This document shows positions 1-43,830 of a stretch of 43,830 nucleotides of DNA, one piece after another (positions within the stretch are counted from its first letter, which is position 1; every line of letters starts with the position of its first letter). Source of the DNA: a virus. Taxonomy: Duplodnaviria > Heunggongvirae > Uroviricota > Caudoviricetes. Position numbers and translations under genes: made by a program. The DNA is taken from the IMG/VR virus record IMGVR_UViG_2684622769_000012; one strand, written 5' to 3'. A model generated the notes under the pieces. That model ran no database searches, was not told where the DNA came from, and worked only from the letters and a program-made list of their open reading frames with translations.

Positions 1-3000
1 ATACGCTATACCGTTAAAAATAATGGGCGGAATAATAATCTGGCGGTCAAAGTTATGATCATCGCTTATGGTGACTGTAACCGTCCCGTTTGGTGTTTCC
101 GTGTTACCCCACGTACCAGCCTGTTTCGGAAATGATTTGGATACAGCTTTAACGAAGTCACCTCTGACCTGAGTCGCCTCCAGCATGCCCTTAATCGTAC
201 AGTTTTCATTTACCGTGACATTGTTGAGCGTCCCGGCGTTCGCATTCACACTGCCACTGATATCCGCATTTTTAGCGGTCAGCTTTCCGTCCGGAGTCAG
301 GGAAAATGCCGATGGATTTCCACCGCTGGTAATGGTGGGGGCCGTCAGGCGTTTCAGGAACACGTCGTTCATGAATATCTGATCGCCCTGACCAACAAAC
401 ATCGGTTTTGTGTTGCCATTCGCAGGATTAACCATCGCAATCCTGTCCGCCGCCAGCAGCACCTGACTCTGCATGCCGTCAGGGGTGTTCTCAATACCGG
501 CACCAATACCCGCGATATAAAGGCGTCCGTCCTGCATCTGCTGCAGCTTCACAGCCCACATGCTGTTCAGGTTATTATTTGTATCAACCTGAACCTTCTG
601 TATCTGCTGAATTGCCGCACTCTGGTCTTCCAGTTTCTTATTGACGGTCTGCGTGATTTCATTGCTGACATCCGTAATGGACGTCCTGATTTCAGCCAGG
701 TCAGGCGCAAGCTGACCGTTATCAATCTGCGTCCACAGCTCCTGAGCCAGATGGGTTTTCCCTATCTCGCCTTTGAAAAAATCCAGATAACCGGATGCAT
801 CATCACTCGGCTGACCAACAGCCTCCACGAATGCCGATTTGCCAACGGTGTTCACACTGCGGATATAAAAGTAATAATCATGGCCCGGTTTGATATTGAT
901 ACTGGCGGCTATCCAGTACAGCGCCGTGCCAAGATAGCGTGCTGTGGTTTCAACCTGCCTGATATCCGCAATCCGCTTTTCCGAGAACCAGAACTCAAAC
1001 TGTACCGTCGGATCATAAACCGCAAGATGCGGCGTGGCGGTTATCTGAAAATAGCCCGGCGTCAGCTCAATCCGCGACAGCGCTGCCGGTGCGGCAATCC
1101 GGAACGATACCGACGCCGGATCGCCCTGCTGCCCCCACGCATTTACTGCCCGGACTGTCAGCCTGTAGTTCCCCAGCGCCAGTTGTGTGAAGCGGTAAGT
1201 GGTTTCCGTCGTCCGGGCCGTGCTGACCAGNNNNNNNNNNNNNNNNNNNNNNNNNNNNNNNNNNNNNNNNNNNNNNNNNNNNNNNNNNNNNNNNNNNNNN
1301 NNNNNNNNNNNNNNNNNNNNNNNNNNNNNNNNNNNNNNNNNNNNNNNNNNNNNNNNNNNNNNNNNNNNNNNNNNNNNNNNNNNNNNNNNNNNNNNNNNNN
1401 NNNNNNNNNNNNNNNNNNNNNNNNNNNNNNNNNNNNNNNNNNNNNNNNNNNNNNNNNNNNNNNNNNNNNNNNNNNNNNNNNNNNNNNNNNNNNNNNNNNN
1501 NNNNNNNNNNNNNNNNNNNNNNNNNNNNNNNNNNNNNNNNNNNNNNNNNNNNNNNNNNNNACCGTCAGGAACACGGCTCACTTTTACCTTCACGCCGTCG
1601 GTGACGGACTGGACCTCCACGCTGACCGGATTCCCCTGCCCGTCAACCAGGCTTATCAGCGTGGTGCCGGAGGATGGCAGCGTGATTTCACGGTCGAGCG
1701 TCAGCGTCCGGGTCTGGCTGTTCACCGCCAGCACGCGCCCGCCGGTGCGGATACCGGCATAGTCATCATCGCAGATTTCAATGACATCGCCCGGTACATG
1801 ACGAAGCCCTTCAGCACCCACGCTGAAATCCACGGTCTGCGTCTCCAGCAGTTCCGTTTTAATCAGCCACAGCCCGGCGCGGTGTGCCTGCCCCCGGCTG
1901 GTACAGCCAAAGGCATCCATCTTCGTGACGTTACGACCGTAACGGACAATGGCCTGCGTATCCTCCACAAGCTCTGTCGCCGTCTCCCAGCCGTTATCCG
2001 GGTCAATCCAGTTCACCTCAACGGCATTATGGCGGTCTTTCAGGGCGCTGAAACTGTAGCGGAACGGCGCGCCANNNNNNNNNNNNNNNNNNNNNNNNNN
2101 NNNNNNNNNNNNNNNNNNNNNNNNNNNNNNNNNNNNNNNNNNNNNNNNNNNNNNNNNNNNNNNNNNNNNNNNNNNNNNNNNNNNNNNNNNNNNNNNNNNN
2201 NNNNNNNNNNNNNNNNNNNNNNNNNNNNNNNNNNNNNNNNNNNNNNNNNNNNNNNNNNNNNNNNNNNNNNNNNNNNNNNNNNNNNNNNNNNNNNNNNNNN
2301 NNNNNNNNNNNNNNNNNNNNNNNNNNNNNNNNNNNNNNNNNNNNNNNNNNNNNNNNNNNNNNNNNNNNNNNNNNNNNNNNNNNNNNNNNNNNNNNNNNNN
2401 CCCCATGCCATAGCGCGGATGGGTCAGCATATCCCACAGACACCAGGCCATGTTGTTGCTGTATGCCGGTTTTAACGTTCCGTCCCAGATACCGCTGTAT
2501 TGCCGCGTCTGCGGATTATAGTTCGACGGCACCTGCAGAATGCGCCCGCGAAGATGATAATTACGGCTCACCTGCTGGCTGCCGAACTGCTCCGAATCCA
2601 CCTGTACGCCGACCAGTGCCGTGTTCGGGTAGCACTGTTTCACATCGATGATTTCGGTGTATGACGACCAGAGCGTTTTGTTCTGCAGCTGGTCTGTGGT
2701 GCTGTCCGGTGTCATCCTGCGCATCCGGATACTGAACGGGCGCGGAGGCAGGTTATCCACCACCACCGAGACCAGATACTGCGAGGTGGTTTTGCCCTTA
2801 ATGGTGATGTCTTTTTCCGTCACCCAGCCACCGTTACGCTGTATCTGAACCAGCAGGCGGACTTCCGACGGATTCCTGTCTCCCTTTGAGGTGGTTTCCA
2901 CCAGTGCCTGTACACCGAAGGTAAAGCGCAGACGGTCGATGTTTGCCGACGTGATGGTCCGGGTGATCGGCGTGTCATATTTCACTTCCGTACCCAGCAC

Positions 3001-3264
3001 CGTCTCGGAGCCGGAGGATTCAAATCCCTCCGGCGGTGACTGCTCCTGCTCACCTGCCCGGAACACCACCGTGACGCCGGAGATGTTGGTATTCCCCTCA
3101 CTGTCCAGCACCGGCGTACTGTTCAGCAGCACGCTTTTTAATCCATCCACCGGACCTTCAACCGGCCCTTCGCTGATGGCATCGATCACACTCAGCAGCT
3201 GCGTGGACTTCAGGTTGTCCTTCGCTTCGCGCGGGGTATGCCCCTTACTGCTGCCTTTACCCAT
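1..3264 (-). CDS. Tail tip host-specificity protein J (central tail fibre); 3' end runs off the window; interrupted by two N-masked blocks
   Basis: Reverse complement of 3201..3264 translates [28 protein letters not shown], the lambda gpJ N-terminus. The frame stays open to position 1 ([20 protein letters not shown] at the edge). Start ATG at 3262..3264. Confidence 0.85.
1231..1560. other. Run of 330 N (masked or unassembled) inside gene J
   Basis: Literal n characters in the sequence. Confidence 1.
2075..2400. other. Run of 326 N (masked or unassembled) inside gene J
   Basis: Literal n characters in the sequence. Confidence 1.
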
Positions 3265-3324
3265 TCCTCACGCTCCATAAACGACAAAACCGCCCGCAGG
3301 CGGTTTCTCATAAAACATTTTGCA

Positions 3325-3972
3325 TCAGCGACCAATCACCACAACCTGACCACCATCCCCTTCGTCTGCCGTGCTGATCTCCTGAGAAACCACACGTGAC
3401 CCCACGCGCATTTCCCCGTACAGAACAGGCAGAACATTACCCTGGGCAACCATGTTATCCAGTGACGAGAAATACGTGTTCTGTTTGCCGTTATCTGTAC
3501 TGGCTGCCGTGGGCGTCCTGGCTTTCGGTGCCAGCATCTGCGCCACACCACCCAGGATCATACTGGCCCCTGCTGCATACATACCCGATACAGCCGCGGC
3601 CCCCAGCCAGCCCACAGGGTTCCACCATGCCACCGCAATCAGCGCCGCACCCAGCACCGCCTGAAACACACCGCCACTTTTGGCACCCGCCAGACGCGGA
3701 ACGATGTGGATCACGGCACCATTTGCCAGCGGTTCATTAAGACGGGCAGATAATTCATTTTCGCCTGCATCACGCCCGGCAATGCGCACCTGATACCAGC
3801 CGTCGCTCAGTTTCTGACGAAATGCCGGGAGCTGTGTGGCCAGTGCCCGGATGGCTTCGGCCCCCGTTTTCACACGAAGGTCGATGCGGCGGCCAAATCG
3901 CTGCAAATCCCCGTAAAGGCAGATGCGTGCCATGCCCGGTGACGCCAGAGGGAGTGTGTGCGTCGCTGCCAT
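3325..3972 (-). CDS. Tail assembly protein I (lambda gpI-like)
   Basis: 215-aa ORF MAATHTLPLASPGMARICLYGDLQRFGRR...; position between K and J; overlaps the 3' end of K as in lambda. Confidence 0.8.
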   Translation of the reverse strand: MAATHTLPLASPGMARICLYGDLQRFGRRIDLRVKTGAEAIRALATQLPAFRQKLSDGWYQVRIAGRDAGENELSARLNEPLANGAVIHIVPRLAGAKSGGVFQAVLGAALIAVAWWNPVGWLGAAAVSGMYAAGASMILGGVAQMLAPKARTPTAASTDNGKQNTYFSSLDNMVAQGNVLPVLYGEMRVGSRVVSQEISTADEGDGGQVVVIGR

Positions 3973-4613
3973 TTGTCGGTATACCTCTCTCGTTTGCTCA
4001 GTTGTTCAGGAATATGGTGCAGCAGCTCGCCGTCACCACAGTAAATGGCGGCATGATTCGGCACCGATGAACCAAAACAGCACAGCAGCACATCGCCCGG
4101 CTGCGCCGTTGACAACGGCACCTGATACAGCCCTGTAGCCTCCAGATTATCCAGATAGAGATTCTGACCATTACGCCACCAGTCGTCCTCACGATGAAAA
4201 TCTGGCATCTCAATTCCCGCCAGATGGTAAGCGTCCCGGAACAGCGTGTAACAGTCCGTCACCCCGTGCTCAAAGCGCCGCCCGGTAAGATGTGGCACAC
4301 AGCGGAACTTGTGAATCGCCCCCCGGCAGACCAGCCACCACGGCAAATCACTCTGCACCTGCAGCCGCCGGTCGGCCTCACTCAGCCAGGGCAGACCACC
4401 GGGGTGGCTGTGGACCAGCGCCACAATCTCACCCTGCATCTCTGCCTGCAGCCAGTCCTCCGGAGCCATCCGGAAATACTCCTCCGGCTCACCGGAAATA
4501 TTCACGCAGGGAAAATATCTTTCCCCCTCCGGTGTTCTCACCACGAAGCCGCACGACTCCGCTGGCGCACATCGCCGGGCGTGCGCCAGAATCGCTGATT
4601 CTGTCTGTGTCAT
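3870..4613 (-). CDS. Tail assembly protein K (lambda gpK-like, JAB/MPN plus NlpC/P60-type domains)
   Basis: 247-aa ORF MTQTESAILAHARRCAPAESCGF... with HSHP motif and Cys-containing C-terminal half; between L and I. Confidence 0.8.
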   Translation of the reverse strand: MTQTESAILAHARRCAPAESCGFVVRTPEGERYFPCVNISGEPEEYFRMAPEDWLQAEMQGEIVALVHSHPGGLPWLSEADRRLQVQSDLPWWLVCRGAIHKFRCVPHLTGRRFEHGVTDCYTLFRDAYHLAGIEMPDFHREDDWWRNGQNLYLDNLEATGLYQVPLSTAQPGDVLLCCFGSSVPNHAAIYCGDGELLHHIPEQLSKRERYTDKWQRRTHSLWRHRAWHASAFTGICSDLAAASTFV

Positions 4614-4618
4614 GGGAT

Positions 4619-5317
4619 TTACTGCGAAAGTTTGTTAATGGAAAGGAAGCCGCCAAAGTTGCCGACGTTATTGCGGAACTTACAACCGCTCAGGCATTTG
4701 CTGCATTTATCCTTCGTGATATCGGACGTTGGCTGGTCATATTCATCCGCGACAGCCGGACCGTGATAACCGCACTCATCACCGCGATAGGTCCAGGTGC
4801 AGGTATTAGCAAGCATGATGCGCCCCGGAAAAACAGCGCCGTCCGTTTCCGTCGGCGTGGACAGTACAAAGGAGGCACTGACCGCGCTCAGTTCGCTGCA
4901 CTGCTCAATACGCCAGCGGCTGATCACCTCCTGCTCCGGATCGGCGTCACTGTTTCCGTTGACGAAGTTCACCGCATCCAGAAAACGGGCGTAAACCTTA
5001 CGCCTGACCACCGTTCCGCCGACCAGACTCTGCAGGTCTTCCGCCATCCCGGTGACCATGCCGTGCAGATTAGAGACTTTCAGCGTTGGCCTTGCACTGG
5101 CACCTTTGCCGTTCATCTCAAATCCACTCCCCTGAATGGGATAGGCCTGATACTGCCGACTCTGCCAGGTGACAGACTCTCCTTTCTCGTTCTGCTCATT
5201 GCAGAAAAAGTAGCGATCCCCGCCTACCTCGGTCAGGTCGATTTCCCAGAGCACCACGCTGGCCGACTGCTCCGCACGAATGCATTCATTCAGCGTTTCC
5301 TGTTGTATGTCCTGCAT
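4619..5317 (-). CDS. Minor tail protein L (lambda gpL-like)
   Basis: 232-aa [36 protein letters not shown]..., with C-terminal Cys cluster; between M and K. Confidence 0.85.
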   Translation of the reverse strand: MQDIQQETLNECIRAEQSASVVLWEIDLTEVGGDRYFFCNEQNEKGESVTWQSRQYQAYPIQGSGFEMNGKGASARPTLKVSNLHGMVTGMAEDLQSLVGGTVVRRKVYARFLDAVNFVNGNSDADPEQEVISRWRIEQCSELSAVSASFVLSTPTETDGAVFPGRIMLANTCTWTYRGDECGYHGPAVADEYDQPTSDITKDKCSKCLSGCKFRNNVGNFGGFLSINKLSQ

Positions 5318-5655
5318 CAGATCACCACTTCGTCAAACTGACACGAAAAATCGGTATAGGTGATATGTTCTGTCGCTGACCACGTTCGACACACCACTCT
5401 GATTTTTCTGTTAATACCCGGCGGGCGCCAAAAAAAAGATTTATAGCCTTCATGCCGGGCTAAAAATTTTTCAAATGAATCACGTTCATTCGCCTCAACT
5501 TTGAAATCACAGGTGAAAACGCGCAGAGAATGATTAAGTCCATTTGGACTTCGTTGCTCATAACCATCACCAAATCTTACAGTTTTTATCGATGGTTTAT
5601 TTTCTGTTTTCATTCCATCCTCTGGTAACCAGTGAAATTCTTCCGTATTAGCCAC
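5317..5655 (-). CDS. Minor tail protein M (lambda gpM-like)
   Basis: 112-aa [24 protein letters not shown]...; start overlaps the end of the tape measure gene. Confidence 0.8.
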
Positions 5656-8600
5656 TTAACATTCCCCCATCACGTCGCATATTTAACAGATTGCCCTGCA
5701 CCCGCTGATCAACCATCCCCATAAGTGCTTTTATTGCCTGAGGGCCAATCTCTCCATTCTGGCCGTCATTTTGAATAGTGATTTGGTATACAGGGGCATA
5801 GGTAATATCTCCGCCTCCATTACCACTTTTACTATTAATAGCTCTGACACCAAGAGAACCATCGGAAGTTCGTGTTAATGGCATAATGGCTTCCGGTCCA
5901 GCCTCACCAAAAACACCAGCCCCTTTTGCAAAAGCAAAAAATTGCGGGGAATCATAAATACCGTTCGAATACGTGCTCAATGACGGAGACTCATAAACAC
6001 CGCCCTTTGCATTCGGAATAAATTTACTAATAGCACTCCCGATAGTTCCTAAAATCCCCCCAGAAGAACTGTTACTAATGCTGTCGAAAATCCCAGTAAT
6101 TGAAGCCTTTAATGCTATTCGACTAAGATCCGAAATCACGGAAGTAGCGAAAGAACGAAAATTTGCCTTGCCTGTCGTGACAAAATCACCCAGCGCATCG
6201 GTCATCCCATCAAACATCTGAGTCGTGGTTGATTTTATCTGCTCACTGATATCCTTAGTGTCATCCAGCCAGTTATTGAATCCCTGGGAGGCACCACTAA
6301 CCCAGTCTCCTGCCTGAATATCGAGCTGCTCGTTTTTCTGTCTGACAATTTCTTTTTCCCGTTCCAGAGCATCATTCAGAGCCTGCATTTTCTCTTGAAA
6401 AACATGATCTGACATTCCACGGGATTTATCTGCATAGTCACGTTCAAGTTGCAGACGCTGATTGTTATATCCATGTTCAATCCGCAGTAATTCCTGCTGG
6501 CGTTGCTGATTTTTATCGCCAACCCCATAACCAGCAATCTGAATATCATACCCCTGCTGACGATTATCAATCGAAGCCTGCAATGAATCACGCCATGCTG
6601 TTATTTCGGCGGATTCCTTGATTAGCCTGTTATTTTTTTCAATCGCAACATTTTTCTCCATCAACGTGGTTATTTCTTCCCGGTGTAAGAGAAGCGATTT
6701 CTGATCCTGGGTTAATTTCGATGATGGTCGTGACTCTAGGTCGGCAATCCGCTGACGCCACTTAACCAGTTCCTGTTCAGAGGAACTTAATTTAACGGTC
6801 AACTCAGCTTGTGAACTTAGTAACGCATTCTGTTGATTCAGATGATCAATCATTCGTTGGGCTGCATCATCAGAATAACCTTTCGCCTTTGGTTGCTTTG
6901 GATCTTTATAACGCTCATTTATTTGAGCGATAAGATTATTATATTCTTCCTTTGAATACTGATTCTTTAGCTTTTCCAGTTTTGCAAGTTCACTAGCTCT
7001 CTGCTGCTCCCGGGTCTGATATTGTTTTGAAAAGGCATCTGCTCTCTGTCTGAGTTCAATTCCTTCCTGTTGTCGCTTGTTGTAATCGTTTATTGATGAA
7101 TTTAGTACGTCCTGAGCAATTTTTTCTGCTTGAAGTACGCCCAATTGCTGCTTTAATCGTGCCAGCCTTTTATTTTGAGCTCCGCCATCTCCAATGCCAC
7201 CTAACCCGAAAACTCCGGGTCGGGTATTTTTTTCTATTTCATCAATTTGACGGAGAACATCTGAGATTTTTTGATCAAGGGAGGCCTCACGGCCAATATC
7301 CAGCATGGAATCCCATGCCCATTTTGCGGAGTCTGCGACAGCTTTCCATGCAGTCTCAAGATAACCAAGATTTTCTTTAATCTGGTTGGTGCGCTGGATC
7401 ATTGAGGATGAGTATTCTTCTGTCGCAATGCGGGCGGCCTCCTGCTGGTTCCCTTCATCCTGTAGCGCCTTAATCTGGTTATAAGTCGCAAGTGTCAGAA
7501 AATGGTACTGATCATTAAGTTTTGATATGGCACTGACAGGATCCTTTGCAATTTCATTGAAGTCATTAACCAGTTGTTCGGTTGATATTCCTGTTACTTC
7601 GCTCGTTTTTACTATCGCTGTCGTCACTTGCTCCAGCGAACTGCTCGCTACCTTTCCCGAACGCACAAGCTGATTTAATACTGCCGCCGCAGCACCAGTT
7701 GTCGAATCAGCCGCATTCCCGGCACGTTGAGCTATATCGCCCAATTGCCCGCTGGTTGTCCCCAACTGATTTCCGGTAAGAATAAGAGATTTATTAAATT
7801 CGTCCTGCTCCTGAGAGCCTTTATAGTAAGCCAGTCCTAAGACCCCAACGGCTGCTGCGGCCAGGGTAAAAGGATTAATTAATCCCAGCACATAAGAACC
7901 TACACCTTTGATCGCCGGGCCAATCCCACCGAACATATCTTTTAGCTGGCCGCCCTGCTGCATTAACACCATAAATGGCGACTGACCAGTGGACAACCCA
8001 ACAACAATATCCGTCATTTGTACAGGCAACATGCGCATAGCAAAAGCCGTTTGTTTTGCCGACATTCCGGTTTTGCTTAATTGTGATTGAGTAACCTCAA
8101 GCTCACTCCGCATAGCACGAAGTTTTCCAGAAAGCTCCTCATACATTTCAGGAGAAAGCATCCCCTTAGCTTTTGCTTCATTGAGCTGTTTCTGTTGTTC
8201 TACCAGACGATTAAAAGCAGTTCCGACAGGATCAAGTTGAGCAATCAGACGTTGCAAAGCAACAACCTGTTCATCATGCGCTTTTGCTGCTTCTCGCTCT
8301 GCCTGAGCCTCTCCGGTAAGCTCTCGCCGTGTTTCCTGTATTTTTCGGCTATAATTCTCAAACTGAGAACCATTTATTTTCCCGGATGCAAACGCAGCAT
8401 TAAGTTCATCATGCTGTTGTTCAAGATTTCTTAGCGCCGCAGCCAGAGGGTCGATCTTGTCCAGCATTCTTTGAAAGGCCTGAGCCTGCGCTTCCTGCTG
8501 GGCGGCAGCAAGTTTTCCGGCCTTCTCGGCTTCTCTCTGCGCTTGCGCAACCCCGCTCAATTCCTCTGTGGTTTCATTAAGTTTACGGACAAGAAATTCA

Positions 8601-8881
8601 TATTCTTCTTTATCAATAAGCCCTTTATCGAAAAATTTCTTTAATTCAGAATAGCGTCGACCGACAGTATCAATTGCGGCACCAACTGGATCAATAGCTG
8701 CTTTTAATTTTGCGAGCGCGTTCTTCTCATCTTCTGTTGCCTTAGTCACTTTCCCTGCGCTATTTGCAGCAGTTTCCCCAGCCTGCGTCATTTTGACTAA
8801 TGAGGAGGTCAGATTGTCAGCATTATTTTTCGCTCCAGTGCTATCAATAATTATTGCGAGACGCGAGGTTTGCTCTGCCAT
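5648..8881 (-). CDS. Tail tape measure protein
   Basis: 1077-aa ORF with long coiled-coil-like Ala/Gln/Glu/Lys-rich N-terminal half and Gly-rich internal segment; lies between chaperone G/GT and gpM. RBS AGGAGT upstream of ATG at 8881. Confidence 0.85.
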
Positions 8882-8900
8882 TTATTAAAACTCCTGACAA

Positions 8901-8926
8901 CAAAAAACCCACCGCGAAGTGGGTTT
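8901..8926 (-). terminator. Hairpin with T-run (minus-strand sense) between GT and the tape measure gene; possible partial terminator or attenuator
   Basis: Plus strand aaacccac-cgcgaa-gtgggttt (8905..8926, 8-bp stem) preceded by caaaaaa; on the minus strand the stem is followed by TTTTTTG. Confidence 0.4.
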
Positions 8927-9046
8927 CAGGCGACATAATAGTAGATATAGCGATTACGAGGCCACGCAATGCTTTTCTCCAGGAGCATCATCGATTTAAT
9001 TAAAGACACCATCACATCTCTGTAACAGAGTGTACGTAATTAACAA

Positions 9047-9816
9047 CTACACACACTGCTCCTGAAAATACTGGTCATCCAGTGCAAAGATCACTGCTTC
9101 AAATTCATCGCGCTCAATCAATACCGGATGAGTGGCTAAATATTCATTTATCTCTGTCAGAGATAAAGGCAAAGGCACCCCAGCCATTCCAGCATAACGT
9201 CGGGCACGGGATATTACCGAATAGGCGTACAACAACTCCTTAAGCACCGGGTCTATTTCTGGTTCCGGTATCGGTGGCAACCTGAGTTTTTCTCGCTTCC
9301 ATCTTGCCTTTTCCCCCCTTTCTCCCCCGAACTCCGATAACCACCGCTGGGCAGCTATGGCTTTTTTATCGTATCCTGCTTCTGCTGCTCTTTACCCTGG
9401 GCGATGCTGGCTGCTTCTGCAAGGATCTGCCAGTACAACTCTGGATTCTGCTTAAGCAGCGCGATCCCTCGTTCTGCCGTATATTCCAGTGCAACCTCAA
9501 CACCATTAACCAGTTCACCAACCCCTTTCCAGTCTTTCAGCAGATAACGAGCGGCATTATCAATGAGTAAATCATCAACAGAATCCACCTCGGAAACCTT
9601 TGAAATATCAAACTCCTTCGTTCCGACGTGCAAACTGGCATCCATTTTCTCAATGTGGCGACGGATTAATGCATTACGGGAGCGATACTGATCGTTATCG
9701 CTGCTTGCCACCAACAGTTTTAACCCGTCTACAGGTTTTAAGTCCTTCATTGGCGTAAACCAGCGTTCTCCACCAATGATAATTTTCTGATTAAGAATAA
9801 ACATCCATAACCTCAT
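9047..9816 (-). CDS. Tail assembly chaperone GT-like fusion, produced by -1 programmed frameshift near 9361..9367
   Basis: The -1 frame after A AAA AAG is open and continues (KKAIAAQRWLSEFGGERGEKARWKREKLRLPPIPEPEIDPVLKELLYA...) to the stop at 9047..9049; frame arithmetic fits a -1 shift. Confidence 0.6.
9355..9816 (-). CDS. Tail assembly chaperone G-like (zero-frame product)
   Basis: 153-aa ORF directly downstream of the major tail gene and upstream of the tape measure gene; ends ...QDTIKKP with a slippery heptamer at its 3' end. Confidence 0.7.
   Translation of the reverse strand: MRLWMFILNQKIIIGGERWFTPMKDLKPVDGLKLLVASSDNDQYRSRNALIRRHIEKMDASLHVGTKEFDISKVSEVDSVDDLLIDNAARYLLKDWKGVGELVNGVEVALEYTAERGIALLKQNPELYWQILAEAASIAQGKEQQKQDTIKKP
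9361..9367 (-). promoter_or_regulatory. Slippery heptamer A AAA AAG (programmed -1 ribosomal frameshift site of G/GT)
   Basis: Minus-strand ATA AAA AAG CCA TAG; heptamer begins at the third base of a zero-frame codon, 2 codons before the G stop. Confidence 0.6.
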
Positions 9817-9864
9817 TCAATGCGTCCCCCTGTAGGGCAGTACCACAGGAGGAATAACGGAAAA

Positions 9865-10827
9865 TCAACTAATCGCCTCAGCACTGGCTTTTGCGATCAC
9901 GGCAGCCGGGGAATTTTTTTTTCTGGTTATCGTAGGTGCTTCATCTGCTGCGGTAATGCTCAATTGAACCTGGATAATGTCGCTATTACCCCCATCAGGC
10001 CATTCACCTGACACCTGAACCTTCGGGAAACTGAAAGTGTATGCCCCCTCTCCATTCGAAAGCGTGAAGCTGAACGGAACTGTTTCTCCAGTCAGTGTTT
10101 TACTCCAGATTTCCCACGCGGCTTTAGACCATGAAAGCGTCACCGTACCGGACGGTGTAAAAGTAGTCGGAATATTTGCTCCTGCATAAGGCGAGCCAGT
10201 CCCGATACAACGCTGTGTCTGGAGTTTGTTATCGAACTGAATATCAAAACTGTCGATACAAAAACCGTTACCTCCGGCAACACCATTCAGGCTTACTGCT
10301 GAAACCTCCTTAAACGAATAACGTAGCTTTCCTGCACTATCCACAGGTTCGCCTTTGATAAAATTCGTATCATCGGCCTTTGATTCCCAGTCCAGTCCGG
10401 CAAAGGTTACGGTCGCTGTAATATCGCCGTCGTTAGGGATCTGCATTTTCCATGAGCCAACCTGCGCTCCTCTGACGACAGAGGCAATTCCGACATCGGA
10501 CGCATAGGTCGCCAGAGAAAATGTTATTCGCTCATTCCCCATTGTCAGAGAATCGCCTGACCATTCCGCGCCGAAACAGGATGCAAGAAAATCATCATGT
10601 TGACCCCAGCGAAATTTGGTACCAACATCACCGCCGACATCCACAGTGCCAGGCGTCGCCCCCTGAGCCATCCGGGAGCCACCAATCTCATTATTTTCGC
10701 CTTTATTCTGGGTGGGTTTTACTCCCCAGCTTGTGCGTTTTAATAAACTCCAGTCACCACTTGCTGGCGTAGTGCCTGCAACCGTCTCCCGGATAAATGC
10801 CGAGATAACCTTTGCACCTGAACTCAC
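9865..10827 (-). CDS. Major tail (tube) protein
   Basis: 320-aa ORF immediately upstream of chaperone G; Gly/Thr/Ser-rich beta-type composition; position in the tail module. Confidence 0.7.
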   Translation of the reverse strand: MSSGAKVISAFIRETVAGTTPASGDWSLLKRTSWGVKPTQNKGENNEIGGSRMAQGATPGTVDVGGDVGTKFRWGQHDDFLASCFGAEWSGDSLTMGNERITFSLATYASDVGIASVVRGAQVGSWKMQIPNDGDITATVTFAGLDWESKADDTNFIKGEPVDSAGKLRYSFKEVSAVSLNGVAGGNGFCIDSFDIQFDNKLQTQRCIGTGSPYAGANIPTTFTPSGTVTLSWSKAAWEIWSKTLTGETVPFSFTLSNGEGAYTFSFPKVQVSGEWPDGGNSDIIQVQLSITAADEAPTITRKKNSPAAVIAKASAEAIS

Positions 10828-10853
10828 AGGAGCCTCCTATGTCATTAATTGCG

Positions 10854-11246
10854 CTAGAGCGCGCGATATGGAATTTGAAGATTAAGCTGGAACCAGCCAT
10901 TCTTTTCGCCAACGGCTATTGAGGAAACAGCCTGGTAACTGAGACGATCGTCATCCTGAAACTCAAACAGTTCCCGCAATTTATCGGCTGTCTCAGTAAT
11001 GAGTTTTGAACCAGAACCTGCGGGGACAAATAACTGAATAATGATTATCCCCGTGCGATAAACAACCGGCCCCGCGCCAATTTCATTAACTCCAGCCTGC
11101 CCGGGAATATTACTTAACCGCGCCCAGATTAACTTACCGGAAGGATCGAACGTTGGCCCGTTCGGATACAATACGTCTTTTCCATCAATAATCGTCTGTG
11201 CCGTCATTCTGGAAATAACCGTATTTCTGATTTCAGTAAACTTCAT
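10854..11246 (-). CDS. Tail completion/terminator-type protein (head-tail joining module)
   Basis: 130-aa ORF between head-tail adaptor genes and the major tail gene; role assigned by position. Confidence 0.45.
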   Translation of the reverse strand: MKFTEIRNTVISRMTAQTIIDGKDVLYPNGPTFDPSGKLIWARLSNIPGQAGVNEIGAGPVVYRTGIIIIQLFVPAGSGSKLITETADKLRELFEFQDDDRLSYQAVSSIAVGEKNGWFQLNLQIPYRAL

Positions 11247-11623
11247 TTGTAAGCCTGTAAAACACCATGAAAAGCGTTGGCATACACGCCAGTTGGCGCT
11301 TGTTGTGAATGACCGTTTTCAAGAGCCTCTGCATAAGGAAGGTTATTCTGGATATAAATAACCCCGTAATTTGCAGCTTTCGAAATAACCCCGATCCCAC
11401 GCTGAACAGCAATCGTACCGTTCGGATCCACGTTATCAGATATACCAAAATCGGGATGCTGTAACGACACCAGGTTGTTATTTCTGAAACGTCCGGTATC
11501 AACCGGAGCAGCAATATCAATAGCAGTAAGAATCTGCATAGCGATGTAGCGAATCTTCAGCCCTACATCTTCCTCAATCATCCCGGCAAATATTGACGGT
11601 TCTATATCCCATGCCTTTGCCAT
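11243..11623 (-). CDS. Head-tail adaptor, HK97 gp10-like
   Basis: 126-aa ORF; 4-nt overlap with downstream gene; position and size. Confidence 0.45.
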   Translation of the reverse strand: MAKAWDIEPSIFAGMIEEDVGLKIRYIAMQILTAIDIAAPVDTGRFRNNNLVSLQHPDFGISDNVDPNGTIAVQRGIGVISKAANYGVIYIQNNLPYAEALENGHSQQAPTGVYANAFHGVLQAYK

Positions 11624-12007
11624 TTACGCTCTCCTTAACTGGATAGAGTAAACTGATGCGGAAGGATCTACACTTGCTGTAATTACCTCGTATCGTTGTA
11701 ACTGCCTTGATACAGGATCATAAATCTCAATAATATGGTCGACAGCTGGTTTATCCGTAACCTCGCATACCAGAGCGGTTAATTTAAGGTCACCATGCAA
11801 AATATTAATCCCATCAATTCTGCCCAGCTTATAACGTGTCAACACGCCTCGCCCGGTATAGATTGCGGTGGATTCGCCGCCAGTTTCCGTCACAGGATCC
11901 CAGTGCCGGTGCGTAACGTAAGAACCAGAAAAATCACTCACGGCGTCCGCTAAATCCTCATCAAAAGCAGCGGCAACCTCTGACTGAATCTCTTCACGAA
12001 GCCCCAT
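11624..12007 (-). CDS. Head closure / head-tail joining protein
   Basis: 127-aa ORF in a tightly packed operon with neighbours; role by position. Confidence 0.4.
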   Translation of the reverse strand: MGLREEIQSEVAAAFDEDLADAVSDFSGSYVTHRHWDPVTETGGESTAIYTGRGVLTRYKLGRIDGINILHGDLKLTALVCEVTDKPAVDHIIEIYDPVSRQLQRYEVITASVDPSASVYSIQLRRA

Positions 12008-12402
12008 TATCCCCCCCTCACAACCCTGACTTGTGAGCGACTAAGTCCGTACGGTTTCAGCAGTGCTATCGCAAGCTGTAAATCGGGTTCAAGCAATGCA
12101 GTGCTGTTTGCTGGCAACTCAGAAAATGATTTCGATACACTGACCCCGTCAGCCGACACGGCTTTACTGATAACAACGCCAGAATCATTTTTCTGCTGAA
12201 ACAACTTACCGAATGAGGCAATTCTGGCTGCATATGCTCCCGCAAGTTTTACCTCTTCCGGAATACGGGATGGGTTAATTTTCAGGTTGAAGCCATTAAG
12301 CCAGGCATTAGCCATTAAAACAGCTTTATTTTTAGCGTTCTCACTCGTCCAGGCGTTCCCAAACGCATTATCAACGTCATCACAGGTCACGTAAGTGATC
12401 AT
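12007..12402 (-). CDS. Head-tail connector (gp6-like) protein
   Basis: 131-aa ORF downstream of the capsid gene; role by position. Confidence 0.4.
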   Translation of the reverse strand: MITYVTCDDVDNAFGNAWTSENAKNKAVLMANAWLNGFNLKINPSRIPEEVKLAGAYAARIASFGKLFQQKNDSGVVISKAVSADGVSVSKSFSELPANSTALLEPDLQLAIALLKPYGLSRSQVRVVRGG

Positions 12403-12405
12403 GTG

Positions 12406-12582
12406 TTACTCCTGAGTTTTCCAGCCCATAGCCTTCCAGTTGTCAACTTCATCAGGATGAACATTAGCGATAGTTGGTGCGCCGGGAAACATCTGATAAT
12501 CGGTCACCATAACCACTAACTCAATTTGCGTTTTTTGTGCGGCTTCACGCTGTGCTCTTTGCTCTTTAGTTAATCCGGCCAT
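12406..12582 (-). CDS. Small hypothetical protein (58 aa) between major capsid and connector genes
   Basis: Hand translation of the minus strand: MAGLTKEQRAQREAAQKTQIELVVMVTDYQMFPGAPTIANVHPDEVDNWKAMGWKTQE; below the 60-aa cutoff of the ORF track; fills an otherwise unexplained gap. Confidence 0.3.
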   Translation of the reverse strand: MAGLTKEQRAQREAAQKTQIELVVMVTDYQMFPGAPTIANVHPDEVDNWKAMGWKTQE

Positions 12583-12624
12583 ATGCCCCCCATTAAAAAT
12601 GGGGCCGAAGCCCCGTTTGAATGT

Positions 12625-13764
12625 TTAACCAAGAATCAGACAACCATGTGCCGGCTTCACTGATGAAACACCCCATGCCAGTCCAACTTCATAGCGCACC
12701 TGGCGATACTGACGATACAGTGCAATCTGGAACGTAATCCCTGAAATCGGGTCCGTAACATTCATTACATCATCAGCATTATCGCCACCTTCCGGCATTG
12801 CCGGAGTACGGGATGCCAGCAGAAACGCGTTGCGATCAAACGCCATATTTGCAGTAAAGGCCCCAACAACTGTGATGGCAGTATCATCGGCCAGATCCTG
12901 ACGCAGTCCGGGCGCTGCAAGAGTAATCAGATTGCTGGTCGCTGCTGCCACAACATACTGATTCGGATCACCAGCGAACGTAACAATCTGACCTGCAGAA
13001 ATACTCCCCGAACCAGTATCAATGGAAATAAGAACATCGCCTTCTTTTTTCTCTCCATTCACGAGATAACCAGTTGCAGCAACCTTTGGCGCTCGTTTCA
13101 CACCTGCCGAACTGTGAATATTGAATCCCTCCAGACGCCCCAACACGCCCTCACGCAGTAGCTGTTCAGTGCCGGATTCATTCACTTTAAACAATACAGA
13201 CTGTTTTCCGCGCAAATTAGCAATGGCAGTGGAGCCAAGCACCATCTGCAGATCGGTTGTCGGTGCGCCGTTATCCTCCAGAACCTGACGAGCCAGAGCA
13301 GCATCAGAAAGATCATCTTTAACACCAAACGGCGTTGTCCCTGCGGTTCCCACGGCGCGGGAAGCACCGAAATACAACGCACCAAGATCAGCCTCAACCT
13401 CGTTTGCAAGGGCGCGAAAAGCCTGCTTGAACTGATCAGCCAGAATGGTGTTGTAAGTCCCTGAAGGGCCAAGAGCCAGTTGTTCTTCACCATTCCATTT
13501 AACCGGTGCCATTTTGGATTTAGTAATTTTTACATCAACAGTGCCAATATTTTGATCACCGGTATTCGGAGCTGACGGCCCCGGTACGATATCTTCGGTT
13601 TTCGCCTCAGGCGCAACTGGCGCGGTTACCGTCTGATCTTTTGCTGCGGCGTCAGCTTTTGCGTTTTTTGCTACCGCAGGGATAAAACCTACCTGCTCAC
13701 GGGATACAACATCCAGGGCGGTATAAATAGTCGGGATCAACCCGGTCAGGGTATTTCCAGCCAT
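12625..13764 (-). CDS. Major capsid protein
   Basis: ORF 12625..13857; chosen start is the internal Met (MAGNTLTGLIP...) at 13762..13764, preceded by AGGA. Position after the scaffold gene. Confidence 0.8.
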   Translation of the reverse strand: MAGNTLTGLIPTIYTALDVVSREQVGFIPAVAKNAKADAAAKDQTVTAPVAPEAKTEDIVPGPSAPNTGDQNIGTVDVKITKSKMAPVKWNGEEQLALGPSGTYNTILADQFKQAFRALANEVEADLGALYFGASRAVGTAGTTPFGVKDDLSDAALARQVLEDNGAPTTDLQMVLGSTAIANLRGKQSVLFKVNESGTEQLLREGVLGRLEGFNIHSSAGVKRAPKVAATGYLVNGEKKEGDVLISIDTGSGSISAGQIVTFAGDPNQYVVAAATSNLITLAAPGLRQDLADDTAITVVGAFTANMAFDRNAFLLASRTPAMPEGGDNADDVMNVTDPISGITFQIALYRQYRQVRYEVGLAWGVSSVKPAHGCLILG

Positions 13765-13862
13765 AATTAAATATTCCTTAAAAATTTGCGTAATTGTGAA
13801 TAGATGGAGTAATGAGCTATCCAGCCCTGACACCAGCTCCCATCCGGAAGCTGACAAATGTG

Positions 13863-14627
13863 TTAATCAACGATTGTGATACCGTCTTTCAATGCGTTTT
13901 GCTTACCTGCAACATCCAGTGCATCAAAAGCAGAGCGTTTCATCGTTTTCTGACCAATATCATGCTGTGTCGGACGGGAGCCGCCGCCATTGTTGCCACT
14001 GGCTTTCAGGATGTAGTCTTTCTGAGGGTAATTTTCGACAAGGAACTCCAGCGCCTCATCAAACTGCGCCAGTTCGCCAGGCTTCGCGCGGGAATAAATT
14101 TTGTTGCCGGAAGCGTCATAAGCAACGATCCTCCCTTCTTCCACTTTGAATGCCTGCCCGAAGCGGGCTTGTAATAAATCTGCCGGGATCGCAATTTTAT
14201 CGGCAATATATTTTGAACCCGCAAAACTACCGCCAATCATAGAATCGTAAAGCTGCTTCTCCAGCATCTGAGAGCGTTGCTTTTCTTCATCTAATTGCTG
14301 CTGAAAATTTTTCGTAATTTCTGCCTTAACCTGGTCAACCTGTCCCGCATCGAGCAGCTTTTTCTGGTCGATTTTTGACAGCATTTCCAGTGCCTCGATC
14401 GCCTTCTTCGGGTCTTCGATAGCGGCAAACTTAGCCAGTTTTTCCTCTGCAGCTTCTTTAGCCAGGCGATGATTTTTTGCCTCGCCATTAAGCTCTGTAA
14501 TTTTTTTTGTCGCCAGCGGTGCATCGAAGCCAATTTCTTTACCATCGTCGTGCACATAAACTGGCAGGCCAGCAGTATCAATTTCTGCGTATTGTTTTCC
14601 GTTAATCTCGACCGTTTTCAGTTTCAT
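13863..14627 (-). CDS. Capsid scaffolding protein
   Basis: Start chosen at MKLKTVEINGKQ (ATG 14625..14627); highly charged, coiled-coil-like Glu/Lys/Ala-rich protein between head morphogenesis and capsid genes. Confidence 0.6.
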   Translation of the reverse strand: MKLKTVEINGKQYAEIDTAGLPVYVHDDGKEIGFDAPLATKKITELNGEAKNHRLAKEAAEEKLAKFAAIEDPKKAIEALEMLSKIDQKKLLDAGQVDQVKAEITKNFQQQLDEEKQRSQMLEKQLYDSMIGGSFAGSKYIADKIAIPADLLQARFGQAFKVEEGRIVAYDASGNKIYSRAKPGELAQFDEALEFLVENYPQKDYILKASGNNGGGSRPTQHDIGQKTMKRSAFDALDVAGKQNALKDGITIVD

Positions 14628-14731
14628 ATTAGTACCTGGTTTAAGTCTTCCGACAGTTACGCTGCTCACCATCCGGATCGCAGCAATAAAAAAGGCCACC
14701 CGAAGGTAGCCTGTTGTAATAAATGATTTAT

Positions 14732-15847
14732 TTAAATCCCTGCTTTTCTGAATACCTGTGCATCACGCTCACGGAGCTGCTTCAGCGTCAGCCATTCGCC
14801 TTTATCGGTGTAAAATTCATCTGGCGACATACCACCATCCCGAATCAGCTTTGCTCGGCTTTCCCCCACAATCTGTTTTTGTCTGGTGTAAGGCTGACGC
14901 AAAAACCATTCCCTGTAGGTTGTATCTCCGGCCACCACGCCATCCATGCTGGCCCGCTCAGCCGGGGAAATATCGCGAACATCAATACCCAGTTCCTTCG
15001 CTGATTTCAGAATGAACGTTTCCGTTGAGCGGCAGCAGAAATGAATTTTTCCCGGCCCCTGCAAATAAGGCACGCTGTGACCTACAGGTTTATTATTCAG
15101 CGTATATTTGAGGCGATCCCTGATTCGACATTGTGGCGTAGTACGATTATCAAGCGTTGATAACCATTGCTTACCCTTAATCAAATCATTATTCGCGCTG
15201 GCAAAACTCTCACGGGCAGTAGCAGCAAGATGTCCAACCGCTGTTTTTGCAATGCTGGCCGCATTAGCCCGGCTCATCTGCAATGCACCATCCTGAAATC
15301 CCTTACTGACATGTCCCCGAATTTTTCTTGCGATCTGCTCATTGGTATCCCCCAGCAAAAAACCCTGACGCACTGTATTTGTTATGCGTCTGAGCCGATC
15401 CGCCTCAAGATCTGAGGCCCACTCACTGAGCAGTCGTCCCTGGAATGGTCGCGCCATTGCAGCGGCATAAAGTGCATCAGGAGAGATACCAACCAGAGGG
15501 TGAACATCAGCAACAAAATCAGGTAGCATAGAATCAAACAGACTTAACTGATAACCAGCCTCATAAATTGCCAGCTCGTTCAGCTCTCCGGAGAGACTGG
15601 TAAACATGCTGTTAATAGCAGTGCGGTTAACCTCTCTGACGCTCGCCAGAAGTGACTCCAGGCGCTTAACGGTAAAACTACCTGGATCGAGGCTGTCCAG
15701 TGCTATCAGCAGGCGAGCAGTAAGTTCCGCATCGCTGTCATTCAGTATTTTCACCATTCTGGCAGCCACGCCAGTGCTATAGCGGGATATCCAGACTGCA
15801 TGAGCAATTGATTCATCACGCAGCCGTTCATTCACGGTTTGCATCAT
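14732..15847 (-). CDS. Head morphogenesis / minor capsid protein (Mu F-like, SPP1 gp7-like)
   Basis: 371-aa ORF directly downstream of and overlapping the portal gene; typical position for this family. Confidence 0.65.
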   Translation of the reverse strand: MMQTVNERLRDESIAHAVWISRYSTGVAARMVKILNDSDAELTARLLIALDSLDPGSFTVKRLESLLASVREVNRTAINSMFTSLSGELNELAIYEAGYQLSLFDSMLPDFVADVHPLVGISPDALYAAAMARPFQGRLLSEWASDLEADRLRRITNTVRQGFLLGDTNEQIARKIRGHVSKGFQDGALQMSRANAASIAKTAVGHLAATARESFASANNDLIKGKQWLSTLDNRTTPQCRIRDRLKYTLNNKPVGHSVPYLQGPGKIHFCCRSTETFILKSAKELGIDVRDISPAERASMDGVVAGDTTYREWFLRQPYTRQKQIVGESRAKLIRDGGMSPDEFYTDKGEWLTLKQLRERDAQVFRKAGI

Positions 15848-17234
15848 TGATTTCCATCAGCATTACACTCTGATTTTTTAATTCATCGATCACTTCCTCT
15901 GGACGGGAATCCTGATCGATAAATTTCAACGCCTGCAACACCCGAACCGCATCAATCTGACGTATATCACCGCCCTGACGCAATGACTGAACAGCCAGCG
16001 CGGAGGATGAGTCAAACACCTGGGCAGATACATCCAGTTCAGTGCGCACATCCACATTGCCACCGCAACTCTCTCCGATCCATTCCGCCATTATCTGGAG
16101 AATATTATCGAGGGCATCTTCGAGGGAGTTCGCCATTGTATAAAGCGGCGAGTTTTCCTGCATTCGCTCTTCATTAGTCTGATCAACAGATTTGGTGGAT
16201 GTATTTTCAGCACGCAGAAGTTTAGCGCCGGCATGACGCATCTGATTTTCCAGCTTCTCAAGTGATGTTTCGCCAGATTCTATCGCTGCGCCACTATGTT
16301 CAACATATTCGAGGCCATTTTTTGTTCTGTCCTCAAAAATCGTAGCGGTGGATGCACCAACCGTCAGTTCTTCATTCCTGTCCAGCCCGTAGGCCACCAG
16401 CAATGGAACGCGGGCAACATGAAGAATATTGTCCTGCTCGCTCTGGCTTTGCCAGTGCTTGATATTCAGCAAGCCAAGATTAAGCAATGGCGGTGTACCA
16501 CGCATAAATCCTGTTTTCTTCGTGTACAGTGTTACCAGAGGAATATCATCACGGCTGGTATTCCATGACTCATGAAGCGTCCAGACAGATTCGCCATTAG
16601 TGCCTTCGCTACGTCGATAAATTTCAACTCGACGGGGCATAATATGGCGGATCTGCTCCACCTTCTTCTGCCCGAAATCATCACCATCAATAATGATGAC
16701 CTCTTTTATACGCAAATCAGTGAGAACAACTTTCCCTTTTTCAACTTTCGATTTCCATCCAATAACCTGGCGTGGATTCAGCATCGTAACGTACGGACGA
16801 CCACCGGTCGCGTTTTCATCGGCTTTTGTCCGAATCTCTTTCATATCCGTTCGTGGATAGTCCACCAGCGCATGTGCCACACCATACTGAAATGCGAGGC
16901 TGAAAAATTGCTGCGCCCACACATCCAGTCGGCTCCCCTCCATGTCGATATTTTCTGCATATTCCCTGATTTTTGCCGGCGTTTCCTCACTCAATACTGT
17001 CGGCTCTGCAAATATGCGCCCAATATTTTGCTTGATGCTTTCTTCATACACAGGAAGTAGCGTAGCCACAGACAGGCGTTTTTTATAAGCGTCTTCATCT
17101 TCGTTAGGCCATTTTGGGAGATAATTTTCCCCCTGCCTGCGCATTTCAAGCGTACCGCCCATCAGTGCGTCGTTAATATCCCACGCCTCCAGCATATCGT
17201 TATAGTCGAGGTTGGGTGTTGATATATCAGCCAT
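15828..17234 (-). CDS. Portal protein
   Basis: 468-aa ORF immediately downstream of the large terminase; acidic C-terminal region; size and position. Confidence 0.8.
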   Translation of the reverse strand: MADISTPNLDYNDMLEAWDINDALMGGTLEMRRQGENYLPKWPNEDEDAYKKRLSVATLLPVYEESIKQNIGRIFAEPTVLSEETPAKIREYAENIDMEGSRLDVWAQQFFSLAFQYGVAHALVDYPRTDMKEIRTKADENATGGRPYVTMLNPRQVIGWKSKVEKGKVVLTDLRIKEVIIIDGDDFGQKKVEQIRHIMPRRVEIYRRSEGTNGESVWTLHESWNTSRDDIPLVTLYTKKTGFMRGTPPLLNLGLLNIKHWQSQSEQDNILHVARVPLLVAYGLDRNEELTVGASTATIFEDRTKNGLEYVEHSGAAIESGETSLEKLENQMRHAGAKLLRAENTSTKSVDQTNEERMQENSPLYTMANSLEDALDNILQIMAEWIGESCGGNVDVRTELDVSAQVFDSSSALAVQSLRQGGDIRQIDAVRVLQALKFIDQDSRPEEVIDELKNQSVMLMEINDANRE

Positions 17235-17236
17235 AA

Positions 17237-18547
17237 TTAAATCCGAAGTGATGTGACTCTTCCGGTCGGTTTGACAATAGGGAATTGCTTAACGATGAAA
17301 TAACCTCCGGCATCATTCGGGTGATCATTGCCAGATTTTTTATCAGGCTCCCCCTTCTCATCCCAGACCTGTTGCTCCAGAGATTCGGCATATAACGGGC
17401 AACGCTTCACATTAACTTTATAGCGACGCTCACCATTGGCATTGCAGAACATTGCATTCATTGAGTTAACGCGATCTTTTACTGGCGGGTTCGAGCTGTT
17501 CACCACAACGTTAAAACCAGCCTGCTTAAGCTGGGCTATATCCGTCGTACTTGCGTTACTTGATTTTCTGGAATCCCCGGAAGCATCTGGATAAATATAA
17601 ATTTCCCTCACTTTCCGGTAATCATTCCCATCATACAGCCAGAAGCGTTCTTTAATGATGCGGATCATATCCGGCGTATCGTAGGCATTGATGATTTCAG
17701 TTACCGCACATGGAAGCCCCAAACGCAGCACATGGACGATTCCCGCCATCTTTCCAACGTTAAAATCCATCCCAATATAAATCGGCTCCCCTGGCTGCTC
17801 CACTTCTTCGCAATTATTCAGTTTCCGGTCAAACTGATGGTAAACAGTACCACTTGTCAGGTTAGTAAACTGTCCTCGAAGATAGGCTTTAATCAGCTCT
17901 GGAGGGTATGATTCAAGAAGCGAAGGAATGTAATCTGCTGGCAGGTTCTTTTCATTATCGAAAGTAGATGCCTGCACCAGACCATACAGTGAGGCCAGCT
18001 CTGTTTTTTCACGCACGGCTTTAACAAACTGCTCGTAGACAAATTTGAATCCTTCCGGCGTGGTTGTAACGTCAATACCGTTGCGAAGTCCATCAATCTT
18101 ATAACGCATACGTGCAATTATCTTGCGCCACGCCGTTCTGGCTTTTTCCTTCGGCAAAATGTCCAGTTCATCCACCAACGCATTACCAATTTTGAAACCG
18201 ACGATCGTTTGTGGCTTCTCCATCGATCTGCAGATAGTGGTTCCCCGATACTGGCGTCCGTAATAAAAGTGAACCTCTTTATTTCCCTCATTAATTTTTA
18301 CGTTCAATCCCCAGTCAGCAGCAACTTCTTCCACTGTAGGGTAAAAAATATCGCGAATTTGGGGATACGTTGGCGCAAAATATCCCTGATTTATACCTGG
18401 ATGCTCCCAAATCCCCTTGCATATGCCGCCACACCCAACCCATGTTTTGCCCGAGCCAAAACCAGCAATATAGGCTTTAAATTTATGGGGCATTGAAAGA
18501 AATCGCGCCTGAGGCACATTAAGCGTCGGAGAGATCATCTTCATCAC
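17237..18547 (-). CDS. Terminase large subunit
   Basis: 436-aa ORF with Walker A-like AGFGSGKT near the N-terminus and acidic nuclease-type C-terminal half; overlaps the small terminase. Confidence 0.9.
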   Translation of the reverse strand: MMKMISPTLNVPQARFLSMPHKFKAYIAGFGSGKTWVGCGGICKGIWEHPGINQGYFAPTYPQIRDIFYPTVEEVAADWGLNVKINEGNKEVHFYYGRQYRGTTICRSMEKPQTIVGFKIGNALVDELDILPKEKARTAWRKIIARMRYKIDGLRNGIDVTTTPEGFKFVYEQFVKAVREKTELASLYGLVQASTFDNEKNLPADYIPSLLESYPPELIKAYLRGQFTNLTSGTVYHQFDRKLNNCEEVEQPGEPIYIGMDFNVGKMAGIVHVLRLGLPCAVTEIINAYDTPDMIRIIKERFWLYDGNDYRKVREIYIYPDASGDSRKSSNASTTDIAQLKQAGFNVVVNSSNPPVKDRVNSMNAMFCNANGERRYKVNVKRCPLYAESLEQQVWDEKGEPDKKSGNDHPNDAGGYFIVKQFPIVKPTGRVTSLRI

Positions 18548-19613
18548 TCCTTACTCTGGCATCAACCACATTAATATTGATCGCCACAGGCTGGGGATGT
18601 TCATTATCTTCCACCGTTTCGATCTCTTTGCGCAGCTTCTGGTTTTCCATTCTGCGCCGTTCAATTTCCAGTTCCCGTAGCCGCTTATCTGCACATAAAG
18701 CCCCGCCAGCAGAAAACAAACGCAACAATTCACGCCGGGCGGCAGCCTTATCCTCCAGCAGGATCTCAACGCCGAATTTTCCGAATTTTGCCCCTGCATA
18801 TAATTGCCGCGCATCCCCATCAAGCAGAGTGGTATCAGCCATATAAAGCTGTCCCGTTCCCTCACCGCAGCACTTCGGGCAGTCCGGATTGGGTATGGCG
18901 TTATCAACAAAGCCGAGGCCTCCATATTCCGGTTCGGGTTTGCCATCTCTGGAAGCCTGCGCCGCTGCCTTGTCGAATTCTGCTATATCGCGCCACTGGT
19001 AGAGATGATTCTCGCCCCAGCAATAACGGCAGTTAACACGGCGAAATTGTGCAAGCTGATTGGGGTCGGCCAGGACAATAGCCATCAACTGACTCACTAG
19101 TAAATCCAGGTCTGCGGTATAGCGTTTCTGGTACTGATTGCGGAAGTAGCTGATAGCGCGAAAAACCCTGGCATTTCTAAGCATACGACTGGCGTTGCTG
19201 TTAGCTGTCGCACCTTGCCCCTCATAACCGGCTAGTCGGTACGCCTCTGTCGGCTTTTTACCCTGAGCAACAAGCATCGCAAACTTAGCCTGCTGGTCAG
19301 AAATGCCGAATTCATCGGGACAGAACGAAAATTCCTCCGCGTCGCCCTCATTCAGGCCCGCATCGAATACTGGCTTTTTTTCCTGAGATTTTTCGTTCCG
19401 CTTTTGTGCAGTCTGCGCAGATTTTTTCTGCGCACTTTTTTGCGCAGTTTTGCACATTTCTGTCTGCGCATTTTTCGGAGTTTTTTTGATGTAACGACGG
19501 GCTGTTGCGTAATTCAGTCCCCTTGCTTCACACCATGCCACCGGAGATATACCGGAGCGGGTGTATTCAGCAATATACTCCTGCTGCAACGCCCCCCAGT
19601 CCGGTCTGCTCAT
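18519..19613 (-). CDS. Terminase small subunit (DNA-binding packaging protein)
   Basis: 364-aa ORF directly upstream of TerL; N-terminal HTH-like segment (GLNYATARRYIKK), basic linker, Cys-rich region. Confidence 0.65.
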   Translation of the reverse strand: MSRPDWGALQQEYIAEYTRSGISPVAWCEARGLNYATARRYIKKTPKNAQTEMCKTAQKSAQKKSAQTAQKRNEKSQEKKPVFDAGLNEGDAEEFSFCPDEFGISDQQAKFAMLVAQGKKPTEAYRLAGYEGQGATANSNASRMLRNARVFRAISYFRNQYQKRYTADLDLLVSQLMAIVLADPNQLAQFRRVNCRYCWGENHLYQWRDIAEFDKAAAQASRDGKPEPEYGGLGFVDNAIPNPDCPKCCGEGTGQLYMADTTLLDGDARQLYAGAKFGKFGVEILLEDKAAARRELLRLFSAGGALCADKRLRELEIERRRMENQKLRKEIETVEDNEHPQPVAININVVDARVRSDEDDLSDA

Positions 19614-19616
19614 CAG

Positions 19617-19868
19617 TTAGTCCTGATTTTTATCCACCCTGAGTAGTTCGCGCAGAGCAAAGGCATCCCCTTTTCTGGCAAGCTTAAACAATGCCGCTCG
19701 TAACTCGGCTTCACCTTTCGCTCTGCCCTTACGGATGGCCGCATAAAAATCTGTCATTGCTTCCCGATTTTCTTTCAGTCGGTTCAGATCAACATCCAGA
19801 ACGTCAGCGATTTGTTGTGCAGTCATCCGGCACGCTGCCAGAGACTCGACTTTCGAATACGGAATCAT
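19617..19868 (-). CDS. Small hypothetical protein (about 69 to 83 aa), possible DNA-binding packaging accessory
   Basis: ORF MIPYSKVESLAACRMTAQQIADVLDVDLNRLKENREAMTDFYAAIRKGRAKGEAELRAALFKLARKGDAFALRELLRVDKNQD; overlaps the 3' end of the upstream gene; start uncertain (internal Met at 19826). Confidence 0.35.
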   Translation of the reverse strand: MIPYSKVESLAACRMTAQQIADVLDVDLNRLKENREAMTDFYAAIRKGRAKGEAELRAALFKLARKGDAFALRELLRVDKNQD

Positions 19869-20754
19869 TTGTCACCCCCATTGATATGCAGGGTGTCTTC
19901 TTCCTGTATTTTTCGTGAAGGATTTTTACTGCAGCGTTGTTCCAGGTGACCTGATGGTGAATGCGTTTATGACTGGCACCCATAAGTGAGATTTTTACGC
20001 ACGACGGCGCATACATGACGGAGTAAAAACTTTTAACGTAGGTTCCGGAATCCAGATACAGCTCGGTCATTCCGCCGCTGTTTTTCTGCGTCTGTTTCTG
20101 CCCTAACTGGACAGCACCGATCGTCATAAACAATTCACCACAGCGACCGAGATTCGTGTACGTATTCACATCCTCGTTAATGCGCCCCATGAATGAGAAC
20201 GGTCGATCAACCGAACAGATAAAGCTGTTCATTGCCTTGCGTTTCACCCACGAAGCATGGCCGCCATTGTCACCAAGAAAATCCCCGCCCTGCGACATAG
20301 CGATGGAAAGAGCAGGTATTGATTCGTAGTACGCAAGCATTTCAGAAAGGATCTCATCCAGTTTCCTTATCGGGAAATAGGCCTGGTCATAGTTGCGATC
20401 CACCCGAAACTGGAACTCGTGATAATCATCATCGAGCTGAATGAAGTATTTACACCCGACCAGTTTTGCCTGGTCGAAACAGGCATTACGGGCGTAAAAA
20501 ATTGAGCGGCGGTCACTAAAATTATCGGCTTCGTCAAAACGACTAGCAATATCGGCTTTGGAAAATACCAGCACCTGTTCACCAAATTCAGCCATGTACT
20601 GATGCCGTGTCTTATCTTCATCATCAACAACGATAAAAATTTTCCCGGTATAGCCAGCACGACGCAACGTCCGGTAAGTCAGAACTTTGTCCGGTCGCCC
20701 GTGAGTCAGAATAAAGGCGCAAAAATCATCACGCATATTCCTCCTCCCCGCCAT
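19804..20754 (-). CDS. Hypothetical protein with GT-A-fold glycosyltransferase-like motif pattern (position of K-12 pseudogene ydaY)
   Basis: 316-aa ORF; N-terminal FILTHGRP, then IFIVVDDED, then FIQLDDDYHEF (hydrophobic strand plus DD / DxD pattern typical of GT-A enzymes); overlaps the ParB-like gene by 26 nt. Assignment by motif only. Confidence 0.4.
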   Translation of the reverse strand: MAGRRNMRDDFCAFILTHGRPDKVLTYRTLRRAGYTGKIFIVVDDEDKTRHQYMAEFGEQVLVFSKADIASRFDEADNFSDRRSIFYARNACFDQAKLVGCKYFIQLDDDYHEFQFRVDRNYDQAYFPIRKLDEILSEMLAYYESIPALSIAMSQGGDFLGDNGGHASWVKRKAMNSFICSVDRPFSFMGRINEDVNTYTNLGRCGELFMTIGAVQLGQKQTQKNSGGMTELYLDSGTYVKSFYSVMYAPSCVKISLMGASHKRIHHQVTWNNAAVKILHEKYRKKTPCISMGVTNDSVFESRVSGSVPDDCTTNR

Positions 20755-21517
20755 GCATGATCTCCACCATGCGCTGCGTCATTCGGACAAATCCATTTTC
20801 AATAGCCTGCTGATAATCAATGATCACCAGCGCCGACTCCTCGAAAAGGCACTGAATTTCAGCGGGGGCATGAGCGTAATAGTCCGCAATTCTGCTGAAA
20901 TTAAACACCGTGTGACGTTCTGCTGCACACAGGAGGAATTTCTCAATATCAGGATCAAGGGACGCCGAACGTATCCGGCTGATCAGCTCCTGAGTTTTCG
21001 TATCGTCGTACAGTTCACTGATATCCGGTTTACCGCCTGACGGCTCATAAACAGGCGTATCAATTTTCGTCGTATACGGCTCCTCCTCATTTCCTGTACC
21101 GGGCAAAACATCCGTCAACAGTTCATCAATTTCTGCCGGGATGAAGCCTGTCAGGGAGACATCAAAATCAGCATTGATTAGGTCCGACAGCTCCATCCGC
21201 AACAGATCTTCATCCCAGCCAGCATTCATCGGCAGGCGATTATCTGCCAGGCGGTACGCCTTTTTCTGCTCATCCGTCAGGCCAGACAGAACAATGACCG
21301 GAACAGAATCCATTTTGAGCATTTCAGCCGCCATAACACGACCGTGACCCGCAATAATTTCGCCCTTTTCGTCAATCAGCACCGGATTAGTCCAGCCGAA
21401 TTGCTTAATACTTTCTACCAGTTGTGCCACCTGCTCAGTACTGTGCGTCCTGGCGTTGTGCGCATACGGTGACAATTCTTGTAATGGGCGATAGACTATC
21501 TTTAATTTCTCGCTCAT
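20729..21517 (-). CDS. ynaK: ParB-like nuclease-domain protein
   Basis: 262-aa ORF with N-terminal ParB/Srx-type region (LIDEKGEIIAGHGRVMAA); corresponds in position to Rac ynaK downstream of trkG. Confidence 0.65.
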   Translation of the reverse strand: MSEKLKIVYRPLQELSPYAHNARTHSTEQVAQLVESIKQFGWTNPVLIDEKGEIIAGHGRVMAAEMLKMDSVPVIVLSGLTDEQKKAYRLADNRLPMNAGWDEDLLRMELSDLINADFDVSLTGFIPAEIDELLTDVLPGTGNEEEPYTTKIDTPVYEPSGGKPDISELYDDTKTQELISRIRSASLDPDIEKFLLCAAERHTVFNFSRIADYYAHAPAEIQCLFEESALVIIDYQQAIENGFVRMTQRMVEIMHGGEEEYA

Positions 21518-21544
21518 ACAGCCTTGCTTTATGAATAAAACGCA

Positions 21545-21568
21545 CCCCAGCAGCCAGTGCTACTGGGG
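21545..21568 (-). terminator. Candidate terminator hairpin immediately downstream of trkG
   Basis: Plus strand ccccag-cagccagtgcta-ctgggg (6-bp GC stem); on the minus strand followed by TGCGTTTTATT. Confidence 0.35.
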
Positions 21569-21654
21569 GCGGAGGTGTTGCTGGTAAAGTTAGGTATTGG
21601 ATCAATGAGTGAGTCAACATAATATTAAACTCACAATTATAAATCAGCCATATA

Positions 21655-23112
21655 TTAGGAGCGCCAAAAAAAACCTGAAAACAATATAATAACAGGATAA
21701 ATTTCAAGGCGACCAAGAATCATAGCTATGCACATTAAATATTTTGCAATGTCATTAAGCACTCCGAATGACGATGCAGTAGCCCCAAAACCTAATCCCA
21801 TATTATTAATACATGCAGCCACTGTTGCAAATGATGTAAGAAAATCATATCCCATACCATTTAACACCAGTATAAAAAACACCGTGAAGAGAGTATAAAG
21901 AAAAAAGAAACTCCATACAGACCTCATTACACGATCTGTAACTATCTTCCCTCCTACATTTACACTCAACAACGCTCTGGGATGAGAAAGCTGATTTATC
22001 TCGTGTTTGCTTTGTTTGAAAAGTATAAGAAATCGAAGTGACTTAATTCCACCACAGGTTGAACCTATACATCCCCCAAAGAAACTTGACAACAGCAAAA
22101 ACACTATCGTGTGCGTGGGCCAGTTTGCATAATCCTGCGTAGCTAAACCATTATCAGTGAGCATGGAGCTGGCAAGAAAAAACGAATGAATAAAACTTCC
22201 ATGCAAGTCATACATACCTATATGCCAGACCTGGAAAGAGGTAACAATGATCACCCCTAAGGCTATTAACAGAAAGAAACGAAGTTCAATATCTCTGATT
22301 AAAGGTTTTATCGTTTTTCTGCTAATAACAATATACCAAAGAGTGAAGTTGAAAGCCGATAGCAGGGAAAAAGAACCAGCCACCAGCTCAACCAAATAGT
22401 TATTAAAATATCCGATACTCTCGCTATGAGTTGAGAAACCACCAAGCGAAACTGTGGAAATCCCGTGACAAATAGCATCAAACAAAGGCATTCCTGCAAG
22501 TCTATAACAGACAATACAAGCAATACCTAATAAAGAATAAGTTATCCACAGTGTCCGTGACGTATCGGCCAGGCGGGGAGTGAGTTTGTCATCCTTAAAT
22601 GGCCCCGGCATTTCTGACTGATAAAGCTTTGCACCACCAATACCCAATAATGGCAATACTGCAACCGCCAGAACAATAACTCCTAAACCACCTATAAAAT
22701 TTAACTGTGACCGATAGTACAAATATGCCCGAGGTAATGAACTAACATCATCAATTACAGTTGCTCCTGTTGTTGTTATTCCAGAAACCCCTTCAAACAG
22801 AGCATCAATGAACGTTAAATTAAGTTCTGAGTCAATCCATAAAGGGAATGCACTAATAACAGAAAACAAAATCCAAAACATTACAATTATAATAAACCCA
22901 TCACGGGTACGTAATTGAATGCCAGATTTCTTAGTTGTATACCACGCTCCGCCACCAATGCAAAAAAATATAACGAAAGTTATAAAGAAAACGAACAGGC
23001 TTTTTTCTTTATAAAACAATGCTACAACCATTGGTGGCAACATTGAAAGACTATAGAGCCAAACCAGGAACCCACACATATGAGTAACAACTCTTACATG
23101 AGATGTATTCAT
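21655..23112 (-). CDS. trkG: Trk-system potassium uptake protein TrkG (TrkH family membrane protein), prophage moron
   Basis: ORF translation matches Rac TrkG; start chosen at MNTSHVRV (ATG 23110..23112), giving 485 aa; multi-pass hydrophobic protein with repeated GxG selectivity-like loops; visibly AT-rich. Confidence 0.9.
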   Translation of the reverse strand: MNTSHVRVVTHMCGFLVWLYSLSMLPPMVVALFYKEKSLFVFFITFVIFFCIGGGAWYTTKKSGIQLRTRDGFIIIVMFWILFSVISAFPLWIDSELNLTFIDALFEGVSGITTTGATVIDDVSSLPRAYLYYRSQLNFIGGLGVIVLAVAVLPLLGIGGAKLYQSEMPGPFKDDKLTPRLADTSRTLWITYSLLGIACIVCYRLAGMPLFDAICHGISTVSLGGFSTHSESIGYFNNYLVELVAGSFSLLSAFNFTLWYIVISRKTIKPLIRDIELRFFLLIALGVIIVTSFQVWHIGMYDLHGSFIHSFFLASSMLTDNGLATQDYANWPTHTIVFLLLSSFFGGCIGSTCGGIKSLRFLILFKQSKHEINQLSHPRALLSVNVGGKIVTDRVMRSVWSFFFLYTLFTVFFILVLNGMGYDFLTSFATVAACINNMGLGFGATASSFGVLNDIAKYLMCIAMILGRLEIYPVIILFSGFFWRS

Positions 23113-23249
23113 ATCTAAATATTCTTTCAATTATAACCACCTTGCTGCAATATTATGATTATACTGTATAAAATTTAACTCCTCTTAGATCTTACTTCAC
23201 TGTTCCTTATGAAACAATCATCAAAATGAATCATATTGTAGTTAAGATT

Positions 23250-23714
23250 TTACTTTAAACACTGCTCGGTTATGTATTGCTGAGCACCTTCAAGTTGGGC
23301 CTGCATCATTACCAGTCGTTCCCGGAGGGTGAAATAATCCCGTTCAGCGGTGTCTGCCAGTCGGGGGGAGGCTGCATTATCCACGCCGGAGGCGGTGGTG
23401 GCTTCACGCACTGACTGACAGACTGCTTTGATGTGCAACCGACGACGACCAGCGGCAACATCATCACGCAGAGCATCATTTTCAGCTTTCGCATCAGCTA
23501 ACTCCTTCGTGTATTTTGCATCGAGCGCAGCAACATCACGCTGACGCATCTGCATGTCAGTAATTGCCGCGTTCGCCAGCTTCAGTTCTCTGGCATTTTT
23601 GTCGCGCTGGGCTTTGTAGGTAATGGCGTTATCACGGTAATGATTAACAGCCCATGACAGGCAGACGATGATGCAGATAACCAGAGCGGAGATAATCGCG
23701 GTTACTCTGTTCAT
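23250..23714 (-). CDS. Spanin inner-membrane subunit (Rz-like)
   Basis: Start [21 protein letters not shown] (N-terminal TM) followed by coiled-coil region; directly downstream of the endolysin. Confidence 0.75.
23309..23494 (-). CDS. Spanin outer-membrane lipoprotein subunit (Rz1-like), embedded in Rz in another frame
   Basis: 61-aa [26 protein letters not shown]... with lipobox VVGC and Pro-rich tail ([13 protein letters not shown]), fully inside Rz. Confidence 0.65.
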
Positions 23715-24208
23715 TGCTGACCCCACAAACAGATTTCACGCTCAATCTCACGACGAGTCATGAGACCTTTCCATTGCTTACCGCCAGCATATGTCCAGCG
23801 ACGTAGCTGATCACATGCGCCTTTGATATCGCCCTGGTTTATTTTGCGAAGAAGCGTCGATGTTCTGAAATTGCCAGCACCCACGTTGTAAACGAATGAG
23901 TAAAGAGCGCCGCGCGTTGTTTCCGGTATATCGACTTTGATGTACGGGTTAATTTGTCTGGCGACAGTGGCAAGGTCTTTATTCAAGAGTGTTTTGCATT
24001 CTGCTTTGGTATACGTTTTACCGAGCATGATGTCTTTTCCTGTATGCCCGTGACATACAGTCCATACACCAACAATATCTTTGTATGGTATGTAGCTGAC
24101 ACCTTCCAGACCATCGTTACCACTTGGGCCAGTGATTAACACTGATGCTATAGCAATTGCTCCGCCACCAATAGCAGCAGCAACGACTTTTCGTAATGAT
24201 GGAGGCAT
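23711..24208 (-). CDS. SAR endolysin (phage 21 R-type lysozyme with N-terminal signal-anchor-release domain)
   Basis: 165-aa ORF; N-terminus [18 protein letters not shown] (Gly/Ala-rich weakly hydrophobic SAR segment); start overlaps holin stop (ATGA). Confidence 0.85.
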
Positions 24209-24423
24209 TATTCACCTCTCGCAGCCTTGCGCTTATCTTCTTTAATCTTGAAATAAAGGTTTGTCAGGTACGTCAGCAGGCCAAATACCAGACTACCCAG
24301 CACACCGATTGCAGCCCACTGTGACGGAGTTACTCTATCGAGCAACTGTAAAAACCAGTAGCCAGCACTGCCTGCGGAGGTGCCGTAGGCAATGCCTGTT
24401 GAAATTTTGTCCATGGATTTCAT
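24208..24423 (-). CDS. Pinholin (phage 21 S-type holin) with dual-start motif
   Basis: [71 protein letters not shown] closely resembles S21 as I recall it; two TM segments; Met1 and Met4 (ATG 24421..24423 and 24412..24414); RBS GGAGGTGA upstream. Confidence 0.85.
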
Positions 24424-24674
24424 AGCCTCACCTCCGCACGGAACGGATGGCATAGTTATTATGTGTAGGCTTTCAGACACATCAATCAGAGCCTTAATTG
24501 ATATATATGCTGGAGACGATGCAATATAAAAAGCTCGCCGTAGCGAGCTAATAAAATGTATTTCTCTGATATTATGTTTATTTGTATTAGCTCAGACTTG
24601 ACATCACAGGTTTCGTATATAGAACATCATCAAATCTGTCAGTTTGCTATGAATGAGATATAGTAATTGAAGAG

Positions 24675-25070
24675 CTAACCTCGCATGTCAAAGCCAGATT
24701 TCTGAAAATCTCTGTAGACTTCCGGATTGTTGAAGGCCGGAAATTTGGCTTTATGAGCTGCGGACTTTATCGCTTCGCAATAGGCTTTATCACCGTTACT
24801 GGTAGATATTTTTAACGCCGTGCCATCCTGAGAGAATTCCATATGCAACCTGCATTTTTTCCCTTTCCAGTTATGCGGCTCATCAAGTTTGGCATTAATT
24901 GCAGCTCTGATTCCCCGCGCTTGCGCCCCCCATTCATCCTGATCATCCCAGCGTCCTGAACTGCAACTACCTGTAGCAGTAGTTTTGTGGCAATCTGAAG
25001 GGTGTAAAGGTGTGCATCCCGCAACAAAACCGACCCAAAAAGTCAACATAACGATTTTCTTTAATCCCAC
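24675..25070 (-). CDS. Lipoprotein with divergent TolA domain III-like C-terminus (paralogue of the upstream gene)
   Basis: 131-aa ORF; signal peptide with lipobox FVAGC; C-terminal pattern GKKCRLHMEF...DG..L.I....GDKAYCEAIKSAAHKAKFP....PEVYRDFQ parallels TolA-III. Confidence 0.6.
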   Translation of the reverse strand: MGLKKIVMLTFWVGFVAGCTPLHPSDCHKTTATGSCSSGRWDDQDEWGAQARGIRAAINAKLDEPHNWKGKKCRLHMEFSQDGTALKISTSNGDKAYCEAIKSAAHKAKFPAFNNPEVYRDFQKSGFDMRG

Positions 25071-25220
25071 TTCTTGCTCCTCAATCCATTAAAATCTCAG
25101 CAATAGTAGTTGTTACGTCCGCCACTGGCTCAGAGCTGACTATCCGCTAAATTTAGCTCAGTGCCGTAGCTGTGTCAGAACAAACCTAAGCCGAAACCGT
25201 TTATTACAAAACAATAAATA

Positions 25221-25649
25221 TCAGGGTTTAAAATCCAGCACCCCATTTTGAAATACTTTATATACTTCCGGCGAAGGGGGGGCAGGTATATCAGCATTCT
25301 TTATCGCATTCATCGCTTCACGACATAAATCGAGGTCTCCACTTTCTCTTTTAACCTCCAGTAGAAGGCCATTCGGGGCCATATGCATTCTCAGTGTACA
25401 CTCTTTTCCTGAATACTTACTCGCATCCCCGAACTGTTTTTCGATGGCGCTCTTGATTTGATGGGCATACAGACGGATATCCTCACTAACATCAGAAGTA
25501 CGTTCAGATGAACTCACATACTGTGTCTCTATTGCTTTATCGGAGTAATATGATGTACGGTCATGATAATTTGTCGATACAGCATCAGTGCACCCGATAA
25601 TAATCCCACTAATAATCAACGTAAGAATTGATGCGCTACGAAAACCCAT
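25221..25649 (-). CDS. Lipoprotein with TolA domain III-like C-terminal domain
   Basis: 142-aa ORF; lipobox IIIGC; C-terminal about 85 aa (HQIKSAIEKQFGDASKYSGKECTLRMHMAPNGLLLEVKRESGDLDLCREAMNAIKNADIPAPPSPEVYKVFQNGVLDFKP) closely parallels the E. coli TolA C-terminus as recalled. Confidence 0.7.
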   Translation of the reverse strand: MGFRSASILTLIISGIIIGCTDAVSTNYHDRTSYYSDKAIETQYVSSSERTSDVSEDIRLYAHQIKSAIEKQFGDASKYSGKECTLRMHMAPNGLLLEVKRESGDLDLCREAMNAIKNADIPAPPSPEVYKVFQNGVLDFKP

Positions 25650-26240
25650 TTTTCCTCACATATGTCATATAGTAAAGGATTATATATACCGTTGTTTTGG
25701 ACGCTCAAACAGCGAATCAGATCAAATAAAACGCACATTTGTTAACATTTACACAAAGTCTGCGTGGGATATTCTGAAAGAATATCCATAATGTGGAGAG
25801 AATCTATTGAAGTGCATGGTGCCGGGTGCCTCCCGGTGAACAAAATGTTCGTGATACCTGTCGGCGACAGAAAAGGTTAATGGTATCACCCCACCGCACA
25901 GGGGGATTCACCATGCAGGAGTTTTCTTAGCAAACTCACTGCGCGCCCGGCAACTCCCAACCACATAAAATGCGGAGTTTGTGGCATTTATGCATATAAC
26001 TCGCAGGAATTATCTTAAAAAACTGATGTCGATCCGGATTAAAAAGAAGCAGGTCATCATCAGATGACTGGAAAAAAGGAAAACAAAAAATACTCATCAT
26101 ACAGTTTTGATTGCAGGGATGAGCCTGCTATGCACAATATGCAGAATATAAGCAAGATAAAAATATGCAGGCATATTATTTCGGATCTTGTTATTAACAC
26201 AACCTTTTTAATAATCATTTGGCATACAATAAACCAGCCC

Positions 26241-26266
26241 AAAAAGAACCGCCTAAACAGGCGGTT
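26241..26266 (-). terminator. Rho-independent terminator-like hairpin (minus-strand sense) in the Q-to-late-gene intergenic region
   Basis: Plus strand aaccgcc-taaaca-ggcggtt (7-bp stem) preceded by aaaaag; on the minus strand the stem is followed by TTCTTTTT. Confidence 0.45.
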
Positions 26267-26510
26267 GGTCAATACAAAGGATGCTTCGTCTTTATTATAG
26301 TAATCTGAGGCGTCGGGTGTCTTGTATCAGACAACATATTGTCCCGCTAAACAGCGAATTACAAACCACCCTGCAATGATCTCTCATCTCATTTTATATG
26401 AGTTGACGACATCAGGATAACGCATCATCAGCCCCTGCCAAGAAATATCAAAACTCCCGCCAGCAATGTGTTATCACAATATTGTAAAAAAAACACAGCA
26501 CCGAAACTAT

Positions 26511-26549
26511 AACTGGTCTCTGTTATAATTTGGAGCAGAAAGACCAGTT
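26511..26549. repeat. 9-bp perfect inverted repeat AACTGGTCT ... AGACCAGTT with 21-nt AT-rich spacer containing TATAAT
   Basis: Read directly: 26511..26519 and 26541..26549; lies between Q and the late genes. Confidence 0.6.
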
Positions 26550-26586
26550 GCCCAACTAGCAGCATTCTCCCCTGCTTTCCTGACGT

Positions 26587-26613
26587 AAAAAAACCGCATT
26601 AAGCGGTTTTTTT
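26587..26613. terminator. Bidirectional rho-independent terminator hairpin about 80 nt downstream of the Q-like gene
   Basis: aaaaaa-aaccgc-attaa-gcggtt-ttttttt: 6-bp GC-rich stem flanked by an A-run and a T-run. Confidence 0.55.
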
Positions 26614-26693
26614 ACGATGTCCATGTCTGCAATCCGCCTCGCGATACAGCTTTGCGAAGCATAGCAAAATTGAAGCAGTTTATACGTAAGAAA

Positions 26694-27236
26694 TCAAGCC
26701 ATTTTCTCAGCAAATGATTCACGCATGGGAATATATAGGGCATACTCAGCAACAGCTAACCAATTAGCAATCCGTTTTTCGCATGTGCTAAAACACCACT
26801 CTGGGTGTGCATCATTTAGCAATTCAGCCATTTTGCGCTTAGTCATCCCCCGCCCTTCATAGCGTTGCCGGAGAATGCAAATCAATCCTGGATGCTCTGC
26901 CAGCACCTCACTTATGACTCGATCAATACATAACGCCTCTGCATCAGTACAATGCGCCAGCCAGCTCTTTTGCTTGCCGTTGATCATCTCTCGCAAAAAC
27001 GCTTCCAGCTCAGCTTTCTCTATTCCCGCTTTTTTCATTCTGCGCAGGGCTTCATTAATGGCTGTTTTCGTCAGTTTTTTGGATGCCAACAACTGATTGA
27101 ACATATTCCCTGACCTGCCACCGCCAATATACGACCAGCGCCCCCACATACGTAGTTTTCCCTGAATCCAGACACTTTCCAGCGTGGTGAGGCGAAGGTG
27201 TTCTCCGCTTTTTCCTGTATTCGTTGGGTAAATCAT
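26694..27236 (-). CDS. Putative late-gene antiterminator (Q-like) protein
   Basis: 180-aa basic ORF located in the canonical Q position (after nin-like genes, before terminator, holin and endolysin); assignment mainly positional. Confidence 0.45.
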   Translation of the reverse strand: MIYPTNTGKSGEHLRLTTLESVWIQGKLRMWGRWSYIGGGRSGNMFNQLLASKKLTKTAINEALRRMKKAGIEKAELEAFLREMINGKQKSWLAHCTDAEALCIDRVISEVLAEHPGLICILRQRYEGRGMTKRKMAELLNDAHPEWCFSTCEKRIANWLAVAEYALYIPMRESFAEKMA

Positions 27237-27523
27237 AAATGACCTTTCTTTCTCCAGATTTCTTGTGTGCGAAAAACCCCTTCAGCATGCATCAGGCGCA
27301 ATTCTTCTTTGGTGTAATCGCTGGTTTTTACCCGCCCGTCGATTAGATCGTGGCATGAGCTACAGGCTATCGCCGCCTGCATATCATGTGGTTTTGTCGC
27401 TGTTCCGCACGTCCCCGCCAGCCTGTAATGCGCCAGCACAGAGGTTTCGGGATTGTGATTGCAGTAGCCAGGGATTCTGATCTGGCACATCTGGCCTTTA
27501 GCCGCTTTACGTAAATTCACCAT
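27233..27523 (-). CDS. Cys-rich phage protein (DUF1364 / YbcO-like, nin-region)
   Basis: 96-aa ORF with C-x5-C...C-x2-C-type Cys/His spacing (CQIRIPGYCNH...CSSCHDLIDG); 4-nt overlap with the Q-like gene. Confidence 0.55.
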   Translation of the reverse strand: MVNLRKAAKGQMCQIRIPGYCNHNPETSVLAHYRLAGTCGTATKPHDMQAAIACSSCHDLIDGRVKTSDYTKEELRLMHAEGVFRTQEIWRKKGHL

Positions 27524-28122
27524 TACGCAAACTCCAGTAGTTGTGCGGCCACATTTTCAACTTCCTCCTGAGAGGAGAATTTACGGAACAGAATCCAGTT
27601 CCACAGCACATTCAGTACAGATTTATAAACCTGCTGAAACTCGACTTCGTCCATATTCGCAAAAGCGATGGATTTTGCCCGACGCCCACGGCTACCGTCC
27701 GGATAAATATGCTCGGTGTAAAATCCGGCCTGAATGGTTACCCACTCGCGGAAAGCCTCAAACGACTTTAGCAACGCCGTATCCCGGGTTCTACGAGTCG
27801 CAACGGTGTTAAGGTATTGCTCTGCGGCATCACTCAGGGCTGGCGTGTGTTCCCGACCAACTGATTCGCACAGGTAATCAACGAAACCAGACAGCAGTTC
27901 TCGTTCGCGAGGCGTGATCGCCCCACCGACCGGAGTCCAGTAATCGAATCCCAGTTGCAGGAGTTTGAAAAAACGCTTGTGGAATGCGTAGTTACGCACA
28001 CGCTTAAAGTCTGCGTGTATCCACTCACCTATTTTGATTTGATGCAGAAAATCGCAACTCTCCGGCGTCGCCGGGAGAAGTAAACCAGAAGAGGTTTGTT
28101 TGACCAGTTGTATATGCGCCAT
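27523..28122 (-). CDS. Nin-region phage protein (YbcN-like, DUF1367-type)
   Basis: 199-aa ORF MAHIQLVKQTSSGLLLPATPESCDFLHQIKIGEWIHADFKRVRNYAFHKRFFKL...; position upstream of YbcO-like and Q-like genes as in DLP12-type prophages. Confidence 0.45.
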   Translation of the reverse strand: MAHIQLVKQTSSGLLLPATPESCDFLHQIKIGEWIHADFKRVRNYAFHKRFFKLLQLGFDYWTPVGGAITPRERELLSGFVDYLCESVGREHTPALSDAAEQYLNTVATRRTRDTALLKSFEAFREWVTIQAGFYTEHIYPDGSRGRRAKSIAFANMDEVEFQQVYKSVLNVLWNWILFRKFSSQEEVENVAAQLLEFA

Positions 28123-28402
28123 TTCTCAATCTCTCGATGGCGCAGCGCAGCAGATGCCAGTTGTTCAGGCTGACGAATAAAGTATAAATAAACTGGCTAT
28201 GGTGTAAAGCCCCACATAGCATGAACAAACACTACATATCAAATAGCTGGTACAAGGATAGAAATACGACACTTATTATTAAAAACGATTAGATAAATTA
28301 CATTTTAATGTTATGCAAAAGTTCTTTTTTATCATAACATTTCAATAAAAGCATTACAGATGCAATCATCCCGTCATCATCAATTATTTAAGGTGGTTAA
28401 AC

Positions 28403-28489
28403 ATGGAAAATAACAAGTTCGCACATCTCGCTCCTTTTTTATCCGTAATCCTTTTCGCTTGTTGTTTTATATGGGCATTATTTTTATAA
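28403..28489 (+). CDS. Candidate 28-aa hydrophobic micro-protein (MENNKFAHLAPFLSVILFACCFIWALFL)
   Basis: ATG 28403 preceded by AAGGTGG at about 7 nt; single predicted TM helix; stop TAA 28487..28489; in an AT-rich accessory segment. Not in the ORF track (under 60 aa). Confidence 0.3.
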   Translation: MENNKFAHLAPFLSVILFACCFIWALFL

Positions 28490-28935
28490 AGTAGCCACAT
28501 GATAAGTTGCTGGAATCATATTTCCCACTCAAGTCATTAACATTTGATAAGATATATCTAAAAGGACGCCTTTACATTATTTATGCGTATATAATTTATT
28601 TATATACACAGTAAAGGTATCCTGGGAAAATATTTATCGTTAAAAAATACATCATAAATAATTAAGCTGAAATTTCAGAACACAACTAATACACACAATA
28701 AGGTTCAGTAACAGTAATCTATGTGGACTACATCGAGATTTTTTGATTAAACTTTAATAACTTATTCCTAACACACAGAATGCATAAACTAAAAGTAAAA
28801 CAAATAGTTATACGAAAAACAACCATATTTATTCTATCTTCTCCTCTAATCAACATATCAATTATGTGTTTCATAACAGCTTGACATAACCCTCCAAAAG
28901 ATGCATTTTTAATGCATGTTTTGGAGGAGGTGGTT

Positions 28936-29274
28936 ATGACACACAAGAGAATTCCTAAAGATTGGGTAATCAAACGCTCAACTCCGTTCTTCACAAAAGA
29001 GAACGTACCTTCAGCGTTATTAACACATCATAATACAGCAGCAGGTGTTTTTGGGCAGTTGTGCGTAATGGAAGGCACTGTAACATATTATGGTTTTACT
29101 GATGAGAATGCTACTGAACCGGAGATAAAAGTAGTCATTAATGCTGGCGCTTTTGCAACAAGCCCACCACAATACTGGCACCGTGTTGAACTAAGCGATG
29201 ATGCTCAGTTTAATATTAACTTTTGGGTCGCTCCAGACTTTTCGGGCGAAAAAGTCTATAGCACCAAAAAATAG
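28936..29274 (+). CDS. YeaR-like DUF1971 protein (TehB-N-terminal-domain-like), moron
   Basis: Start MTHKRIPKDW... (ATG 28936, RBS GGAGGAGGTGG upstream); RSTPFFTKENVPSALL...VMEGTVTYYGF...NINFWVAPDF parallels E. coli YeaR as recalled; opposite strand to surrounding phage genes. Confidence 0.65.
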   Translation: MTHKRIPKDWVIKRSTPFFTKENVPSALLTHHNTAAGVFGQLCVMEGTVTYYGFTDENATEPEIKVVINAGAFATSPPQYWHRVELSDDAQFNINFWVAPDFSGEKVYSTKK

Positions 29275-29303
29275 ATGATCATATTAAAAATGCTTTAACA
29301 GTC

Positions 29304-29340
29304 AGACCCGGCAGGGCTATCCCCGACGGGTCTCATTTTT
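29304..29340 (+). terminator. Candidate terminator after the YeaR-like gene
   Basis: agacccg ... cgggtct (7-bp stem, 16-nt loop) followed by CATTTTT. Confidence 0.4.
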
Positions 29341-29894
29341 GTAAATATATTGGTTCTACATTGACAGGAGACTTCAACCATAAGAAGTAATCTGAATACT
29401 TGAGCAATAAATTTACTTAAGATTAATGAGCGCACCTTGCCGGACAAAGATAAACCAAGGTAACACCTTTTTTCTAGCCAGTATGTAATCAATCAGAAAG
29501 CCGCTCCATAAGAACAACAGCAAGACAATAAATTGCCATTACAGCCGCAATAGCCAGCGCACATTTGAGAACCAGCACGACAACCCCCTGTATTAGACGC
29601 ACACCAGTCCTGATAAATATGAGGCTGTCTCGTCAGTGATTCAATACAACTATTGGGTATAGTTTCTGTGATTTTATTCTGTAGAAATGGAACACAACAA
29701 CCAGTCACCACCAGCACTTCCTTAAATGCTCTAAGTCAGAAACAAGCCAACATTTTAGTCCGCTTTGAGCGATCTGCAGACATTGCTAGCAGCCTTCTGT
29801 GTGAATTCTCAGGGAGCAGGTCGGCATAGCATCACGTTGAGGCTCTTACCCTACTTGTTCACACCAACCCTAACTCCACAGACTGATTCATAAA

Positions 29895-30896
29895 TTAGTA
29901 ATCTGCGTGTTTCGCACTTTTCAGAAATGCTTTCATATTTTCATTAGGTCGCTCAATTTCGAAGTTACTTCCATATAACTCTTGTAATTTTGGCCATAAC
30001 TTACTTAATAACCCTCTCCTGCGATAAAATGGATGTATCCAAACGGTAGATAGGTACGGAGAATTTGCATTTGAATTGTTTATTGTGACCAGCCCAACTA
30101 AACATTGTCGATAACCACTATTATCCATTGATTGTATTTCTTCGACGAATGGATACGCGATTACATCAGTCCAACCATGATCGGTTGTATCCCATTGCAT
30201 TCCGTCATGACATTCCTTCGACTGATAGCGGCGTAAAGCTACACACGCGAGCTTTTGCCAATCTGGAGAATTAATTGTGATCTCTTCATCGTATGACGCG
30301 CCTATTGGAGCGGGTATTGGTCTGATTAATCCAGCATGGCATTCATCATAGAACTTCATGTTTCCCTCAGAAACGTTGTGTACGTTGGGTTGCTCCATGT
30401 GTGCGCCATTCAAAAATAGCTCTGATAGTAGTGTATCTACACTGTAATCTTTATTGATTATTGTCGGCTTAGAGTTTTTCTTATTAAGGCCGCGAGTAAC
30501 GATTTTTTGATCAATGTTAACAACATGGAATAATCCGTCGGGGAGGCTAGCGAACCACGATGGGGCATCGGACCAGAATAGCATGCCTTTTGTACTTCTT
30601 AAGAGTTTAATTAAGTTAATACAAGCTTCTTCACTAGTCTTGCCGTTGATGCGAAGTATGTTAGGACTAAAGTAATATTCATCCATATCAGGGAATGCAG
30701 CTTCGCAAAACTCCTGTACATAATTTAGCACCTGGATTCTACAGAGATCATCATAGCTGGTAATAACTAAGGGGGTATCTTCATTACTATTATGATTATC
30801 AATAATGCAATCTATAGCGAGACTTACTGCTTTGCGTATCACTTCAGTTGAATCTAACGACTCTAAAAATTTTGTCTTTCGTGTGCGAATATCCAT
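29895..30896 (-). CDS. Hypothetical 333-aa protein, second gene of AT-rich accessory cassette (weak GNAT-like C-terminal motif)
   Basis: ATG 30894..30896 lies 15 nt after the stop of the upstream gene; AT-rich codon usage; C-terminal VWIHPFYRRRGLLSKLWPKL vaguely resembles the acetyl-CoA binding motif of GNATs; no other recognisable motif. Confidence 0.5.
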   Translation of the reverse strand: MDIRTRKTKFLESLDSTEVIRKAVSLAIDCIIDNHNSNEDTPLVITSYDDLCRIQVLNYVQEFCEAAFPDMDEYYFSPNILRINGKTSEEACINLIKLLRSTKGMLFWSDAPSWFASLPDGLFHVVNIDQKIVTRGLNKKNSKPTIINKDYSVDTLLSELFLNGAHMEQPNVHNVSEGNMKFYDECHAGLIRPIPAPIGASYDEEITINSPDWQKLACVALRRYQSKECHDGMQWDTTDHGWTDVIAYPFVEEIQSMDNSGYRQCLVGLVTINNSNANSPYLSTVWIHPFYRRRGLLSKLWPKLQELYGSNFEIERPNENMKAFLKSAKHADY

Positions 30897-30911
30897 GTAT
30901 GACCTGCGCTA

Positions 30912-31934
30912 TTAAAATTCATGAATGAACGGTTTGTCATCTGGTTGCAAAATGGTGGTTTTATTCGTTGCTACATTTAAACTGTTGTAGAGCATAATTG
31001 CCAGGTTCGATGCATTTTCAATCAGCGTTTCAAGATCCTGGTCTGTAATCACTACGAGGTTCCCTTCTTTATCCTTTCCACCACGATGCACTAAGTGATT
31101 TCGATTGAGGGTTGCCAATTCAATAGCTTCTATCGGACAGTCTTTTTGTACTTTTATATCGAATGTAGCTTCATAGCGGTCGATTACCTTTTTAGTGCTA
31201 TGCCAGCTTGCACTGATCAAGTGTTCCTTGATTGACCTGATTAGCTCTCCCCTAATTTTCTCGATGGGTTCACCCTTGAAAGGCAACGCAGCAATATCTT
31301 TGCTTACTTTAAATTCAGTCTTACCTTTTTCTATACAATTGGCTATGTAGACATCATCTTTCTCTATAGAATTAATGAATAGCTCAACATAAAGCGTTTC
31401 CAAAGCTGTAATAACATTCGTGTAGAGCAAACTAAGCAAGTGGTTTTTTTGCTGTTGTTCAGTTTTATCTTTTGCAAGTTTTTTTATTTTATCGATATTA
31501 TCAATGAATTTTAAATACGGATTACCGGAAGACGTTACAGCGTCGTAGATATCATCATCGTACCAATCATCTATATTATTTGAGTTTCCAGACCAGTCAA
31601 AACATTGTGTTTGTAATTCATCTACTAATTCCTCAATATACTCAGATTTAACATATTGACCGAAGATGGATTGTAGTTCTTCGCTCGCATCATACGGCCC
31701 GCCATATATGTAAGCATAGCCACCTTCTCTACTTTCATACGGACAAGCATTTGCCGGATCTTCAAAGTTTTCAAAGAACCAGTTTTTCATTACTTCGAGT
31801 TGATCTTTTTTGCTTATGTATTTTAAAGATTTTAGTGGAACTTTCTTTCCATTAACCTCGAAAACAATTTTCACGATGTAACGCTCCCTTGTATCAATTG
31901 CGCAACTATTATACCACAGCGAAATACAGGGCAT
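30912..31934 (-). CDS. Hypothetical about 340-aa protein with HEPN-like R-x4-H motif, first gene of AT-rich accessory cassette
   Basis: ORF 30912..32003; preferred start ATG 31932..31934 (MPCISLWYN...) with AGGAGG 6 nt upstream; alternative in-frame GTG at 31874 with AGGGAG upstream. Motif LNRNHLVHRGG near the C-terminus. Confidence 0.5.
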   Translation of the reverse strand: MPCISLWYNSCAIDTRERYIVKIVFEVNGKKVPLKSLKYISKKDQLEVMKNWFFENFEDPANACPYESREGGYAYIYGGPYDASEELQSIFGQYVKSEYIEELVDELQTQCFDWSGNSNNIDDWYDDDIYDAVTSSGNPYLKFIDNIDKIKKLAKDKTEQQQKNHLLSLLYTNVITALETLYVELFINSIEKDDVYIANCIEKGKTEFKVSKDIAALPFKGEPIEKIRGELIRSIKEHLISASWHSTKKVIDRYEATFDIKVQKDCPIEAIELATLNRNHLVHRGGKDKEGNLVVITDQDLETLIENASNLAIMLYNSLNVATNKTTILQPDDKPFIHEF

Positions 31935-32072
31935 AACCTGCCTCCTTAAACTAACATACCATGAGCCAGCAATGTCCGCTATTGGCACAAAGCGGACAAC
32001 CACGCTAGCTCTCCCCTGTGCCAGAAAAATGTCAATTTACATATGAACTAATGCTCTTTGATCTAGTAACGT

Positions 32073-32489
32073 CTATAAATACCGAAGATTTCCTTGATAA
32101 AATGCCAGTACACGTTTCATAACTTCACTCTTCCGGCACTCGCGACAGATTATGTTCTGACGCCTGTCATAGCGGCGTATTTCTCCGTCTGGTAATGACC
32201 AGATAAGGTCAGGATCAACCACAACCGTTTTTTTCACCTTTGCCCTGGATAGTTTTTTGCGGGCGTTTTTCCAATCCTTACGAGCCTGTTCAGACGGGAA
32301 TAACCCATAGCCAGAGTTGTATACATCGCCACTGGCAACCAACTCTCTGGCAAGAATGCTCATCAGATATCTTGTCGCACCTGTCTTGGCCTCCAGTTGC
32401 CTTAACGTCTCGCGCCCACTCTGGCGTACCAACTCAACAACCTGCTCCTTAATTTTTTCACGCTCTTCCTGTGTAAAAACTTTTGCCAT
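32073..32489 (-). CDS. Small basic hypothetical protein, possible winged-helix regulator, upstream of the accessory cassette
   Basis: Start MAKVFTQEEREKIKEQ (ATG 32487..32489) with GGAGG 6 nt upstream; C-terminal CRECRK; 138-nt gap to the next gene. Confidence 0.4.
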   Translation of the reverse strand: MAKVFTQEEREKIKEQVVELVRQSGRETLRQLEAKTGATRYLMSILARELVASGDVYNSGYGLFPSEQARKDWKNARKKLSRAKVKKTVVVDPDLIWSLPDGEIRRYDRRQNIICRECRKSEVMKRVLAFYQGNLRYL

Positions 32490-32504
32490 AAGCGCCTCCG
32501 GCAA

Positions 32505-33266
32505 TCACTTTTCCGACACAATACGACTGGAGGAATCGACAATCTGTCGGACAATATCCCGGTGCTTGTTCAGCTCCCGCAGCGCGGCGCAGACTCGCTC
32601 CCACTTCTGGACATGATTTTTCGCCCGACGCAGTTCGCGGTTTGCCATATGCAGCGATGGTAAAACTAGGTCATCCGCTTGCGTTTCAGTAAACGATGGC
32701 AGCGACTGCACAATGTCCGCCACAGTTTCTGTTTTAATATCTTCCTGTGTTGCCGCTTCCTGTACTGGTAACGCAACACCGGCTGGCTGAGGAAAGGCTT
32801 TACCATCAGTTTCCGCTACCGATGCAGCTTTCGGCTCTGCTGGTAAATTATCGCCCGGCATGCAGTAACGAAATTTACTGTTCTGGTTTACGCGAATCAG
32901 GCGTCCTTTGCTGATTGCCATTGCCAGCGTTGAAGCAACTTTGCGGGATGTTGTACCGAACAGCGTAGCCAGTTCATCCGCCGTTTGTGGTCCGCGTTGT
33001 TCAATCGTCGCGGTTAAATCGCACTCTGAGATTTTCACTACAGTTGCCGTGGTGGTTTCTTCCGGCAGTTCTGCCTGCATTGGCTGTTCCTGCTGAACGT
33101 TGTTATCAGCCACACGCCAGGTGTACGCGCTTTTATCAACGAAACCAGCTTTTTTCAGTTCCCATAGTTCGTTCAGCACTTCTTCACGACTGATATCAAG
33201 TCGCGCAGCAAGTTCTATGGATGTGGCTTTTCCCATTGCTTTCAGTGCGTCAAAAACAGTCTCCAT
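32505..33266 (-). CDS. Phage hypothetical protein (position of Rac ydaW), N-terminal HTH-like segment
   Basis: Start [43 protein letters not shown] (winged-helix-like), RBS GGGAGG upstream of ATG 33264..33266; downstream of the DnaC-like gene. Confidence 0.5.
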
Positions 33267-33288
33267 AAAAATTTCCTCCCGGTAAAAA

Positions 33289-34035
33289 TTACTTCTCAAT
33301 TCCTGGCTGGACGACATTCGGACGCCAGCTCTCCCAGTTAAAATTCACCCATCGCCCGCCGTTCATGGTCATGCGATCCATAATCCGCTCGCCGAGCAAT
33401 GTTTTCATGGCCTCATAGTTCAGGTTTGTCAGCATCCCCACGCTGCGCATCGACGCTGTCCGGCGATCAACAATCTGGTGCAGCACCACCTGCTCGTTTT
33501 TCGTCTCGCGCTGAATGCCAATTTCATCAAGAACCAGCAGATCCACTTCGCATAGTTCCCGCAAAAATTTTTCGCCTGACTGCCCATCGTCATAGCTGGC
33601 GTGCAGGGCACTCATAACATCAGCCACGGTAACCACAATCACTGTCTGACCGTCTTTCAGCAGGCGATTCCCGATAGCTGCCGCTAAGTGGTTCTTCCCG
33701 GTACCAGGTTTTCCGCTGAACGCAAAATTTGTACACCCGGTCATCAGTTCATCAGCGATGGATTTCGCCTGACTCAACGCGTATCGCTGCGCTTCGTTCT
33801 GCACCTGGTAATTCGAAAACGAGCATTTGCGGTGCAATGGCTGGATGCCAGAGCGATTCAGAATTTTTTCCACCCGCAACTGACGATTCTGACGGTTGAT
33901 CTCCTCACAACGTTTCTGGCCTTCGGAAAGTTGCCACTCGCGCCACTCCGCTACCGTCTTGAATGGCGCGGTTACATGTGACGGGGCCAGTCTGCGGATA
34001 CGTTCAAGAACGTCGCCTGTCGCAATATTTTTCAT
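33289..34035 (-). CDS. ydaV: Replication protein, DnaC/IstB-like AAA+ ATPase (helicase loader)
   Basis: 248-aa ORF with Walker A GKPGTGKN and Walker B-like LLVLDEIG. Confidence 0.8.
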
Positions 34036-34041
34036 GGTCAG

Positions 34042-34899
34042 TTACCCCCTGAAGCCTGGCGGGATCGCACTATCCGGTAACGAGACGGTGTTAACCTGTC
34101 GGAGTAACGTCTCAGGTCGAACACCTTTCGGCGCGAACAAGCCCTGGTATTCATTGGCGATGCTGTGTCGAATCACCTGCTCAGGTGAAAAACCCTGCTG
34201 GCGGAATTTTTCCAGCTCCCGTATCGCCCCGTTAGCGCCCTGCTCCGTTCGAATCGGTTTTCGCAATGCCTGGCGAAATTCAACCCACTCACGCCAAAGC
34301 GAGACAGAAATCCAGTTCGGCAAAGCAATATCCAGAGGGTCAAACTTTTTGACACCTCGATTCCCCCGGGGGGGATTTAGGGGGGGATCTGTTTTTAGAT
34401 CTTTATCTGTATCTTTATTAGTTGCCTTTGTGTTGACATCATGTTCAAACACCACTTCAACATCTGTTTGAACACCTGTTAAATTTCTCTCTTGTTTTGT
34501 TTGAACATCTGCTTCCTTTCTGCTTCTTCTGGCCTGAACAGATGCTTTTCCTGCGGCTGATTTTTTGGTTAATTTTTCCCTGACTGATGCCAGATCTTCC
34601 TCAATCCGAAGATGCACCCATTCCTCGCCGTTATCGCAAAAAAACTCCTGCAAGGATGGTTCAACATCAGCCCATCGCTCGTTAGTCAGACGGGCAATTT
34701 TTGCCAGCCTGTTTTTAGGTATTGGCTTTCCTGTTTGCCAGTAATTGAACATCAGCAACAAATACGCACCATGCTCCTCTGCTGACAAATGCATGGTGTC
34801 AGCCAGGTAATCAGCTATGTACAGTTGCATGTATGGTAATGCGGCCATAATTGCCCCGTATGATGCTGCCCGGTGGCTTAGAATAAGCACAAACAGCAT
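34042..34899 (-). CDS. ydaU: Replication initiation-associated protein YdaU (DUF1376)
   Basis: 285-aa ORF upstream of the DnaC-like gene; an internal Met at 34848 is an alternative start. Confidence 0.65.
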   Translation of the reverse strand: MLFVLILSHRAASYGAIMAALPYMQLYIADYLADTMHLSAEEHGAYLLLMFNYWQTGKPIPKNRLAKIARLTNERWADVEPSLQEFFCDNGEEWVHLRIEEDLASVREKLTKKSAAGKASVQARRSRKEADVQTKQERNLTGVQTDVEVVFEHDVNTKATNKDTDKDLKTDPPLNPPRGNRGVKKFDPLDIALPNWISVSLWREWVEFRQALRKPIRTEQGANGAIRELEKFRQQGFSPEQVIRHSIANEYQGLFAPKGVRPETLLRQVNTVSLPDSAIPPGFRG

Positions 34900-34911
34900 G
34901 GAAACTTTTGC

Positions 34912-35334
34912 TTAATGAACAATGACAGAATCGTCGGAAGACCCGCCGCCGCTGAAATGCGCTTTCCGGTAAACGGCTTGGACTGCATCATCATGCGCAT
35001 CAATTGCCGTACTTAACGCTTCCTGCGCCGCCAGTAATGCACGGCGTTCCAGGGTATCGAAGATGCAGAGTCGGTGACGCAGCTCGCGCGGAAGGATTGC
35101 CAGAATTGCTGGGATCAGCTTCTGAATTTTTTCTCTTTGCGTTTTCGTTTCACCTTTCAACCAACGGTGATAGATATTCTGCTGATTATTCCAGTCCTTG
35201 CCTGGTACCAGGGGCAATTCGCCGCCCCCCTGGCGCAGATATTCTTCAGTAATGGCATTGGCTACCCATGCCTGCCCTTTTTCGGCTGCCAGGGCTAACA
35301 ACACTGACTCGATGTGCTCATGCTTGATTTTCAT
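34912..35334 (-). CDS. ydaT: YdaT (CII-like regulator / putative toxin of Rac)
   Basis: 140-aa ORF MKIKHEHIESVLLALAAEKGQAWVANAITEEYL... matches Rac YdaT as recalled. Confidence 0.75.
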   Translation of the reverse strand: MKIKHEHIESVLLALAAEKGQAWVANAITEEYLRQGGGELPLVPGKDWNNQQNIYHRWLKGETKTQREKIQKLIPAILAILPRELRHRLCIFDTLERRALLAAQEALSTAIDAHDDAVQAVYRKAHFSGGGSSDDSVIVH

Positions 35335-35585
35335 GAATCAACTCCCATCAGCTTTTTCGTAGTAGTTTTATTTCTGCCAATAGTTAAAATTACATCAGCA
35401 GAAAATAATCCGTTTGATGCATGAGCGATTTTTTCAGCGTAATTTGTTTCGCCGGTATATTCTGTGCGAGGCAATTTTCCGTTATCCATCCATTTGTAGA
35501 TTGCTCTTTGGCTGACACCACAAACGTCGGCCACAACAGAAACGCGAACAGTTTTGATTACATCTTCAAGTGTTTTCTGGTTCAT
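35331..35585 (-). CDS. Cro-like HTH regulator (YdaS position)
   Basis: Start MNQKTLEDVIKTV (ATG 35583..35585), RBS GAGGGTGAT; HTH-like VADVCGVSQRAIYKWMDNGKLP; divergent from the repressor gene; 4-nt overlap with ydaT. Confidence 0.6.
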   Translation of the reverse strand: MNQKTLEDVIKTVRVSVVADVCGVSQRAIYKWMDNGKLPRTEYTGETNYAEKIAHASNGLFSADVILTIGRNKTTTKKLMGVDS

Positions 35586-35664
35586 ATCACCCTCACAATG
35601 TGAACTTTGAGTACATGCTATAACAGAACTGACAGTACATTCAAGAGTGAATATCATTGAACTT
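35586..35664. promoter_or_regulatory. Divergent immunity-region promoter/operator between cro-like and repressor genes
   Basis: 79-nt intergenic region with direct repeats AGTACAT (35610..35616, 35634..35640) and TGAACTT (35601..35607, 35658..35664). Confidence 0.4.
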
Positions 35665-36084
35665 ATGGTTCATGAAGATAAAGCGCGTAAAGAGTTCGCC
35701 AGTAGGCTTGCGCTAGCCTGTGAAAACGCTGGTTATGAACAACATGGAAGGCAGGCAGAAATTGCCCGTCGAATGAAATTAACACCAAAAGCGGTTAGCA
35801 AATGGTTTAATGGCGAAACAATTCCTCGCCGAGAGAAATTAAGGGAATTAGCAACACTCATTGGAACAACACCAACCTATCTTTTGGGAGAGGATACAGA
35901 AGAAAGTGGACAGGTACGTTTCTATCAGGAGTTAAATCCAAGACAAAAAATCATCATTGACCTTCTGGACGAGCTCCCTGACAGTGAGACAGATGAACTT
36001 TTAAAAACTCTTGAGGAGAAAAAACAGAAGTACAATGCAATTTACGAAGAGCTAGCACGAAAGAAAAAACAAAAAGCCTCTTAA
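35647..36084 (+). CDS. CI-type repressor, XRE-family HTH (RacR position)
   Basis: HTH segment QAEIARRMKLTPKAVSKWFNGE; the ORF begins at GTG 35647; first ATG at 35665 (MVHEDKARKEF); acidic/basic C-terminal tail. Length differs from the 158-aa K-12 RacR as I recall it. Confidence 0.65.
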   Translation: MNIIELMVHEDKARKEFASRLALACENAGYEQHGRQAEIARRMKLTPKAVSKWFNGETIPRREKLRELATLIGTTPTYLLGEDTEESGQVRFYQELNPRQKIIIDLLDELPDSETDELLKTLEEKKQKYNAIYEELARKKKQKAS

Positions 36085-36158
36085 ACCAGCATAAATCCGG
36101 TAGCGTCCCCCTCCGGGTTTGTGCTTCACTTTATCCCATCTCATTTTTTTACACACAA

Positions 36159-36206
36159 AATGTACTTATAGTACTTTACATCAATGAACACAAAGTACAT
36201 TATATA
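36159..36206 (+). promoter_or_regulatory. Candidate early-left (pL-like) promoter with operator-like GTAC repeats
   Basis: TTTACA (36175..36180), 17-nt spacer, CATTAT (36198..36203); AGTAC/GTACT motifs at 36162, 36170 and 36194 shared with the divergent immunity region. Confidence 0.3.
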
Positions 36207-36374
36207 CCTACCAACCCACCCCGCCCCACAGAACGCAGGGCAATACTTCGAGTTACCAGGCAGTGGTCAGGGGTTAAGTAGCCAGCCCGAGGCGTATGAA
36301 CATGACGGCAGGGTTCAGATTTTGCAGTGCAGCAGGTTTCAGTTCCGCCACCCGGCGTTAAGGGGAGAGATAAG

Positions 36375-36509
36375 ATGGTGCATTACGAAGTAGTTCAGTA
36401 TTTGATGGATTGTTGCGGTATCACTTACAACCAGGCTGTGCAGGCTTTACGCAGCAACGACTGGGATCTCTGGCAGGCAGAAGTCGCTATACACAGCAAC
36501 AAGATGTGA
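36375..36509 (+). CDS. ydaG: Rac small protein YdaG-like (44 aa)
   Basis: MVHYEVVQYLMDCCGITYNQAVQALRSNDWDLWQAEVAIHSNKM; RBS GGGGAGAG upstream; gene order relative to sieB matches Rac. Confidence 0.6.
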   Translation: MVHYEVVQYLMDCCGITYNQAVQALRSNDWDLWQAEVAIHSNKM

Positions 36510-36519
36510 GATTCGCAAA

Positions 36520-36675
36520 ATGCAAAAAATCGACCTCGGCAACAACGAATCCCTGGTGTGCGGCGTGTTCCCCAACCAGGATGGAACGTTCACTGCCATG
36601 ACGTATACCAAAAGCAAAACATTTAAAACCGAAACTGGTGCGCGCCGATGGTTGGAGAAGCACACAGTAAGCTAA
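36520..36675 (+). CDS. ydaF: Rac small protein YdaF-like (51 aa)
   Basis: Hand translation MQKIDLGNNESLVCGVFPNQDGTFTAMTYTKSKTFKTETGARRWLEKHTVS; adjacent to sieB as in Rac; not in the ORF track (under 60 aa). Confidence 0.55.
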   Translation: MQKIDLGNNESLVCGVFPNQDGTFTAMTYTKSKTFKTETGARRWLEKHTVS

Positions 36676-37160
36676 CGATTAAAACGTCTACTCCTGCTGT
36701 TCCAGAATAACTTCATAAAATGGGAGTATTTTTCGGTGACGAGATAATAAGAACAGTTTGCGCTATCACTCTGATGTTGAATGATGCCCTTCCGTTCTAA
36801 TTTTTTCATAACCGGGTTACGGCAAGGAGAAGTGATAATAAGATTTCCTGTTTTAAGGAAATCTTTAAATACAGCGATTTCTTTCTCAGATAAACGAAGC
36901 AATACTCGTTGCTCTGGTAGTAATGAATAATGCTTTTGAATATGTGCTCGCAATCTTGAGAAGGAAATGGCGACCACGAAAGAAAAGGCAAAAACGATAA
37001 TCTGAAAGAGCCAAGGTATTTCAGTATAAGCATTGAATGCGACAGTAAACTCTTTCGGTATCAGCCAGAGAGTGAGACCAAAAATGATAATCGTATACAT
37101 AAGTATTTCGAGTGGCTCGTTAGCAAAAAGTTTCAACAATGGAGTAAATACATCCAACAT
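36672..37160 (-). CDS. sieB: Superinfection exclusion protein B
   Basis: Start MLDVFTPLLKLFANEPLE... (ATG 37158..37160); 162 aa matching Rac SieB; two TM segments. Confidence 0.85.
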   Translation of the reverse strand: MLDVFTPLLKLFANEPLEILMYTIIIFGLTLWLIPKEFTVAFNAYTEIPWLFQIIVFAFSFVVAISFSRLRAHIQKHYSLLPEQRVLLRLSEKEIAVFKDFLKTGNLIITSPCRNPVMKKLERKGIIQHQSDSANCSYYLVTEKYSHFMKLFWNSRSRRFNR

Positions 37161-37601
37161 ATCAATAACTCTCAACTGTAAGGGTATTGAAATGTTAACA
37201 CAAGCTCTCGCTGTAGGGGTATAGCCGAGACCACCGAAGCCCGGAGGTGGTGAAATAAAACCGGGCACAACACGAAGGCGCATTTCCGATATCCATAAAG
37301 AGTCGGTCTTGTCTGTTAAATTTAAATGGTGGGAGTGCGCCTCCGGTTGTAAATAACGACATTGCTGTGTGTAGTCCTGGCGGCATCAGTTTTTTTCTTG
37401 AAGTTCGGCTGATGTCCGCCCTTTTTAAAGTGAATTTTGTGATGCGGTGAATGCGGCTAAGCGCACGTGGCACAGTTAAAAGTCATGTTAGTCCTTATTG
37501 GTTTGGGTGGGAAAGCCGACTGTAATTGTTAACTGGTTGCAGTCACCTGGAGGCACCAGGCACCGCATCAACAAAGTTCATTTGTAAAAATGGAGATAAT
37601 T

Positions 37602-37823
37602 ATGATTGCACATCACTTCGGAACTGATGAAATACCACGTCAGTGTGTGACTCCTGGCGATTATGTTCTTCATGAAGGCCGGACATATATTGCCTCGGCA
37701 AACAATATTAAAAAGCGAAAACTATATATTCGTAACCTGACCACAAAAACATGCATTACTGACCGCATGATTAAAGTCTTCCTCGGTCGTGATGGTTTAC
37801 CTGTAAAGGCGGAGTCATGGTGA
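37602..37823 (+). CDS. kilR: Killing protein KilR (cell division inhibitor)
   Basis: [73 protein letters not shown]; RBS GGAG upstream of ATG 37602. Confidence 0.85.
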
Positions 37824-37993
37824 TGACTAAGAAAATAAAATGTGCTTACCACCTTTGCAAAAAAGACGTTGAAGAAAGCAAAGCTATTGAAAGAATGCTT
37901 CACTTCATGCACGGGATTTTATCAAAAGACGAACCGAGAAAATATTGCAGTGAAGCTTGTGCCGAAAAAGACCAGATGGCACATGAACTTTAA
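37823..37993 (+). CDS. ydaE: Rac small Cys-rich protein YdaE (56 aa)
   Basis: Hand translation [56 protein letters not shown]; ATG overlaps the kilR stop (TGATG). Confidence 0.7.
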   Translation: MTKKIKCAYHLCKKDVEESKAIERMLHFMHGILSKDEPRKYCSEACAEKDQMAHEL

Positions 37994-38067
37994 TTAATTG
38001 ACTATTCGAAACTGAATTTATGCCAGAAATGGCAGGTATTCGCTCAACCTTAATTAAGGAGAAAAAC

Positions 38068-38343
38068 ATGATTACCAATTATGAAGCCACTGTTGTAACT
38101 ACCGATGACATTGTTCACGAGGTGAATCTGGAAGGAAAGCGCATTGGCTACGTAATTAAAACAGAAAATAAAGAAACCCCATTCACTGTGGTTGATATCG
38201 ATGGTCCATCAGGCAACGTAAAAACACTTGATGAAGGTGTCAAAAAAATGTGCCTGGTGCATATCGGAAAGAATCTGCCCGCAGAAAAAAAAGCCGAATT
38301 TCTGGCAACTCTAATTGCAATGAAATTAAAAGGTGAAATCTGA
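38068..38343 (+). CDS. racC: RacC
   Basis: MITNYEATVVTTDDIVHEVNLEGKRIGYVIKTENKETPFTVVDIDG...; RBS AAGGAG upstream of ATG 38068. Confidence 0.8.
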   Translation: MITNYEATVVTTDDIVHEVNLEGKRIGYVIKTENKETPFTVVDIDGPSGNVKTLDEGVKKMCLVHIGKNLPAEKKAEFLATLIAMKLKGEI

Positions 38344-38444
38344 AAGAAATAGCCTGCGTATGGCGCAGGCTATGAACAGTGTGTATCCGGCAAGATCATT
38401 CACTGAACAAAACGAATTTTAATCTGAGTTGAGGTTAAAAAACA

Positions 38445-41045
38445 ATGAGCACAAAACCACTCTTCCTGTTACGGAAAGCGAAAAAATCATCCGGTGAACC
38501 TGACGTCGTCCTGTGGGCAAGCAACGATTTTGAATCGACCTGTGCCACTCTGGACTACCTGATCGTTAAGTCAGGTAAAAAACTGAGCAGCTATTTTAAA
38601 GCTGTTGCCACGAATTTTCCTGTCGTTAATGACCTGCCCGCTGAAGGTGAGATCGATTTTACCTGGAGTGAACGCTATCAACTCAGCAAAGACTCCATGA
38701 CATGGGAACTAAAACCGGGAGCAGCACCAGACAACGCTCACTATCAAGGCAATACCAACGTCAACGGCGAAGACATGACTGAGATTGAGGAGAATATGCT
38801 ACTCCCAATTTCTGGCCAGGAACTGCCCATTCGTTGGCTTGCTCAACACGGCAGCGAAAAACCGGTAACGCACGTTTCACGCGACGGACTCCAGGCATTA
38901 CACATTGCTCGGGCTGAAGAACTACCGGCTGTTACTGCCCTGGCTGTTTCCCACAAAACCAGCCTGCTCGACCCGCTGGAAATTCGCGAACTCCACAAAC
39001 TGGTTCGTGACACTGACAAAGTTTTCCCTAATCCTGGTAATTCAAACCTGGGACTGATAACTGCTTTTTTCGAAGCATACCTGAACGCTGACTACACCGA
39101 TCGAGGACTGCTGACAAAAGAGTGGATGAAGGGTAATCGTGTTTCACACATCACTCGCACGGCTTCCGGTGCTAATGCTGGCGGCGGAAACCTCACCGAT
39201 CGCGGCGAAGGTTTCGTACACGATCTGACGTCACTGGCGCGGGACGTAGCCACTGGCGTACTGGCCCGTTCAATGGATCTGGACATCTATAACCTTCATC
39301 CGGCACACGCTAAACGCATTGAGGAAATTATCGCTGAAAATAAACCGCCCTTTTCTGTTTTCCGCGACAAATTCATCACCATGCCTGGCGGGCTGGATTA
39401 TTCCCGCGCCATCGTGGTTGCGTCCGTAAAAGAAGCACCAATTGGGATCGAGGTCATCCCCGCGCACGTCACTGAATATCTGAACAAAGTACTGACTGAA
39501 ACCGATCATGCCAACCCTGATCCGGAAATCGTGGATATTGCCTGCGGTCGCTCCTCTGCCCCGATGCCGCAGCGAGTAACAGAAGAAGGAAAACAGGATG
39601 ATGAAGAAAAACCGCAACCATCTGGAACAACGGCAGTTGAACAGGGAGAGGCTGAAACAATGGAACCGGACGCAACTGAACATCATCAGGACACGCAGCC
39701 GCTGGATGCTCAGTCACAGGTAAATTCTGTTGATGCGAAATATCAGGAACTGCGGGCAGAACTCCATGAAGCCCGGAAAAACATTCCATCAAAAAATCCT
39801 GTCGATGCCGATAAATTGCTTGCTGCATCACGTGGTGAATTTGTTGACGGAATTAGCGACCCGAACGATCCGAAATGGGTAAAGGGGATCCAGACTCGCG
39901 ATTGTGTGTACCAGAACCAGCCAGAAACGGAAAAAACCAGCCCGGATATGAATCAACCTGAGCCAGTAGTGCAACAGGAACCGGAAATAGCCTGCAATGC
40001 CTGCGGCCAGACTGGCGGGGATAACTGCCCTGACTGTGGTGCGGTGATGGGCGACGCAACATACCAGGAAACATTCGATGAAGAGAGTCAGGTTGAAGCT
40101 AAGGAAAATGATCCGGAGGAAATGGAAGGCGCTGAACATCCGCACAATGAGAATGCTGGCAGCGATCCGCATCGCGATTGCAGTGATGAAACTGGCGAAG
40201 TCGCAGATCCCGTAATCGTAGAAGACATAGAGCCAGGTATTTATTACGGAATTTCGAATGAGAATTACCACGCGGGTCCCGGTGTCAGTAAGTCTCAGCT
40301 CGATGACATTGCTGATACTCCGGCACTGTATTTGTGGCGTAAAAATGCCCCCGTGGACACCACAAAGACAAAAACGCTCGATTTAGGAACCGCTTTCCAC
40401 TGCCGGGTACTTGAGCCGGAAGAATTCAGTAACCGCTTTATCGTAGCACCTGAATTTAACCGCCGGACAAACTCCGGAAAAGAAGAAGAGAAAGCGTTTC
40501 TGAGGGAATGCGCAAGCACAGGAAAAACGGTTATCACTGCCGAAGAAGGCCGGAAAATTGAACTCATGTATCAGAGCGTTATGGCTTTGCCGCTGGGGCA
40601 ATGGCTTGTTGAAAGCGCCGGACACGCTGAATCATCAATTTACTGGGAAGATCCTGAAACAGCAATTTTGTGTCGGTGCCGTCCGGACAAAATTATCCCT
40701 GAATTTCACTGGATCATGGACGTGAAAACTACGGCGGATATTCAACGATTCAAAACCGCTTATTACGACTACCGCTATCACGTTCAGGATGCATTCTACA
40801 GTGACGGTTATGAAGCACAGTTTGGAGTGCAGCCAACTTTCGTTTTTCTGGTTGCCAGCACAACTATTGAATGCGGACGTTATCCGGTTGAAATTTTCAT
40901 GATGGGCGAAGAAGCAAAACTGGCAGGTCAGCTGGAATATCACCGCAATCTGCGAACCCTGGCTGACTGCCTCAATACCGATGAATGGCCAGCTATTAAG
41001 ACGTTATCACTGCCCCGCTGGGCTAAGGAATATGCAAATGACTAA
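38445..41045 (+). CDS. recE: Exodeoxyribonuclease VIII (RecE)
   Basis: 866-aa ORF; C-terminal nuclease domain region ...[14 protein letters not shown]...; same length as K-12 RecE; stop overlaps the recT start. Confidence 0.9.
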
Positions 41046-41847
41046 GCAACCACCAATCGCAAAAGCCGATCTGCAAAAAACTCAGGGAAACCGTGCACCA
41101 GCAGCAATTAAAAATAACGACGTGATTAGTTTTATTAACCAGCCATCAATGAAAGAGCAACTGGCAGCAGCTCTTCCACGCCATATGACGGCTGAACGTA
41201 TGATCCGTATCGCCACCACAGAAATTCGTAAAGTTCCGGCGTTAGGAAACTGTGACACTATGAGTTTTGTCAGTGCAATCGTACAGTGTTCACAGCTCGG
41301 ACTTGAGCCCGGTAGCGCCCTCGGTCATGCATATTTACTGCCTTTTGGTAATAAAAACGAAAAGAGCGGTAAAAAAAACGTTCAGCTAATCATTGGCTAT
41401 CGCGGCATGATTGATCTGGCTCGCCGTTCAGGTCAAATCGCCAGCCTGTCAGCCCGTGTTGTCCGTGAAGGTGACGAGTTTAATTTCGAATTTGGCCTTG
41501 ATGAAAAGTTAATACACCGCCCAGGAGAAAACGAAGATGCCCCTGTTACCCACGTCTATGCTGTCGCAAGACTGAAAGACGGAGGTACTCAGTTTGAAGT
41601 TATGACGCGCAAACAGATTGAGCTGGTGCGCAGCCAGAGTAAAGCTGGTAATAACGGGCCGTGGGTAACTCACTGGGAAGAAATGGCAAAGAAAACGGCT
41701 ATTCGTCGCCTGTTCAAATATCTGCCCGTATCAATTGAGATCCAGCGTGCAGTATCAATGGATGAAAAGGAACCACTGACAATCGATCCTGCAGATTCCT
41801 CTGTATTAACCGGGGAATACAGTGTAATCGATAATTCAGAGGAATAA
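41038..41847 (+). CDS. recT: Recombinase RecT (single-strand annealing protein)
   Basis: Start [28 protein letters not shown] (ATG 41038..41040) within ATGACTAA overlap with the recE stop; 269 aa. Confidence 0.9.
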
Positions 41848-41902
41848 TTCAGCCTGGCGGTGTAATGCACCGCCAACTTGAAATATTTTTATGAGAAAAA
41901 TT

Positions 41903-42052
41903 ATGAGATATGACAATGTTAAACCATGTCCATTTTGTGGTTGTCCATCAGTAACGGTGAAAGCCATTTCAGGATATTACCGAGCGAAGTGTAACGGATG
42001 CGAATCCCGAACCGGTTATGGTGGAAGTGAAAAAGAAGCACTCGAACGATGA
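41903..42052 (+). CDS. ralR: Restriction alleviation protein Lar/RalR, apparently truncated by an in-frame TGA at codon 50 of the 64-codon reading frame
   Basis: MRYDNVKPCPFCGCPSVTVKAISGYYRAKCNGCESRTGYGGSEKEALER then TGA; the same frame continues NKRTTGNNNGGVHV to TAA, which would give a 64-aa protein; an upstream in-frame ATG at 41891 is an alternative start. Confidence 0.6.
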   Translation: MRYDNVKPCPFCGCPSVTVKAISGYYRAKCNGCESRTGYGGSEKEALER

Positions 42053-42089
42053 AATAAACGAACCACTGGAAATAATAATGGAGGTGTTC

Positions 42090-42278
42090 ATGTATAAAAT
42101 TACCGCCACTATTGAAAAGGAAGGTGGCACTCCTACTAACTGGACAAGATATTCAAAATCTAAACTAACGAAATCAGAATGCGAAAAAATGCTCTCAGGT
42201 AAAAAAGAAGCAGGCGTTTCCAGAGAGCAGAAAGTAAAACTGATAAATTTTAATTGCGAGAAACTTCAGTCCTCGTGA
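42090..42278 (+). CDS. ydaC: Rac small protein YdaC (DUF1187)
   Basis: MYKITATIEKEGGTPTNWTRYSKSKLTKSECEKMLSGKKEAGVSREQKVKLINFNCEKLQSS; RBS GGAGG 5 nt upstream of ATG 42090. Confidence 0.7.
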   Translation: MYKITATIEKEGGTPTNWTRYSKSKLTKSECEKMLSGKKEAGVSREQKVKLINFNCEKLQSS

Positions 42279-42377
42279 ATTGCATTGTATTCAAATTAAA
42301 ACTTCATAGCTGATTATTAATAATCAACATCGGGCGTCAATTTAAGTCTAACATTGGCGCCTGCCAGAGGTGATGCG

Positions 42378-42593
42378 ATGGCACAAGTAATCTTTAATGA
42401 AGAGTGGATGGTTGAATACGGCCTGATGCTTCGCACTGGTCTGGGGGCCAGACAAATTGAAGCATACCGCCAGAACTGTTGGGTGGAAGGCTTCCACTTC
42501 AAACGAGTATCTCCTTTAGGGAAGCCAGACAGTAAGCGAGGGATTATCTGGTATAACTATCCAAAGATAAATCAGTTTATCAAAGACTCATGA
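42378..42593 (+). CDS. xisR: Excisionase XisR (YdaQ)
   Basis: [71 protein letters not shown] (71 aa); RBS GAGGTGA upstream; immediately upstream of int. Confidence 0.8.
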
Positions 42594-42594
42594 T

Positions 42595-43830
42595 ATGTCT
42601 AAATTACCAACAGGTGTCGAGATTCGAGGTAAATACATTCGCATCTGGTTCATGTTTCGAGGAAAACGATGTCGGGAAACATTGAAAGGCTGGGAGGTTA
42701 CTAACAGTAACATTAAAAAAGCCGGGAATTTAAGAGCGTTGATAGTTCATGAAATCAATTCCGGTGAGTTTGAGTATTTAAGACGTTTTCCCCAGTCCAG
42801 CACTGGGGCAAAAATGGTGACAACGAGGGTCATAAAAACGTTCGGGGAGCTTTGTGATATCTGGACAAAAATTAAAGAAACAGAGTTAACAACAAACACA
42901 ATGAAGAAAACGAAATCACAATTAAAAACACTCAGGATAATAATTTGTGAGAGTACTCCGATATCGCATATTCGTTATAGCGATATCTTAAACTACCGGA
43001 ATGAACTGCTGCATGGAGAAACGCTTTACCTGGATAATCCAAGATCCAACAAAAAAGGAAGAACCGTGCGCACAGTTGATAACTATATCGCCCTGCTCTG
43101 TTCGTTGTTACGTTTTGCGTATCAGTCGGGATTTATATCAACCAAACCATTTGAAGGAGTAAAGAAATTACAGAGAAACAGAATAAAGCCTGACCCGTTA
43201 TCTAAAACAGAATTCAATGCATTAATGGAAAGTGAAAAAGGACAGAGCCAGAACTTGTGGAAATTTGCCGTATACTCCGGGCTTCGTCACGGGGAACTGG
43301 CTGCTCTGGCGTGGGAGGATGTGGATTTCGAGAAGGGAGTTGTGAATGTCAGAAGAAACCTGACGATACTGGATATGTTCGGTCCCCCAAAAACAAATGC
43401 GGGGATCCGGACGGTAACACTACTGCAGCCTGCTCTTGAAGCACTGAAGGAGCAATACAAACTGACCGGGCATCATCGCAAAAGCGAAATCACTTTTTAT
43501 CATCGGGAGTACGGCAGAACCGAAAAGCAAAAACTGCATTTTGTTTTCATGCCCAGAGTGTGTAACGGAAAACAGAAACCTTATTACTCGGTAAGCAGTT
43601 TGGGTGCGAGATGGAATGCAGCAGTAAAACGTGCTGGTATTCGCCGCCGTAATCCGTACCATACGCGGCATACTTTTGCCTGCTGGCTGTTGACGGCAGG
43701 AGCGAACCCGGCGTTTATAGCCAGCCAGATGGGGCATGAAACTGCGCAGATGGTGTATGAAATTTACGGTATGTGGATTGATGACATGAACGACGAACAG
43801 GTAGCCATGTTGAATGCGCGGTTATCGTAG
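42595..43830 (+). CDS. intR: Tyrosine integrase IntR
   Basis: 411-aa ORF; C-terminal catalytic region with ...HTRHTFACWLL...Y...; stop TAG is the last three bases of the window. Confidence 0.9.
   Translation: MSKLPTGVEIRGKYIRIWFMFRGKRCRETLKGWEVTNSNIKKAGNLRALIVHEINSGEFEYLRRFPQSSTGAKMVTTRVIKTFGELCDIWTKIKETELTTNTMKKTKSQLKTLRIIICESTPISHIRYSDILNYRNELLHGETLYLDNPRSNKKGRTVRTVDNYIALLCSLLRFAYQSGFISTKPFEGVKKLQRNRIKPDPLSKTEFNALMESEKGQSQNLWKFAVYSGLRHGELAALAWEDVDFEKGVVNVRRNLTILDMFGPPKTNAGIRTVTLLQPALEALKEQYKLTGHHRKSEITFYHREYGRTEKQKLHFVFMPRVCNGKQKPYYSVSSLGARWNAAVKRAGIRRRNPYHTRHTFACWLLTAGANPAFIASQMGHETAQMVYEIYGMWIDDMNDEQVAMLNARLS

Follow-up and report, generated by a model that had tools for sequence, protein, structure and literature searches.

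Sequence of a probable Rac-type prophage of Escherichia coli that was spared the deletions of K-12 Rac

The stretch of DNA analysed here (the window; 43,830 nucleotides of the Caudoviricetes record IMGVR_UViG_2684622769_000012) carries its genes in the order int–xis, recombination, divergent repressor–cro, replication, nin–Q, lysis and packaging–head–tail, which is the plan of a lambdoid temperate phage as judged from the ORF map and Pfam. It contains one integrase gene, and no tRNA genes were found in it. Read from the integrase end, the element comprises int and xis, recET and the other early-left genes and a divergent repressor/Cro-like switch with three operator-like repeats; next ydaT (cII-like) and the replication genes ydaU and ydaV, followed by a cargo slot of variable content, genes of the nin type and a Q-like antiterminator; then a pinholin/SAR-endolysin/spanin lysis cassette, trkG as cargo and a ParB-like gene with a glycosyltransferase; and last the genes for the terminase, a head of P22 type and a tail of lambda type, the whole corresponding to a standard temperate siphovirus.

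The early-left region (36375..43830), defined by blastn, holds ydaG, ydaF, sieB (minus strand), kilR, ydaE, racC, recE, recT, ralR, the RalA RNA, rcbA/ydaC, xisR and intR, and is 98.7% identical to K-12 and 99.2% identical to the Sp10 prophage. The ralR gene is truncated (49 aa) in the window, and the RalA RNA lies at 42096–42274 on the minus strand (Rfam, 225 bits). IntR and XisR are full length, with 98.8% and 100% amino acid identity to their K-12 counterparts. The last base of the window (43830) closes the int stop codon and its first base falls within J; strain NCTC10444 carries a copy with one integrase in which int is followed by ttcA, and there 43-bp att repeats, one at ttcA and the other beside uspF, stand 52,493 bp apart. 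The immunity switch consists of a Cro-like gene (35331–35585, minus strand; Pfam helix-turn-helix) and a gene for a 139-aa repressor (35665–36084, plus strand; Pfam helix-turn-helix only), with three operator-like repeats (35601, 35625 and 35658) between the divergent regulators.

Beyond the switch, ydaT, ydaU, ydaV (DnaC-like), a full-length ydaW (DUF1627) and a DUF977 (Ren-like) gene occupy 32073..35334 on the minus strand (98.3% to K-12 by blastn; PHROG 142). The variable cargo slot (28936..32003), between DUF977 and DUF1367, contains a HEPN-family ORF (30912–31874/32003, minus strand), a 333-aa ORF (29895–30896, minus strand) and a DUF1971 gene (28936–29274, plus strand; Pfam). Homologues carry PF18870/PF18735, PADLOC returned no match for the slot, and sibling prophages have other cargo at this position. 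The nin-type region (26694..28122, minus strand; Pfam) comprises DUF1367, a YbcO-family nuclease gene and the Q-like antiterminator gene (26694–27236), which matches DUF1133 and, at borderline significance, Phage_antitermQ. Downstream of the Q-like gene lies an STnc100-family RNA (25760..25946, minus strand; Rfam RF02076, scoring 86.6 bits where the gathering threshold is 47) that is probably a late-operon leader, and two ORFs with TolA C-terminal domains (24675–25070 and 25221–25649, minus strand; Pfam TolA, E 1e-14 and 2e-23) form cargo between Q and the holin. The lysis cassette itself (23250..24423, minus strand; Pfam Phage_holin_2_1, Phage_lysozyme and Phage_lysis) encodes a P21-type pinholin with a dual start (24208–24423), a SAR-type endolysin (23711–24208), which is a lysozyme with a G/A-rich, SAR-like N-terminal segment, and Rz with an embedded Rz1 lipoprotein frame (23250–23714).

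Between the lysis and packaging genes is trkG (21655..23112, minus strand), low-GC cargo (GC 0.39) whose potassium transporter product has 99.6% amino acid identity to K-12 TrkG. Next to it lie genes for a ParB N-terminal domain protein (20729–21517; Pfam ParB_N) and a TAGT-family glycosyltransferase (19804–20754; Pfam TAGT, E 4e-34), both on the minus strand; the glycosyltransferase and ParB-like proteins match PHROGs 842 and 620 over nearly their full length. The head and packaging genes (12625..19826, minus strand; Pfam) encode a P22-type coat protein, a DUF6651 scaffold-like protein, a Mu-F-like protein, a DUF4055 portal, TerL, TerS and a 69-aa ORF. Four small neck/connector ORFs (11243–12582), the tail terminator (10854–11246; Pfam Phage_tail_terminator_5) and the tail tube (9865–10827; Pfam Phage_tube_2), all on the minus strand, have identical lengths in three sibling prophages. 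Tail assembly chaperone G and its G-T extension (9047..9714, minus strand) retain an intact slippery heptamer for −1 frameshifting (A_AAA_AAG at 9367); it precedes the stop codon of G by 6 nt, and past that stop the −1 frame is open for about 105 more codons. An H-like tape measure protein (1077 aa; 5648..8881, minus strand; Pfam TMP_2, TMP_4 and Tape_meas_lam_C) is followed by the tail tip assembly genes (3325..5655, minus strand), which have the same lengths in siblings: M (5317–5655; Phage_min_tail), L (4619–5317; Phage_tail_L), K (3870–4613; Prok-JAB and NLPC_P60) and I (3325–3972; Lambda_tail_I). J (1..3264, minus strand), with FNIII-A_GpJ on its N-terminal piece, keeps an open frame, 1088 codons without a stop, from 3264 down to base 1 before running off the left edge, beyond which about 270 nt of the gene would lie, judged from strain MB51; it includes two masked runs of N (1231–1560 and 2075–2400, 656 bases together). 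The first-pass annotation had described the lambda-type tail as full (H, M, L, K, I, J), which stands for H to I and has to be corrected for J, incomplete at the left edge.

[quoted passage not shown] When the window was aligned by blastn with Rac of E. coli K-12 MG1655 (NC_000913.3, 1411899–1434958), four collinear blocks of 98.3–99.9% identity were found: 36209–43830, with int, xis, ydaC/rcbA, ralR, recT, recE, racC, ydaE, kilR, sieB, ydaF and ydaG (98.7%); 32817–35340, with ydaT, ydaU, ydaV and part of ydaW (98.3%); 21264–23694, with the Rz stump, trkG and ynaK (99.3%); and 7947–9706, with ydaY and ynaA (99.9%). The assignment of the early region and trkG to Rac in the first-pass annotation is borne out, the integrase, early-left and replication genes and trkG being alike at 98.3–99.3% DNA identity in conserved order; within this group, the recE–recT, racC, kilR, sieB and ydaT–U–V set is collinear at 98.3–98.7% and encodes full-length proteins. 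The structural, lysis and Q-like genes that it had listed as missing from K-12 are likewise present, with functions confirmed by Pfam, and the whole-window alignment maps the K-12 deletion points and leaves the structural and early regions contiguous.

K-12 Rac derives from an element of the window type by three simple deletions and an insertion of IS5, which in K-12 lies in lomR. The first deletion corresponds to window positions 9707–21263 (11,557 bp; ParB-like gene, terminase, portal, capsid and tail tube) and the second runs from 23695, inside Rz, to 32816, inside ydaW (9,122 bp; replication end, cargo, Q-like gene and lysis genes), while the third starts at 7946/7947 and takes about 8,450 bp (most of the tape measure gene, then M, L, K, I and J). 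The junctions fall inside ynaK/ydaY, rzpR/ydaW and ynaA/lomR, with microhomology of only 2–3 nt at each. Because the K-12 stumps ynaK, ydaY, ynaA and rzpR sit at the gap edges in the order and orientation of the window, we are dealing with one prophage, not two neighbours, and from the three deletions (11.6, 9.1 and about 8.4 kb) the K-12 ancestor would therefore have measured about 51 kb. This provides an exact map of the K-12 Rac deletions against an undeleted relative, and identities for K-12 orphan genes: ydaY is tail assembly chaperone G, ynaA the N-terminus of the tape measure (the first ~312 codons of the window's gene) and ynaK a ParB-like stump (the first ~89 codons), with rzpR a fragment of Rz. 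We consider it very probable that the window represents about 44 kb of a single lambdoid, ttcA-integrating Rac-type prophage that was spared the deletions of K-12.

The immunity module is where window and K-12 part company. Window positions 35341–36208 gave no DNA match to K-12 by blastn against MG1655 Rac; the RacR/YdaS module is absent, and the 139-aa repressor and an 84-aa Cro-like protein stand in its place. The repressor had been noted as shorter than RacR, and it is (139 versus 158 aa), with similarity confined to the helix-turn-helix (12/33 identities). The suspicion that this marks a different immunity allele also proved right: the module is the one that Sp10 and CP-933R carry in E. 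coli O157 (138/139 identities for the repressor, 83/84 for the Cro-like protein), an allele present in 1,047 of 5,426 complete genomes. On its sequence, then, the window's immunity type is a known one rather than a new allele, and the element is therefore a mosaic of known parts. The racR immunity module is regarded in the literature as a less-conserved part of Rac (PMC5700373), so the different immunity is not taken to exclude membership of the Rac family.

Near-identical relatives are common. The NCTC10444 prophage (NZ_LR134092.1), already annotated in RefSeq (PGAP), is 99.88% identical over window positions 2401–43830 (49 mismatches, one indel), and the PHASTER-called vB_EcoS-666R9, -673R7 and -683R6 and SPF_0923 are 99.4–99.6% identical over the structural genes. 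These matching GenBank ‘phage’ records are software-predicted prophages with host genes included, and the word Rac has no occurrences in their source paper. The NCTC10444 and GenBank relatives depart from the window in the J/I/K region and in the cargo slot, and some of the records also have another immunity allele; 683R6, unlike the window, has racR and IteAS-type cargo. The first-pass idea that the element displays the accessory genes of an ancestral Rac holds only in part, for trkG and the ParB-like/glycosyltransferase pair, which siblings have in common, but not for the cargo slot, which differs among them, so that K-12's lost cargo is not inferable. At least 80% of window positions 1–22000 was found in 679 of the 5,426 complete genomes, and a 24-kb segment that spans two of the K-12 deletions was represented to at least 80% in 280.

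More distant full-sized relatives share parts of the early half. Sp10 (Sakai O157:H7; 51.2 kb) and CP-933R (EDL933) are full-sized Rac-like prophages at ttcA. Sp10 is 99.2% identical to window positions 34914–43830 (ydaT through int) and beyond the early region has just scattered 76–91% matches; unlike the window it lacks trkG, and its late region combines a terminase of the cos type with a protease-capsid head, different lysis genes and tRNA genes. Rac-SA53 (KU052037), described as a full-sized Rac-like prophage encoding LT-II enterotoxin (Jobling 2016, as cited in PMC5917428), has int, recET and ydaU-type early genes in common with the window (40% of the early half at 92% identity) but only 6% of the structural region, and no LT-II or pertussis-like toxin genes were found in the window. 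By its head genes the closest catalogued phage is the lambdoid HK639 (NC_016158), with portal, coat, scaffold-like and Mu-F-like proteins in the same order at 69, 75, 61 and 50% amino acid identity; in terminase, neck, tail tube, early genes and immunity, HK639 either shows no relationship to the window or reaches only some 30–37% identity. With Sp10, CP-933R and the LT-II prophages published, the element type is already known, and a common element with a near-identical copy in RefSeq adds little that is new.

Mapping the PGAP annotation of the NCTC10444 prophage onto the window gave 52 CDS, all of them open there, J being cut and masked; these 52 genes showed no disabling mutation, whether frameshift, stop or IS element. 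The CDS found in siblings MB51, 683R6 and SPF_0923, every structural gene included, have the same or near-identical lengths. The element looks gene-complete, with the last part of J, lom, the gene for the side tail fibre (stf), its assembly gene (tfa) and both att sites lying outside the window, and by inference it may still be capable of excision, replication and particle formation. Its structural block is 0.2–0.4% diverged from copies in three other strains (0.1–0.4% over four, including the K-12 remnant) and identical to that of NCTC10444, whose adjacent chromosomal flank differs from that of 683R6 by 2.5% in this one strain pair. A block so much less diverged than the flank hints that the element moved recently, somewhat at odds with the picture of Rac as an ancient fossil, although recombination would explain the low divergence equally well. 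It would be going much further, and we think it unlikely, to regard the undeleted Rac type as a living temperate phage that continues to spread among E. coli lineages, with the conserved ParB-like/TAGT glycosyltransferase pair beside the terminase glycosylating phage DNA or marking sites on it, and with no dioxygenase partner encoded in the window. Were this so, Rac should be recoverable as a plaque-former.

A gene-complete but recently grounded prophage, which at most excises like K-12 Rac or is packaged at very low frequency like Sp10, has in our estimate somewhat less than an even chance. No peptidase domain (LexA/CI-type S24 self-cleavage) was found by Pfam in the 139-aa repressor; the near-identical repressor of Sp10 reportedly has no peptidase motif either, mitomycin C is reported not to induce Sp10, and no particles were seen from Sp10 lysogens, although low-frequency excision and transfer of this prophage do occur (PMC2669165). 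For these reasons the mitomycin C induction proposed in the first-pass annotation may fail even with a functional phage, and it would be the wrong test here. Grounding would also fit the higher dN/dS of head genes (0.25–0.67) than of early genes (0.08–0.09), an estimate based on very few changes (at most 15 substitutions). Headful packaging is assumed because TerL is of the T4-like Terminase_6 type, and the 52.5 kb of the NCTC10444 sibling, against 49.6 kb for HK639, could strain it. Finally, no isolated phage with this structural module was present in a 50,697-record phage collection, the close matches all being predicted prophages. Against grounding stand the 52 open genes, the lengths kept by all those found in three independent strains, and the low divergence of the structural block relative to the flank in the one strain pair compared, which fits recent horizontal movement.

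That the structural half is instead a second, adjacent prophage was tested and not supported, and is very improbable: lambdoid prophages do integrate in tandem here, Sp10 having entered K-12 beside Rac (PMC2669165), and trkG and low-GC cargo do separate the lysis and packaging genes, but K-12 Rac keeps the ynaK, ydaY and ynaA stumps in the same order at 99.3–99.9% identity, the window has one integrase and zero tRNA genes, a single att repeat pair brackets all 52.5 kb in NCTC10444, and the late genes come after the Q-like gene and the lysis cassette on one strand, the arrangement of a single lambdoid genome.

The ParB–glycosyltransferase module occurs also in Lactobacillus, Nocardia, Vibrio and haloarchaeal viruses, and a live Rac-type phage would offer a tractable E. 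coli model for it.

Aligned by blastn, the Rac region of E. coli K-12 MG1655 matched the window in four collinear blocks: int to ydaG (36209-43830, 98.7%), ydaT to the first 151 codons of ydaW (32817-35340, 98.3%), the Rz stump with trkG and ynaK (21264-23694, 99.3%), and ydaY with ynaA (7947-9706, 99.9%), this last remnant differing at 2 bases in 1,760. The DNA between the blocks is absent from K-12, and the 868 bp immunity region (35341-36208) has no K-12 counterpart by blastn. The match of the early region and trkG to Rac, noted in the first-pass annotation, was thus confirmed, and its interpretation was right as to the identity and contiguity of the element. The window has one integrase gene, at the right end, whose stop codon forms the last bases; the minus strand carries the late genes and the plus strand the early-left genes, and two runs are masked as N (1231-1560 and 2075-2400).

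Relative to this arrangement, K-12 carries three deletions: A (window 9707-21263, 11,557 bp), B (23695-32816, 9,122 bp) and C, whose right edge is 7946 and which reaches into lom on the left (8,449 bp by measurement in the sibling strain MB51). The junctions are clean, with microhomology of just 2-3 nt at each. With the deletions restored and IS5 taken out, the ancestor comes to about 51 kb. The stumps of structural genes that survive in K-12 keep the order and orientation seen in the window: ynaK corresponds to approximately the first 89 codons of a ParB-like gene of 262 aa, ydaY to the G chaperone, ynaA to approximately the first 312 codons of the tape measure, and rzpR to Rz lacking its first 7 codons. 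The structural half could in principle have come from a second, adjacent prophage. The annotated prophage of E. coli NCTC10444, 99.88% identical to window 2401-43830, bears on this: it sits between ttcA and uspF, flanked by two copies of a 43-bp imperfect repeat at a distance of 52,493 bp, and encodes only one integrase. Since the stumps are collinear and the NCTC10444 element is bracketed by one pair of repeats, the two-prophage reading is not supported; the structural region is contiguous with the early region of a single Rac-type prophage.

Gene integrity was assessed on 50 coding sequences mapped from the NCTC10444 PGAP annotation plus two added ORFs. Each of the 52 has a start codon, a stop codon and an open frame between them; outside the window lie the end of J, lom, the side tail fibre with its assembly gene, and both att sites. 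J is open in frame for 1088 codons, 219 of them masked, and extends past the left edge, with approximately 270 nt missing, judging from MB51. Every coding sequence with a counterpart in MB51, 683R6 and SPF_0923, including all structural genes, has the same or a near-identical length there (within a few codons), with ralR the sole exception. Thus, across the 52 coding sequences mapped within the window we found none of the disabling mutations that could have undermined the proposal of a complete element. A frameshift relative to NCTC10444 was rejected, as the only indel, 1 bp in a T4/T5 run at 28919-28923, falls in a hairpin that precedes the DUF1971 gene and is not translated. PGAP flags ynaK and a tolA-like gene of NCTC10444 as partial pseudogenes. 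Its ynaK (24239-24496 of the NCTC10444 locus L001) covers only the first 258 nt of the ParB-like gene and lacks the C-terminus, whereas the full 262-aa ORF (20729-21517) is uninterrupted, aligns with PHROG 620 along almost its whole length and differs in length by no more than one codon in three other strains; the flag therefore seems to be an artefact, the K-12 stump having apparently served as the reference. The tolA flag was likewise set aside, the 142-aa TolA-C ORF being open and identical in MB51. In the ralR region (41903-42274), a premature stop leaves 49 aa, compared with 64 aa in K-12 and 683R6, while the RalA antitoxin RNA is intact (Rfam, 225 bits).

The Q-like, lysis, packaging, head and tail genes that had been listed from sequence are each confirmed by Pfam. 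The Q-like product is a DUF1133 protein with a borderline Phage_antitermQ match. The lysis genes encode a P21-type holin with a Met1/Met4 dual start, a phage lysozyme, and Rz with an Rz1 lipoprotein frame nested inside it. A membrane segment rich in glycine and alanine opens the lysozyme, in keeping with a SAR endolysin; the SAR endolysin and pinholin types were assigned by likeness to phage 21 together with the Pfam matches. Packaging and head functions are represented by small and large terminase, a DUF4055 portal, a Mu-F-like head protein and a P22-type coat, with a DUF6651 protein in the scaffold position, and the tail by tail tube, tail terminator, tape measure, M, L, K, I and the N-terminal FNIII domain of J. 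A tail chaperone pair is located between tail tube and tape measure: ydaY terminates 6 bases past the canonical slippery site A_AAA_AAG, and reading in the -1 frame could continue for approximately 105 further codons, which identifies ydaY as a G-type chaperone with the G-T frameshift intact. The catalogued lambdoid phage HK639 has full-length counterparts of the head genes at 50-75% identity. Just upstream of the 364-aa small terminase, a 69-aa ORF (19617-19826, minus strand) matches internal residues 157-218 of 319 of a different small-terminase PHROG and is possibly a remnant of past module exchange.

The immunity region differs from that of K-12. The repressor has 139 aa against 158 for RacR, with likeness confined to the helix-turn-helix, and the Cro-like protein has 84 aa against 98 for YdaS; the interval between these genes contains three operator-like repeats (TGAACTnnnAGTACA-like). 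The earlier suggestion of a shorter repressor and a different immunity allele therefore stands, but the allele is not new, being that of Sp10, the Rac-like prophage of O157 Sakai. Window 34914-43830 is 99.2% identical to Sp10, and the repressors and Cro-like proteins are identical at 138 of 139 and 83 of 84 residues, respectively. Among 5,426 complete E. coli genomes, this allele was found in 1,047, a frequency close to that of racR/ydaS (1,085 genomes, including many laboratory K-12 strains).

The repressor shows no peptidase domain in Pfam. The Sp10 repressor similarly has no peptidase motif (Asadulghani et al., PMC2669165), and Sp10 is not induced by mitomycin C, excising spontaneously and transferring to K-12 at low frequency, with no particles seen from the K-12 lysogens (PMC2669165). 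Given the repressor and the behaviour of Sp10, a mitomycin C test of the window's element is likely to be negative whatever the state of its structural genes, and inducibility is unproven.

The 9.7-kb structural block (9865-19613) shows 0-0.4% divergence from copies in four other strains (loci L001, L002, L004 and L005): the NCTC10444 copy is identical and the other three are 0.2-0.4% apart. The adjacent chromosomal flank, dbpA-ttcA, differs by 2.5% between 683R6 and NCTC10444, and dS for the early genes is approximately 0.04-0.06. Low divergence of the block against that of the flank is consistent with the structural half having recently spread horizontally or recombined. From at most 15 substitutions, dN/dS is 0.25-0.67 for head genes versus 0.08-0.09 for early genes. 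A sibling prophage, at 52.5 kb, exceeds the 49.6-kb HK639 genome; by our own inference, headful packaging of that length might leave no room for terminal redundancy. A working phage is favoured by the lack of any disabling change among the mapped genes, by the full-length head-gene counterparts in HK639 and by the low divergence of the structural block and of the K-12 remnant; the dN/dS values, the failure to find the module in an isolated phage and the size of the sibling count against it or are neutral. Overall, the chances that the window's element retains full phage function are roughly even. In sibling prophages, the iron/manganese transporter sitABCD replaces pinR/ynaE at the distal end (5778-9227 of the NCTC10444 locus L006 and 28143-31592 of locus L005), outside the window, with the tail fibre assembly gene on one side and the att repeat on the other.

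At least 80% of window 1-22000 is present in one place in 679 of the 5,426 genomes, at least 80% of the 24 kb spanning deletions A and B in 280, and the K-12 deletion junctions in approximately 340. GenBank 'phage' records matching at 99.4-99.6% are software-predicted prophages that include host genes. We discounted 'Salmonella phage SPF_0923' and vB_EcoS-xxxRn as evidence of viability, because they contain host genes (uspF, ompN, sitABCD, abgABT) or are PHASTER calls, and so are not virion genomes; no isolated phage carrying the structural module was found.

The window's element is of a known kind. Rac is described as differing in size and content among strains (PMC5700373) and as intact in EDL933 and incomplete in K-12 (PMC6379469); Sp10 and CP-933R are Rac-like prophages at ttcA (PMC4632033), and LT-II toxin genes reside in full-sized Rac-like prophages (PMC5917428). 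The late regions of these published full-sized relatives are unlike the window's: Rac-SA53 shares 6% of its structural stretch and Sp10 has scattered matches only. It is the window's late region, not theirs, that matches the K-12 stumps, a point that we found explicitly stated in no paper within our partial coverage of the literature.

Directly upstream of the terminase genes (19804-21517, minus strand) are genes for a ParB N-terminal-domain protein and a TAGT-family glycosyltransferase (PF20691, E 4e-34; PHROG 842, 'beta-glucosyl-HMC-alpha-glucosyltransferase'). Relatives of the latter at 40-47% identity occur in Lactobacillus, Nocardia, Vibrio and haloarchaeal viruses, several near the start of the genome record, and a ParB-like gene is annotated beside the glycosyltransferase in at least Lactobacillus phage jlb1 and haloarchaeal virus HHTV-2. 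ParB-like proteins activate phage thymidine dioxygenases (2026 paper, PMC13229309); neither Pfam, PHROGs nor PGAP named a dioxygenase partner for any annotated ORF of the window. That the pair acts in DNA modification is a guess.

The stretch between DUF977 and DUF1367 (28936-32003) is low-GC cargo. Its genes encode an HEPN-family protein of approximately 320 aa (HEPN_RES_NTD1, with HEPN_RiboL-PSP also present in homologues) and a 333-aa protein that matches GNAT weakly; the third cargo gene, DUF1971, is on the opposite strand. In the siblings this slot holds IteAS, Sll1717-type ATPase or AIPR genes, a variability that makes it look like a defence-gene hotspot. Assignment of the HEPN and 333-aa ORFs to a known defence system was rejected, as PADLOC gave no match for the cargo ORFs; searching for the accession numbers of the cargo proteins yielded nothing. 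Nor is a fixed two-gene system supported, since an Aeromonas HEPN homologue stands alone at a prophage end without the 333-aa partner; a distant homologue occurs in an unrelated chromosomal context. A strong hairpin at 28885-28938 (plus strand; -26.8 kcal/mol, z = -5.8), in which CCUCCAAAA pairs with UUUUGGAGG, covers the ribosome-binding site of the DUF1971 gene, and the T4/T5 change falls in its stem. It may control translation, or act as a terminator when read from the opposite strand.

Between the Q-like gene and the holin, the toxin-gene position in Stx phages, are two paralogous TolA C-terminal-domain ORFs (24675-25649, minus strand; 124/131 and 142 aa). Their products may interfere with the entry of other phages or colicins that depend on TolA. 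No tRNA genes were found within the window, including the gap downstream of Q where Sp10 and 683R6 have them. This 1-kb gap contains an Rfam match to STnc100 (25760-25946, minus strand, 86.6 bits), which is probably the leader transcript of the late promoter and the target of Q.

What the first reader, a model, noticed from the sequence alone, without database searches (positions are those of the whole stretch)
19804..21517. ParB-like nuclease-domain protein translationally coupled to a GT-A-like protein, immediately upstream of the terminase genes
A 262-aa ParB/Srx-fold protein overlaps by 26 nt a 316-aa protein. The second shows a GT-A glycosyltransferase-like motif series: FILTHGRP, IFIVVDDED, FIQLDDDYHEF (DxD). 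In K-12 Rac these positions hold only the fragment ynaK and the pseudogene ydaY, so the intact pair may never have been examined functionally. A ParB-fold NTP-binding or nuclease protein paired with a sugar or nucleotidyl transferase next to the packaging genes suggests DNA modification (for example base glycosylation as an anti-restriction measure) or a packaging accessory function.
Basis: inference. Interest (0 to 1): 0.55.

Follow-up and report, generated by a model that had tools for sequence, protein, structure and literature searches.

The report
Phage ParB-adaptor plus DNA-type glycosyltransferase pair
Two overlapping late genes of a Rac-like E. coli prophage encode a sugar-transferring enzyme from a family known to glycosylate DNA, plus a dedicated ParB-like partner; the pair is conserved in phages of bacteria and archaea, yet it lacks the base-hydroxylating enzyme that known relatives need, so what it glycosylates is an open and testable question.

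Summary
On the minus strand, a 262-aa ParB-fold gene (20729-21517) overlaps a glycosyltransferase gene (19804-20754; the likely start is at 20736, giving 310 aa and an 8-nt ATGCGTGA overlap). The pair lies directly upstream of the terminase genes.

The glycosyltransferase is a clear member of Pfam TAGT (PF20691, E 4e-34). It has a GT-A fold and the R...DDD...ED motif. Characterised members of this family glycosylate hydroxymethyl-pyrimidine DNA (JGT, the T2/T6 enzyme).

New here:
- This TAGT subfamily is almost always translationally coupled to one partner family: 70 of 78 diverse species genomes, and 74 of 76 in the reverse test.
- The constant part of the partner is an undescribed acidic ~115-aa C-terminal domain. 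ParB_N is usually, but not always, fused to it.
- The same ParB_N subtype is fused to phage DNA methyltransferases that occupy the same pre-terminase slot.
- No TET/JBP dioxygenase or hydroxymethylase accompanies the pair, either in this prophage or in the complete genome of phage c5.

Best reading (about 0.5): a two-subunit, late-expressed DNA glycosylation module with an unknown acceptor. I classify it as a new variant of a known kind, interest about 0.6. About 16% of complete E. coli genomes carry most of the locus.

The parts
20729..21517 (-). Gene for the 262-aa partner protein: an N-terminal ParB/CTPase-fold domain followed by the conserved C-terminal TAGT-partner domain.
   Evidence: ORF. 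Pfam ParB_N, PHROG 620 E 2e-90. AF2 model plus Foldseek match to ParB-CDP, Noc and KorB. dN/dS 0.12-0.14.
21101..21517 (-). ParB_N / CTPase-fold domain (residues 1-139). NTP-contact residues N21, R23, G57-H58-G59-R60 and D92-N93. The catalytic Glu of canonical GERRxR is replaced by His.
   Evidence: HMMER alignment to Noc and ParB structures. Invariant columns. Same subtype as the ParB_N of phage DNA methyltransferases: PHROG 498 E 6e-51, PADLOC MTase_II E 1.5e-38, tblastn.
21026..21076 (-). Conserved linear motif Y148-T-x-K-I-x-x-P-x-Y-E-P-x-x-x-x-P164, in a segment predicted to be disordered, between the two domains.
   Evidence: Invariant Y148, P155, Y157 and P164 in alignments A4 and A6. 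pLDDT below 50 for residues 137-159.
20732..21100 (-). C-terminal domain (residues 140-262): acidic, helical, with no Pfam or PDB relative. This is the constant partner of the TAGT subfamily and occurs as a stand-alone 131-148-aa protein in other phages.
   Evidence: Domain-resolved hmmsearch. Alignment A6. Reverse census 74/76. No family or structure found. 1195 clusters at 50% identity. pI 4.4.
19804..20736 (-). Glycosyltransferase gene: 310 aa from the ATG at 20736; the longest ORF starts at 20754 (316 aa). TAGT family, GT-A fold.
   Evidence: Pfam PF20691 E 4e-34, PHROG 842 E 8e-104. AF2 plus Foldseek to GT-A enzymes and phage TAGT models. dN/dS 0.06-0.07.
20425..20433 (-). DDD (D102-D104) metal / nucleotide-sugar binding motif of the GT-A fold.
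   Evidence: Read directly from the sequence. Invariant in alignments A1, A2 and A5. Matches the R...DDD...ED motif described for phage JGT-like GT-A enzymes.
20170..20175 (-). E188-D189 of the INEDVN motif, the candidate catalytic base region. R14 (20695-20697) is the conserved Arg of the motif series.
   Evidence: Sequence. D189 invariant and E188 at least 90% conserved.
20729..20749 (-). Translational-coupling junction: Shine-Dalgarno GGGGAGGAGG (20740-20749), GT start ATG (20734-20736), and ParB stop TGA (20729-20731) within ATGCGTGA.
   Evidence: Sequence. Stop/start overlaps of 4-35 nt are the rule across 70 diverse loci.
21545..21568 (-). Intrinsic terminator of the upstream trkG moron, 28 nt before the ParB start. 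No promoter-like site lies between it and parB, so the pair is read with the late packaging operon.
   Evidence: Terminator scan: 10-bp stem with 7 GC pairs plus a T tract. Gene order from the lysis genes and trkG through to the terminase.
17237..19868 (-). Downstream context: small terS-like ORF (19617-19868), TerS (18519-19613) and TerL (17237-18547).
   Evidence: Pfam and PHROG hits.

Best explanation
The two genes form one self-contained, late-expressed DNA-glycosylation module.

Proposed roles:
- The 310-aa TAGT-family GT-A enzyme is the catalytic subunit. It is usually basic and probably makes the contact with DNA.
- The 262-aa acidic protein is its obligatory adaptor. Its C-terminal domain, together with the preceding YTxK..PxYEP peptide, binds the transferase.
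- Its ParB_N nucleotide-binding domain is the subtype otherwise fused to phage DNA methyltransferases. By analogy with the ParB-dependent phage thymine dioxygenases and with KorB-KorA, it would load or hold the enzyme on double-stranded phage DNA.

The pair is made at the start of the late operon, immediately before the terminase. It would therefore act on replicated phage DNA just before or during packaging. The likely benefit is protection of injected DNA from host nucleases and other defences.

Shown:
- family membership, fold and catalytic motifs;
- strict two-way genomic coupling;
- late-operon position;
- purifying selection;
- absence of any recognisable hydroxymethyl-pyrimidine source.

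Inferred:
- physical complex formation;
- DNA as the substrate;
- the acceptor atom. Because the module travels alone between phages of many phyla and of archaea, the acceptor must be universal, meaning an ordinary DNA constituent, or encoded within the module;
- the anti-defence benefit.
For: - TAGT membership: Pfam PF20691 at 118.8 bits against a cutoff of 27.5, PHROG 842 E 8e-104.
- GT-A fold: Foldseek hits to SpsA, TarS, SunS and glycogenin, and TM 0.71-0.78 to phage TAGT models.
- Invariant R14, D102-104, D189 and H260-261, matching the R...DDD...ED motif of JGT-like phage DNA glycosyltransferases.
- Characterised TAGT members act on DNA (T2/T6 enzyme; JGT).
- Coupling: 70 of 78 species-representative loci from more than 10 phyla have the partner gene directly upstream, usually overlapping; 6 more have it about 800 nt upstream. 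The same holds in phages of Lactobacillus, Nocardia, Porphyromonas and Haloarcula and in metagenomic contigs. Reverse test: 74 of 76.
- The constant element is the C-terminal domain; about 12 loci have it without ParB_N.
- The ParB_N subtype equals that of ParB_N-DNA methyltransferase fusions. In prophage EJ-1 that fusion sits in the identical slot before terS/terL.
- A phage ParB-like protein is experimentally required by a DNA-modifying enzyme on dsDNA (PMC13229309).
- Accessory genes in variant loci are a second TAGT paralogue, SAM methyltransferases and one sugar epimerase/dehydratase. This fits building a tailored glycan.
- The pair sits at the head of the late operon, with terminase large subunits of at least four families downstream.
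- dN/dS 0.06-0.14. Charge complementarity: TAGT pI about 8.8, partner about 4.6.
Against: - All characterised TAGT enzymes need a hydroxyl acceptor made by a dioxygenase or a hydroxymethylase. None is detectable in this prophage, in 148 dereplicated upstream neighbours, or in the complete 31.8-kb genome of phage c5. Glycosylation of an unmodified DNA base has no precedent.
- GREB1, another TAGT relative, is reported to glycosylate a protein.
- The partner is strongly acidic and has no recognisable DNA-binding domain.
- The AF2 models are poor for the C-terminal half of the GT and for the partner's C-terminal domain, so no interface or DNA groove could be examined.
- The NEB survey regarded GT contigs lacking 5mYOX/ThyS as less likely to be DNA hypermodification pathways.
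- No experimental data exist for any member of this module.
Confidence: 0.5

Rival explanations
1. Protein glycosylation. The TAGT enzyme glycosylates a protein, most plausibly its own partner on the invariant Tyr/Thr of the disordered YTxK..PxYEP motif (glycogenin-like priming, with second GTs extending the glycan), or a universal host protein.
For: The acceptor must be universal or module-encoded, because the pair moves alone between very different phages. The motif has two invariant tyrosines in a segment predicted to be disordered. GREB1, a TAGT relative, is reported to O-GlcNAcylate a protein. Glycogenin is among the structural matches. Tandem second TAGT paralogues occur.
Against: The ParB_N subtype is shared with DNA methyltransferase fusions in the same slot. 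Characterised phage and kinetoplastid TAGTs act on DNA. A conserved peptide is explained equally well as a docking element. No benefit to a phage is apparent.
Confidence: 0.15
2. Conventional TAGT chemistry. The enzyme glycosylates 5hmU or 5hmC that is supplied by an unrecognised hydroxylase (in the phage or the host), or it acts only when such bases are available.
For: This is the only chemistry demonstrated for the family. The NEB survey reports thousands of contigs retrieved with its 5mYOX profiles that carry no TET/JBP annotation. ParB co-occurs with 5mYOX in known pathways.
Against: No conserved third gene accompanies the pair: 963 clusters came from 1401 neighbouring ORFs, and none is frequent except the terminases. 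No TET_JBP appears among the family counts. The complete c5 genome and this prophage have no candidate. The hosts span bacteria and archaea.
Confidence: 0.1
3. Small-molecule or nucleotide glycosylation. The pair modifies a nucleotide, a signalling molecule or a cofactor to blunt a host defence, with ParB_N acting as the NTP-binding module.
For: ParB/Srx folds include NTP-dependent small-molecule and protein-modifying enzymes (SerK, Srx) and show versatile NTP use. The substrate would be universal.
Against: ParB_N is dispensable in about 12 loci. The late-operon timing is poor for countering early defences. There is no precedent in the family.
Confidence: 0.08
4. Packaging or partition accessory. 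The ParB-like protein marks or organises phage DNA for the terminase, and the transferase has a structural or regulatory role without modifying DNA.
For: The position immediately upstream of terS/terL is constant across at least four terminase families.
Against: The catalytic residues of the GT are invariant and under strong purifying selection. There is no HTH domain, no ParA and no parS, and the protein scores below the TIGR00180 cutoff. Stand-alone C-terminal-domain versions lack ParB_N. The Vibrio jumbo phages carry the pair among replication genes.
Confidence: 0.07
5. Cell-envelope glycan modification, in the manner of the prophage-encoded GT-A enzyme TarP (lysogenic conversion or superinfection exclusion).
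For: TarS/TarP-type enzymes are structural neighbours.
Against: The pair lies behind a terminator in the late operon, with no promoter of its own. The proteins are cytoplasmic, the enzyme is coupled to a ParB-type protein, and the pair occurs in Gram-negative, Gram-positive and archaeal viruses.
Confidence: 0.03

Closest known systems
TAGT family (Pfam PF20691): kinetoplastid base-J glucosyltransferase JGT, the T2/T6 beta-glucosyl-HMC-alpha-glucosyltransferase, and phage 5mYOX-associated GT-A enzymes
   Same: Strong profile match, GT-A fold, and the same R...DDD...ED active-site motif. Phage-encoded.
   Different: No TET/JBP, thymidylate-synthase-type hydroxymethylase or alpha-GT is present to make the acceptor. 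Only 22-25% identity to the T4-like enzymes, which have no partner gene. This subfamily has an obligatory partner domain.
ParB-dependent phage thymine dioxygenases (5mYOX176/ParB176; O'Toole et al., PNAS 2026, PMC13229309)
   Same: A short ParB-like protein (nucleotide-binding domain plus C-terminal domain, with no DNA-binding domain) is encoded next to a post-replicative DNA-modifying enzyme and near the terminase. In that system it is needed for activity on dsDNA.
   Different: The client enzyme here is a glycosyltransferase, not a dioxygenase. Homology of the C-terminal domains could not be tested because the sequences are not held. Here the C-terminal domain also exists alone.
ParB_N-DNA methyltransferase fusions of phages (PHROG 498, PADLOC MTase_II; for example ORF37 of S. 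pneumoniae prophage EJ-1)
   Same: The ParB_N subtype is the same (E 6e-51 and 1.5e-38; 40-53% identity) and so is the slot at the head of the packaging operon.
   Different: The enzyme is covalently fused and is a methyltransferase. Here the enzyme is a separate, translationally coupled glycosyltransferase, joined through a dedicated domain.
Canonical partition ParB/Spo0J, Noc and KorB CTPase clamps
   Same: Same N-terminal fold, and the phosphate-contacting residues are conserved.
   Different: No HTH domain, no ParA and no parS. The GERR box reads GHGR. The score is below the TIGR00180 cutoff (38 against 58).
GREB1 (animal TAGT-domain protein; PGAP names the window protein 'GREB1-related')
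   Same: Shared TAGT domain.
   Different: GREB1 is a large eukaryotic protein reported to glycosylate a nuclear receptor. The PGAP name reflects domain homology only.

Membership tests
TAGT (PF20691) glycosyltransferases | Match to the family profile above the curated threshold | tested here: met
   118.8 bits against a cutoff of 27.5, E 4.1e-34, residues 14-228. PHROG 842 E 8e-104.
TAGT (PF20691) glycosyltransferases | GT-A fold with the R...DDD...ED active-site motif | tested here: met
   Foldseek matches to GT-A structures and to phage TAGT models. R14, D102-104 and D189 invariant, E188 at least 90% conserved. Motif as described.
TAGT (PF20691) glycosyltransferases | Genomic association with a source of hydroxymethyl-pyrimidine (TET/JBP 5mYOX, or a ThyA-like hydroxymethylase) | tested here: not met
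   None in the prophage. None among the family counts for 148 dereplicated neighbours. None in the complete phage c5 genome.
TAGT (PF20691) glycosyltransferases | Transfer of a sugar from a nucleotide-sugar to DNA | not testable with these tools
   Requires biochemistry or LC-MS.
T2/T6 beta-glucosyl-HMC-alpha-glucosyltransferase (the PHROG name) | Acts on alpha-glucosyl-5hmC, in a phage that has dCMP hydroxymethylase and alpha-GT | tested here: not met
   No such genes in the window. Only 22-25% identity to T4-like homologues.
Partition ParB/Spo0J (TIGR00180) | ParB N-terminal CTPase fold | tested here: met
   Pfam ParB_N 29.3 against 26.3. Foldseek to ParB-CDP, Noc, MxParB and KorB at E about 1e-6.
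Partition ParB/Spo0J (TIGR00180) | GERRxR CTP-binding and hydrolysis box | tested here: inconclusive
   Aligned as G57-H58-G59-R60. The phosphate-contacting Arg, N21/R23 and N93 are kept, but the catalytic Glu is replaced by His.
Partition ParB/Spo0J (TIGR00180) | Central HTH DNA-binding domain, C-terminal dimerisation domain, and a ParA partner with parS | tested here: not met
   TIGR00180 scores 38.1 against a cutoff of 58.45 and matches only residues 11-94. The C-terminal half has no known family. No ParA in the prophage.
5mYOX-associated ParB activators (O'Toole 2026) | NBD plus CTD architecture without a DNA-binding domain | tested here: inconclusive
   The architecture agrees. Homology of the CTDs is untestable because the sequences are not held.
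5mYOX-associated ParB activators (O'Toole 2026) | A cognate 5mYOX dioxygenase encoded alongside | tested here: not met
ParB_N-DNA methyltransferase fusions (PHROG 498 / PADLOC MTase_II) | This ParB_N subtype | tested here: met
   E 6e-51 and E 1.5e-38 over residues 3-144. 433 phage records.
ParB_N-DNA methyltransferase fusions (PHROG 498 / PADLOC MTase_II) | A fused methyltransferase domain | tested here: not met
   The profile match stops at position 151 of 436 and at 171 of 633. The C-terminal half is the unrelated partner domain.

The most novel reading that the evidence does not exclude
The ParB-adaptor/TAGT pair is a self-sufficient system that attaches a sugar directly to an ordinary constituent of DNA, with no prior hydroxymethylation. 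That would be a previously unknown DNA modification, made by very common temperate phages of E. coli and by phages of many bacterial phyla and of haloarchaea, with a new adaptor domain that recruits the transferase.
Probability: 0.2. Interest if true: 0.9.

Novelty: new variant of a known kind. Interest (0 to 1): 0.6.

Why it matters
Phage DNA glycosylation is currently understood as a second step that follows hydroxymethylation: pre-replicative in the T-even phages, or by TET/JBP-type dioxygenases. This report describes a tight two-gene module from the same enzyme family that lacks that first step.

Three features make it worth following up:
- It is widespread. The partner domain forms about 1,200 clusters at 50% identity.
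- It is common in E. coli. A match occurs in 1,610 of 5,426 complete genomes, and 866 carry most of the locus.
- It sits in an experimentally easy host.

Working out its acceptor would have one of two outcomes. It could reveal a new nucleic-acid or protein modification, with consequences for restriction, Type IV systems, sequencing artefacts and phage engineering. Or it could expose an unrecognised route to hydroxymethyl bases.

It would also do three further things:
- extend the emerging idea that ParB-fold proteins are general loaders for DNA-modifying enzymes;
- define a new adaptor domain that current databases do not model;
- explain a class of 'orphan' phage GT-A genes that earlier surveys set aside.

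In addition, PGAP currently mis-annotates the intact partner gene as a ynaK pseudogene fragment, which hides the module in genome records.

Tried and rejected
- **Literature access.** Iyer et al. 2013 (the paper that defined TAGT) and the supplementary sequences of O'Toole et al. 2026 are not held. Their statements on ParB-TAGT linkage and the ParB176 sequence could not be checked. The first two literature searches were swamped by canonical ParB papers.
- **Collection scans.** The first viral-contig scan returned mostly near-identical E. coli prophages and was useless as a census. A 7-sequence alignment led by a Lactobacillus phage protein worked.
- **C-terminal domain.** Searching it against PDB sequences and Pfam gave nothing credible. 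There were only weak recurrent hits to PF23887 (L5 gp47-like, E 0.01-0.1), which I do not accept as homology.
- **Structure models.** AF2 was confident only for the ParB_N domain and the N-terminal half of the GT. I drew no conclusions about an interface or a DNA groove. A complex model was not possible with the tools, and AFDB50 was unavailable.
- **PADLOC and NCBIfam** gave nothing for the GT.
- **Catalytic C-terminal domain.** I considered that the domain might itself be a hydroxylase. I rejected this: about 115 helical residues with one invariant His and no paired metal-binding motifs.
- **Aeh1/phiAS5 motif.** I considered that the 'PRYEPK' stretch in the N-terminal extension of the Aeh1 and phiAS5 TAGTs equals the partner motif. 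It is not conserved in phage 65 and has no statistical support (E 0.25).
- **Not tested.** I did not check whether the Vibrio jumbo phages that carry the stand-alone domain plus TAGT also encode a hydroxymethylase.
Full report
**1. The observation**

The minus strand carries a 262-aa ORF (20729..21517) and a 316-aa ORF (19804..20754) that overlap by 26 nt. These are followed by an 83-aa ORF, a 364-aa ORF and a 436-aa ORF. The three quoted motifs are all present.

The second gene most likely starts at the ATG at 20736, giving 310 aa:
- PGAP and almost all homologues start there.
- A GGGGAGGAGG Shine-Dalgarno sequence lies at 20740-20749, 3 nt upstream of that ATG.
- The ParB stop codon then falls inside ATGCGTGA, an 8-nt overlap typical of translational coupling.

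The downstream genes are a terS-like fragment, TerS (Terminase_2) and TerL (Terminase_6N/6C). Upstream lie trkG, then the Rz, lysozyme and holin genes. This is a Rac-like lambdoid prophage of E. coli. Identical DNA occurs in many complete genomes: 1,610 of 5,426 have a match, and 866 of these cover at least 80% of the 2.2-kb query.

Both genes are under purifying selection. dN/dS is 0.06-0.07 for the GT and 0.12-0.14 for ParB in comparisons where dS is not saturated.

**2. The K-12 statement**

K-12 YnaK (87 aa) is residues 1-86 of this ParB protein (99% identical). K-12 YdaY is 100% identical to residues 38-153 of the window ORF 9355..9816, which lies between the tail tube and tape-measure genes. 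K-12 Rac therefore has a deletion of about 11.4 kb. It removed the rest of parB, the glycosyltransferase, the terminase, and the head and tail genes. YdaY is not a relic of the transferase.

PGAP annotates the intact 262-aa gene in identical sequences as a 'ynaK pseudogene, missing C-terminus'. This is presumably an artefact of the K-12-derived model.

**3. What the two proteins are**

*The 310-aa protein.* It matches Pfam PF20691, TET-Associated Glycosyltransferase (TAGT), at E 4e-34, and PHROG 842 at E 8e-104. PGAP calls it 'GREB1-related'.
- The AF2 model is confident for the N-terminal half only.
- It matches solved GT-A enzymes (SpsA, TarS, SunS, ColGalT1, glycogenin) at E about 1e-4.
- It matches predicted phage TAGT structures at TM 0.71-0.78.
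- R14, D102-D104, D189 and H260-H261 are invariant across relatives at 26-65% identity. This fits the R...DDD...ED motif described for JGT-like phage DNA glycosyltransferases.
- Characterised members of PF20691 act on DNA: the T2/T6 beta-glucosyl-HMC-alpha-glucosyltransferase and the base-J glucosyltransferase.

*The 262-aa protein.* It has a ParB_N/CTPase-fold domain at residues 1-139.
- Evidence for the fold: Pfam E 9e-7; Foldseek to ParB-CDP, Noc, MxParB, PadC and KorB at E about 1e-6.
- The residues that contact the NTP phosphates in canonical ParB are kept (N21/R23, R60, D92-N93). The GERR box reads GHGR, so the catalytic Glu is replaced by His.
- The protein is not a partition ParB. It scores below the TIGR00180 cutoff and has no HTH domain, and the prophage has no ParA.

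**4. The conserved module**

Relatives of the transferase in cultured phages sit in the same arrangement: ParB-like gene, overlapping TAGT gene, then terminase. This holds in Lactobacillus phages phi-jlb1 and c5, Nocardia phage NTR1, a Porphyromonas phage, and the haloarchaeal virus HHTV-2. It also holds in metagenomic contigs with pre-computed Pfam labels.

*Forward census.* I scanned one genome per species (80 loci). The phyla covered were Bacteroidota, Bacillota, Negativicutes, Proteobacteria, Kiritimatiellota, Planctomycetota, Verrucomicrobiota, Ignavibacteriota, Cloacimonadota, Saccharibacteria and an archaeon.

| Arrangement | Loci (of 78 with a TAGT ORF) |
|---|---|
| Partner gene immediately upstream, usually overlapping by 4-35 nt | 70 |
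| Partner gene upstream with another gene inserted between (5 about 800 nt away, 1 at 156 nt) | 6 |
| TAGT at a contig end | 2 |

Four of the inserted genes are a second, divergent TAGT paralogue, and one is a class-I SAM methyltransferase. In one locus such a methyltransferase is fused to the partner.

*The constant element is the C-terminal domain, not ParB_N.* A domain-resolved search showed that the conserved part of the partner is its C-terminal ~115 residues plus a preceding peptide, KY[ST]xKIxxPxYEPxxxxP. In about a dozen loci the upstream gene encodes only this domain, as a 131-148-aa protein. These include Vibrio jumbo phages, where the pair lies among replication genes.

Properties of this domain:
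- No Pfam family and no solved relative.
- Predicted helical, and acidic with pI about 4.6.
- The conserved peptide lies in a segment predicted to be disordered.
- About 1,195 clusters at 50% identity among 1.84 billion representatives.

*Reverse census.* Starting from the domain, 74 of 76 viral contigs have TAGT directly downstream.

*T4-like TAGTs.* These are 22-25% identical to the window protein and have no such partner.

**5. What is not there**

Known TAGT pathways need a hydroxyl acceptor. It is made either by a TET/JBP-type dioxygenase or by a pre-replicative hydroxymethylase. I found none:
- The prophage has none. This rests on PGAP annotation of identical DNA and Pfam scans of its unannotated ORFs.
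- The 1,401 neighbouring ORFs of the diverse loci fall into 963 clusters. No recurrent third partner appears apart from terminases.
- In Pfam scans of 148 dereplicated upstream neighbours, no TET_JBP appears among the 25 families listed of 75 matched. The listed families include four N6/N4 DNA methyltransferases and one sugar epimerase/dehydratase.
- The complete 31.8-kb genome of phage c5 has no candidate.

The NEB survey had already noted that about 65% of phage GT contigs lack 5mYOX/ThyS, and it set them aside.

**6. Evidence that the target is DNA**

- The ParB_N domain is the same subtype as the one fused to phage DNA methyltransferases. Support: PHROG 498 at E 6e-51, PADLOC MTase_II at E 1.5e-38, and 433 phage records, many annotated as DNA methylases at 40-53% identity.
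- In S. pneumoniae prophage EJ-1, that fusion occupies exactly the slot used here: late activator, then the ParB_N-methylase, then terS-like, terL and portal genes (compare phi-jlb1).
- A phage ParB-like protein with the same overall architecture has been shown experimentally to be required by a thymine dioxygenase, specifically on dsDNA.
- The transferase tends to be basic (median pI 8.8) and the partner acidic. This fits a model in which the enzyme supplies the DNA contact and the partner acts as clamp or adaptor.

**7. Expression**

A strong intrinsic terminator (21568..21545) follows the trkG moron, 28 nt before parB. No promoter-like site intervenes. The pair is therefore read with the Q-antiterminated late operon. 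The Q-like gene is at 26694..27236.

Across 69 diverse loci with enough downstream sequence, 61 have a large ORF within 3 kb downstream. Most of these are terminase large subunits of at least four families. The position relative to packaging is thus conserved even though the packaging machinery varies.

**8. Interpretation**

The best-supported reading is a two-subunit, late-acting DNA glycosyltransferase whose acceptor is unknown.

The module moves alone between unrelated phages of bacteria and archaea. Its acceptor must therefore be universal or encoded by the module itself. That leaves two main options:
- an ordinary DNA constituent, which would be new chemistry;
- the partner's own invariant Tyr/Thr motif, which would mean protein glycosylation.

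Less likely alternatives are an unrecognised hydroxylase, a small-molecule target, a pure packaging role, or envelope modification.

**9. Novelty**

The enzyme family and the ParB link to DNA modification are both known. Three things appear to be undescribed in the literature I could search:
- the obligate coupling of this TAGT subfamily to a dedicated partner domain;
- the domain itself;
- the systematic absence of a hydroxymethylating enzyme.

Noticed in passing
window 20729-21517 (L001 21761-22018): In genomes with 100% identical DNA, PGAP annotates the intact 262-aa ParB-like gene as a short 'ynaK pseudogene, missing C-terminus'. This hides the full-length gene in RefSeq records.
   Followed up: partly
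window 9355-9816 (-) and K-12 L006 5378-5981: K-12 YdaY is the C-terminal 116 residues of an ORF lying between the tail tube and tape-measure genes (the tail-assembly-chaperone position). K-12 Rac has a deletion of about 11.4 kb joining codon ~86 of parB to this ORF.
   Followed up: yes
proteins P0192-P0240: Many E. coli assemblies encode chimeric or truncated proteins that keep only the first ~60-70% of this ParB, joined to Lom, terminase or tail-fibre-assembly sequence. This suggests recurrent deletions with an end point inside parB in decaying Rac-like prophages.
   Followed up: no
window 21655-23130 (-) and 21545-21568 (-): trkG (K+ transporter) sits as a moron between the lysis cassette and the packaging operon. 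It has its own strong intrinsic terminator just before parB.
   Followed up: partly
window 24675-25070 (-) and 25221-25649 (-): Two prophage ORFs carry TolA C-terminal domains (Pfam E 1e-14 and 2e-23). They lie just upstream of the lysis genes in transcription order, and may be decoys for Tol-dependent phages or colicins.
   Followed up: no
window 29895-30896 (-) and 30912-32003 (-): Two adjacent ORFs of unknown function have only weak hits (GNAT acetyltransferase E 9e-4; HEPN/RES N-terminal domain E 2e-4) and no PADLOC match. One is frameshifted in strain EC2. This may be a prophage accessory or defence pair.
   Followed up: partly
L105 641-1489, L106 9160-10011, L112 9156-10007, L113 9181-10014; L171 5883-6719; L159 189-1739: Variant modules. 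Some Clostridia prophages carry a second divergent TAGT paralogue between the partner and TAGT. A Verrucomicrobia locus inserts a class-I SAM methyltransferase there. An Ignavibacteria locus fuses such a methyltransferase to the partner's N-terminus.
   Followed up: partly
L250 3689-4888 (Aeromonas phage Aeh1), L252 389-1588: The partner-less T4-like TAGT proteins have an N-terminal extension of about 110 aa containing 'MPRYEPKDIIDAY'. This is reminiscent of the partner motif PxYEPxxxxPxIxELxD, but it is not conserved in phage 65 and is not statistically supported.
   Followed up: partly
L007 17837-20316 (metagenomic phage contig): Four consecutive family-2 glycosyltransferase genes lie just after the capsid gene, in a phage that also has the ParB-TAGT pair. 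This may be virion glycosylation, separate from the module.
   Followed up: no
window 19804-19880: The E. coli TAGT has a C-terminal extension of about 25 aa that is absent from Salmonella, Klebsiella and more distant homologues (287-290 aa). It overlaps the start of the next small ORF by 23-65 nt.
   Followed up: no

Follow-up and report, generated by a model that had tools for sequence, protein, structure and literature searches.

Domain III of TolA (TolA-III) is the handle that filamentous-phage g3p and colicins A, N, K and E1 engage for import, and the E-type nuclease colicins engage it through the N-terminus of TolB. When g3p of a filamentous phage or the T-domain of a colicin is present in the periplasm, it causes exclusion at this same interface, that of g3p-N1 or a T-domain with TolA-III. 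Exclusion is also conferred by small lipoproteins that temperate or lytic coliphages encode as accessory genes, namely Cor (phi80, N15 and mEp phages) and Llp (T5), which block FhuA; the lambda moron lipoprotein Bor is comparable. These proteins act in the periplasm, on the inner side of the outer membrane, and protect the cell from incoming agents, much as is proposed below for the two proteins of this prophage. On Klebsiella ColRNAI plasmids, a gene merely named 'TolA protein' in PMC10269471 encodes what is likewise a TolA-III lipoprotein (about 123 aa, lipobox LTAC, C-terminus LDFRP).

Here, we describe two genes, tlpA1 and tlpA2, carried by a Rac-type E. coli prophage in a 43,830-nucleotide stretch of viral DNA (the window), whose products are lipoprotein-anchored mimics of TolA-III. 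An earlier note on this DNA was aware of no characterised phage system of this kind, and our literature search on TolA-type prophage lipoproteins and decoys returned no functional study either. A prophage gene called 'TolA', induced 32-fold by ciprofloxacin in EDL933 (PMC11125564), was set aside, as the supplement of that paper lists it as a tail-fibre protein.

Two lipoproteins with a TolA domain III

The first gene, tlpA1 (positions 25221–25649, minus strand), encodes a 142-aa lipoprotein with a TolA-III like that of E. coli TolA, and the second, tlpA2 (24675–25070, minus strand), a 131-aa lipoprotein in which a diverged TolA-III follows a conserved Cys-rich N-terminal segment; coordinates, strand, lengths and sequences all match those of the earlier note. 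Both have good Shine-Dalgarno sequences (GAGGA before the ATG of tlpA1, GAGGAG before the GTG of tlpA2), and each protein begins with a signal peptide, read from the sequence, in which a basic n-region and then a hydrophobic core lead into the lipobox: MGFRSASILTLIISGIIIG-C20 in tlpA1 (25590–25649, minus strand) and MGLKKIVMLTFWVGFVAG-C19 in tlpA2 (25014–25070, minus strand), with Thr at +2 in both cases. These lipoboxes, recognised from the outset as I-I-G-C20 and V-A-G-C19, conform to the pattern [LVI][ASTVI][GAS]C (IIGC-T and VAGC-T, with no Asp at +2). The pattern is kept in related short lipoproteins, where Asp at +2 occurs in none of 62 cluster representatives, and the lipobox Cys of tlpA1 persists in variants that are 91%, 74% and 66% identical, just as the lipobox of tlpA2 is retained across genera. 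From these signals, both proteins are predicted to be lipidated and located at the outer membrane.

Behind the anchor, a disordered tether of 20–35 residues (about 30 residues between signal peptide and globular domain in tlpA1) leads to the globular domain, which AF2 models and Foldseek place at residues 51–142 of tlpA1 (25224–25499, minus strand) and 40–131 of tlpA2 (24678–24953, minus strand). Aligned with TolA_C as the earlier note had proposed, both proteins are genuine TolA-III by profile and by sequence: Pfam PF06519 (TolA_C), whose curated gathering score is 25 bits, matches tlpA1 with 82.6 bits (E=2.4e-23) and tlpA2 with 54.6 bits (E=1.3e-14), and TolA-III sequences in the PDB are matched at E=5e-28 and E=5e-9, respectively. 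The E. coli TolA C-terminus given in the earlier note is that of the PDB sequence, and the accompanying claim of identity at more than half of the positions holds, residues 55–142 of tlpA1 aligning without gaps to TolA 334–421 with 52 of 88 identical (59%), the final LDFKP included. The structural comparison points the same way. With pLDDT of about 90 at residues 51–142 of tlpA1 (below 50 at residues 1–50) and of 82–96 over the globular domain of tlpA2, the AF2 models superpose on TolA-III at TM 0.96 and an rmsd of 0.7 Å for tlpA1 against 2x9a_B, from the complex of If1 g3p with TolA-III, and at TM 0.92 and 1.1 Å for tlpA2 against 3qdp. Their order of secondary-structure elements (H-E-E-H-H-E) is the alpha-beta-beta-alpha-alpha-beta of the TolA-III fold, and both Cys of the TolA C363–C388 disulfide pair are kept in each protein. 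Fold, disulfide and a G-K-x-C motif are common to tlpA1, tlpA2 and TolA-III itself (E. coli TolA about 334–421; PDB 1TOL, 2X9A, 3QDP/3QDR and 1S62), and the claim that both proteins are lipoprotein-anchored TolA-III mimics is fully supported. The N-terminal segment of tlpA2, for which the AF2 model gave no confident structure, is strictly conserved as C-x-PLHPS-x-C-HKTTA-x-GSC-SSGRWDDQDEW.

Unlike TolA, the two proteins lack both the transmembrane anchor that interacts with TolQR and the long helical domain II, are lipid-anchored, probably in the outer rather than the inner membrane, and are encoded outside the ybgC-tolQRA-tolB-pal-cpoB cluster, among the late genes of a Rac prophage; with such an anchor they would not transmit the proton-motive force. 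Against the TolA equivalog model NF007065 (cut-off 213) tlpA1 scores 107.8 and tlpA2 53.7 bits, and against TIGR02794 (cut-off 59.45) tlpA1 passes with 75.6, but only over model positions 265–362, and tlpA2 falls short with 47.2. Judged by full-length equivalog, N-terminal anchor and operon, neither is a bona fide TolA. Because the NCBIfam TolA equivalogs match these proteins only partially, the RefSeq names are misleading: relatives are called 'cell envelope integrity protein TolA', and in two genomes that match window positions 24600–25750 at 100%, PGAP marks tlpA1 as a 261-bp tolA pseudogene ('tolA, incomplete, missing N-terminus'). This flag and the NF007065 scores below cut-off are what speaks for debris, that is, for fragments of tolA captured by illegitimate recombination, a reading to which we give almost no credence. 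Both ORFs are complete, each having a start codon behind a Shine-Dalgarno sequence and a signal peptide that ends in a lipobox, the lipobox is kept in variants down to 66% identity, dN/dS of the domain lies well under 1, and the same architecture recurs in hundreds of distinct cluster representatives; on this evidence debris is effectively refuted, and the pseudogene label of tlpA1 is wrong. Such labels hide the family and can confuse tolA calls. Since Pfam, NCBI and PHROGs already know the TolA_C domain, the two proteins do have annotations, without being understood, and PHROG 5772, to which they belong, is listed as 'unknown function'. A PADLOC scan, which has no model for the family, gave no match, and the Cor, Llp and Bor families are absent from the profile matches of tlpA1 and tlpA2.

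A mobile module between antiterminator and holin

The pair is flanked, as first described, by a Q-like antiterminator upstream and a P21-type holin downstream. The upstream boundary of the slot is formed by a DUF1133 Q-like late antiterminator (26694–27236, minus strand; Pfam DUF1133 E=2.5e-107, with a weak match to Phage_antitermQ at E=8.6e-6), while downstream the holin S gene (essD; 24208–24480, minus strand; Pfam Phage_holin_2_1 E=4.5e-35) is accompanied by lysozyme and Rz/Rz1. The parallel drawn in the earlier note between this Q-to-S slot and the position of Stx genes is borne out by a 66%-identical variant, which in Stx-like prophages lies exactly where stx lies, upstream of nanS-p/DUF1378/DUF826/holin. 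An STnc100-family prophage sRNA (25760–25946, minus strand; Rfam RF02076, full-length, 86.6 bits where the gathering score is 47) moves together with the pair and marks the upstream edge of the co-mobile module (24207–25937), at the downstream edge of which is the holin gene, which always accompanies the pair. The block of homology shared with phage mEp460_ev081 stops at the holin stop codon, and the module is found in phage backbones that differ in their Q and endolysin genes. An IMG/VR scan returned only near-identical copies, which are informative on the variability of the flanks and not on diversity.

A sigma-70 promoter-like site (TTGAGC-18-TATAAT; 25679–25708, minus strand), matching 10/12 positions in a consensus scan, ends 30 nt upstream of the tlpA1 ATG; the 91% variant of tlpA1 nearly keeps it, whereas the 74% and 66% variants do not. 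The interval from tlpA2 to the holin gene contains an intrinsic terminator-like hairpin with a T-run (AGCTCGC-TACG-GCGAGCT, then TTTTTAT; 24532–24549, minus strand), at a position where a moron would need one to insulate the lysis genes in the lysogen. Of the features expected of a moron, the Q-to-S position and the mobility between backbones are seen, the terminator is clear and the promoter is a 10/12 consensus match only. We infer that both tlpA genes are cargo of the prophage ('morons') and would be expressed in the lysogen.

Two lineages within and beyond prophages

The two genes had been taken for a paralogous tandem. They do belong to one family (PHROG 5772), but their mutual identity of only about 28% speaks against a recent tandem duplication; tlpA1 is much nearer to TolA than to tlpA2, and by sequence the two are separate lineages within the family. 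Both ORFs are intact and under purifying selection, with dN/dS of 0.09–0.34 for the tlpA1 domain, 0.06–0.15 for the tlpA2 domain and 0.01–0.10 for the tlpA2 N-terminal segment, and the pair is present in 774 of 5426 complete E. coli genomes (about 14%), its architecture being the one found in the hundreds of cluster representatives mentioned above. Confined to lambdoid prophages of E. coli and Shigella, tlpA1 has a narrow range, whereas the tlpA2 clade is strongly constrained across genera (dN/dS about 0.1) and is found in many Enterobacterales on the chromosome, too, where the gene stands alone, at differing sites in Enterobacter, Serratia and Klebsiella. In Serratia, the stand-alone homologue adjoins GmrSD/HEPN defence genes. 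Neither these chromosomal genes nor the plasmid homologues have lysis genes nearby, and since the former stand alone, the function is likely to be independent of phage partners.

In all four of the I-complex plasmids examined, a tlpA2 orthologue directly follows the nikAB relaxase genes, and on IncK2/Z and IncI1/B/O plasmids it is probably co-transcribed with nikA-nikB. The pO157 copy follows a truncated nikB remnant; an assignment of the plasmid copy to an F-type 'leading region' was rejected, given these positions after nikB or nikAB. The pili of I-complex plasmids are the receptor of phage If1. The TolA-III lipoprotein of Klebsiella ColRNAI plasmids, just 39% identical to tlpA1, is translationally coupled to a Sec-exported TonB C-terminal domain, and this pair adjoins klebicin-immunity-lysis genes; whereas tlpA1 and tlpA2 neighbour phage lysis genes, the Klebsiella protein is partnered by TonB_C in a klebicin/cloacin-type operon.

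Ligand-contact surfaces

The site on TolA-III that serves g3p, ColN and TolB has been mapped by mutagenesis (PMC4339652), and the strand and cation-pi lysines used by ColA have been defined (PMC3365938). At the former, tlpA1 keeps 11 of 16 residues in helix alpha2 and 7 of 10 in the beta3 region, including L417-D418-F419-K420, and at the latter 3 of 6 strand residues and two of the three lysines. Most of these side chains are lost from tlpA2, which keeps 6/26 and 2/9, respectively. In both proteins beta3 contains no proline, and the beta3 edge, where TolB binds in TolA, is intact. Compared with the rest of the domain, the mapped contact positions were not significantly better conserved (Fisher p=0.5, 0.34 and 0.83; 0.5 for tlpA1).

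Candidate functions

The most likely function, which we would put somewhat short of an even chance, is that of a decoy on an outer-membrane tether, through which the cell would tolerate filamentous phages and those bacteriocins that depend on Tol. Each protein would hold a TolA-III in the periplasm on its flexible tether. Anchored in the outer membrane and having no connection to the TolQR motor, it would trap ligands at the point where they emerge from that membrane and so stall their import; Tol-dependent bacteriocins would then be tolerated by the lysogen, and Ff/If1-type phages resisted. In such a scheme tlpA1 would act as the close mimic of E. coli TolA-III, and tlpA2, in which the fold and the open beta3 edge are kept but the side chains differ, probably covers other ligands. 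Both the ligand binding and the phenotype are predictions from the sequences, made more plausible by the retention of most mapped contact residues in tlpA1, by the predicted outer-membrane location, by the moron-like promoter and terminator signals of the cassette, and by the company kept by the homologues, which adjoin a secreted TonB C-terminal domain on bacteriocin plasmids and sit on I-pilus conjugative plasmids. Levengood-Freyermuth, Click and Webster are said to have found (J Bacteriol, 1993) that periplasmic TolA-III makes wild-type E. coli colicin-tolerant and leaky. The phenotype expected of the decoy, group A colicin tolerance with Ff superinfection resistance, is also shared with exclusion by g3p or T-domains; these occupy TolA, whereas the decoy would be their mirror image, a copy of the host-side partner that sequesters the incoming ligand and leaves TolA free. 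The difference from Cor and Llp is of the same kind, as these plug an outer-membrane receptor and the TlpA proteins would imitate a periplasmic co-receptor of the host, titrating the invader.

There are points against the decoy, among them the lack of significantly better conservation at the mapped contact positions, the loss of most of these side chains from tlpA2 and the absence of the family from the PADLOC models. The promoter is a consensus match only and is not kept in the more divergent tlpA1 variants, and from the site downstream of Q late, induction-time expression would be predicted. TolB, too, might be sequestered by a TolA-III decoy, and the resulting sensitivity to bile or detergents would be costly in the gut. 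TolA-III binds its parasitic ligands with much higher affinity (about 1–15 uM) than it binds TolB (40–200 uM; PMC4339652, PMC7391070), so that a modest decoy may protect without a full tol defect. Finally, the strong cross-genus conservation of tlpA2 is more to be expected from binding to a conserved host partner than from an arms race against toxins that vary. This last point, with the Cys-rich N-terminal segment included in the conservation, favours a modulator of Tol-Pal, in which the tethered domains, at the outer membrane, would attach to the TolB N-terminus and thereby damp or redirect the mobilisation of Pal, possibly raising vesiculation, altering the envelope properties of the lysogen or loosening the link between outer membrane and peptidoglycan so as to aid spanin-mediated lysis and virion release. 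Located between Q and holin, the genes are part of the late operon and would be read through on induction, the holin is their constant companion, and neither copy has lost the beta3 edge to which TolB binds; since the TolB N-terminus binds TolA by backbone strand augmentation (PMC7391070), the divergence of side chains in tlpA2 need not abolish binding. We nevertheless regard modulation of Tol-Pal as unlikely. The affinity of TolA for TolB is very low (40–200 uM; PMC7391070), a terminator separates the cassette from the holin, and homologues on chromosomes and plasmids without lysis genes nearby weaken the proposal, including the perturbation of Tol-Pal during lysis that the earlier note had raised; a constitutive tol phenotype would, moreover, be costly in bile, yet the pair is kept in 14% of E. 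coli genomes.

The divergence of the mapped ligand surfaces in tlpA2, together with its extra, strictly conserved N-terminal segment, can also be taken to indicate a different ligand altogether. The probable co-transcription of its orthologue with nikA-nikB could then tie tlpA2 to I-type conjugation, where it could serve envelope passage, entry or surface exclusion, or donor protection; alternatively, both copies could act against other periplasm-crossing toxins, of the CDI/T6SS type. We think a different ligand unlikely as well, as the tlpA2 clade also occurs in prophages and as single chromosomal genes without conjugation genes, and we know of no conjugation function that uses the TolA-III fold. 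So close is the resemblance of tlpA1 to E. coli TolA-III that the canonical ligands, as supposed for the decoy, are the economical guess.

Implications

Taken more broadly, and as a possibility that we put forward with some doubt, enterobacterial mobile elements may carry widespread and unrecognised 'import-machinery decoys', in the form of lipid-tethered TolA-III and, on some plasmids, a secreted TonB C-terminal domain, which in the periplasm would catch bacteriocins that depend on Tol or Ton and filamentous phages that are specific for pili. The carriers, read in this way, are lambdoid prophages, I-complex conjugative plasmids, bacteriocin plasmids and chromosomal islets. If true, such decoys would give broad tolerance that is independent of the receptor, and conjugative plasmids would compensate for the phage susceptibility that their own pili create. 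If tlpA1 and tlpA2 are decoys, they would represent a new way of bringing about lysogenic conversion and of tolerating bacteriocins and phages, in which a periplasmic co-receptor of the host is copied rather than a surface receptor blocked. Of the E. coli strains sequenced, about one in seven would have it, as would pO157 and many resistance plasmids of the IncK/IncI-complex kind. It would then bear on the colicin insensitivity of so many natural E. coli isolates, as well as on the design of colicin- and klebicin-based antimicrobials and of filamentous-phage tools, and research on Tol-Pal would gain natural, evolution-tuned variants of TolA-III with altered ligand surfaces.

A tandem pair of lipoproteins with the fold of TolA domain III

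The two adjacent genes, tlpA1 (copy 1; 25221-25649, minus strand, 142 aa, ATG start) and tlpA2 (copy 2; 24675-25070, minus strand, 131 aa, GTG start), lie exactly where an earlier note on this DNA had placed them, and each is preceded by a Shine-Dalgarno sequence. The lipoprotein signal peptides proposed there can be read in both N-termini, where a basic n-region leads into a hydrophobic core and a lipobox (IIG-C20 in copy 1, VAG-C19 in copy 2), with Thr as the +2 residue in both. Signal peptide and a disordered tether make up the first 40-50 residues of both copies, and AlphaFold2 confidence is limited to the C-terminal ~90 residues.

Both copies match the Pfam TolA_C profile well above its cut-off of 25 bits (82.6 bits for copy 1, 54.6 for copy 2) as well as the solved structures of E. 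coli TolA domain III, TolA-III (E=5e-28 and E=5e-9, respectively). Residues 55-142 of copy 1 align without gaps to TolA 334-421 with 52 identities in 88 positions, and the TolA C-terminus quoted in the note proved correct. The AlphaFold2 models of both copies fit TolA-III as solved in complex with g3p or colicin A (TM 0.96, rmsd 0.7 Å for copy 1; TM 0.92, rmsd 1.1 Å for copy 2), so that profile, sequence and models all bear out the reading of the pair as TolA-III-bearing lipoproteins. Their description as tandem paralogues holds in that both belong to one family, PHROG 5772, listed as 'unknown function', but not in the sense of a recent duplication, which is ruled out by an identity of only ~28%; they are therefore two lineages of one family.

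Annotation and selection

In the RefSeq/PGAP annotation of genomes matching the query segment, tlpA1 is a 261-bp tolA pseudogene, 'incomplete, missing N-terminus', and tlpA2 is shortened to 124 aa by an internal Met start, so the lipoprotein character of both copies is invisible in public annotation. Plasmid orthologues of copy 2 are given an over-extended N-terminus (143 aa), and the signal peptide and lipobox are obscured in every one of these cases. Pairwise dN/dS is 0.06-0.15 for the TolA-III domain of copy 2, 0.09-0.34 for that of copy 1 and 0.2-0.6 for the copy 1 linker, and copy 1 variants show signs of recombination between them; the dN/dS values and the conserved lipoboxes rule out a pseudogene reading. 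The pair is real, intact, widespread and mis-annotated.

Residues 19-46 of tlpA2 (window ~24933-25016), which start at the lipidated Cys and read C-x-PLHPS-x-C-HKTTA-x-GSC-SSGRWDDQDEW with two extra conserved cysteines, are unstructured in the AlphaFold2 model. Because this Cys-rich segment is near-invariant across genera (pairwise dN/dS 0.01-0.10), it probably has a function of its own beyond that of a linker.

A mobile cassette in the late region

In a genome 100% identical to the query segment (window 24600-25750), the locus sits inside a fairly complete Rac prophage with the order intR-xisR-ralR-recET-kilR-sieB ... hokD-DUF1367-YbcO-DUF1133(Q-like)-[tlpA1-tlpA2]-essD-rrrD-Rz-trkG-ynaK-terminase-capsid-tail. 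As in K-12 Rac, trkG comes after the lysis genes. A block of apparently non-phage cargo is inserted between hokD and the replication genes, at window ~28600-35900 as placed from its counterpart at 24868-31118 of L005, an annotated matching genome; it comprises an MFS transporter, a gamma-glutamylcyclotransferase, a LysR regulator, a DUF2254 protein and a BCCT transporter.

Directly upstream of tlpA1, on the minus strand, lies a full-length prophage sRNA of the STnc100 family (25760-25946; Rfam RF02076, 86.6 bits), which invariably accompanies the tlpA pair and the holin; a 2026 preprint treats STnc100 as an established prophage sRNA and relates it to PasD, an sRNA of Stx-type prophages. The STnc100-tlpA1-tlpA2-holin block (24207-25937) has a 97%-identical counterpart in mEp460_ev081, an isolated temperate phage, flanked there by a different Q and a different endolysin, and stands without Rac-type neighbours in at least 30 of 80 IMG/VR prophage contigs, counting those with enough flank. 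Judged by these sequence contexts, the block behaves as a mobile moron cassette would.

A consensus scan placed a putative tlpA1 promoter, a sigma-70-like site (TTGAGC-18-TATAAT, 10/12 consensus matches), with its end 30 nt upstream of the tlpA1 start; a clean intrinsic terminator follows tlpA2, ahead of the holin gene. The promoter-like site is absent upstream of more divergent tlpA1 variants. Nearer Q, ~400 nt downstream of the DUF1133 Q-like gene, the scan found a promoter-like AAGACA-18-TATAAT followed within ~30 nt by a strong hairpin, AACCGCCTGTTTAGGCGGTT, and a T-run (26235-26323, minus strand), which may form a pR'/tR' late-promoter unit acted on by the DUF1133 Q-like protein.

Distribution of the two copies and the wider family

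The full pair occurs at ≥99% identity in 774 of 5426 complete E. coli genomes. Variants of copy 1 (91%, 74% and 66% identity) are confined to E. coli/Shigella and always occupy the Q-to-holin interval of lambdoid prophages, with copy 2 present or absent; one sits in a late region resembling that of Stx phages, with nanS-p, DUF1378, DUF826 and the holin downstream of it. The copy 2 clade is much wider, with at least 368 clusters at 90% identity and representative genomes of 27 species, nearly all Enterobacterales. Its relatives in Enterobacter, Serratia and K. oxytoca are single genes at unrelated chromosomal sites, the Serratia one adjoining GmrSD and HEPN genes.

An 88%-identical copy 2 orthologue is carried on ~600 plasmids. 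In all four I-complex conjugative plasmids examined (IncK2/Z and IncI1/B/O, MPF_I; L099 5965-6396, and 3965-4396 in L134, L135 and L136), it follows the relaxase genes nikA-nikB on the same strand at a distance of 68 nt. On pO157-type plasmids (L003 5815-6246) it comes after a truncated nikB remnant, with toxB fragments alongside in pO157. Filamentous phage If1 uses I-pili as its receptor and TolA-III as co-receptor.

An exhaustive profile search for the wider family gave 574 representatives at 50% identity clustering, the best 150 of which include 62 short lipoproteins (median 132 aa), none with Asp at +2; named members bear domain-derived names only, and all come from Enterobacterales. On 10-12 kb ColRNAI bacteriocin plasmids of Klebsiella, the stop codon of a 123-aa TolA-III lipoprotein gene overlaps the start of a gene for a Sec-exported TonB_C protein, and the pair adjoins a klebicin-immunity-lysis operon. 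In the 10-kb Klebsiella pneumoniae plasmid p1_020030 (NZ_CP028788.2; L002 4908-5641), the lipoprotein has the lipobox LTAC and the C-terminus LDFRP, and the pair is divergent from the klebicin tRNase-immunity-lysis operon; a TolA-like gene of this type is found on hundreds of Klebsiella plasmids. The arrangement hints at a pair of decoys that would cover the Tol and the Ton import routes together. On IncFIB/FII Klebsiella plasmids (Klebsiella pneumoniae pCuAs, L100 4229-5258), a 144-aa TolA_C protein follows a thioredoxin-fold protein, which may be a dedicated partner forming the TolA-III disulfide.

Ligand surfaces and proposed function

Experimentally defined contacts, in TolA numbering, comprise helix α2 (334-349) and β3 (412-421) for g3p, ColN and TolB (PMC4339652), and strand 375-380 with Lys368, Lys379 and Lys396 for colicin A (PMC3365938). 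Copy 1 retains 11/16 identical residues in helix α2, 7/10 in β3 with LDFKP intact, 3/6 in the colicin A strand and 2/3 of the cation-π lysines, against 4/16, 2/10, 2/6 and 0/3 in copy 2. Both keep the TolA-III disulfide, neither has a β3 proline, and residues at contact positions show no significant excess of conservation over the remainder of the domain (p=0.5). The residue pattern is compatible with ligand binding but no proof of it.

The decoy function put forward in the note is a reasonable hypothesis, and the best-supported reading is that the tlpA proteins are putative TolA-III decoys, tethered to the outer membrane and uncoupled from the motor. Such a copy would capture g3p-N1, colicin translocation domains or the TolB N-termini exposed by E-colicins near the point of entry, and these ligands would never arrive at energised TolA. 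Since ColN (~1-3 µM) and g3p-N1 (~12-15 µM; PMC4339652) bind TolA-III more tightly than TolB does (published values of 40-200 µM), a decoy could outcompete for the parasites with Tol-Pal only mildly disturbed. The contexts fit, namely bacteriocin plasmids, prophage moron slots, defence-island neighbours and plasmids for the I-pilus, which phage If1 exploits; the complex of If1 g3p with TolA-III is solved (PDB 2x9a).

Against a decoy stand the weak promoter evidence and the late-operon position, from which expression would be expected upon induction. Copy 2 also speaks against a decoy: its surfaces have diverged although its sequence is under tight constraint, a pattern that points to a conserved partner, perhaps one of the host. 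The chief rival reading, that the proteins modulate Tol-Pal via TolB to promote vesiculation or assist lysis, is made less likely by homologues with no lysis genes around them. A third possibility is some other ligand or, for copy 2, a role linked to conjugation.

Relation to known systems

In sequence and fold the tlpA proteins belong to the TolA_C domain family, but true TolA is ruled out, as they lack the TolQR-coupling anchor and domain II, are encoded outside the tol-pal operon and score below the NF007065 equivalog cut-off. Their nearest functional counterparts are Cor and Llp, phage lipoproteins that block a receptor. The other counterpart is the long-known exclusion by g3p or colicin T-domains occupying TolA, of which the tlpA proteins would be the mirror image, copying the host partner instead. 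PADLOC has no model for the family, and full-text literature searches yielded no study of such proteins, in agreement with the note, which knew of no characterised phage system. While 'TolA C-terminal domain-containing proteins' are already recognised in databases, what appears unexplored is their architecture as lipoproteins, their systematic link to mobile elements and the idea that they act as decoys. On this analysis, the tlpA pair are putative prophage accessory lipoproteins that would confer protection.

Follow-up and report, generated by a model that had tools for sequence, protein, structure and literature searches.

The question raised by this locus is whether a 28-codon hydrophobic reading frame in an AT-rich segment of a prophage is a gene and, if it is, what its product does. 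The window (the whole stretch of DNA that was analysed, 43,830 nucleotides) is a Rac-type lambdoid prophage of Escherichia coli, and an identical stretch is flanked in E. coli LD39-1 by trkG, sieB, kilR, racC and recE. The explanation that we favour is that the frame is an unannotated gene, probably encoding a 28-residue single-pass inner-membrane peptide and carried by Rac/Qin-type prophages on a self-contained cassette of ~250 bp.

The reading frame and its product

The initial annotation described an ATG at 28403, preceded by AAGGTGG, that opens a 28-codon hydrophobic frame in AT-rich DNA, and the sequence reads exactly so. The two elements are as follows.

28403..28489, plus strand: micro-ORF of 28 codons, with the start codon ATG at 28403 and the stop codon TAA at 28487-28489, encoding MENNKFAHLAPFLSVILFACCFIWALFL; a short polar N-terminus (MENNK..H) is followed by ~20 hydrophobic residues that run to the C-terminus
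28390..28396, plus strand: Shine-Dalgarno sequence AAGGTGG, 6 nt 5' of the ATG

There is no in-frame start further 5' of the ATG at 28403. Residues 9-28 of the peptide are strongly hydrophobic (GRAVY 2.52). Across the relatives of this locus the Shine-Dalgarno sequence is AAGGTG(G/A) in most variants and is weakened to AAAGTGA in the commonest one, so that the strong ribosome-binding site (RBS) first described is a property of this window and not of the commonest variant elsewhere.

The GC content of positions 28150-28900 is 27-32%, compared with ~50% in the phage genes that flank it to the left, and several ORFs of 20-38 codons are found near the micro-ORF. A short ORF in AT-rich DNA is unremarkable alone; the frame of this one is conserved in all of the relatives examined, which makes it more than a chance occurrence. 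RefSeq leaves the interval that separates the DUF1367 gene (27523-28122) from the DUF1971 gene (28936-29274) unannotated, in agreement with the earlier view that the segment holds no other credible gene; relatives of the short ORFs in 28500-28900 are too similar to one another to be informative.

Conservation of the frame

A DNA search with positions 28300-28620 as the query against 5426 complete E. coli genomes matched the RBS and the ORF in 1174 of them (~22%). Carrier strains include E. coli 042 (NC_017626.1, near 1,547,520-1,547,708), LY180, which derives from E. coli W, and NCTC9066 and LD39-1, whose allele is identical to that of the window. In ~700 of the carrier genomes the match is at 72-80% identity and covers essentially only 28383-28490, which corresponds to the RBS and the ORF. 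The median is one cassette copy per genome, with no tandem repeats, and none of the matches listed has a RefSeq gene annotation under the ORF. Carriage on plasmids was considered and rejected, as the two matches labelled 'plasmid' are chromosome-sized records of 4.8-4.9 Mb. Beyond E. coli, a scan of 185,579 species representatives with two peptide patterns revealed only two carriers, one genome of Shigella flexneri and one of Escherichia ruysiae.

The frame is always exactly 28 codons in the ~260 loci that were retrieved. Those gathered by similarity to the peptide (n = 89) comprise 11 peptide variants and 14 DNA haplotypes, all of 28 codons. Loci gathered by the upstream non-coding block alone, a selection blind to the ORF, have an intact 28-codon frame in 118 of 118 evaluable cases. 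Where the DUF1367 gene alone was used and enough flanking sequence was available (n = 74), the cassette is present in 52 loci, intact in all of them, and is missing entirely from 21; there are no decayed copies. The conservation across related prophages that had been proposed as a check is borne out, with the frame intact and of 28 codons in every relative examined.

The ORF is the sole frame of the six that is always open across the relatives. An overlapping 38-codon ORF on the minus strand (28384-28500) was rejected as a candidate gene; in most relatives it contains a stop codon and has no start. Stop codons are absent from the micro-ORF in all of the ~260 loci, though ~5% of random substitutions would create one, and indels are absent too, against 10 gapped columns of 76 in the leader. 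When 20 haplotypes are pooled, the variable sites are distributed 6/10/17 over the three codon positions, for which the chi-square test gives only p = 0.06; pairwise pN/pS is 0.25-0.5. The spanning tree of these haplotypes contains 52 changes, 23 synonymous and 29 non-synonymous, where neutrality would give a synonymous share of 21-28%. The binomial probability of this excess is 6e-5, 0.002 or 0.02 for assumed shares of 0.20, 0.25 and 0.30, respectively, and the amino-acid replacements preserve the hydrophobicity of the segment. The ORF shows modest diversity, its 20 haplotypes coming exclusively from Escherichia or Shigella, so that these coding statistics rest on few independent events.

Based on these sequence comparisons, the micro-ORF is very likely to be a real coding gene. 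The suggestion of a small membrane peptide gene in an accessory segment is supported by the conserved frame, the excess of synonymous changes and the presence of an RBS. With a length of 87 nt, the ORF lies just below the usual 90-nt cut-off, which accounts both for its being missed by gene callers and for the gene being unrecorded. A search of 5.8 billion predicted proteins with a doubled peptide query found four entries only, each of them frameshifted, truncated or N-terminally extended, and these represent aberrant versions that are long enough to be called. Nothing relevant to the peptide, or to small genes in the hokD/rem neighbourhood, emerged from text searches of the literature.

Prophage setting of the cassette

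The ORF lies among the following genes of the window.

26694-27236, minus strand: DUF1133/Q-like gene
between the Q-like gene and the DUF1367 gene in the listed local order: YbcO gene
27523-28122, minus strand: DUF1367 gene
28936-29274, plus strand: DUF1971 gene
29895-32003, minus strand: two genes of the cargo, with products of 333 and 363 residues, beyond the DUF1971 gene
beyond the cargo genes in the local order: DUF977, DUF1627 and DnaC-like replication genes

The cassette that carries the ORF sits at the junction of a variable cargo region and the DUF1367/YbcO/Q-like block in Escherichia and Shigella prophages. One of its sides always abuts the promoter region of the DUF1367 gene or of a rem-like gene, which is the first gene of the block that leads to the Q-type antiterminator. 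The other side varies, with at least five distinct downstream contexts that include hokD in convergent orientation in the majority of cases, DUF1971, an S8 peptidase together with an FtsH-like protein, AbiH on the far side of hokD, and unnamed genes. One fixed and one varying side indicate that the cassette is the conserved edge of a cargo hotspot. Beside near-identical DUF1367 genes it may be present or absent (52 and 21 loci, respectively), and the rem-hokD interval of the K-12 Qin prophage is without it, homology there beginning at the hokD terminator.

The 'moron' genes of lambdoid phages, which are expressed in the lysogen, include bor, lom and sieB. Like these, the cassette is an AT-rich insert with its own (here candidate) signals, an orientation independent of the phage operons and a presence or absence that differs among similar phages; two of the marks by which morons are recognised, a distinct GC content and presence or absence in varied contexts, are both found. 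Unlike them, the micro-ORF is far smaller; its own promoter is a candidate only, and a search for a plus-strand terminator inside the cassette found none. The ORF is oriented opposite to the phage early-right genes, and this orientation together with the composition suggests that its expression would occur in the resident prophage, like that of lambda bor, and not during lytic growth.

The varying side also bears on whether the ORF could be a leader peptide that controls a neighbouring gene, either the downstream DUF1971 gene or, in other strains, the convergent hokD. The ORF does have its own RBS and lies upstream of a same-strand gene in this window, and a transcript from it would, in most other strains, extend into hokD at the 3' end of that gene. 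The same-strand gene is, however, 447 nt away and has a regulatory palindrome of its own, while the downstream gene differs among carriers, is usually on the opposite strand and is in most loci the convergent hokD. A leader-peptide role fails because the downstream gene is not fixed, and the peptide sequence itself is under selection; we regard this explanation as very improbable.

Several further features of the neighbourhood were observed. In one locus (L037; 1520-2793, 3001-3087) an inserted IS2/IS3-family element separates the promoter region of the DUF1367 gene from the cassette, and both the cassette and its ORF are intact. In two others (L002, 3295-3450; L003, 3215-3370) the annotation of hokD does not include the relB and relE genes found ahead of it in K-12, and the hokD terminator lies within ~20 nt of the stop codon of the micro-ORF, so that the 3' ends of the two transcripts may overlap. 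Upstream of the DUF1367 gene there is a minus-strand promoter match at 28181-28208 (TTTACA, 16 nt, TATACT; 10/12), and its conservation upstream of DUF1367 and of the rem-like gene in other prophages suggests that a promoter of its own may serve the Q-proximal block. The Rfam model of IsrK, a Salmonella prophage small RNA, gives weak matches to both strands (20-22 bits, the threshold being 50) at 26532-26660, a position just downstream of the Q-like gene.

On the cargo side, a 17-bp inverted repeat (28891-28927) covers the RBS of the DUF1971 (YeaR-like) gene, and its core AAGATGCATTTtTAATGCATGTT (28898-28920) is identical at 21 of 23 positions to the ytfE NsrR operator AAGATGCATTTAAAATGCATCTT. 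This similarity suggests that the DUF1971 gene may be a prophage-borne nitric oxide responder. The two cargo genes at 29895-32003 match nothing in PADLOC, and their Pfam matches (GNAT; HEPN/RES N-terminal domain) are all below threshold. The same slot is occupied in other prophages by AbiH, by the S8 peptidase and FtsH-like protein or by a 752-residue uncharacterised protein, and the two genes could be an undescribed defence or toxin pair.

Architecture of the cassette

The cassette and the candidate signals on its two strands are as follows.

about 28249-28505 (~250 bp), plus strand: whole conserved cassette, comprising a regulatory block, the leader, the ORF and a few bases past the stop codon
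28276..28304, plus strand: candidate promoter TTATTA (28276-28281), 17-nt spacer, TACATT (28299-28304), inside the most conserved block
28307..28341, plus strand: leader hairpin AATGTTATG-N17-CATAACATT (28307-28315 with 28333-28341), with conserved pairs
28270..28287, minus strand: hairpin CGTTT-TTAATAAT-AAGTG with a T-rich run after it; terminator-like according to the scan of relatives
28383..28409, minus strand: candidate promoter TTTCCA, AATAAT, overlapping the start codon and the RBS; its RNA would be antisense to the leader
28477..28505, minus strand: second candidate promoter TTATCA, 17-nt spacer, AATAAT, at the 3' end of the ORF

Homology among the diverged relatives starts near GTACAAG (28250) and stops ~15 nt past the stop codon. 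The most conserved non-coding block is at ~28270-28315, and it holds the candidate plus-strand promoter, both hexamers of which are invariant or nearly so across the diverged relatives. This promoter is only 7/12 to the consensus, which is below the threshold of the promoter scan, and so was not reported by it. The gene would be transcribed from this weak AT-rich promoter of its own in the conserved upstream block. The leader hairpin that follows retains 8 or 9 of its 9 pairs in all loci, equally well when read on either strand, and is possibly the 5' end of the mRNA. No plus-strand terminator was found within the cassette, and the whole leader folds into an RNA no more stable than its shuffles on either strand.

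Within the same conserved block there is also an invariant dyad, ATTAAAA-N18-TTTTAAT (28278-28309). The sequence TAGATAAATT (28290-28299) matches the high-affinity H-NS motif, TCGATAAATT, at 9 of 10 positions, and this suggests that H-NS may silence the cassette.

Conservation of this kind would also be expected if what is conserved were a regulatory element of the cargo boundary, in DNA or RNA form (divergent promoters, a terminator or operators), and the frame were incidental. The upstream block at 28270-28315 is as conserved as the ORF (22 of 61 columns variable, compared with 33 of 87), both ends of the ORF coincide with promoter-like hexamers of the minus strand, and in every case the cassette borders directly on the promoter region of a DUF1367 or rem-like gene. 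Hardly any variation, even at silent sites, is seen in the last six codons, which hints at an additional constraint at the nucleotide level, for example a minus-strand promoter or a recombination boundary. The non-coding explanation is nevertheless hard to square with the coding signature, namely the synonymous excess, the absence of stops and indels from an ORF whose leader does have indels, and replacements that keep the segment hydrophobic. We consider it improbable.

Comparison of the peptide with known families

The residues that are invariant among the peptide variants are Met1-Asn4, His8, Pro11, Leu13, Ser14, Ile16-Phe18, Trp24, Ala25, Phe27 and Leu28. Cys21 is nearly so, being replaced by Phe in one locus, while position 20 is the most variable of the peptide (entropy 2.03). 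A helical periodicity of residue conservation, which would indicate a specific partner, was not significant (p = 0.14).

The conserved cysteine raises the question of whether the peptide is the precursor of a lipoprotein. In this allele ILFA followed by Cys fits a lipobox, cleavage at which would leave the nine residues CCFIWALFL, and there are weak matches to lipoprotein and spanin signal-peptide models. The lipobox rule (PROSITE PS51257) calls for G, A or S directly before the lipid-modified Cys and disallows L or F. The variant in the window and two others do have A, G or S directly before a Cys; among the variants, however, the residue before Cys21 is L, F, S, G or C, and the commonest, L or F, fall outside the rule. 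The lipoprotein reading was accordingly rejected at the level of the family, since the residue preceding the conserved Cys is the most variable, although the present allele (LFA before Cys) fits, and it is extremely improbable as the explanation of this gene.

Among characterised peptides, the closest in build are Ibs and ShoB, type I toxins of E. coli with 18-26 residues. Like them, the micro-ORF product is very short, with a few polar N-terminal residues followed by hydrophobic ones up to the last residue; the gene is likewise intergenic, missed by annotation and provided with candidate antisense promoter sites on the opposite strand. It differs in having no sequence similarity to them, in having no Sib- or OhsC-like RNA that could be found with Rfam, and in being single-copy and prophage-borne instead of forming chromosomal tandem repeats. 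Common to it and the Ldr/Fst peptides are an Ala-Pro motif near the start of the helix and an aromatic residue close to the end (APFLSVILFACCFIW, compared with APILAGIITAAIVSW in LdrD). This match, however, is not significant (15 columns, 1.8%), the Pfam Ldr and Fst models do not match, and the charged C-terminal tail of those peptides is absent.

In its size, its single-helix build and its unannotated state, the product also resembles the unannotated or recently annotated small proteins found by ribosome profiling, such as YnfS, KdpF and YohP. The 29-residue YnfS of the Qin prophage likewise has a Q-type antiterminator gene as its neighbour, is carried by a cryptic prophage and contains a Cys-Cys pair; unlike it, the micro-ORF is absent from K-12, and the two are not homologous. 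In the K-12 Qin prophage locus (L007) YnfS is at 623-712, a position analogous to that of the micro-ORF. On sequence grounds, the peptide appears to be the product of a small membrane-peptide gene in a prophage accessory region, with no demonstrable membership of a named family.

A possible type I toxin

The resemblance to Ibs and ShoB is the starting point for an alternative in which the gene is one half of a new toxin-antitoxin pair of type I. In this scheme the peptide would be a toxin that damages the inner membrane, and a short minus-strand RNA that overlaps the leader would control the toxin by blocking translation or by triggering decay of the mRNA. A small hydrophobic ORF with one membrane helix, as is characteristic of type I toxins, is what the locus encodes (28 residues, GRAVY 2.52), its short polar N-terminus and hydrophobic remainder are like those of Ibs and ShoB, and a type I toxin gene, hokD, adjoins it in most carriers.

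The candidate signals for such an RNA are weak. In diverged groups a minus-strand promoter-like site overlaps the start codon (TTTCCA, 16 nt, CATAAT or TATGAT; 9/12), the -10-like hexamer outside the window being CATAAT, TATGAT or AATAAT; in this window its spacer is poor, at 15 nt. The second minus-strand site, at the 3' end of the ORF, has the same geometry in approximately three quarters of the loci and is degenerate in several lineages. Promoter-like matches are no more frequent in the cassette DNA than in shuffled sequence. Approximately 100 nt downstream of the start-codon site is the terminator-like hairpin, which covaries in favour of the minus strand: all five pairs are retained in 254 of 257 loci when it is read on the minus strand, compared with 182 of 257 on the plus strand, and the compensatory changes are GC to GU and CG to UG to UA. 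The hairpin has just these five pairs, however, it could equally serve the phage early transcripts, and the putative RNA folds no better than its shuffles in three of four lineages. On the plus strand, GGTG of the RBS (28392-28395) can form a short helix with CATC in codons 8-9 (28424-28427), and the pairs are of the GC, GU and AU types across the relatives; with only 4 bp, this is weak evidence.

Searches for known families argue against a toxin of any established kind. The peptide has no family match in NCBIfam, Pfam, PHROG or PADLOC and no similarity to Hok, Ldr, Ibs, ShoB or Fst; profile comparison finds nothing for Fst and ShoB and aligns LdrD over only 15 residues with a probability of 1.8%. 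An Rfam search of 26000-31000 gives no RNA family match in the micro-ORF region, and the search for a complementary RNA nearby that could act in trans found only AT-rich repeats at chance level. The single copy per genome, with no tandem repetition, also counts against it. The initial annotation compared the product to a type I toxin or a small membrane regulator; the description as a small single-helix membrane peptide gene stands, and the toxin part finds no toxin family or Rfam match. We regard a type I pair as rather unlikely. The fuller form of this proposal is a new type I family in which a 28-residue toxin and a ~110-nt leader-antisense RNA, at the edge of a cargo/defence hotspot, would serve to stabilise the prophage or to abort infection, and convergent early transcription of the phage would add a second level of control; this is unlikely.

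Proposed role and significance

The favoured reading is of an accessory membrane peptide that is encoded at the conserved edge of a prophage cargo region. From the positive-inside rule, the N-terminus (K5, H8) is predicted to be cytoplasmic and the C-terminus to lie at the periplasmic face after a single span, and the peptide would then act within the membrane. We propose, tentatively and at somewhat less than an even chance, that it is expressed in the lysogen and works through helix contacts with a membrane protein of the host or of a phage. Such a role might be, for example, the exclusion of an incoming phage or the modulation of a transporter or sensor.

On this evidence, a conserved gene present in ~22% of complete E. 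coli genomes is missing from annotation pipelines and protein databases, and it adds to the repertoire of small membrane proteins. The cassette marks the boundary of a prophage region in which defence and toxin genes are swapped. If the peptide is a toxin or a phage-exclusion factor, the cassette would be a very compact module for the biology of prophage and host.

Follow-up and report, generated by a model that had tools for sequence, protein, structure and literature searches.

A HEPN–GNAT gene pair in the variable slot of a Rac-type prophage corresponds to the anti-phage system DS-33

HEPN proteins are metal-independent RNases whose dimers build a composite site from the R-x4-6-H motifs. 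The GNAT toxins of toxin–antitoxin (TA) systems are small, single-domain proteins of ~170 aa with an adjacent RHH/DUF1778 antitoxin. Among the described systems closest to the locus studied here, PD-T4-2 (Vassallo et al. 2022) combines a DUF262 protein with a HEPN protein, for which PF18735 is listed (PMC10952713). Tha, from S. aureus prophages, is reported to be activated by phage tail proteins (PMC11087260). The experimental validation of DS-33 comes from the DefensePredictor paper (Science 2026; PMC13092281), in which it was cloned with its native promoter on a low-copy plasmid in MG1655 and challenged with 24 phages.

The window, a stretch of 43,830 nucleotides from a member of the Caudoviricetes (IMG/VR record IMGVR_UViG_2684622769_000012), carries a Rac-type prophage with two minus-strand ORFs, A followed by B, between the replication and nin genes (Table 1). 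Both ORFs and the 15-nt gap between them are as described in the original prediction, which was made from the raw sequence. Protein A (30912..31874, 320 aa from GTG) is identical at 320/320 positions to DS-33A (WP_014639476.1; sequence in Table S8 of PMC13092281), and protein B (29895..30896, 333 aa) is identical at 332/333 positions to DS-33B (WP_000354965.1), the sole difference being residue 289, Pro in the window and Leu in the tested protein. The published coordinates of DS-33 (6922-7884 and 7900-8901) give the same 15-nt spacing, and gene order and strand also match, with B directly downstream of A in both. Both loci are E. coli accessory-genome cargo, the window copy being housed in a Rac-type prophage. 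The match was found solely via the supplementary tables of PMC13092281; its main text contains no individual discussion of DS-33, and literature searches with the WP accessions, HEPN_RES_NTD1, RiboL-PSP and DS-33 in main texts returned nothing specific. The window locus is thus DS-33 and, since the system has been published and tested, no discovery. The earlier reading of a prophage-borne anti-phage system is borne out by this identity, a real defence system having been correctly flagged from raw sequence; the description of the module as new does not stand.

Table 1 Features of the DS-33 locus in the window
Feature	Coordinates	Strand	Description or basis
DS-33A, defence effector	30912..31874	-	320 aa from GTG, MKIVFEVNGKK...; N-terminal HEPN/RES-NTD1 and C-terminal RiboL-PSP-type HEPN (predicted)
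A N-terminal alpha/beta domain, HEPN/RES-NTD1, aa ~1-115	31530..31874	-	PF18870, homologue conservation
A HEPN domain, aa ~119-308	30951..31520	-	
Catalytic HEPN motif R258-N-H-L-V-H263-R264	31083..31103	-	Invariance and R258A mutant
Putative expression signals inside cassette	31872..31916	-	Extended -10 TGgTATAAT 31916..31908; Shine-Dalgarno AGGGAG 31889..31884; GTG 31874..31872; from sequence
DS-33B, accessory protein, 333 aa	29895..30896	-	N-terminal degenerate P-loop-like alpha/beta domain aa ~1-165; C-terminal GNAT fold aa ~175-333
B codon P289	30030..30032	-	P in window, L in tested DS-33B allele
Mobile A+B cassette extent	29853..31933	.	DNA span shared with Aeromonas caviae element
Protein C, DUF977/Ren-like, equivalent to the ydaW slot in K-12 Rac	32073..32489/32504	-	PF06163 E 3.3e-31, 108.6 bits; phrog_142

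Table S7 of PMC13092281 reports log10 protection in two replicates each and shows that DS-33 blocks T7, T3, Bas67 and Bas26 by 2-6 logs, with wild-type values of 3.78/2.60, 3.30/2.40, 4.0/1.98 and 5.0/5.9, respectively. Deletion of the HEPN gene reduced protection to ~0 for all phages, and the R258A mutation left values of at most 0.78 for all phages, with defence lost in both replicates. Protection was kept or raised upon deletion of B (ΔGNAT: T7 4.78/4.30, T3 3.30/3.30, Bas67 4.0/3.30, Bas26 5.0/4.9). The mutant assays covered five phages, and B, as the L289 allele, was not needed against those five. As B was tested only as this allele, the native P289 protein, or B on the rest of the panel, may prove less dispensable. 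The cloning and phage-challenge experiment proposed in the original prediction had already been done in PMC13092281, including a mutant of the motif, and had revealed phage protection; phage resistance that depends on the HEPN gene is published for a protein identical to window A.

The A reading frame offers several starts: the longest ORF (30912..32003) encodes 363 aa from a GTG, an ATG at 31934 gives 340 aa, and a GTG at 31874 gives 320 aa. The last was preferred because homologues, the PGAP annotation and the published protein begin there and the upstream ATG is unconserved; the starts at ATG 31934 and GTG 32003 were rejected. The ATG at 31934, which is preceded by AAGGAGG, is not conserved in Aeromonas. 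A -10-like TAYAAT-AGTTG block together with the GTG is kept in Serratia and Aeromonas, including a locus that holds A only (L004). The extended -10 sequence, the AGGGAG and the in-frame GTG noticed earlier are all present, and this GTG is the conserved start. We infer from the sequence that the extended -10 is the promoter of the cassette; it is absent from the output of a consensus promoter scan, which requires a -35 hexamer. A search for an intrinsic terminator downstream of B found none.

The domain assignment of A draws on family membership and predicted fold, the window protein's own Pfam scores being sub-threshold. For the N-terminal domain, PF18870 scores 22.2 bits on the window protein (E 1.9e-4), under the gathering score of 27.4, and matches 60/63 homologues at E <=0.01. 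The best-conserved block in the homologue alignment, WFxxNFEDP...GGPYDA, lies in this N-terminal domain, and the NTD1 domain is elsewhere fused to PIN_8 and other C-terminal domains. We infer that this is a sensor or regulatory domain. A also carries the alpha-helical bundle fold of HEPN proteins. PF18735 (RiboL-PSP-HEPN) has no match in window A at E <=1 and matches 33/63 homologues (best 7e-11). The AlphaFold2 pTM of 0.66 leaves the mutual orientation of the two domains uncertain. The segment LATLNRNHLVHRGG is present in A, and R258, H263 and R264 (320-aa numbering) do not vary among the 63 homologues; this invariance indicates more than a chance R-x4-H match. A second R-x4-H match in A, RSIKEH at 213, is unconserved and is attributed to chance. 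The R-x4-H motif originally read as a HEPN signature is hence real and essential, R258A abolishing defence (PMC13092281, Table S7). As had also been stated earlier, neither A nor B contains a Walker A motif. Scanning both proteins with PADLOC and NCBIfam models gave nothing useful, and PDB sequence-profile searches with the two proteins gave chance-level matches only.

The weak GNAT-like C-terminal segment ascribed to B, VWIHPFYRRRGLLSKLW, is present and corresponds to a near-threshold PF00583 score (19.9 bits against a cut-off of 20.7) and to a GNAT fold in the fold test. Within motif A (Q/R-x-x-G-x-G/A), R292 is invariant, G295 is mostly kept and the last G/A position is not kept. P289 is invariant in 44/44 aligned B-family sequences, window B included, and near-identical B copies in the fetched loci have P289 in 25/25 cases and Leu in none. 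The tested DS-33B is a rare allele in which Leu replaces an invariant residue, so that its function may have been compromised from the outset. A profile search with the B N-terminal domain alone retrieved same-family fragments only and no new architectures. Stand-alone, GNAT-only relatives of 150-170 aa exist; one of them, in a phage, immediately follows a DUF3987 primase-like gene. For one apparent B variant, P0148, most matches reflect a replaced N-terminus, perhaps connected with the IS2 insertion that strain O78 carries.

The AT-rich insertion described earlier is evident in the base composition, with GC fractions of 0.36-0.39 against ~0.50 in the flanks (A 0.361, B 0.391, cassette 0.380; DUF977 gene 0.47, DUF1627 gene 0.50, ydaV 0.53; whole window 0.458). 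The cassette is indeed missing from K-12 Rac, as had been stated, but a ydaW-to-rzpR deletion takes out the whole region there, so that K-12 is uninformative as an empty site. The small gene upstream, whose stop lies the reported 138 nt from ATG 31934, encodes a DUF977 protein, and ydaW fills this slot in K-12 Rac. It had been suggested that this gene regulates the cassette. We rejected this role because the Aeromonas copy lacks the gene and DNA homology ends at 31933. The DUF977 gene lies outside the conserved cassette, the upstream gene in Aeromonas is unrelated, and the DUF977 gene is present in prophages with different cargo in the same slot; it is flanking prophage backbone. Downstream of it, the place of the cassette is taken in other prophages by PADLOC Hp1-Hp3 or a PD-T7-3-like gene. 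The slot is a defence hotspot of Rac/Qin-type prophages, in agreement with the location originally proposed.

The cassette DNA is 86% identical, over exactly 29853..31933, to a mobilisable element of Aeromonas caviae (L085-L087), and Serratia grimesii shares 97% DNA identity over 29821..31997. A–B order and the 15-nt spacing are kept in E. coli, Serratia and Aeromonas (79-98% protein identity). A lies beside B in only 2/47 full-length A loci, counted as one genome per species. Close A homologues stand alone beside sucD, a phage portal gene or an integrase, and the spread of A extends from Gammaproteobacteria to Acidobacteriota, Chloroflexota and cyanobacteria. Conversely, Shewanella, Serratia, Marinomonas, an environmental defence island and viral contigs harbour B without A, with identities reaching 86%. 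Lone B-family genes lie by ParE/PaaA2 in a Serratia conjugative element, by Abi_2 in Marinomonas, and in a TerB/BrxCD/Mrr/HEPN-Toprim island, and one locus (L088) keeps B with a 72-nt remnant of the A 3' end. B is an independently mobile gene. The INPHARED phage collection contained no copy of the cassette. The two-gene module as first read is therefore not obligate, defence being intact or stronger in ΔB and each gene standing alone in many elements. These data add to the published system that the HEPN effector A is widespread as a gene on its own and that its NTD1 module is common to PIN-type and other effectors.

We consider it very probable that DS-33 is cargo of the variable slot just downstream of DUF977 in a Rac-type lambdoid prophage, with A as a working HEPN effector and B as an accessory. 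By analogy with other HEPN proteins, DS-33A would be kept inactive in uninfected cells, most likely via its N-terminal domain, until a phage cue turns it on; the active protein would then cleave RNA (tRNA, rRNA or mRNA), and the resulting stop in translation would stop phage production. DS-33B would be co-transcribed accessory cargo that at most damps A. A stronger role for B, in which the two proteins form a functional pair and the GNAT protein restrains or tunes the HEPN protein, perhaps by acetylating A or its RNA substrate, appears unlikely. The A–B unit does move intact between prophage and mobilisable element with its order and 15-nt spacing kept across genera, ΔB raised T7 protection by 1.0 and 1.7 logs and T5, T3 or Bas67 protection in at least one replicate (PMC13092281), and there is precedent for a partner enzyme that neutralises a HEPN protein (PMC13000451). 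However, A occurs without B in ~45/47 species-level loci and B without A in several elements, altered expression or polarity could account for the rise in protection, the deleted B carried L289 and was perhaps impaired already, and B cannot be an essential antitoxin, since the ΔB strain is viable.

The evidence is evenly balanced on whether B is instead unrelated cargo beside A, a second defence gene or one that benefits the mobile element (anti-defence, host takeover) with targets of its own. B-family genes found alone in Serratia, Marinomonas and the defence island, the GNAT-only relatives, the locus with B and an A remnant, and the low DefensePredictor log-odds of B (1.08, against 9.45 for A; PMC13092281) all point this way, whereas the ΔHEPN strain, which retains B as the L289 allele, was unprotected against five phages, and the tight 15-nt linkage is kept across genera. 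A classical TA addiction module, with A or B as toxin and prophage stabilisation rather than defence as its function, is highly improbable: HEPN and GNAT are both known TA toxin folds, but this reading is already contradicted by the viable ΔA and ΔB constructs, both single-gene deletion strains being plateable and assayable. Moreover, A and B each stand alone in many genomes, no small RHH, DUF1778 or MNT partner is present, and B, with two domains and 333 aa, is unlike the ~170-aa GNAT toxins. In a bolder reading, which we regard as unlikely, B is no passenger but a new kind of regulator or independent conflict gene built from a degenerate P-loop-like and a GNAT domain. By acetylating either the HEPN effector or the RNA on which that effector acts, it would determine how readily the effector fires, in a GNAT version of type VII HepT/MntA control; alternatively, it would work by itself in mobile elements, in defence or anti-defence; the 'dispensable' result would then stem partly from the L289 allele.

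Among known systems, the GNAT TA toxins (TacT, AtaT, KacT, ItaT) share the GNAT fold with B. Unlike them, B is a two-domain protein of 333 aa, is accompanied by no RHH/DUF1778 antitoxin or small partner ORF, and keeps motif A only in part (R292-x-x-G295, the third position not being G/A); these toxins pair with an antitoxin, whereas ΔA strains of DS-33 are viable. HepT/MntA (type VII TA) resembles DS-33 in placing a HEPN RNase beside a modifying enzyme and serves only as a model for the action of B on A. Its partner, which neutralises the HEPN RNase by modifying it, is an MNT nucleotidyltransferase, whereas that of DS-33 is the GNAT-fold B; no MNT domain was found in B or neighbouring genes, B is dispensable and A is non-toxic without it. 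PD-T4-2 shares with A the predicted RiboL-PSP-HEPN subtype, and A is listed as a remote homologue of PD-T4-2_B with a probability of 96.1 over 55% of the protein (PMC13092281, tables). PADLOC PD-T4-2 models gave no match to A at E <=1, PADLOC gave none for B, and the cassette contains no DUF262 gene: in place of the DUF262 partner of PD-T4-2, DS-33A itself carries a predicted HEPN/RES-NTD1 domain. DS-33A resembles Tha (PMC11087260) and DS-11 (CBS+HEPN), each a single prophage or accessory polypeptide that joins an essential HEPN motif to a separate regulatory domain. The sensor domains differ, NTD1 in DS-33A and CBS in DS-11 being unrelated.

The cassette is an already known system and is not new. 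A full-text literature search led to the DefensePredictor study (PMC13092281, Science 2026). Its supplementary tables give WP_014639476.1 and WP_000354965.1 as the subunits DS-33A and DS-33B of a system called 'GNAT', or DS-33; DS-33 is not individually discussed in the main text of that paper. The HEPN protein of the window (A) is identical to DS-33A, while the GNAT-fold protein (B) differs from DS-33B (WP_000354965.1) solely at residue 289, which is Pro in the window vs Leu in the tested clone. The defence and HEPN reading of the original prediction stands, but its novelty does not. The published assays exposed MG1655 to 24 phages, each unit being expressed from its native promoter on a low-copy plasmid (PMC13092281).

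Log10 protection by DS-33 and its variants, two replicates per value (PMC13092281, Table S7)
Variant	T7	T3	Bas67	Bas26	T5
Wild type	3.78/2.60	3.30/2.40	4.0/1.98	5.0/5.9	0.77/0.08
Delta-HEPN	0.08/-0.30	-0.48/0	0/-0.18	0.52/0.30	0.54/0.08
R258A	0.78/0.46	-0.30/0.30	0.52/0	0.74/0.43	0.37/0.30
Delta-GNAT	4.78/4.30	3.30/3.30	4.0/3.30	5.0/4.9	1.73/0.55

These values indicate that A and its HEPN arginine are needed, whereas loss of B is tolerated or mildly beneficial to defence; they show that A can protect on its own in a HEPN-dependent manner (PMC13092281). The assignment of the R-x4-H motif to a HEPN defence protein was right, as both R258A and Delta-HEPN lose protection. By contrast, the two-gene architecture is not supported as the functional unit, since Delta-GNAT still protects and A and B are found apart.

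Features of the cassette, its surroundings and comparison loci
Feature	Coordinates	Strand	Detail
A, longest form	30912..32003	-	363 aa from GTG
A, alternative starts	ATG 31934; GTG 31874	-	340 aa; 320 aa
B	29895..30896	-	333 aa
Codon 289 of B	30030..30032
DNA homologous in Aeromonas	29853..31933		A, B, ~60 nt upstream
RalA sRNA	42096..42274	-	RF02694, 225 bits
STnc100 sRNA match	25760..25946	-	RF02076, 86.6 bits
142-aa ORF	25221..25649
AT-rich stretch	28123..28911		GC 0.305
DUF1971 gene	28912..29274	+	PF09313, E 2.6e-26
Alternative-cargo loci, Rac/Qin-type prophages	L091 1799..4801; L093 1152..2501; L092 4140..4949
PIN_8-NTD1 protein	L070 403..1626
Alphaproteobacterial NTD1 proteins	L062, L064, L068, L075 around 7920..8830		~280-300 aa
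E. coli O78 strain 3 cassette	NZ_CP084096.1 2831682..2835318
Region in the Aeromonas caviae element	L085 7212..8293
Region with the phage GNAT relative	L121 1691..3483		relative of 160 aa

In Pfam searches, window A scored 22.2 bits against HEPN/RES-NTD1, below the cut-off of 27.4; among 63 aligned A homologues, PF18870 is matched by 60 and PF18735 (RiboL-PSP-HEPN) by 33 (best 7e-11). Residues R258, H263 and R264 are invariant in this alignment, as are W224, H225 and E159. The AlphaFold2 model of A (pLDDT 88.8) places an alpha/beta domain at the N-terminus and a helical bundle at the C-terminus. A may be an autoinhibited RNase, with the N-terminal domain sensing or transducing a phage cue. HEPN/RES-NTD1 also forms the C-terminal part of a PIN_8 nuclease and lies N-terminally in many alphaproteobacterial proteins whose C-terminal halves match no Pfam family; such fusions fit a portable regulatory module.

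The quoted strings LATLNRNHLVHRGG and VWIHPFYRRRGLLSKLW, the TGgTATAAT element (31916..31908), AGGGAG (31889..31884) and GTG 31874 were all located where the prediction put them, and neither A nor B has a Walker A motif, as claimed. A homologues are mostly 310-320 aa, beginning at the residue encoded by this GTG, which is kept with the upstream -10-like block in Serratia and Aeromonas; the ATG is not kept in Aeromonas.

The surroundings, including ydaT/ydaU/ydaV, sieB, kilR and the RalA sRNA, identify a Rac-type prophage. RalA serves as antitoxin to RalR in a type I toxin-antitoxin pair (RalR/RalA) that is characteristic of Rac. The GC contents of A (0.361) and B (0.391), which are 15 nt apart, compare with 0.458 for the whole window and 0.47-0.53 for the flanking DUF977, DUF1627 and ydaV genes. 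K-12 Rac does lack the cassette, as proposed, but it also lacks the whole ydaW-to-rzpR stretch. The small DUF977 gene, put forward as a wHTH regulator, is not supported as part of the functional unit: the Aeromonas homology includes the -10 element but leaves DUF977 out, and an unrelated gene lies upstream there. DUF977 occupies the ydaW position of K-12 Rac, which marks it as a backbone gene, and it is retained in prophages whose slot carries different cargo. The slot downstream of DUF977 holds a three-gene cassette matching PADLOC Hp1/Hp2/Hp3 in NCTC9066, a DUF4145 protein matching PD-T7-3 in another strain and a 269-aa protein in a third; the Hp1-Hp3 and PD-T7-3-like cargo identifies a defence hotspot.

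Elsewhere in the window, the STnc100 match lies upstream of the 142-aa ORF; at the equivalent position, the NCTC9112 annotation has a TolA C-terminal-domain protein. The AT-rich stretch holds no ORF of at least 70 aa on either strand except one of 88 aa overlapping the next gene; an oppositely oriented DUF1971 (TehB N-terminal-like) gene follows the stretch. This region, which separates the DS-33 cassette from the DUF1367 nin gene, resembles a further moron.

A and B, always 15 nt apart, are kept as a unit in E. coli (205 of 5426 complete genomes), in Serratia and in a mobilisable element of Aeromonas caviae. This relaxase-bearing element also carries, ~1.2 kb from the cassette on the opposite strand, a SIR2 + cREC_REC pair, probably a further defence system. 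In E. coli O78 strain 3, a cassette 100% identical to the window is interrupted by IS2 (two pieces over 3637 bp; query 2301 bp). With one genome per species, B adjoins A in 2 of 47 full-length A loci, namely in Serratia grimesii and on a contig from a Collinsella MAG. This contig (JAIHTM010000277.1, 3.3 kb; DUF977-A-B, A and B ~100% and DNA 97% identical to the window) most likely comes from an E. coli prophage and was mis-binned. The A family extends to Acidobacteriota, Chloroflexota, cyanobacteria and others, usually without a conserved neighbour; close A-only homologues adjoin sucD, a phage portal gene or an integrase.

The B family comprises just 66 clusters at 90% identity, and the named ones are all Gammaproteobacteria. 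The AlphaFold2 model of B (pLDDT 90.3) has two domains, Foldseek matches among viral structures include acetyltransferases, and the Pfam GNAT score is slightly sub-threshold (19.9; cut-off 20.7), with motif A partly retained. In an exhaustive profile search, the GNAT half had stand-alone relatives of 150-170 aa, and the two-domain form was rare. One such relative, on a phage contig, matches the B profile at E 1.5e-37; its gene shares 4 nt with the end of a DUF3987 primase-like gene, and the terminase gene is located downstream.

The data allow B to damp A, given the increased protection when B is deleted (PMC13092281) and the conserved A-B linkage. Pro289 is present in all 44 aligned B family members, window B included, and in 25 of 25 near-identical copies from fetched loci; the published dispensability of B thus comes from a rare, possibly impaired allele. 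An independent function of B is favoured by its solo occurrence in several settings and by the placement of the phage GNAT relative after a primase-like gene. Copies of B lacking A are found in elements of Shewanella and Serratia (the latter conjugative), beside Abi_2 in Marinomonas, in a TerB/BrxCD/Mrr/HEPN-Toprim island and on viral contigs (86% identity); at one B-only locus, 72 nt of the 3' end of A remain, indicating that A was lost. Collectively, the comparative evidence points the same way as the published DS-33 phenotypes.
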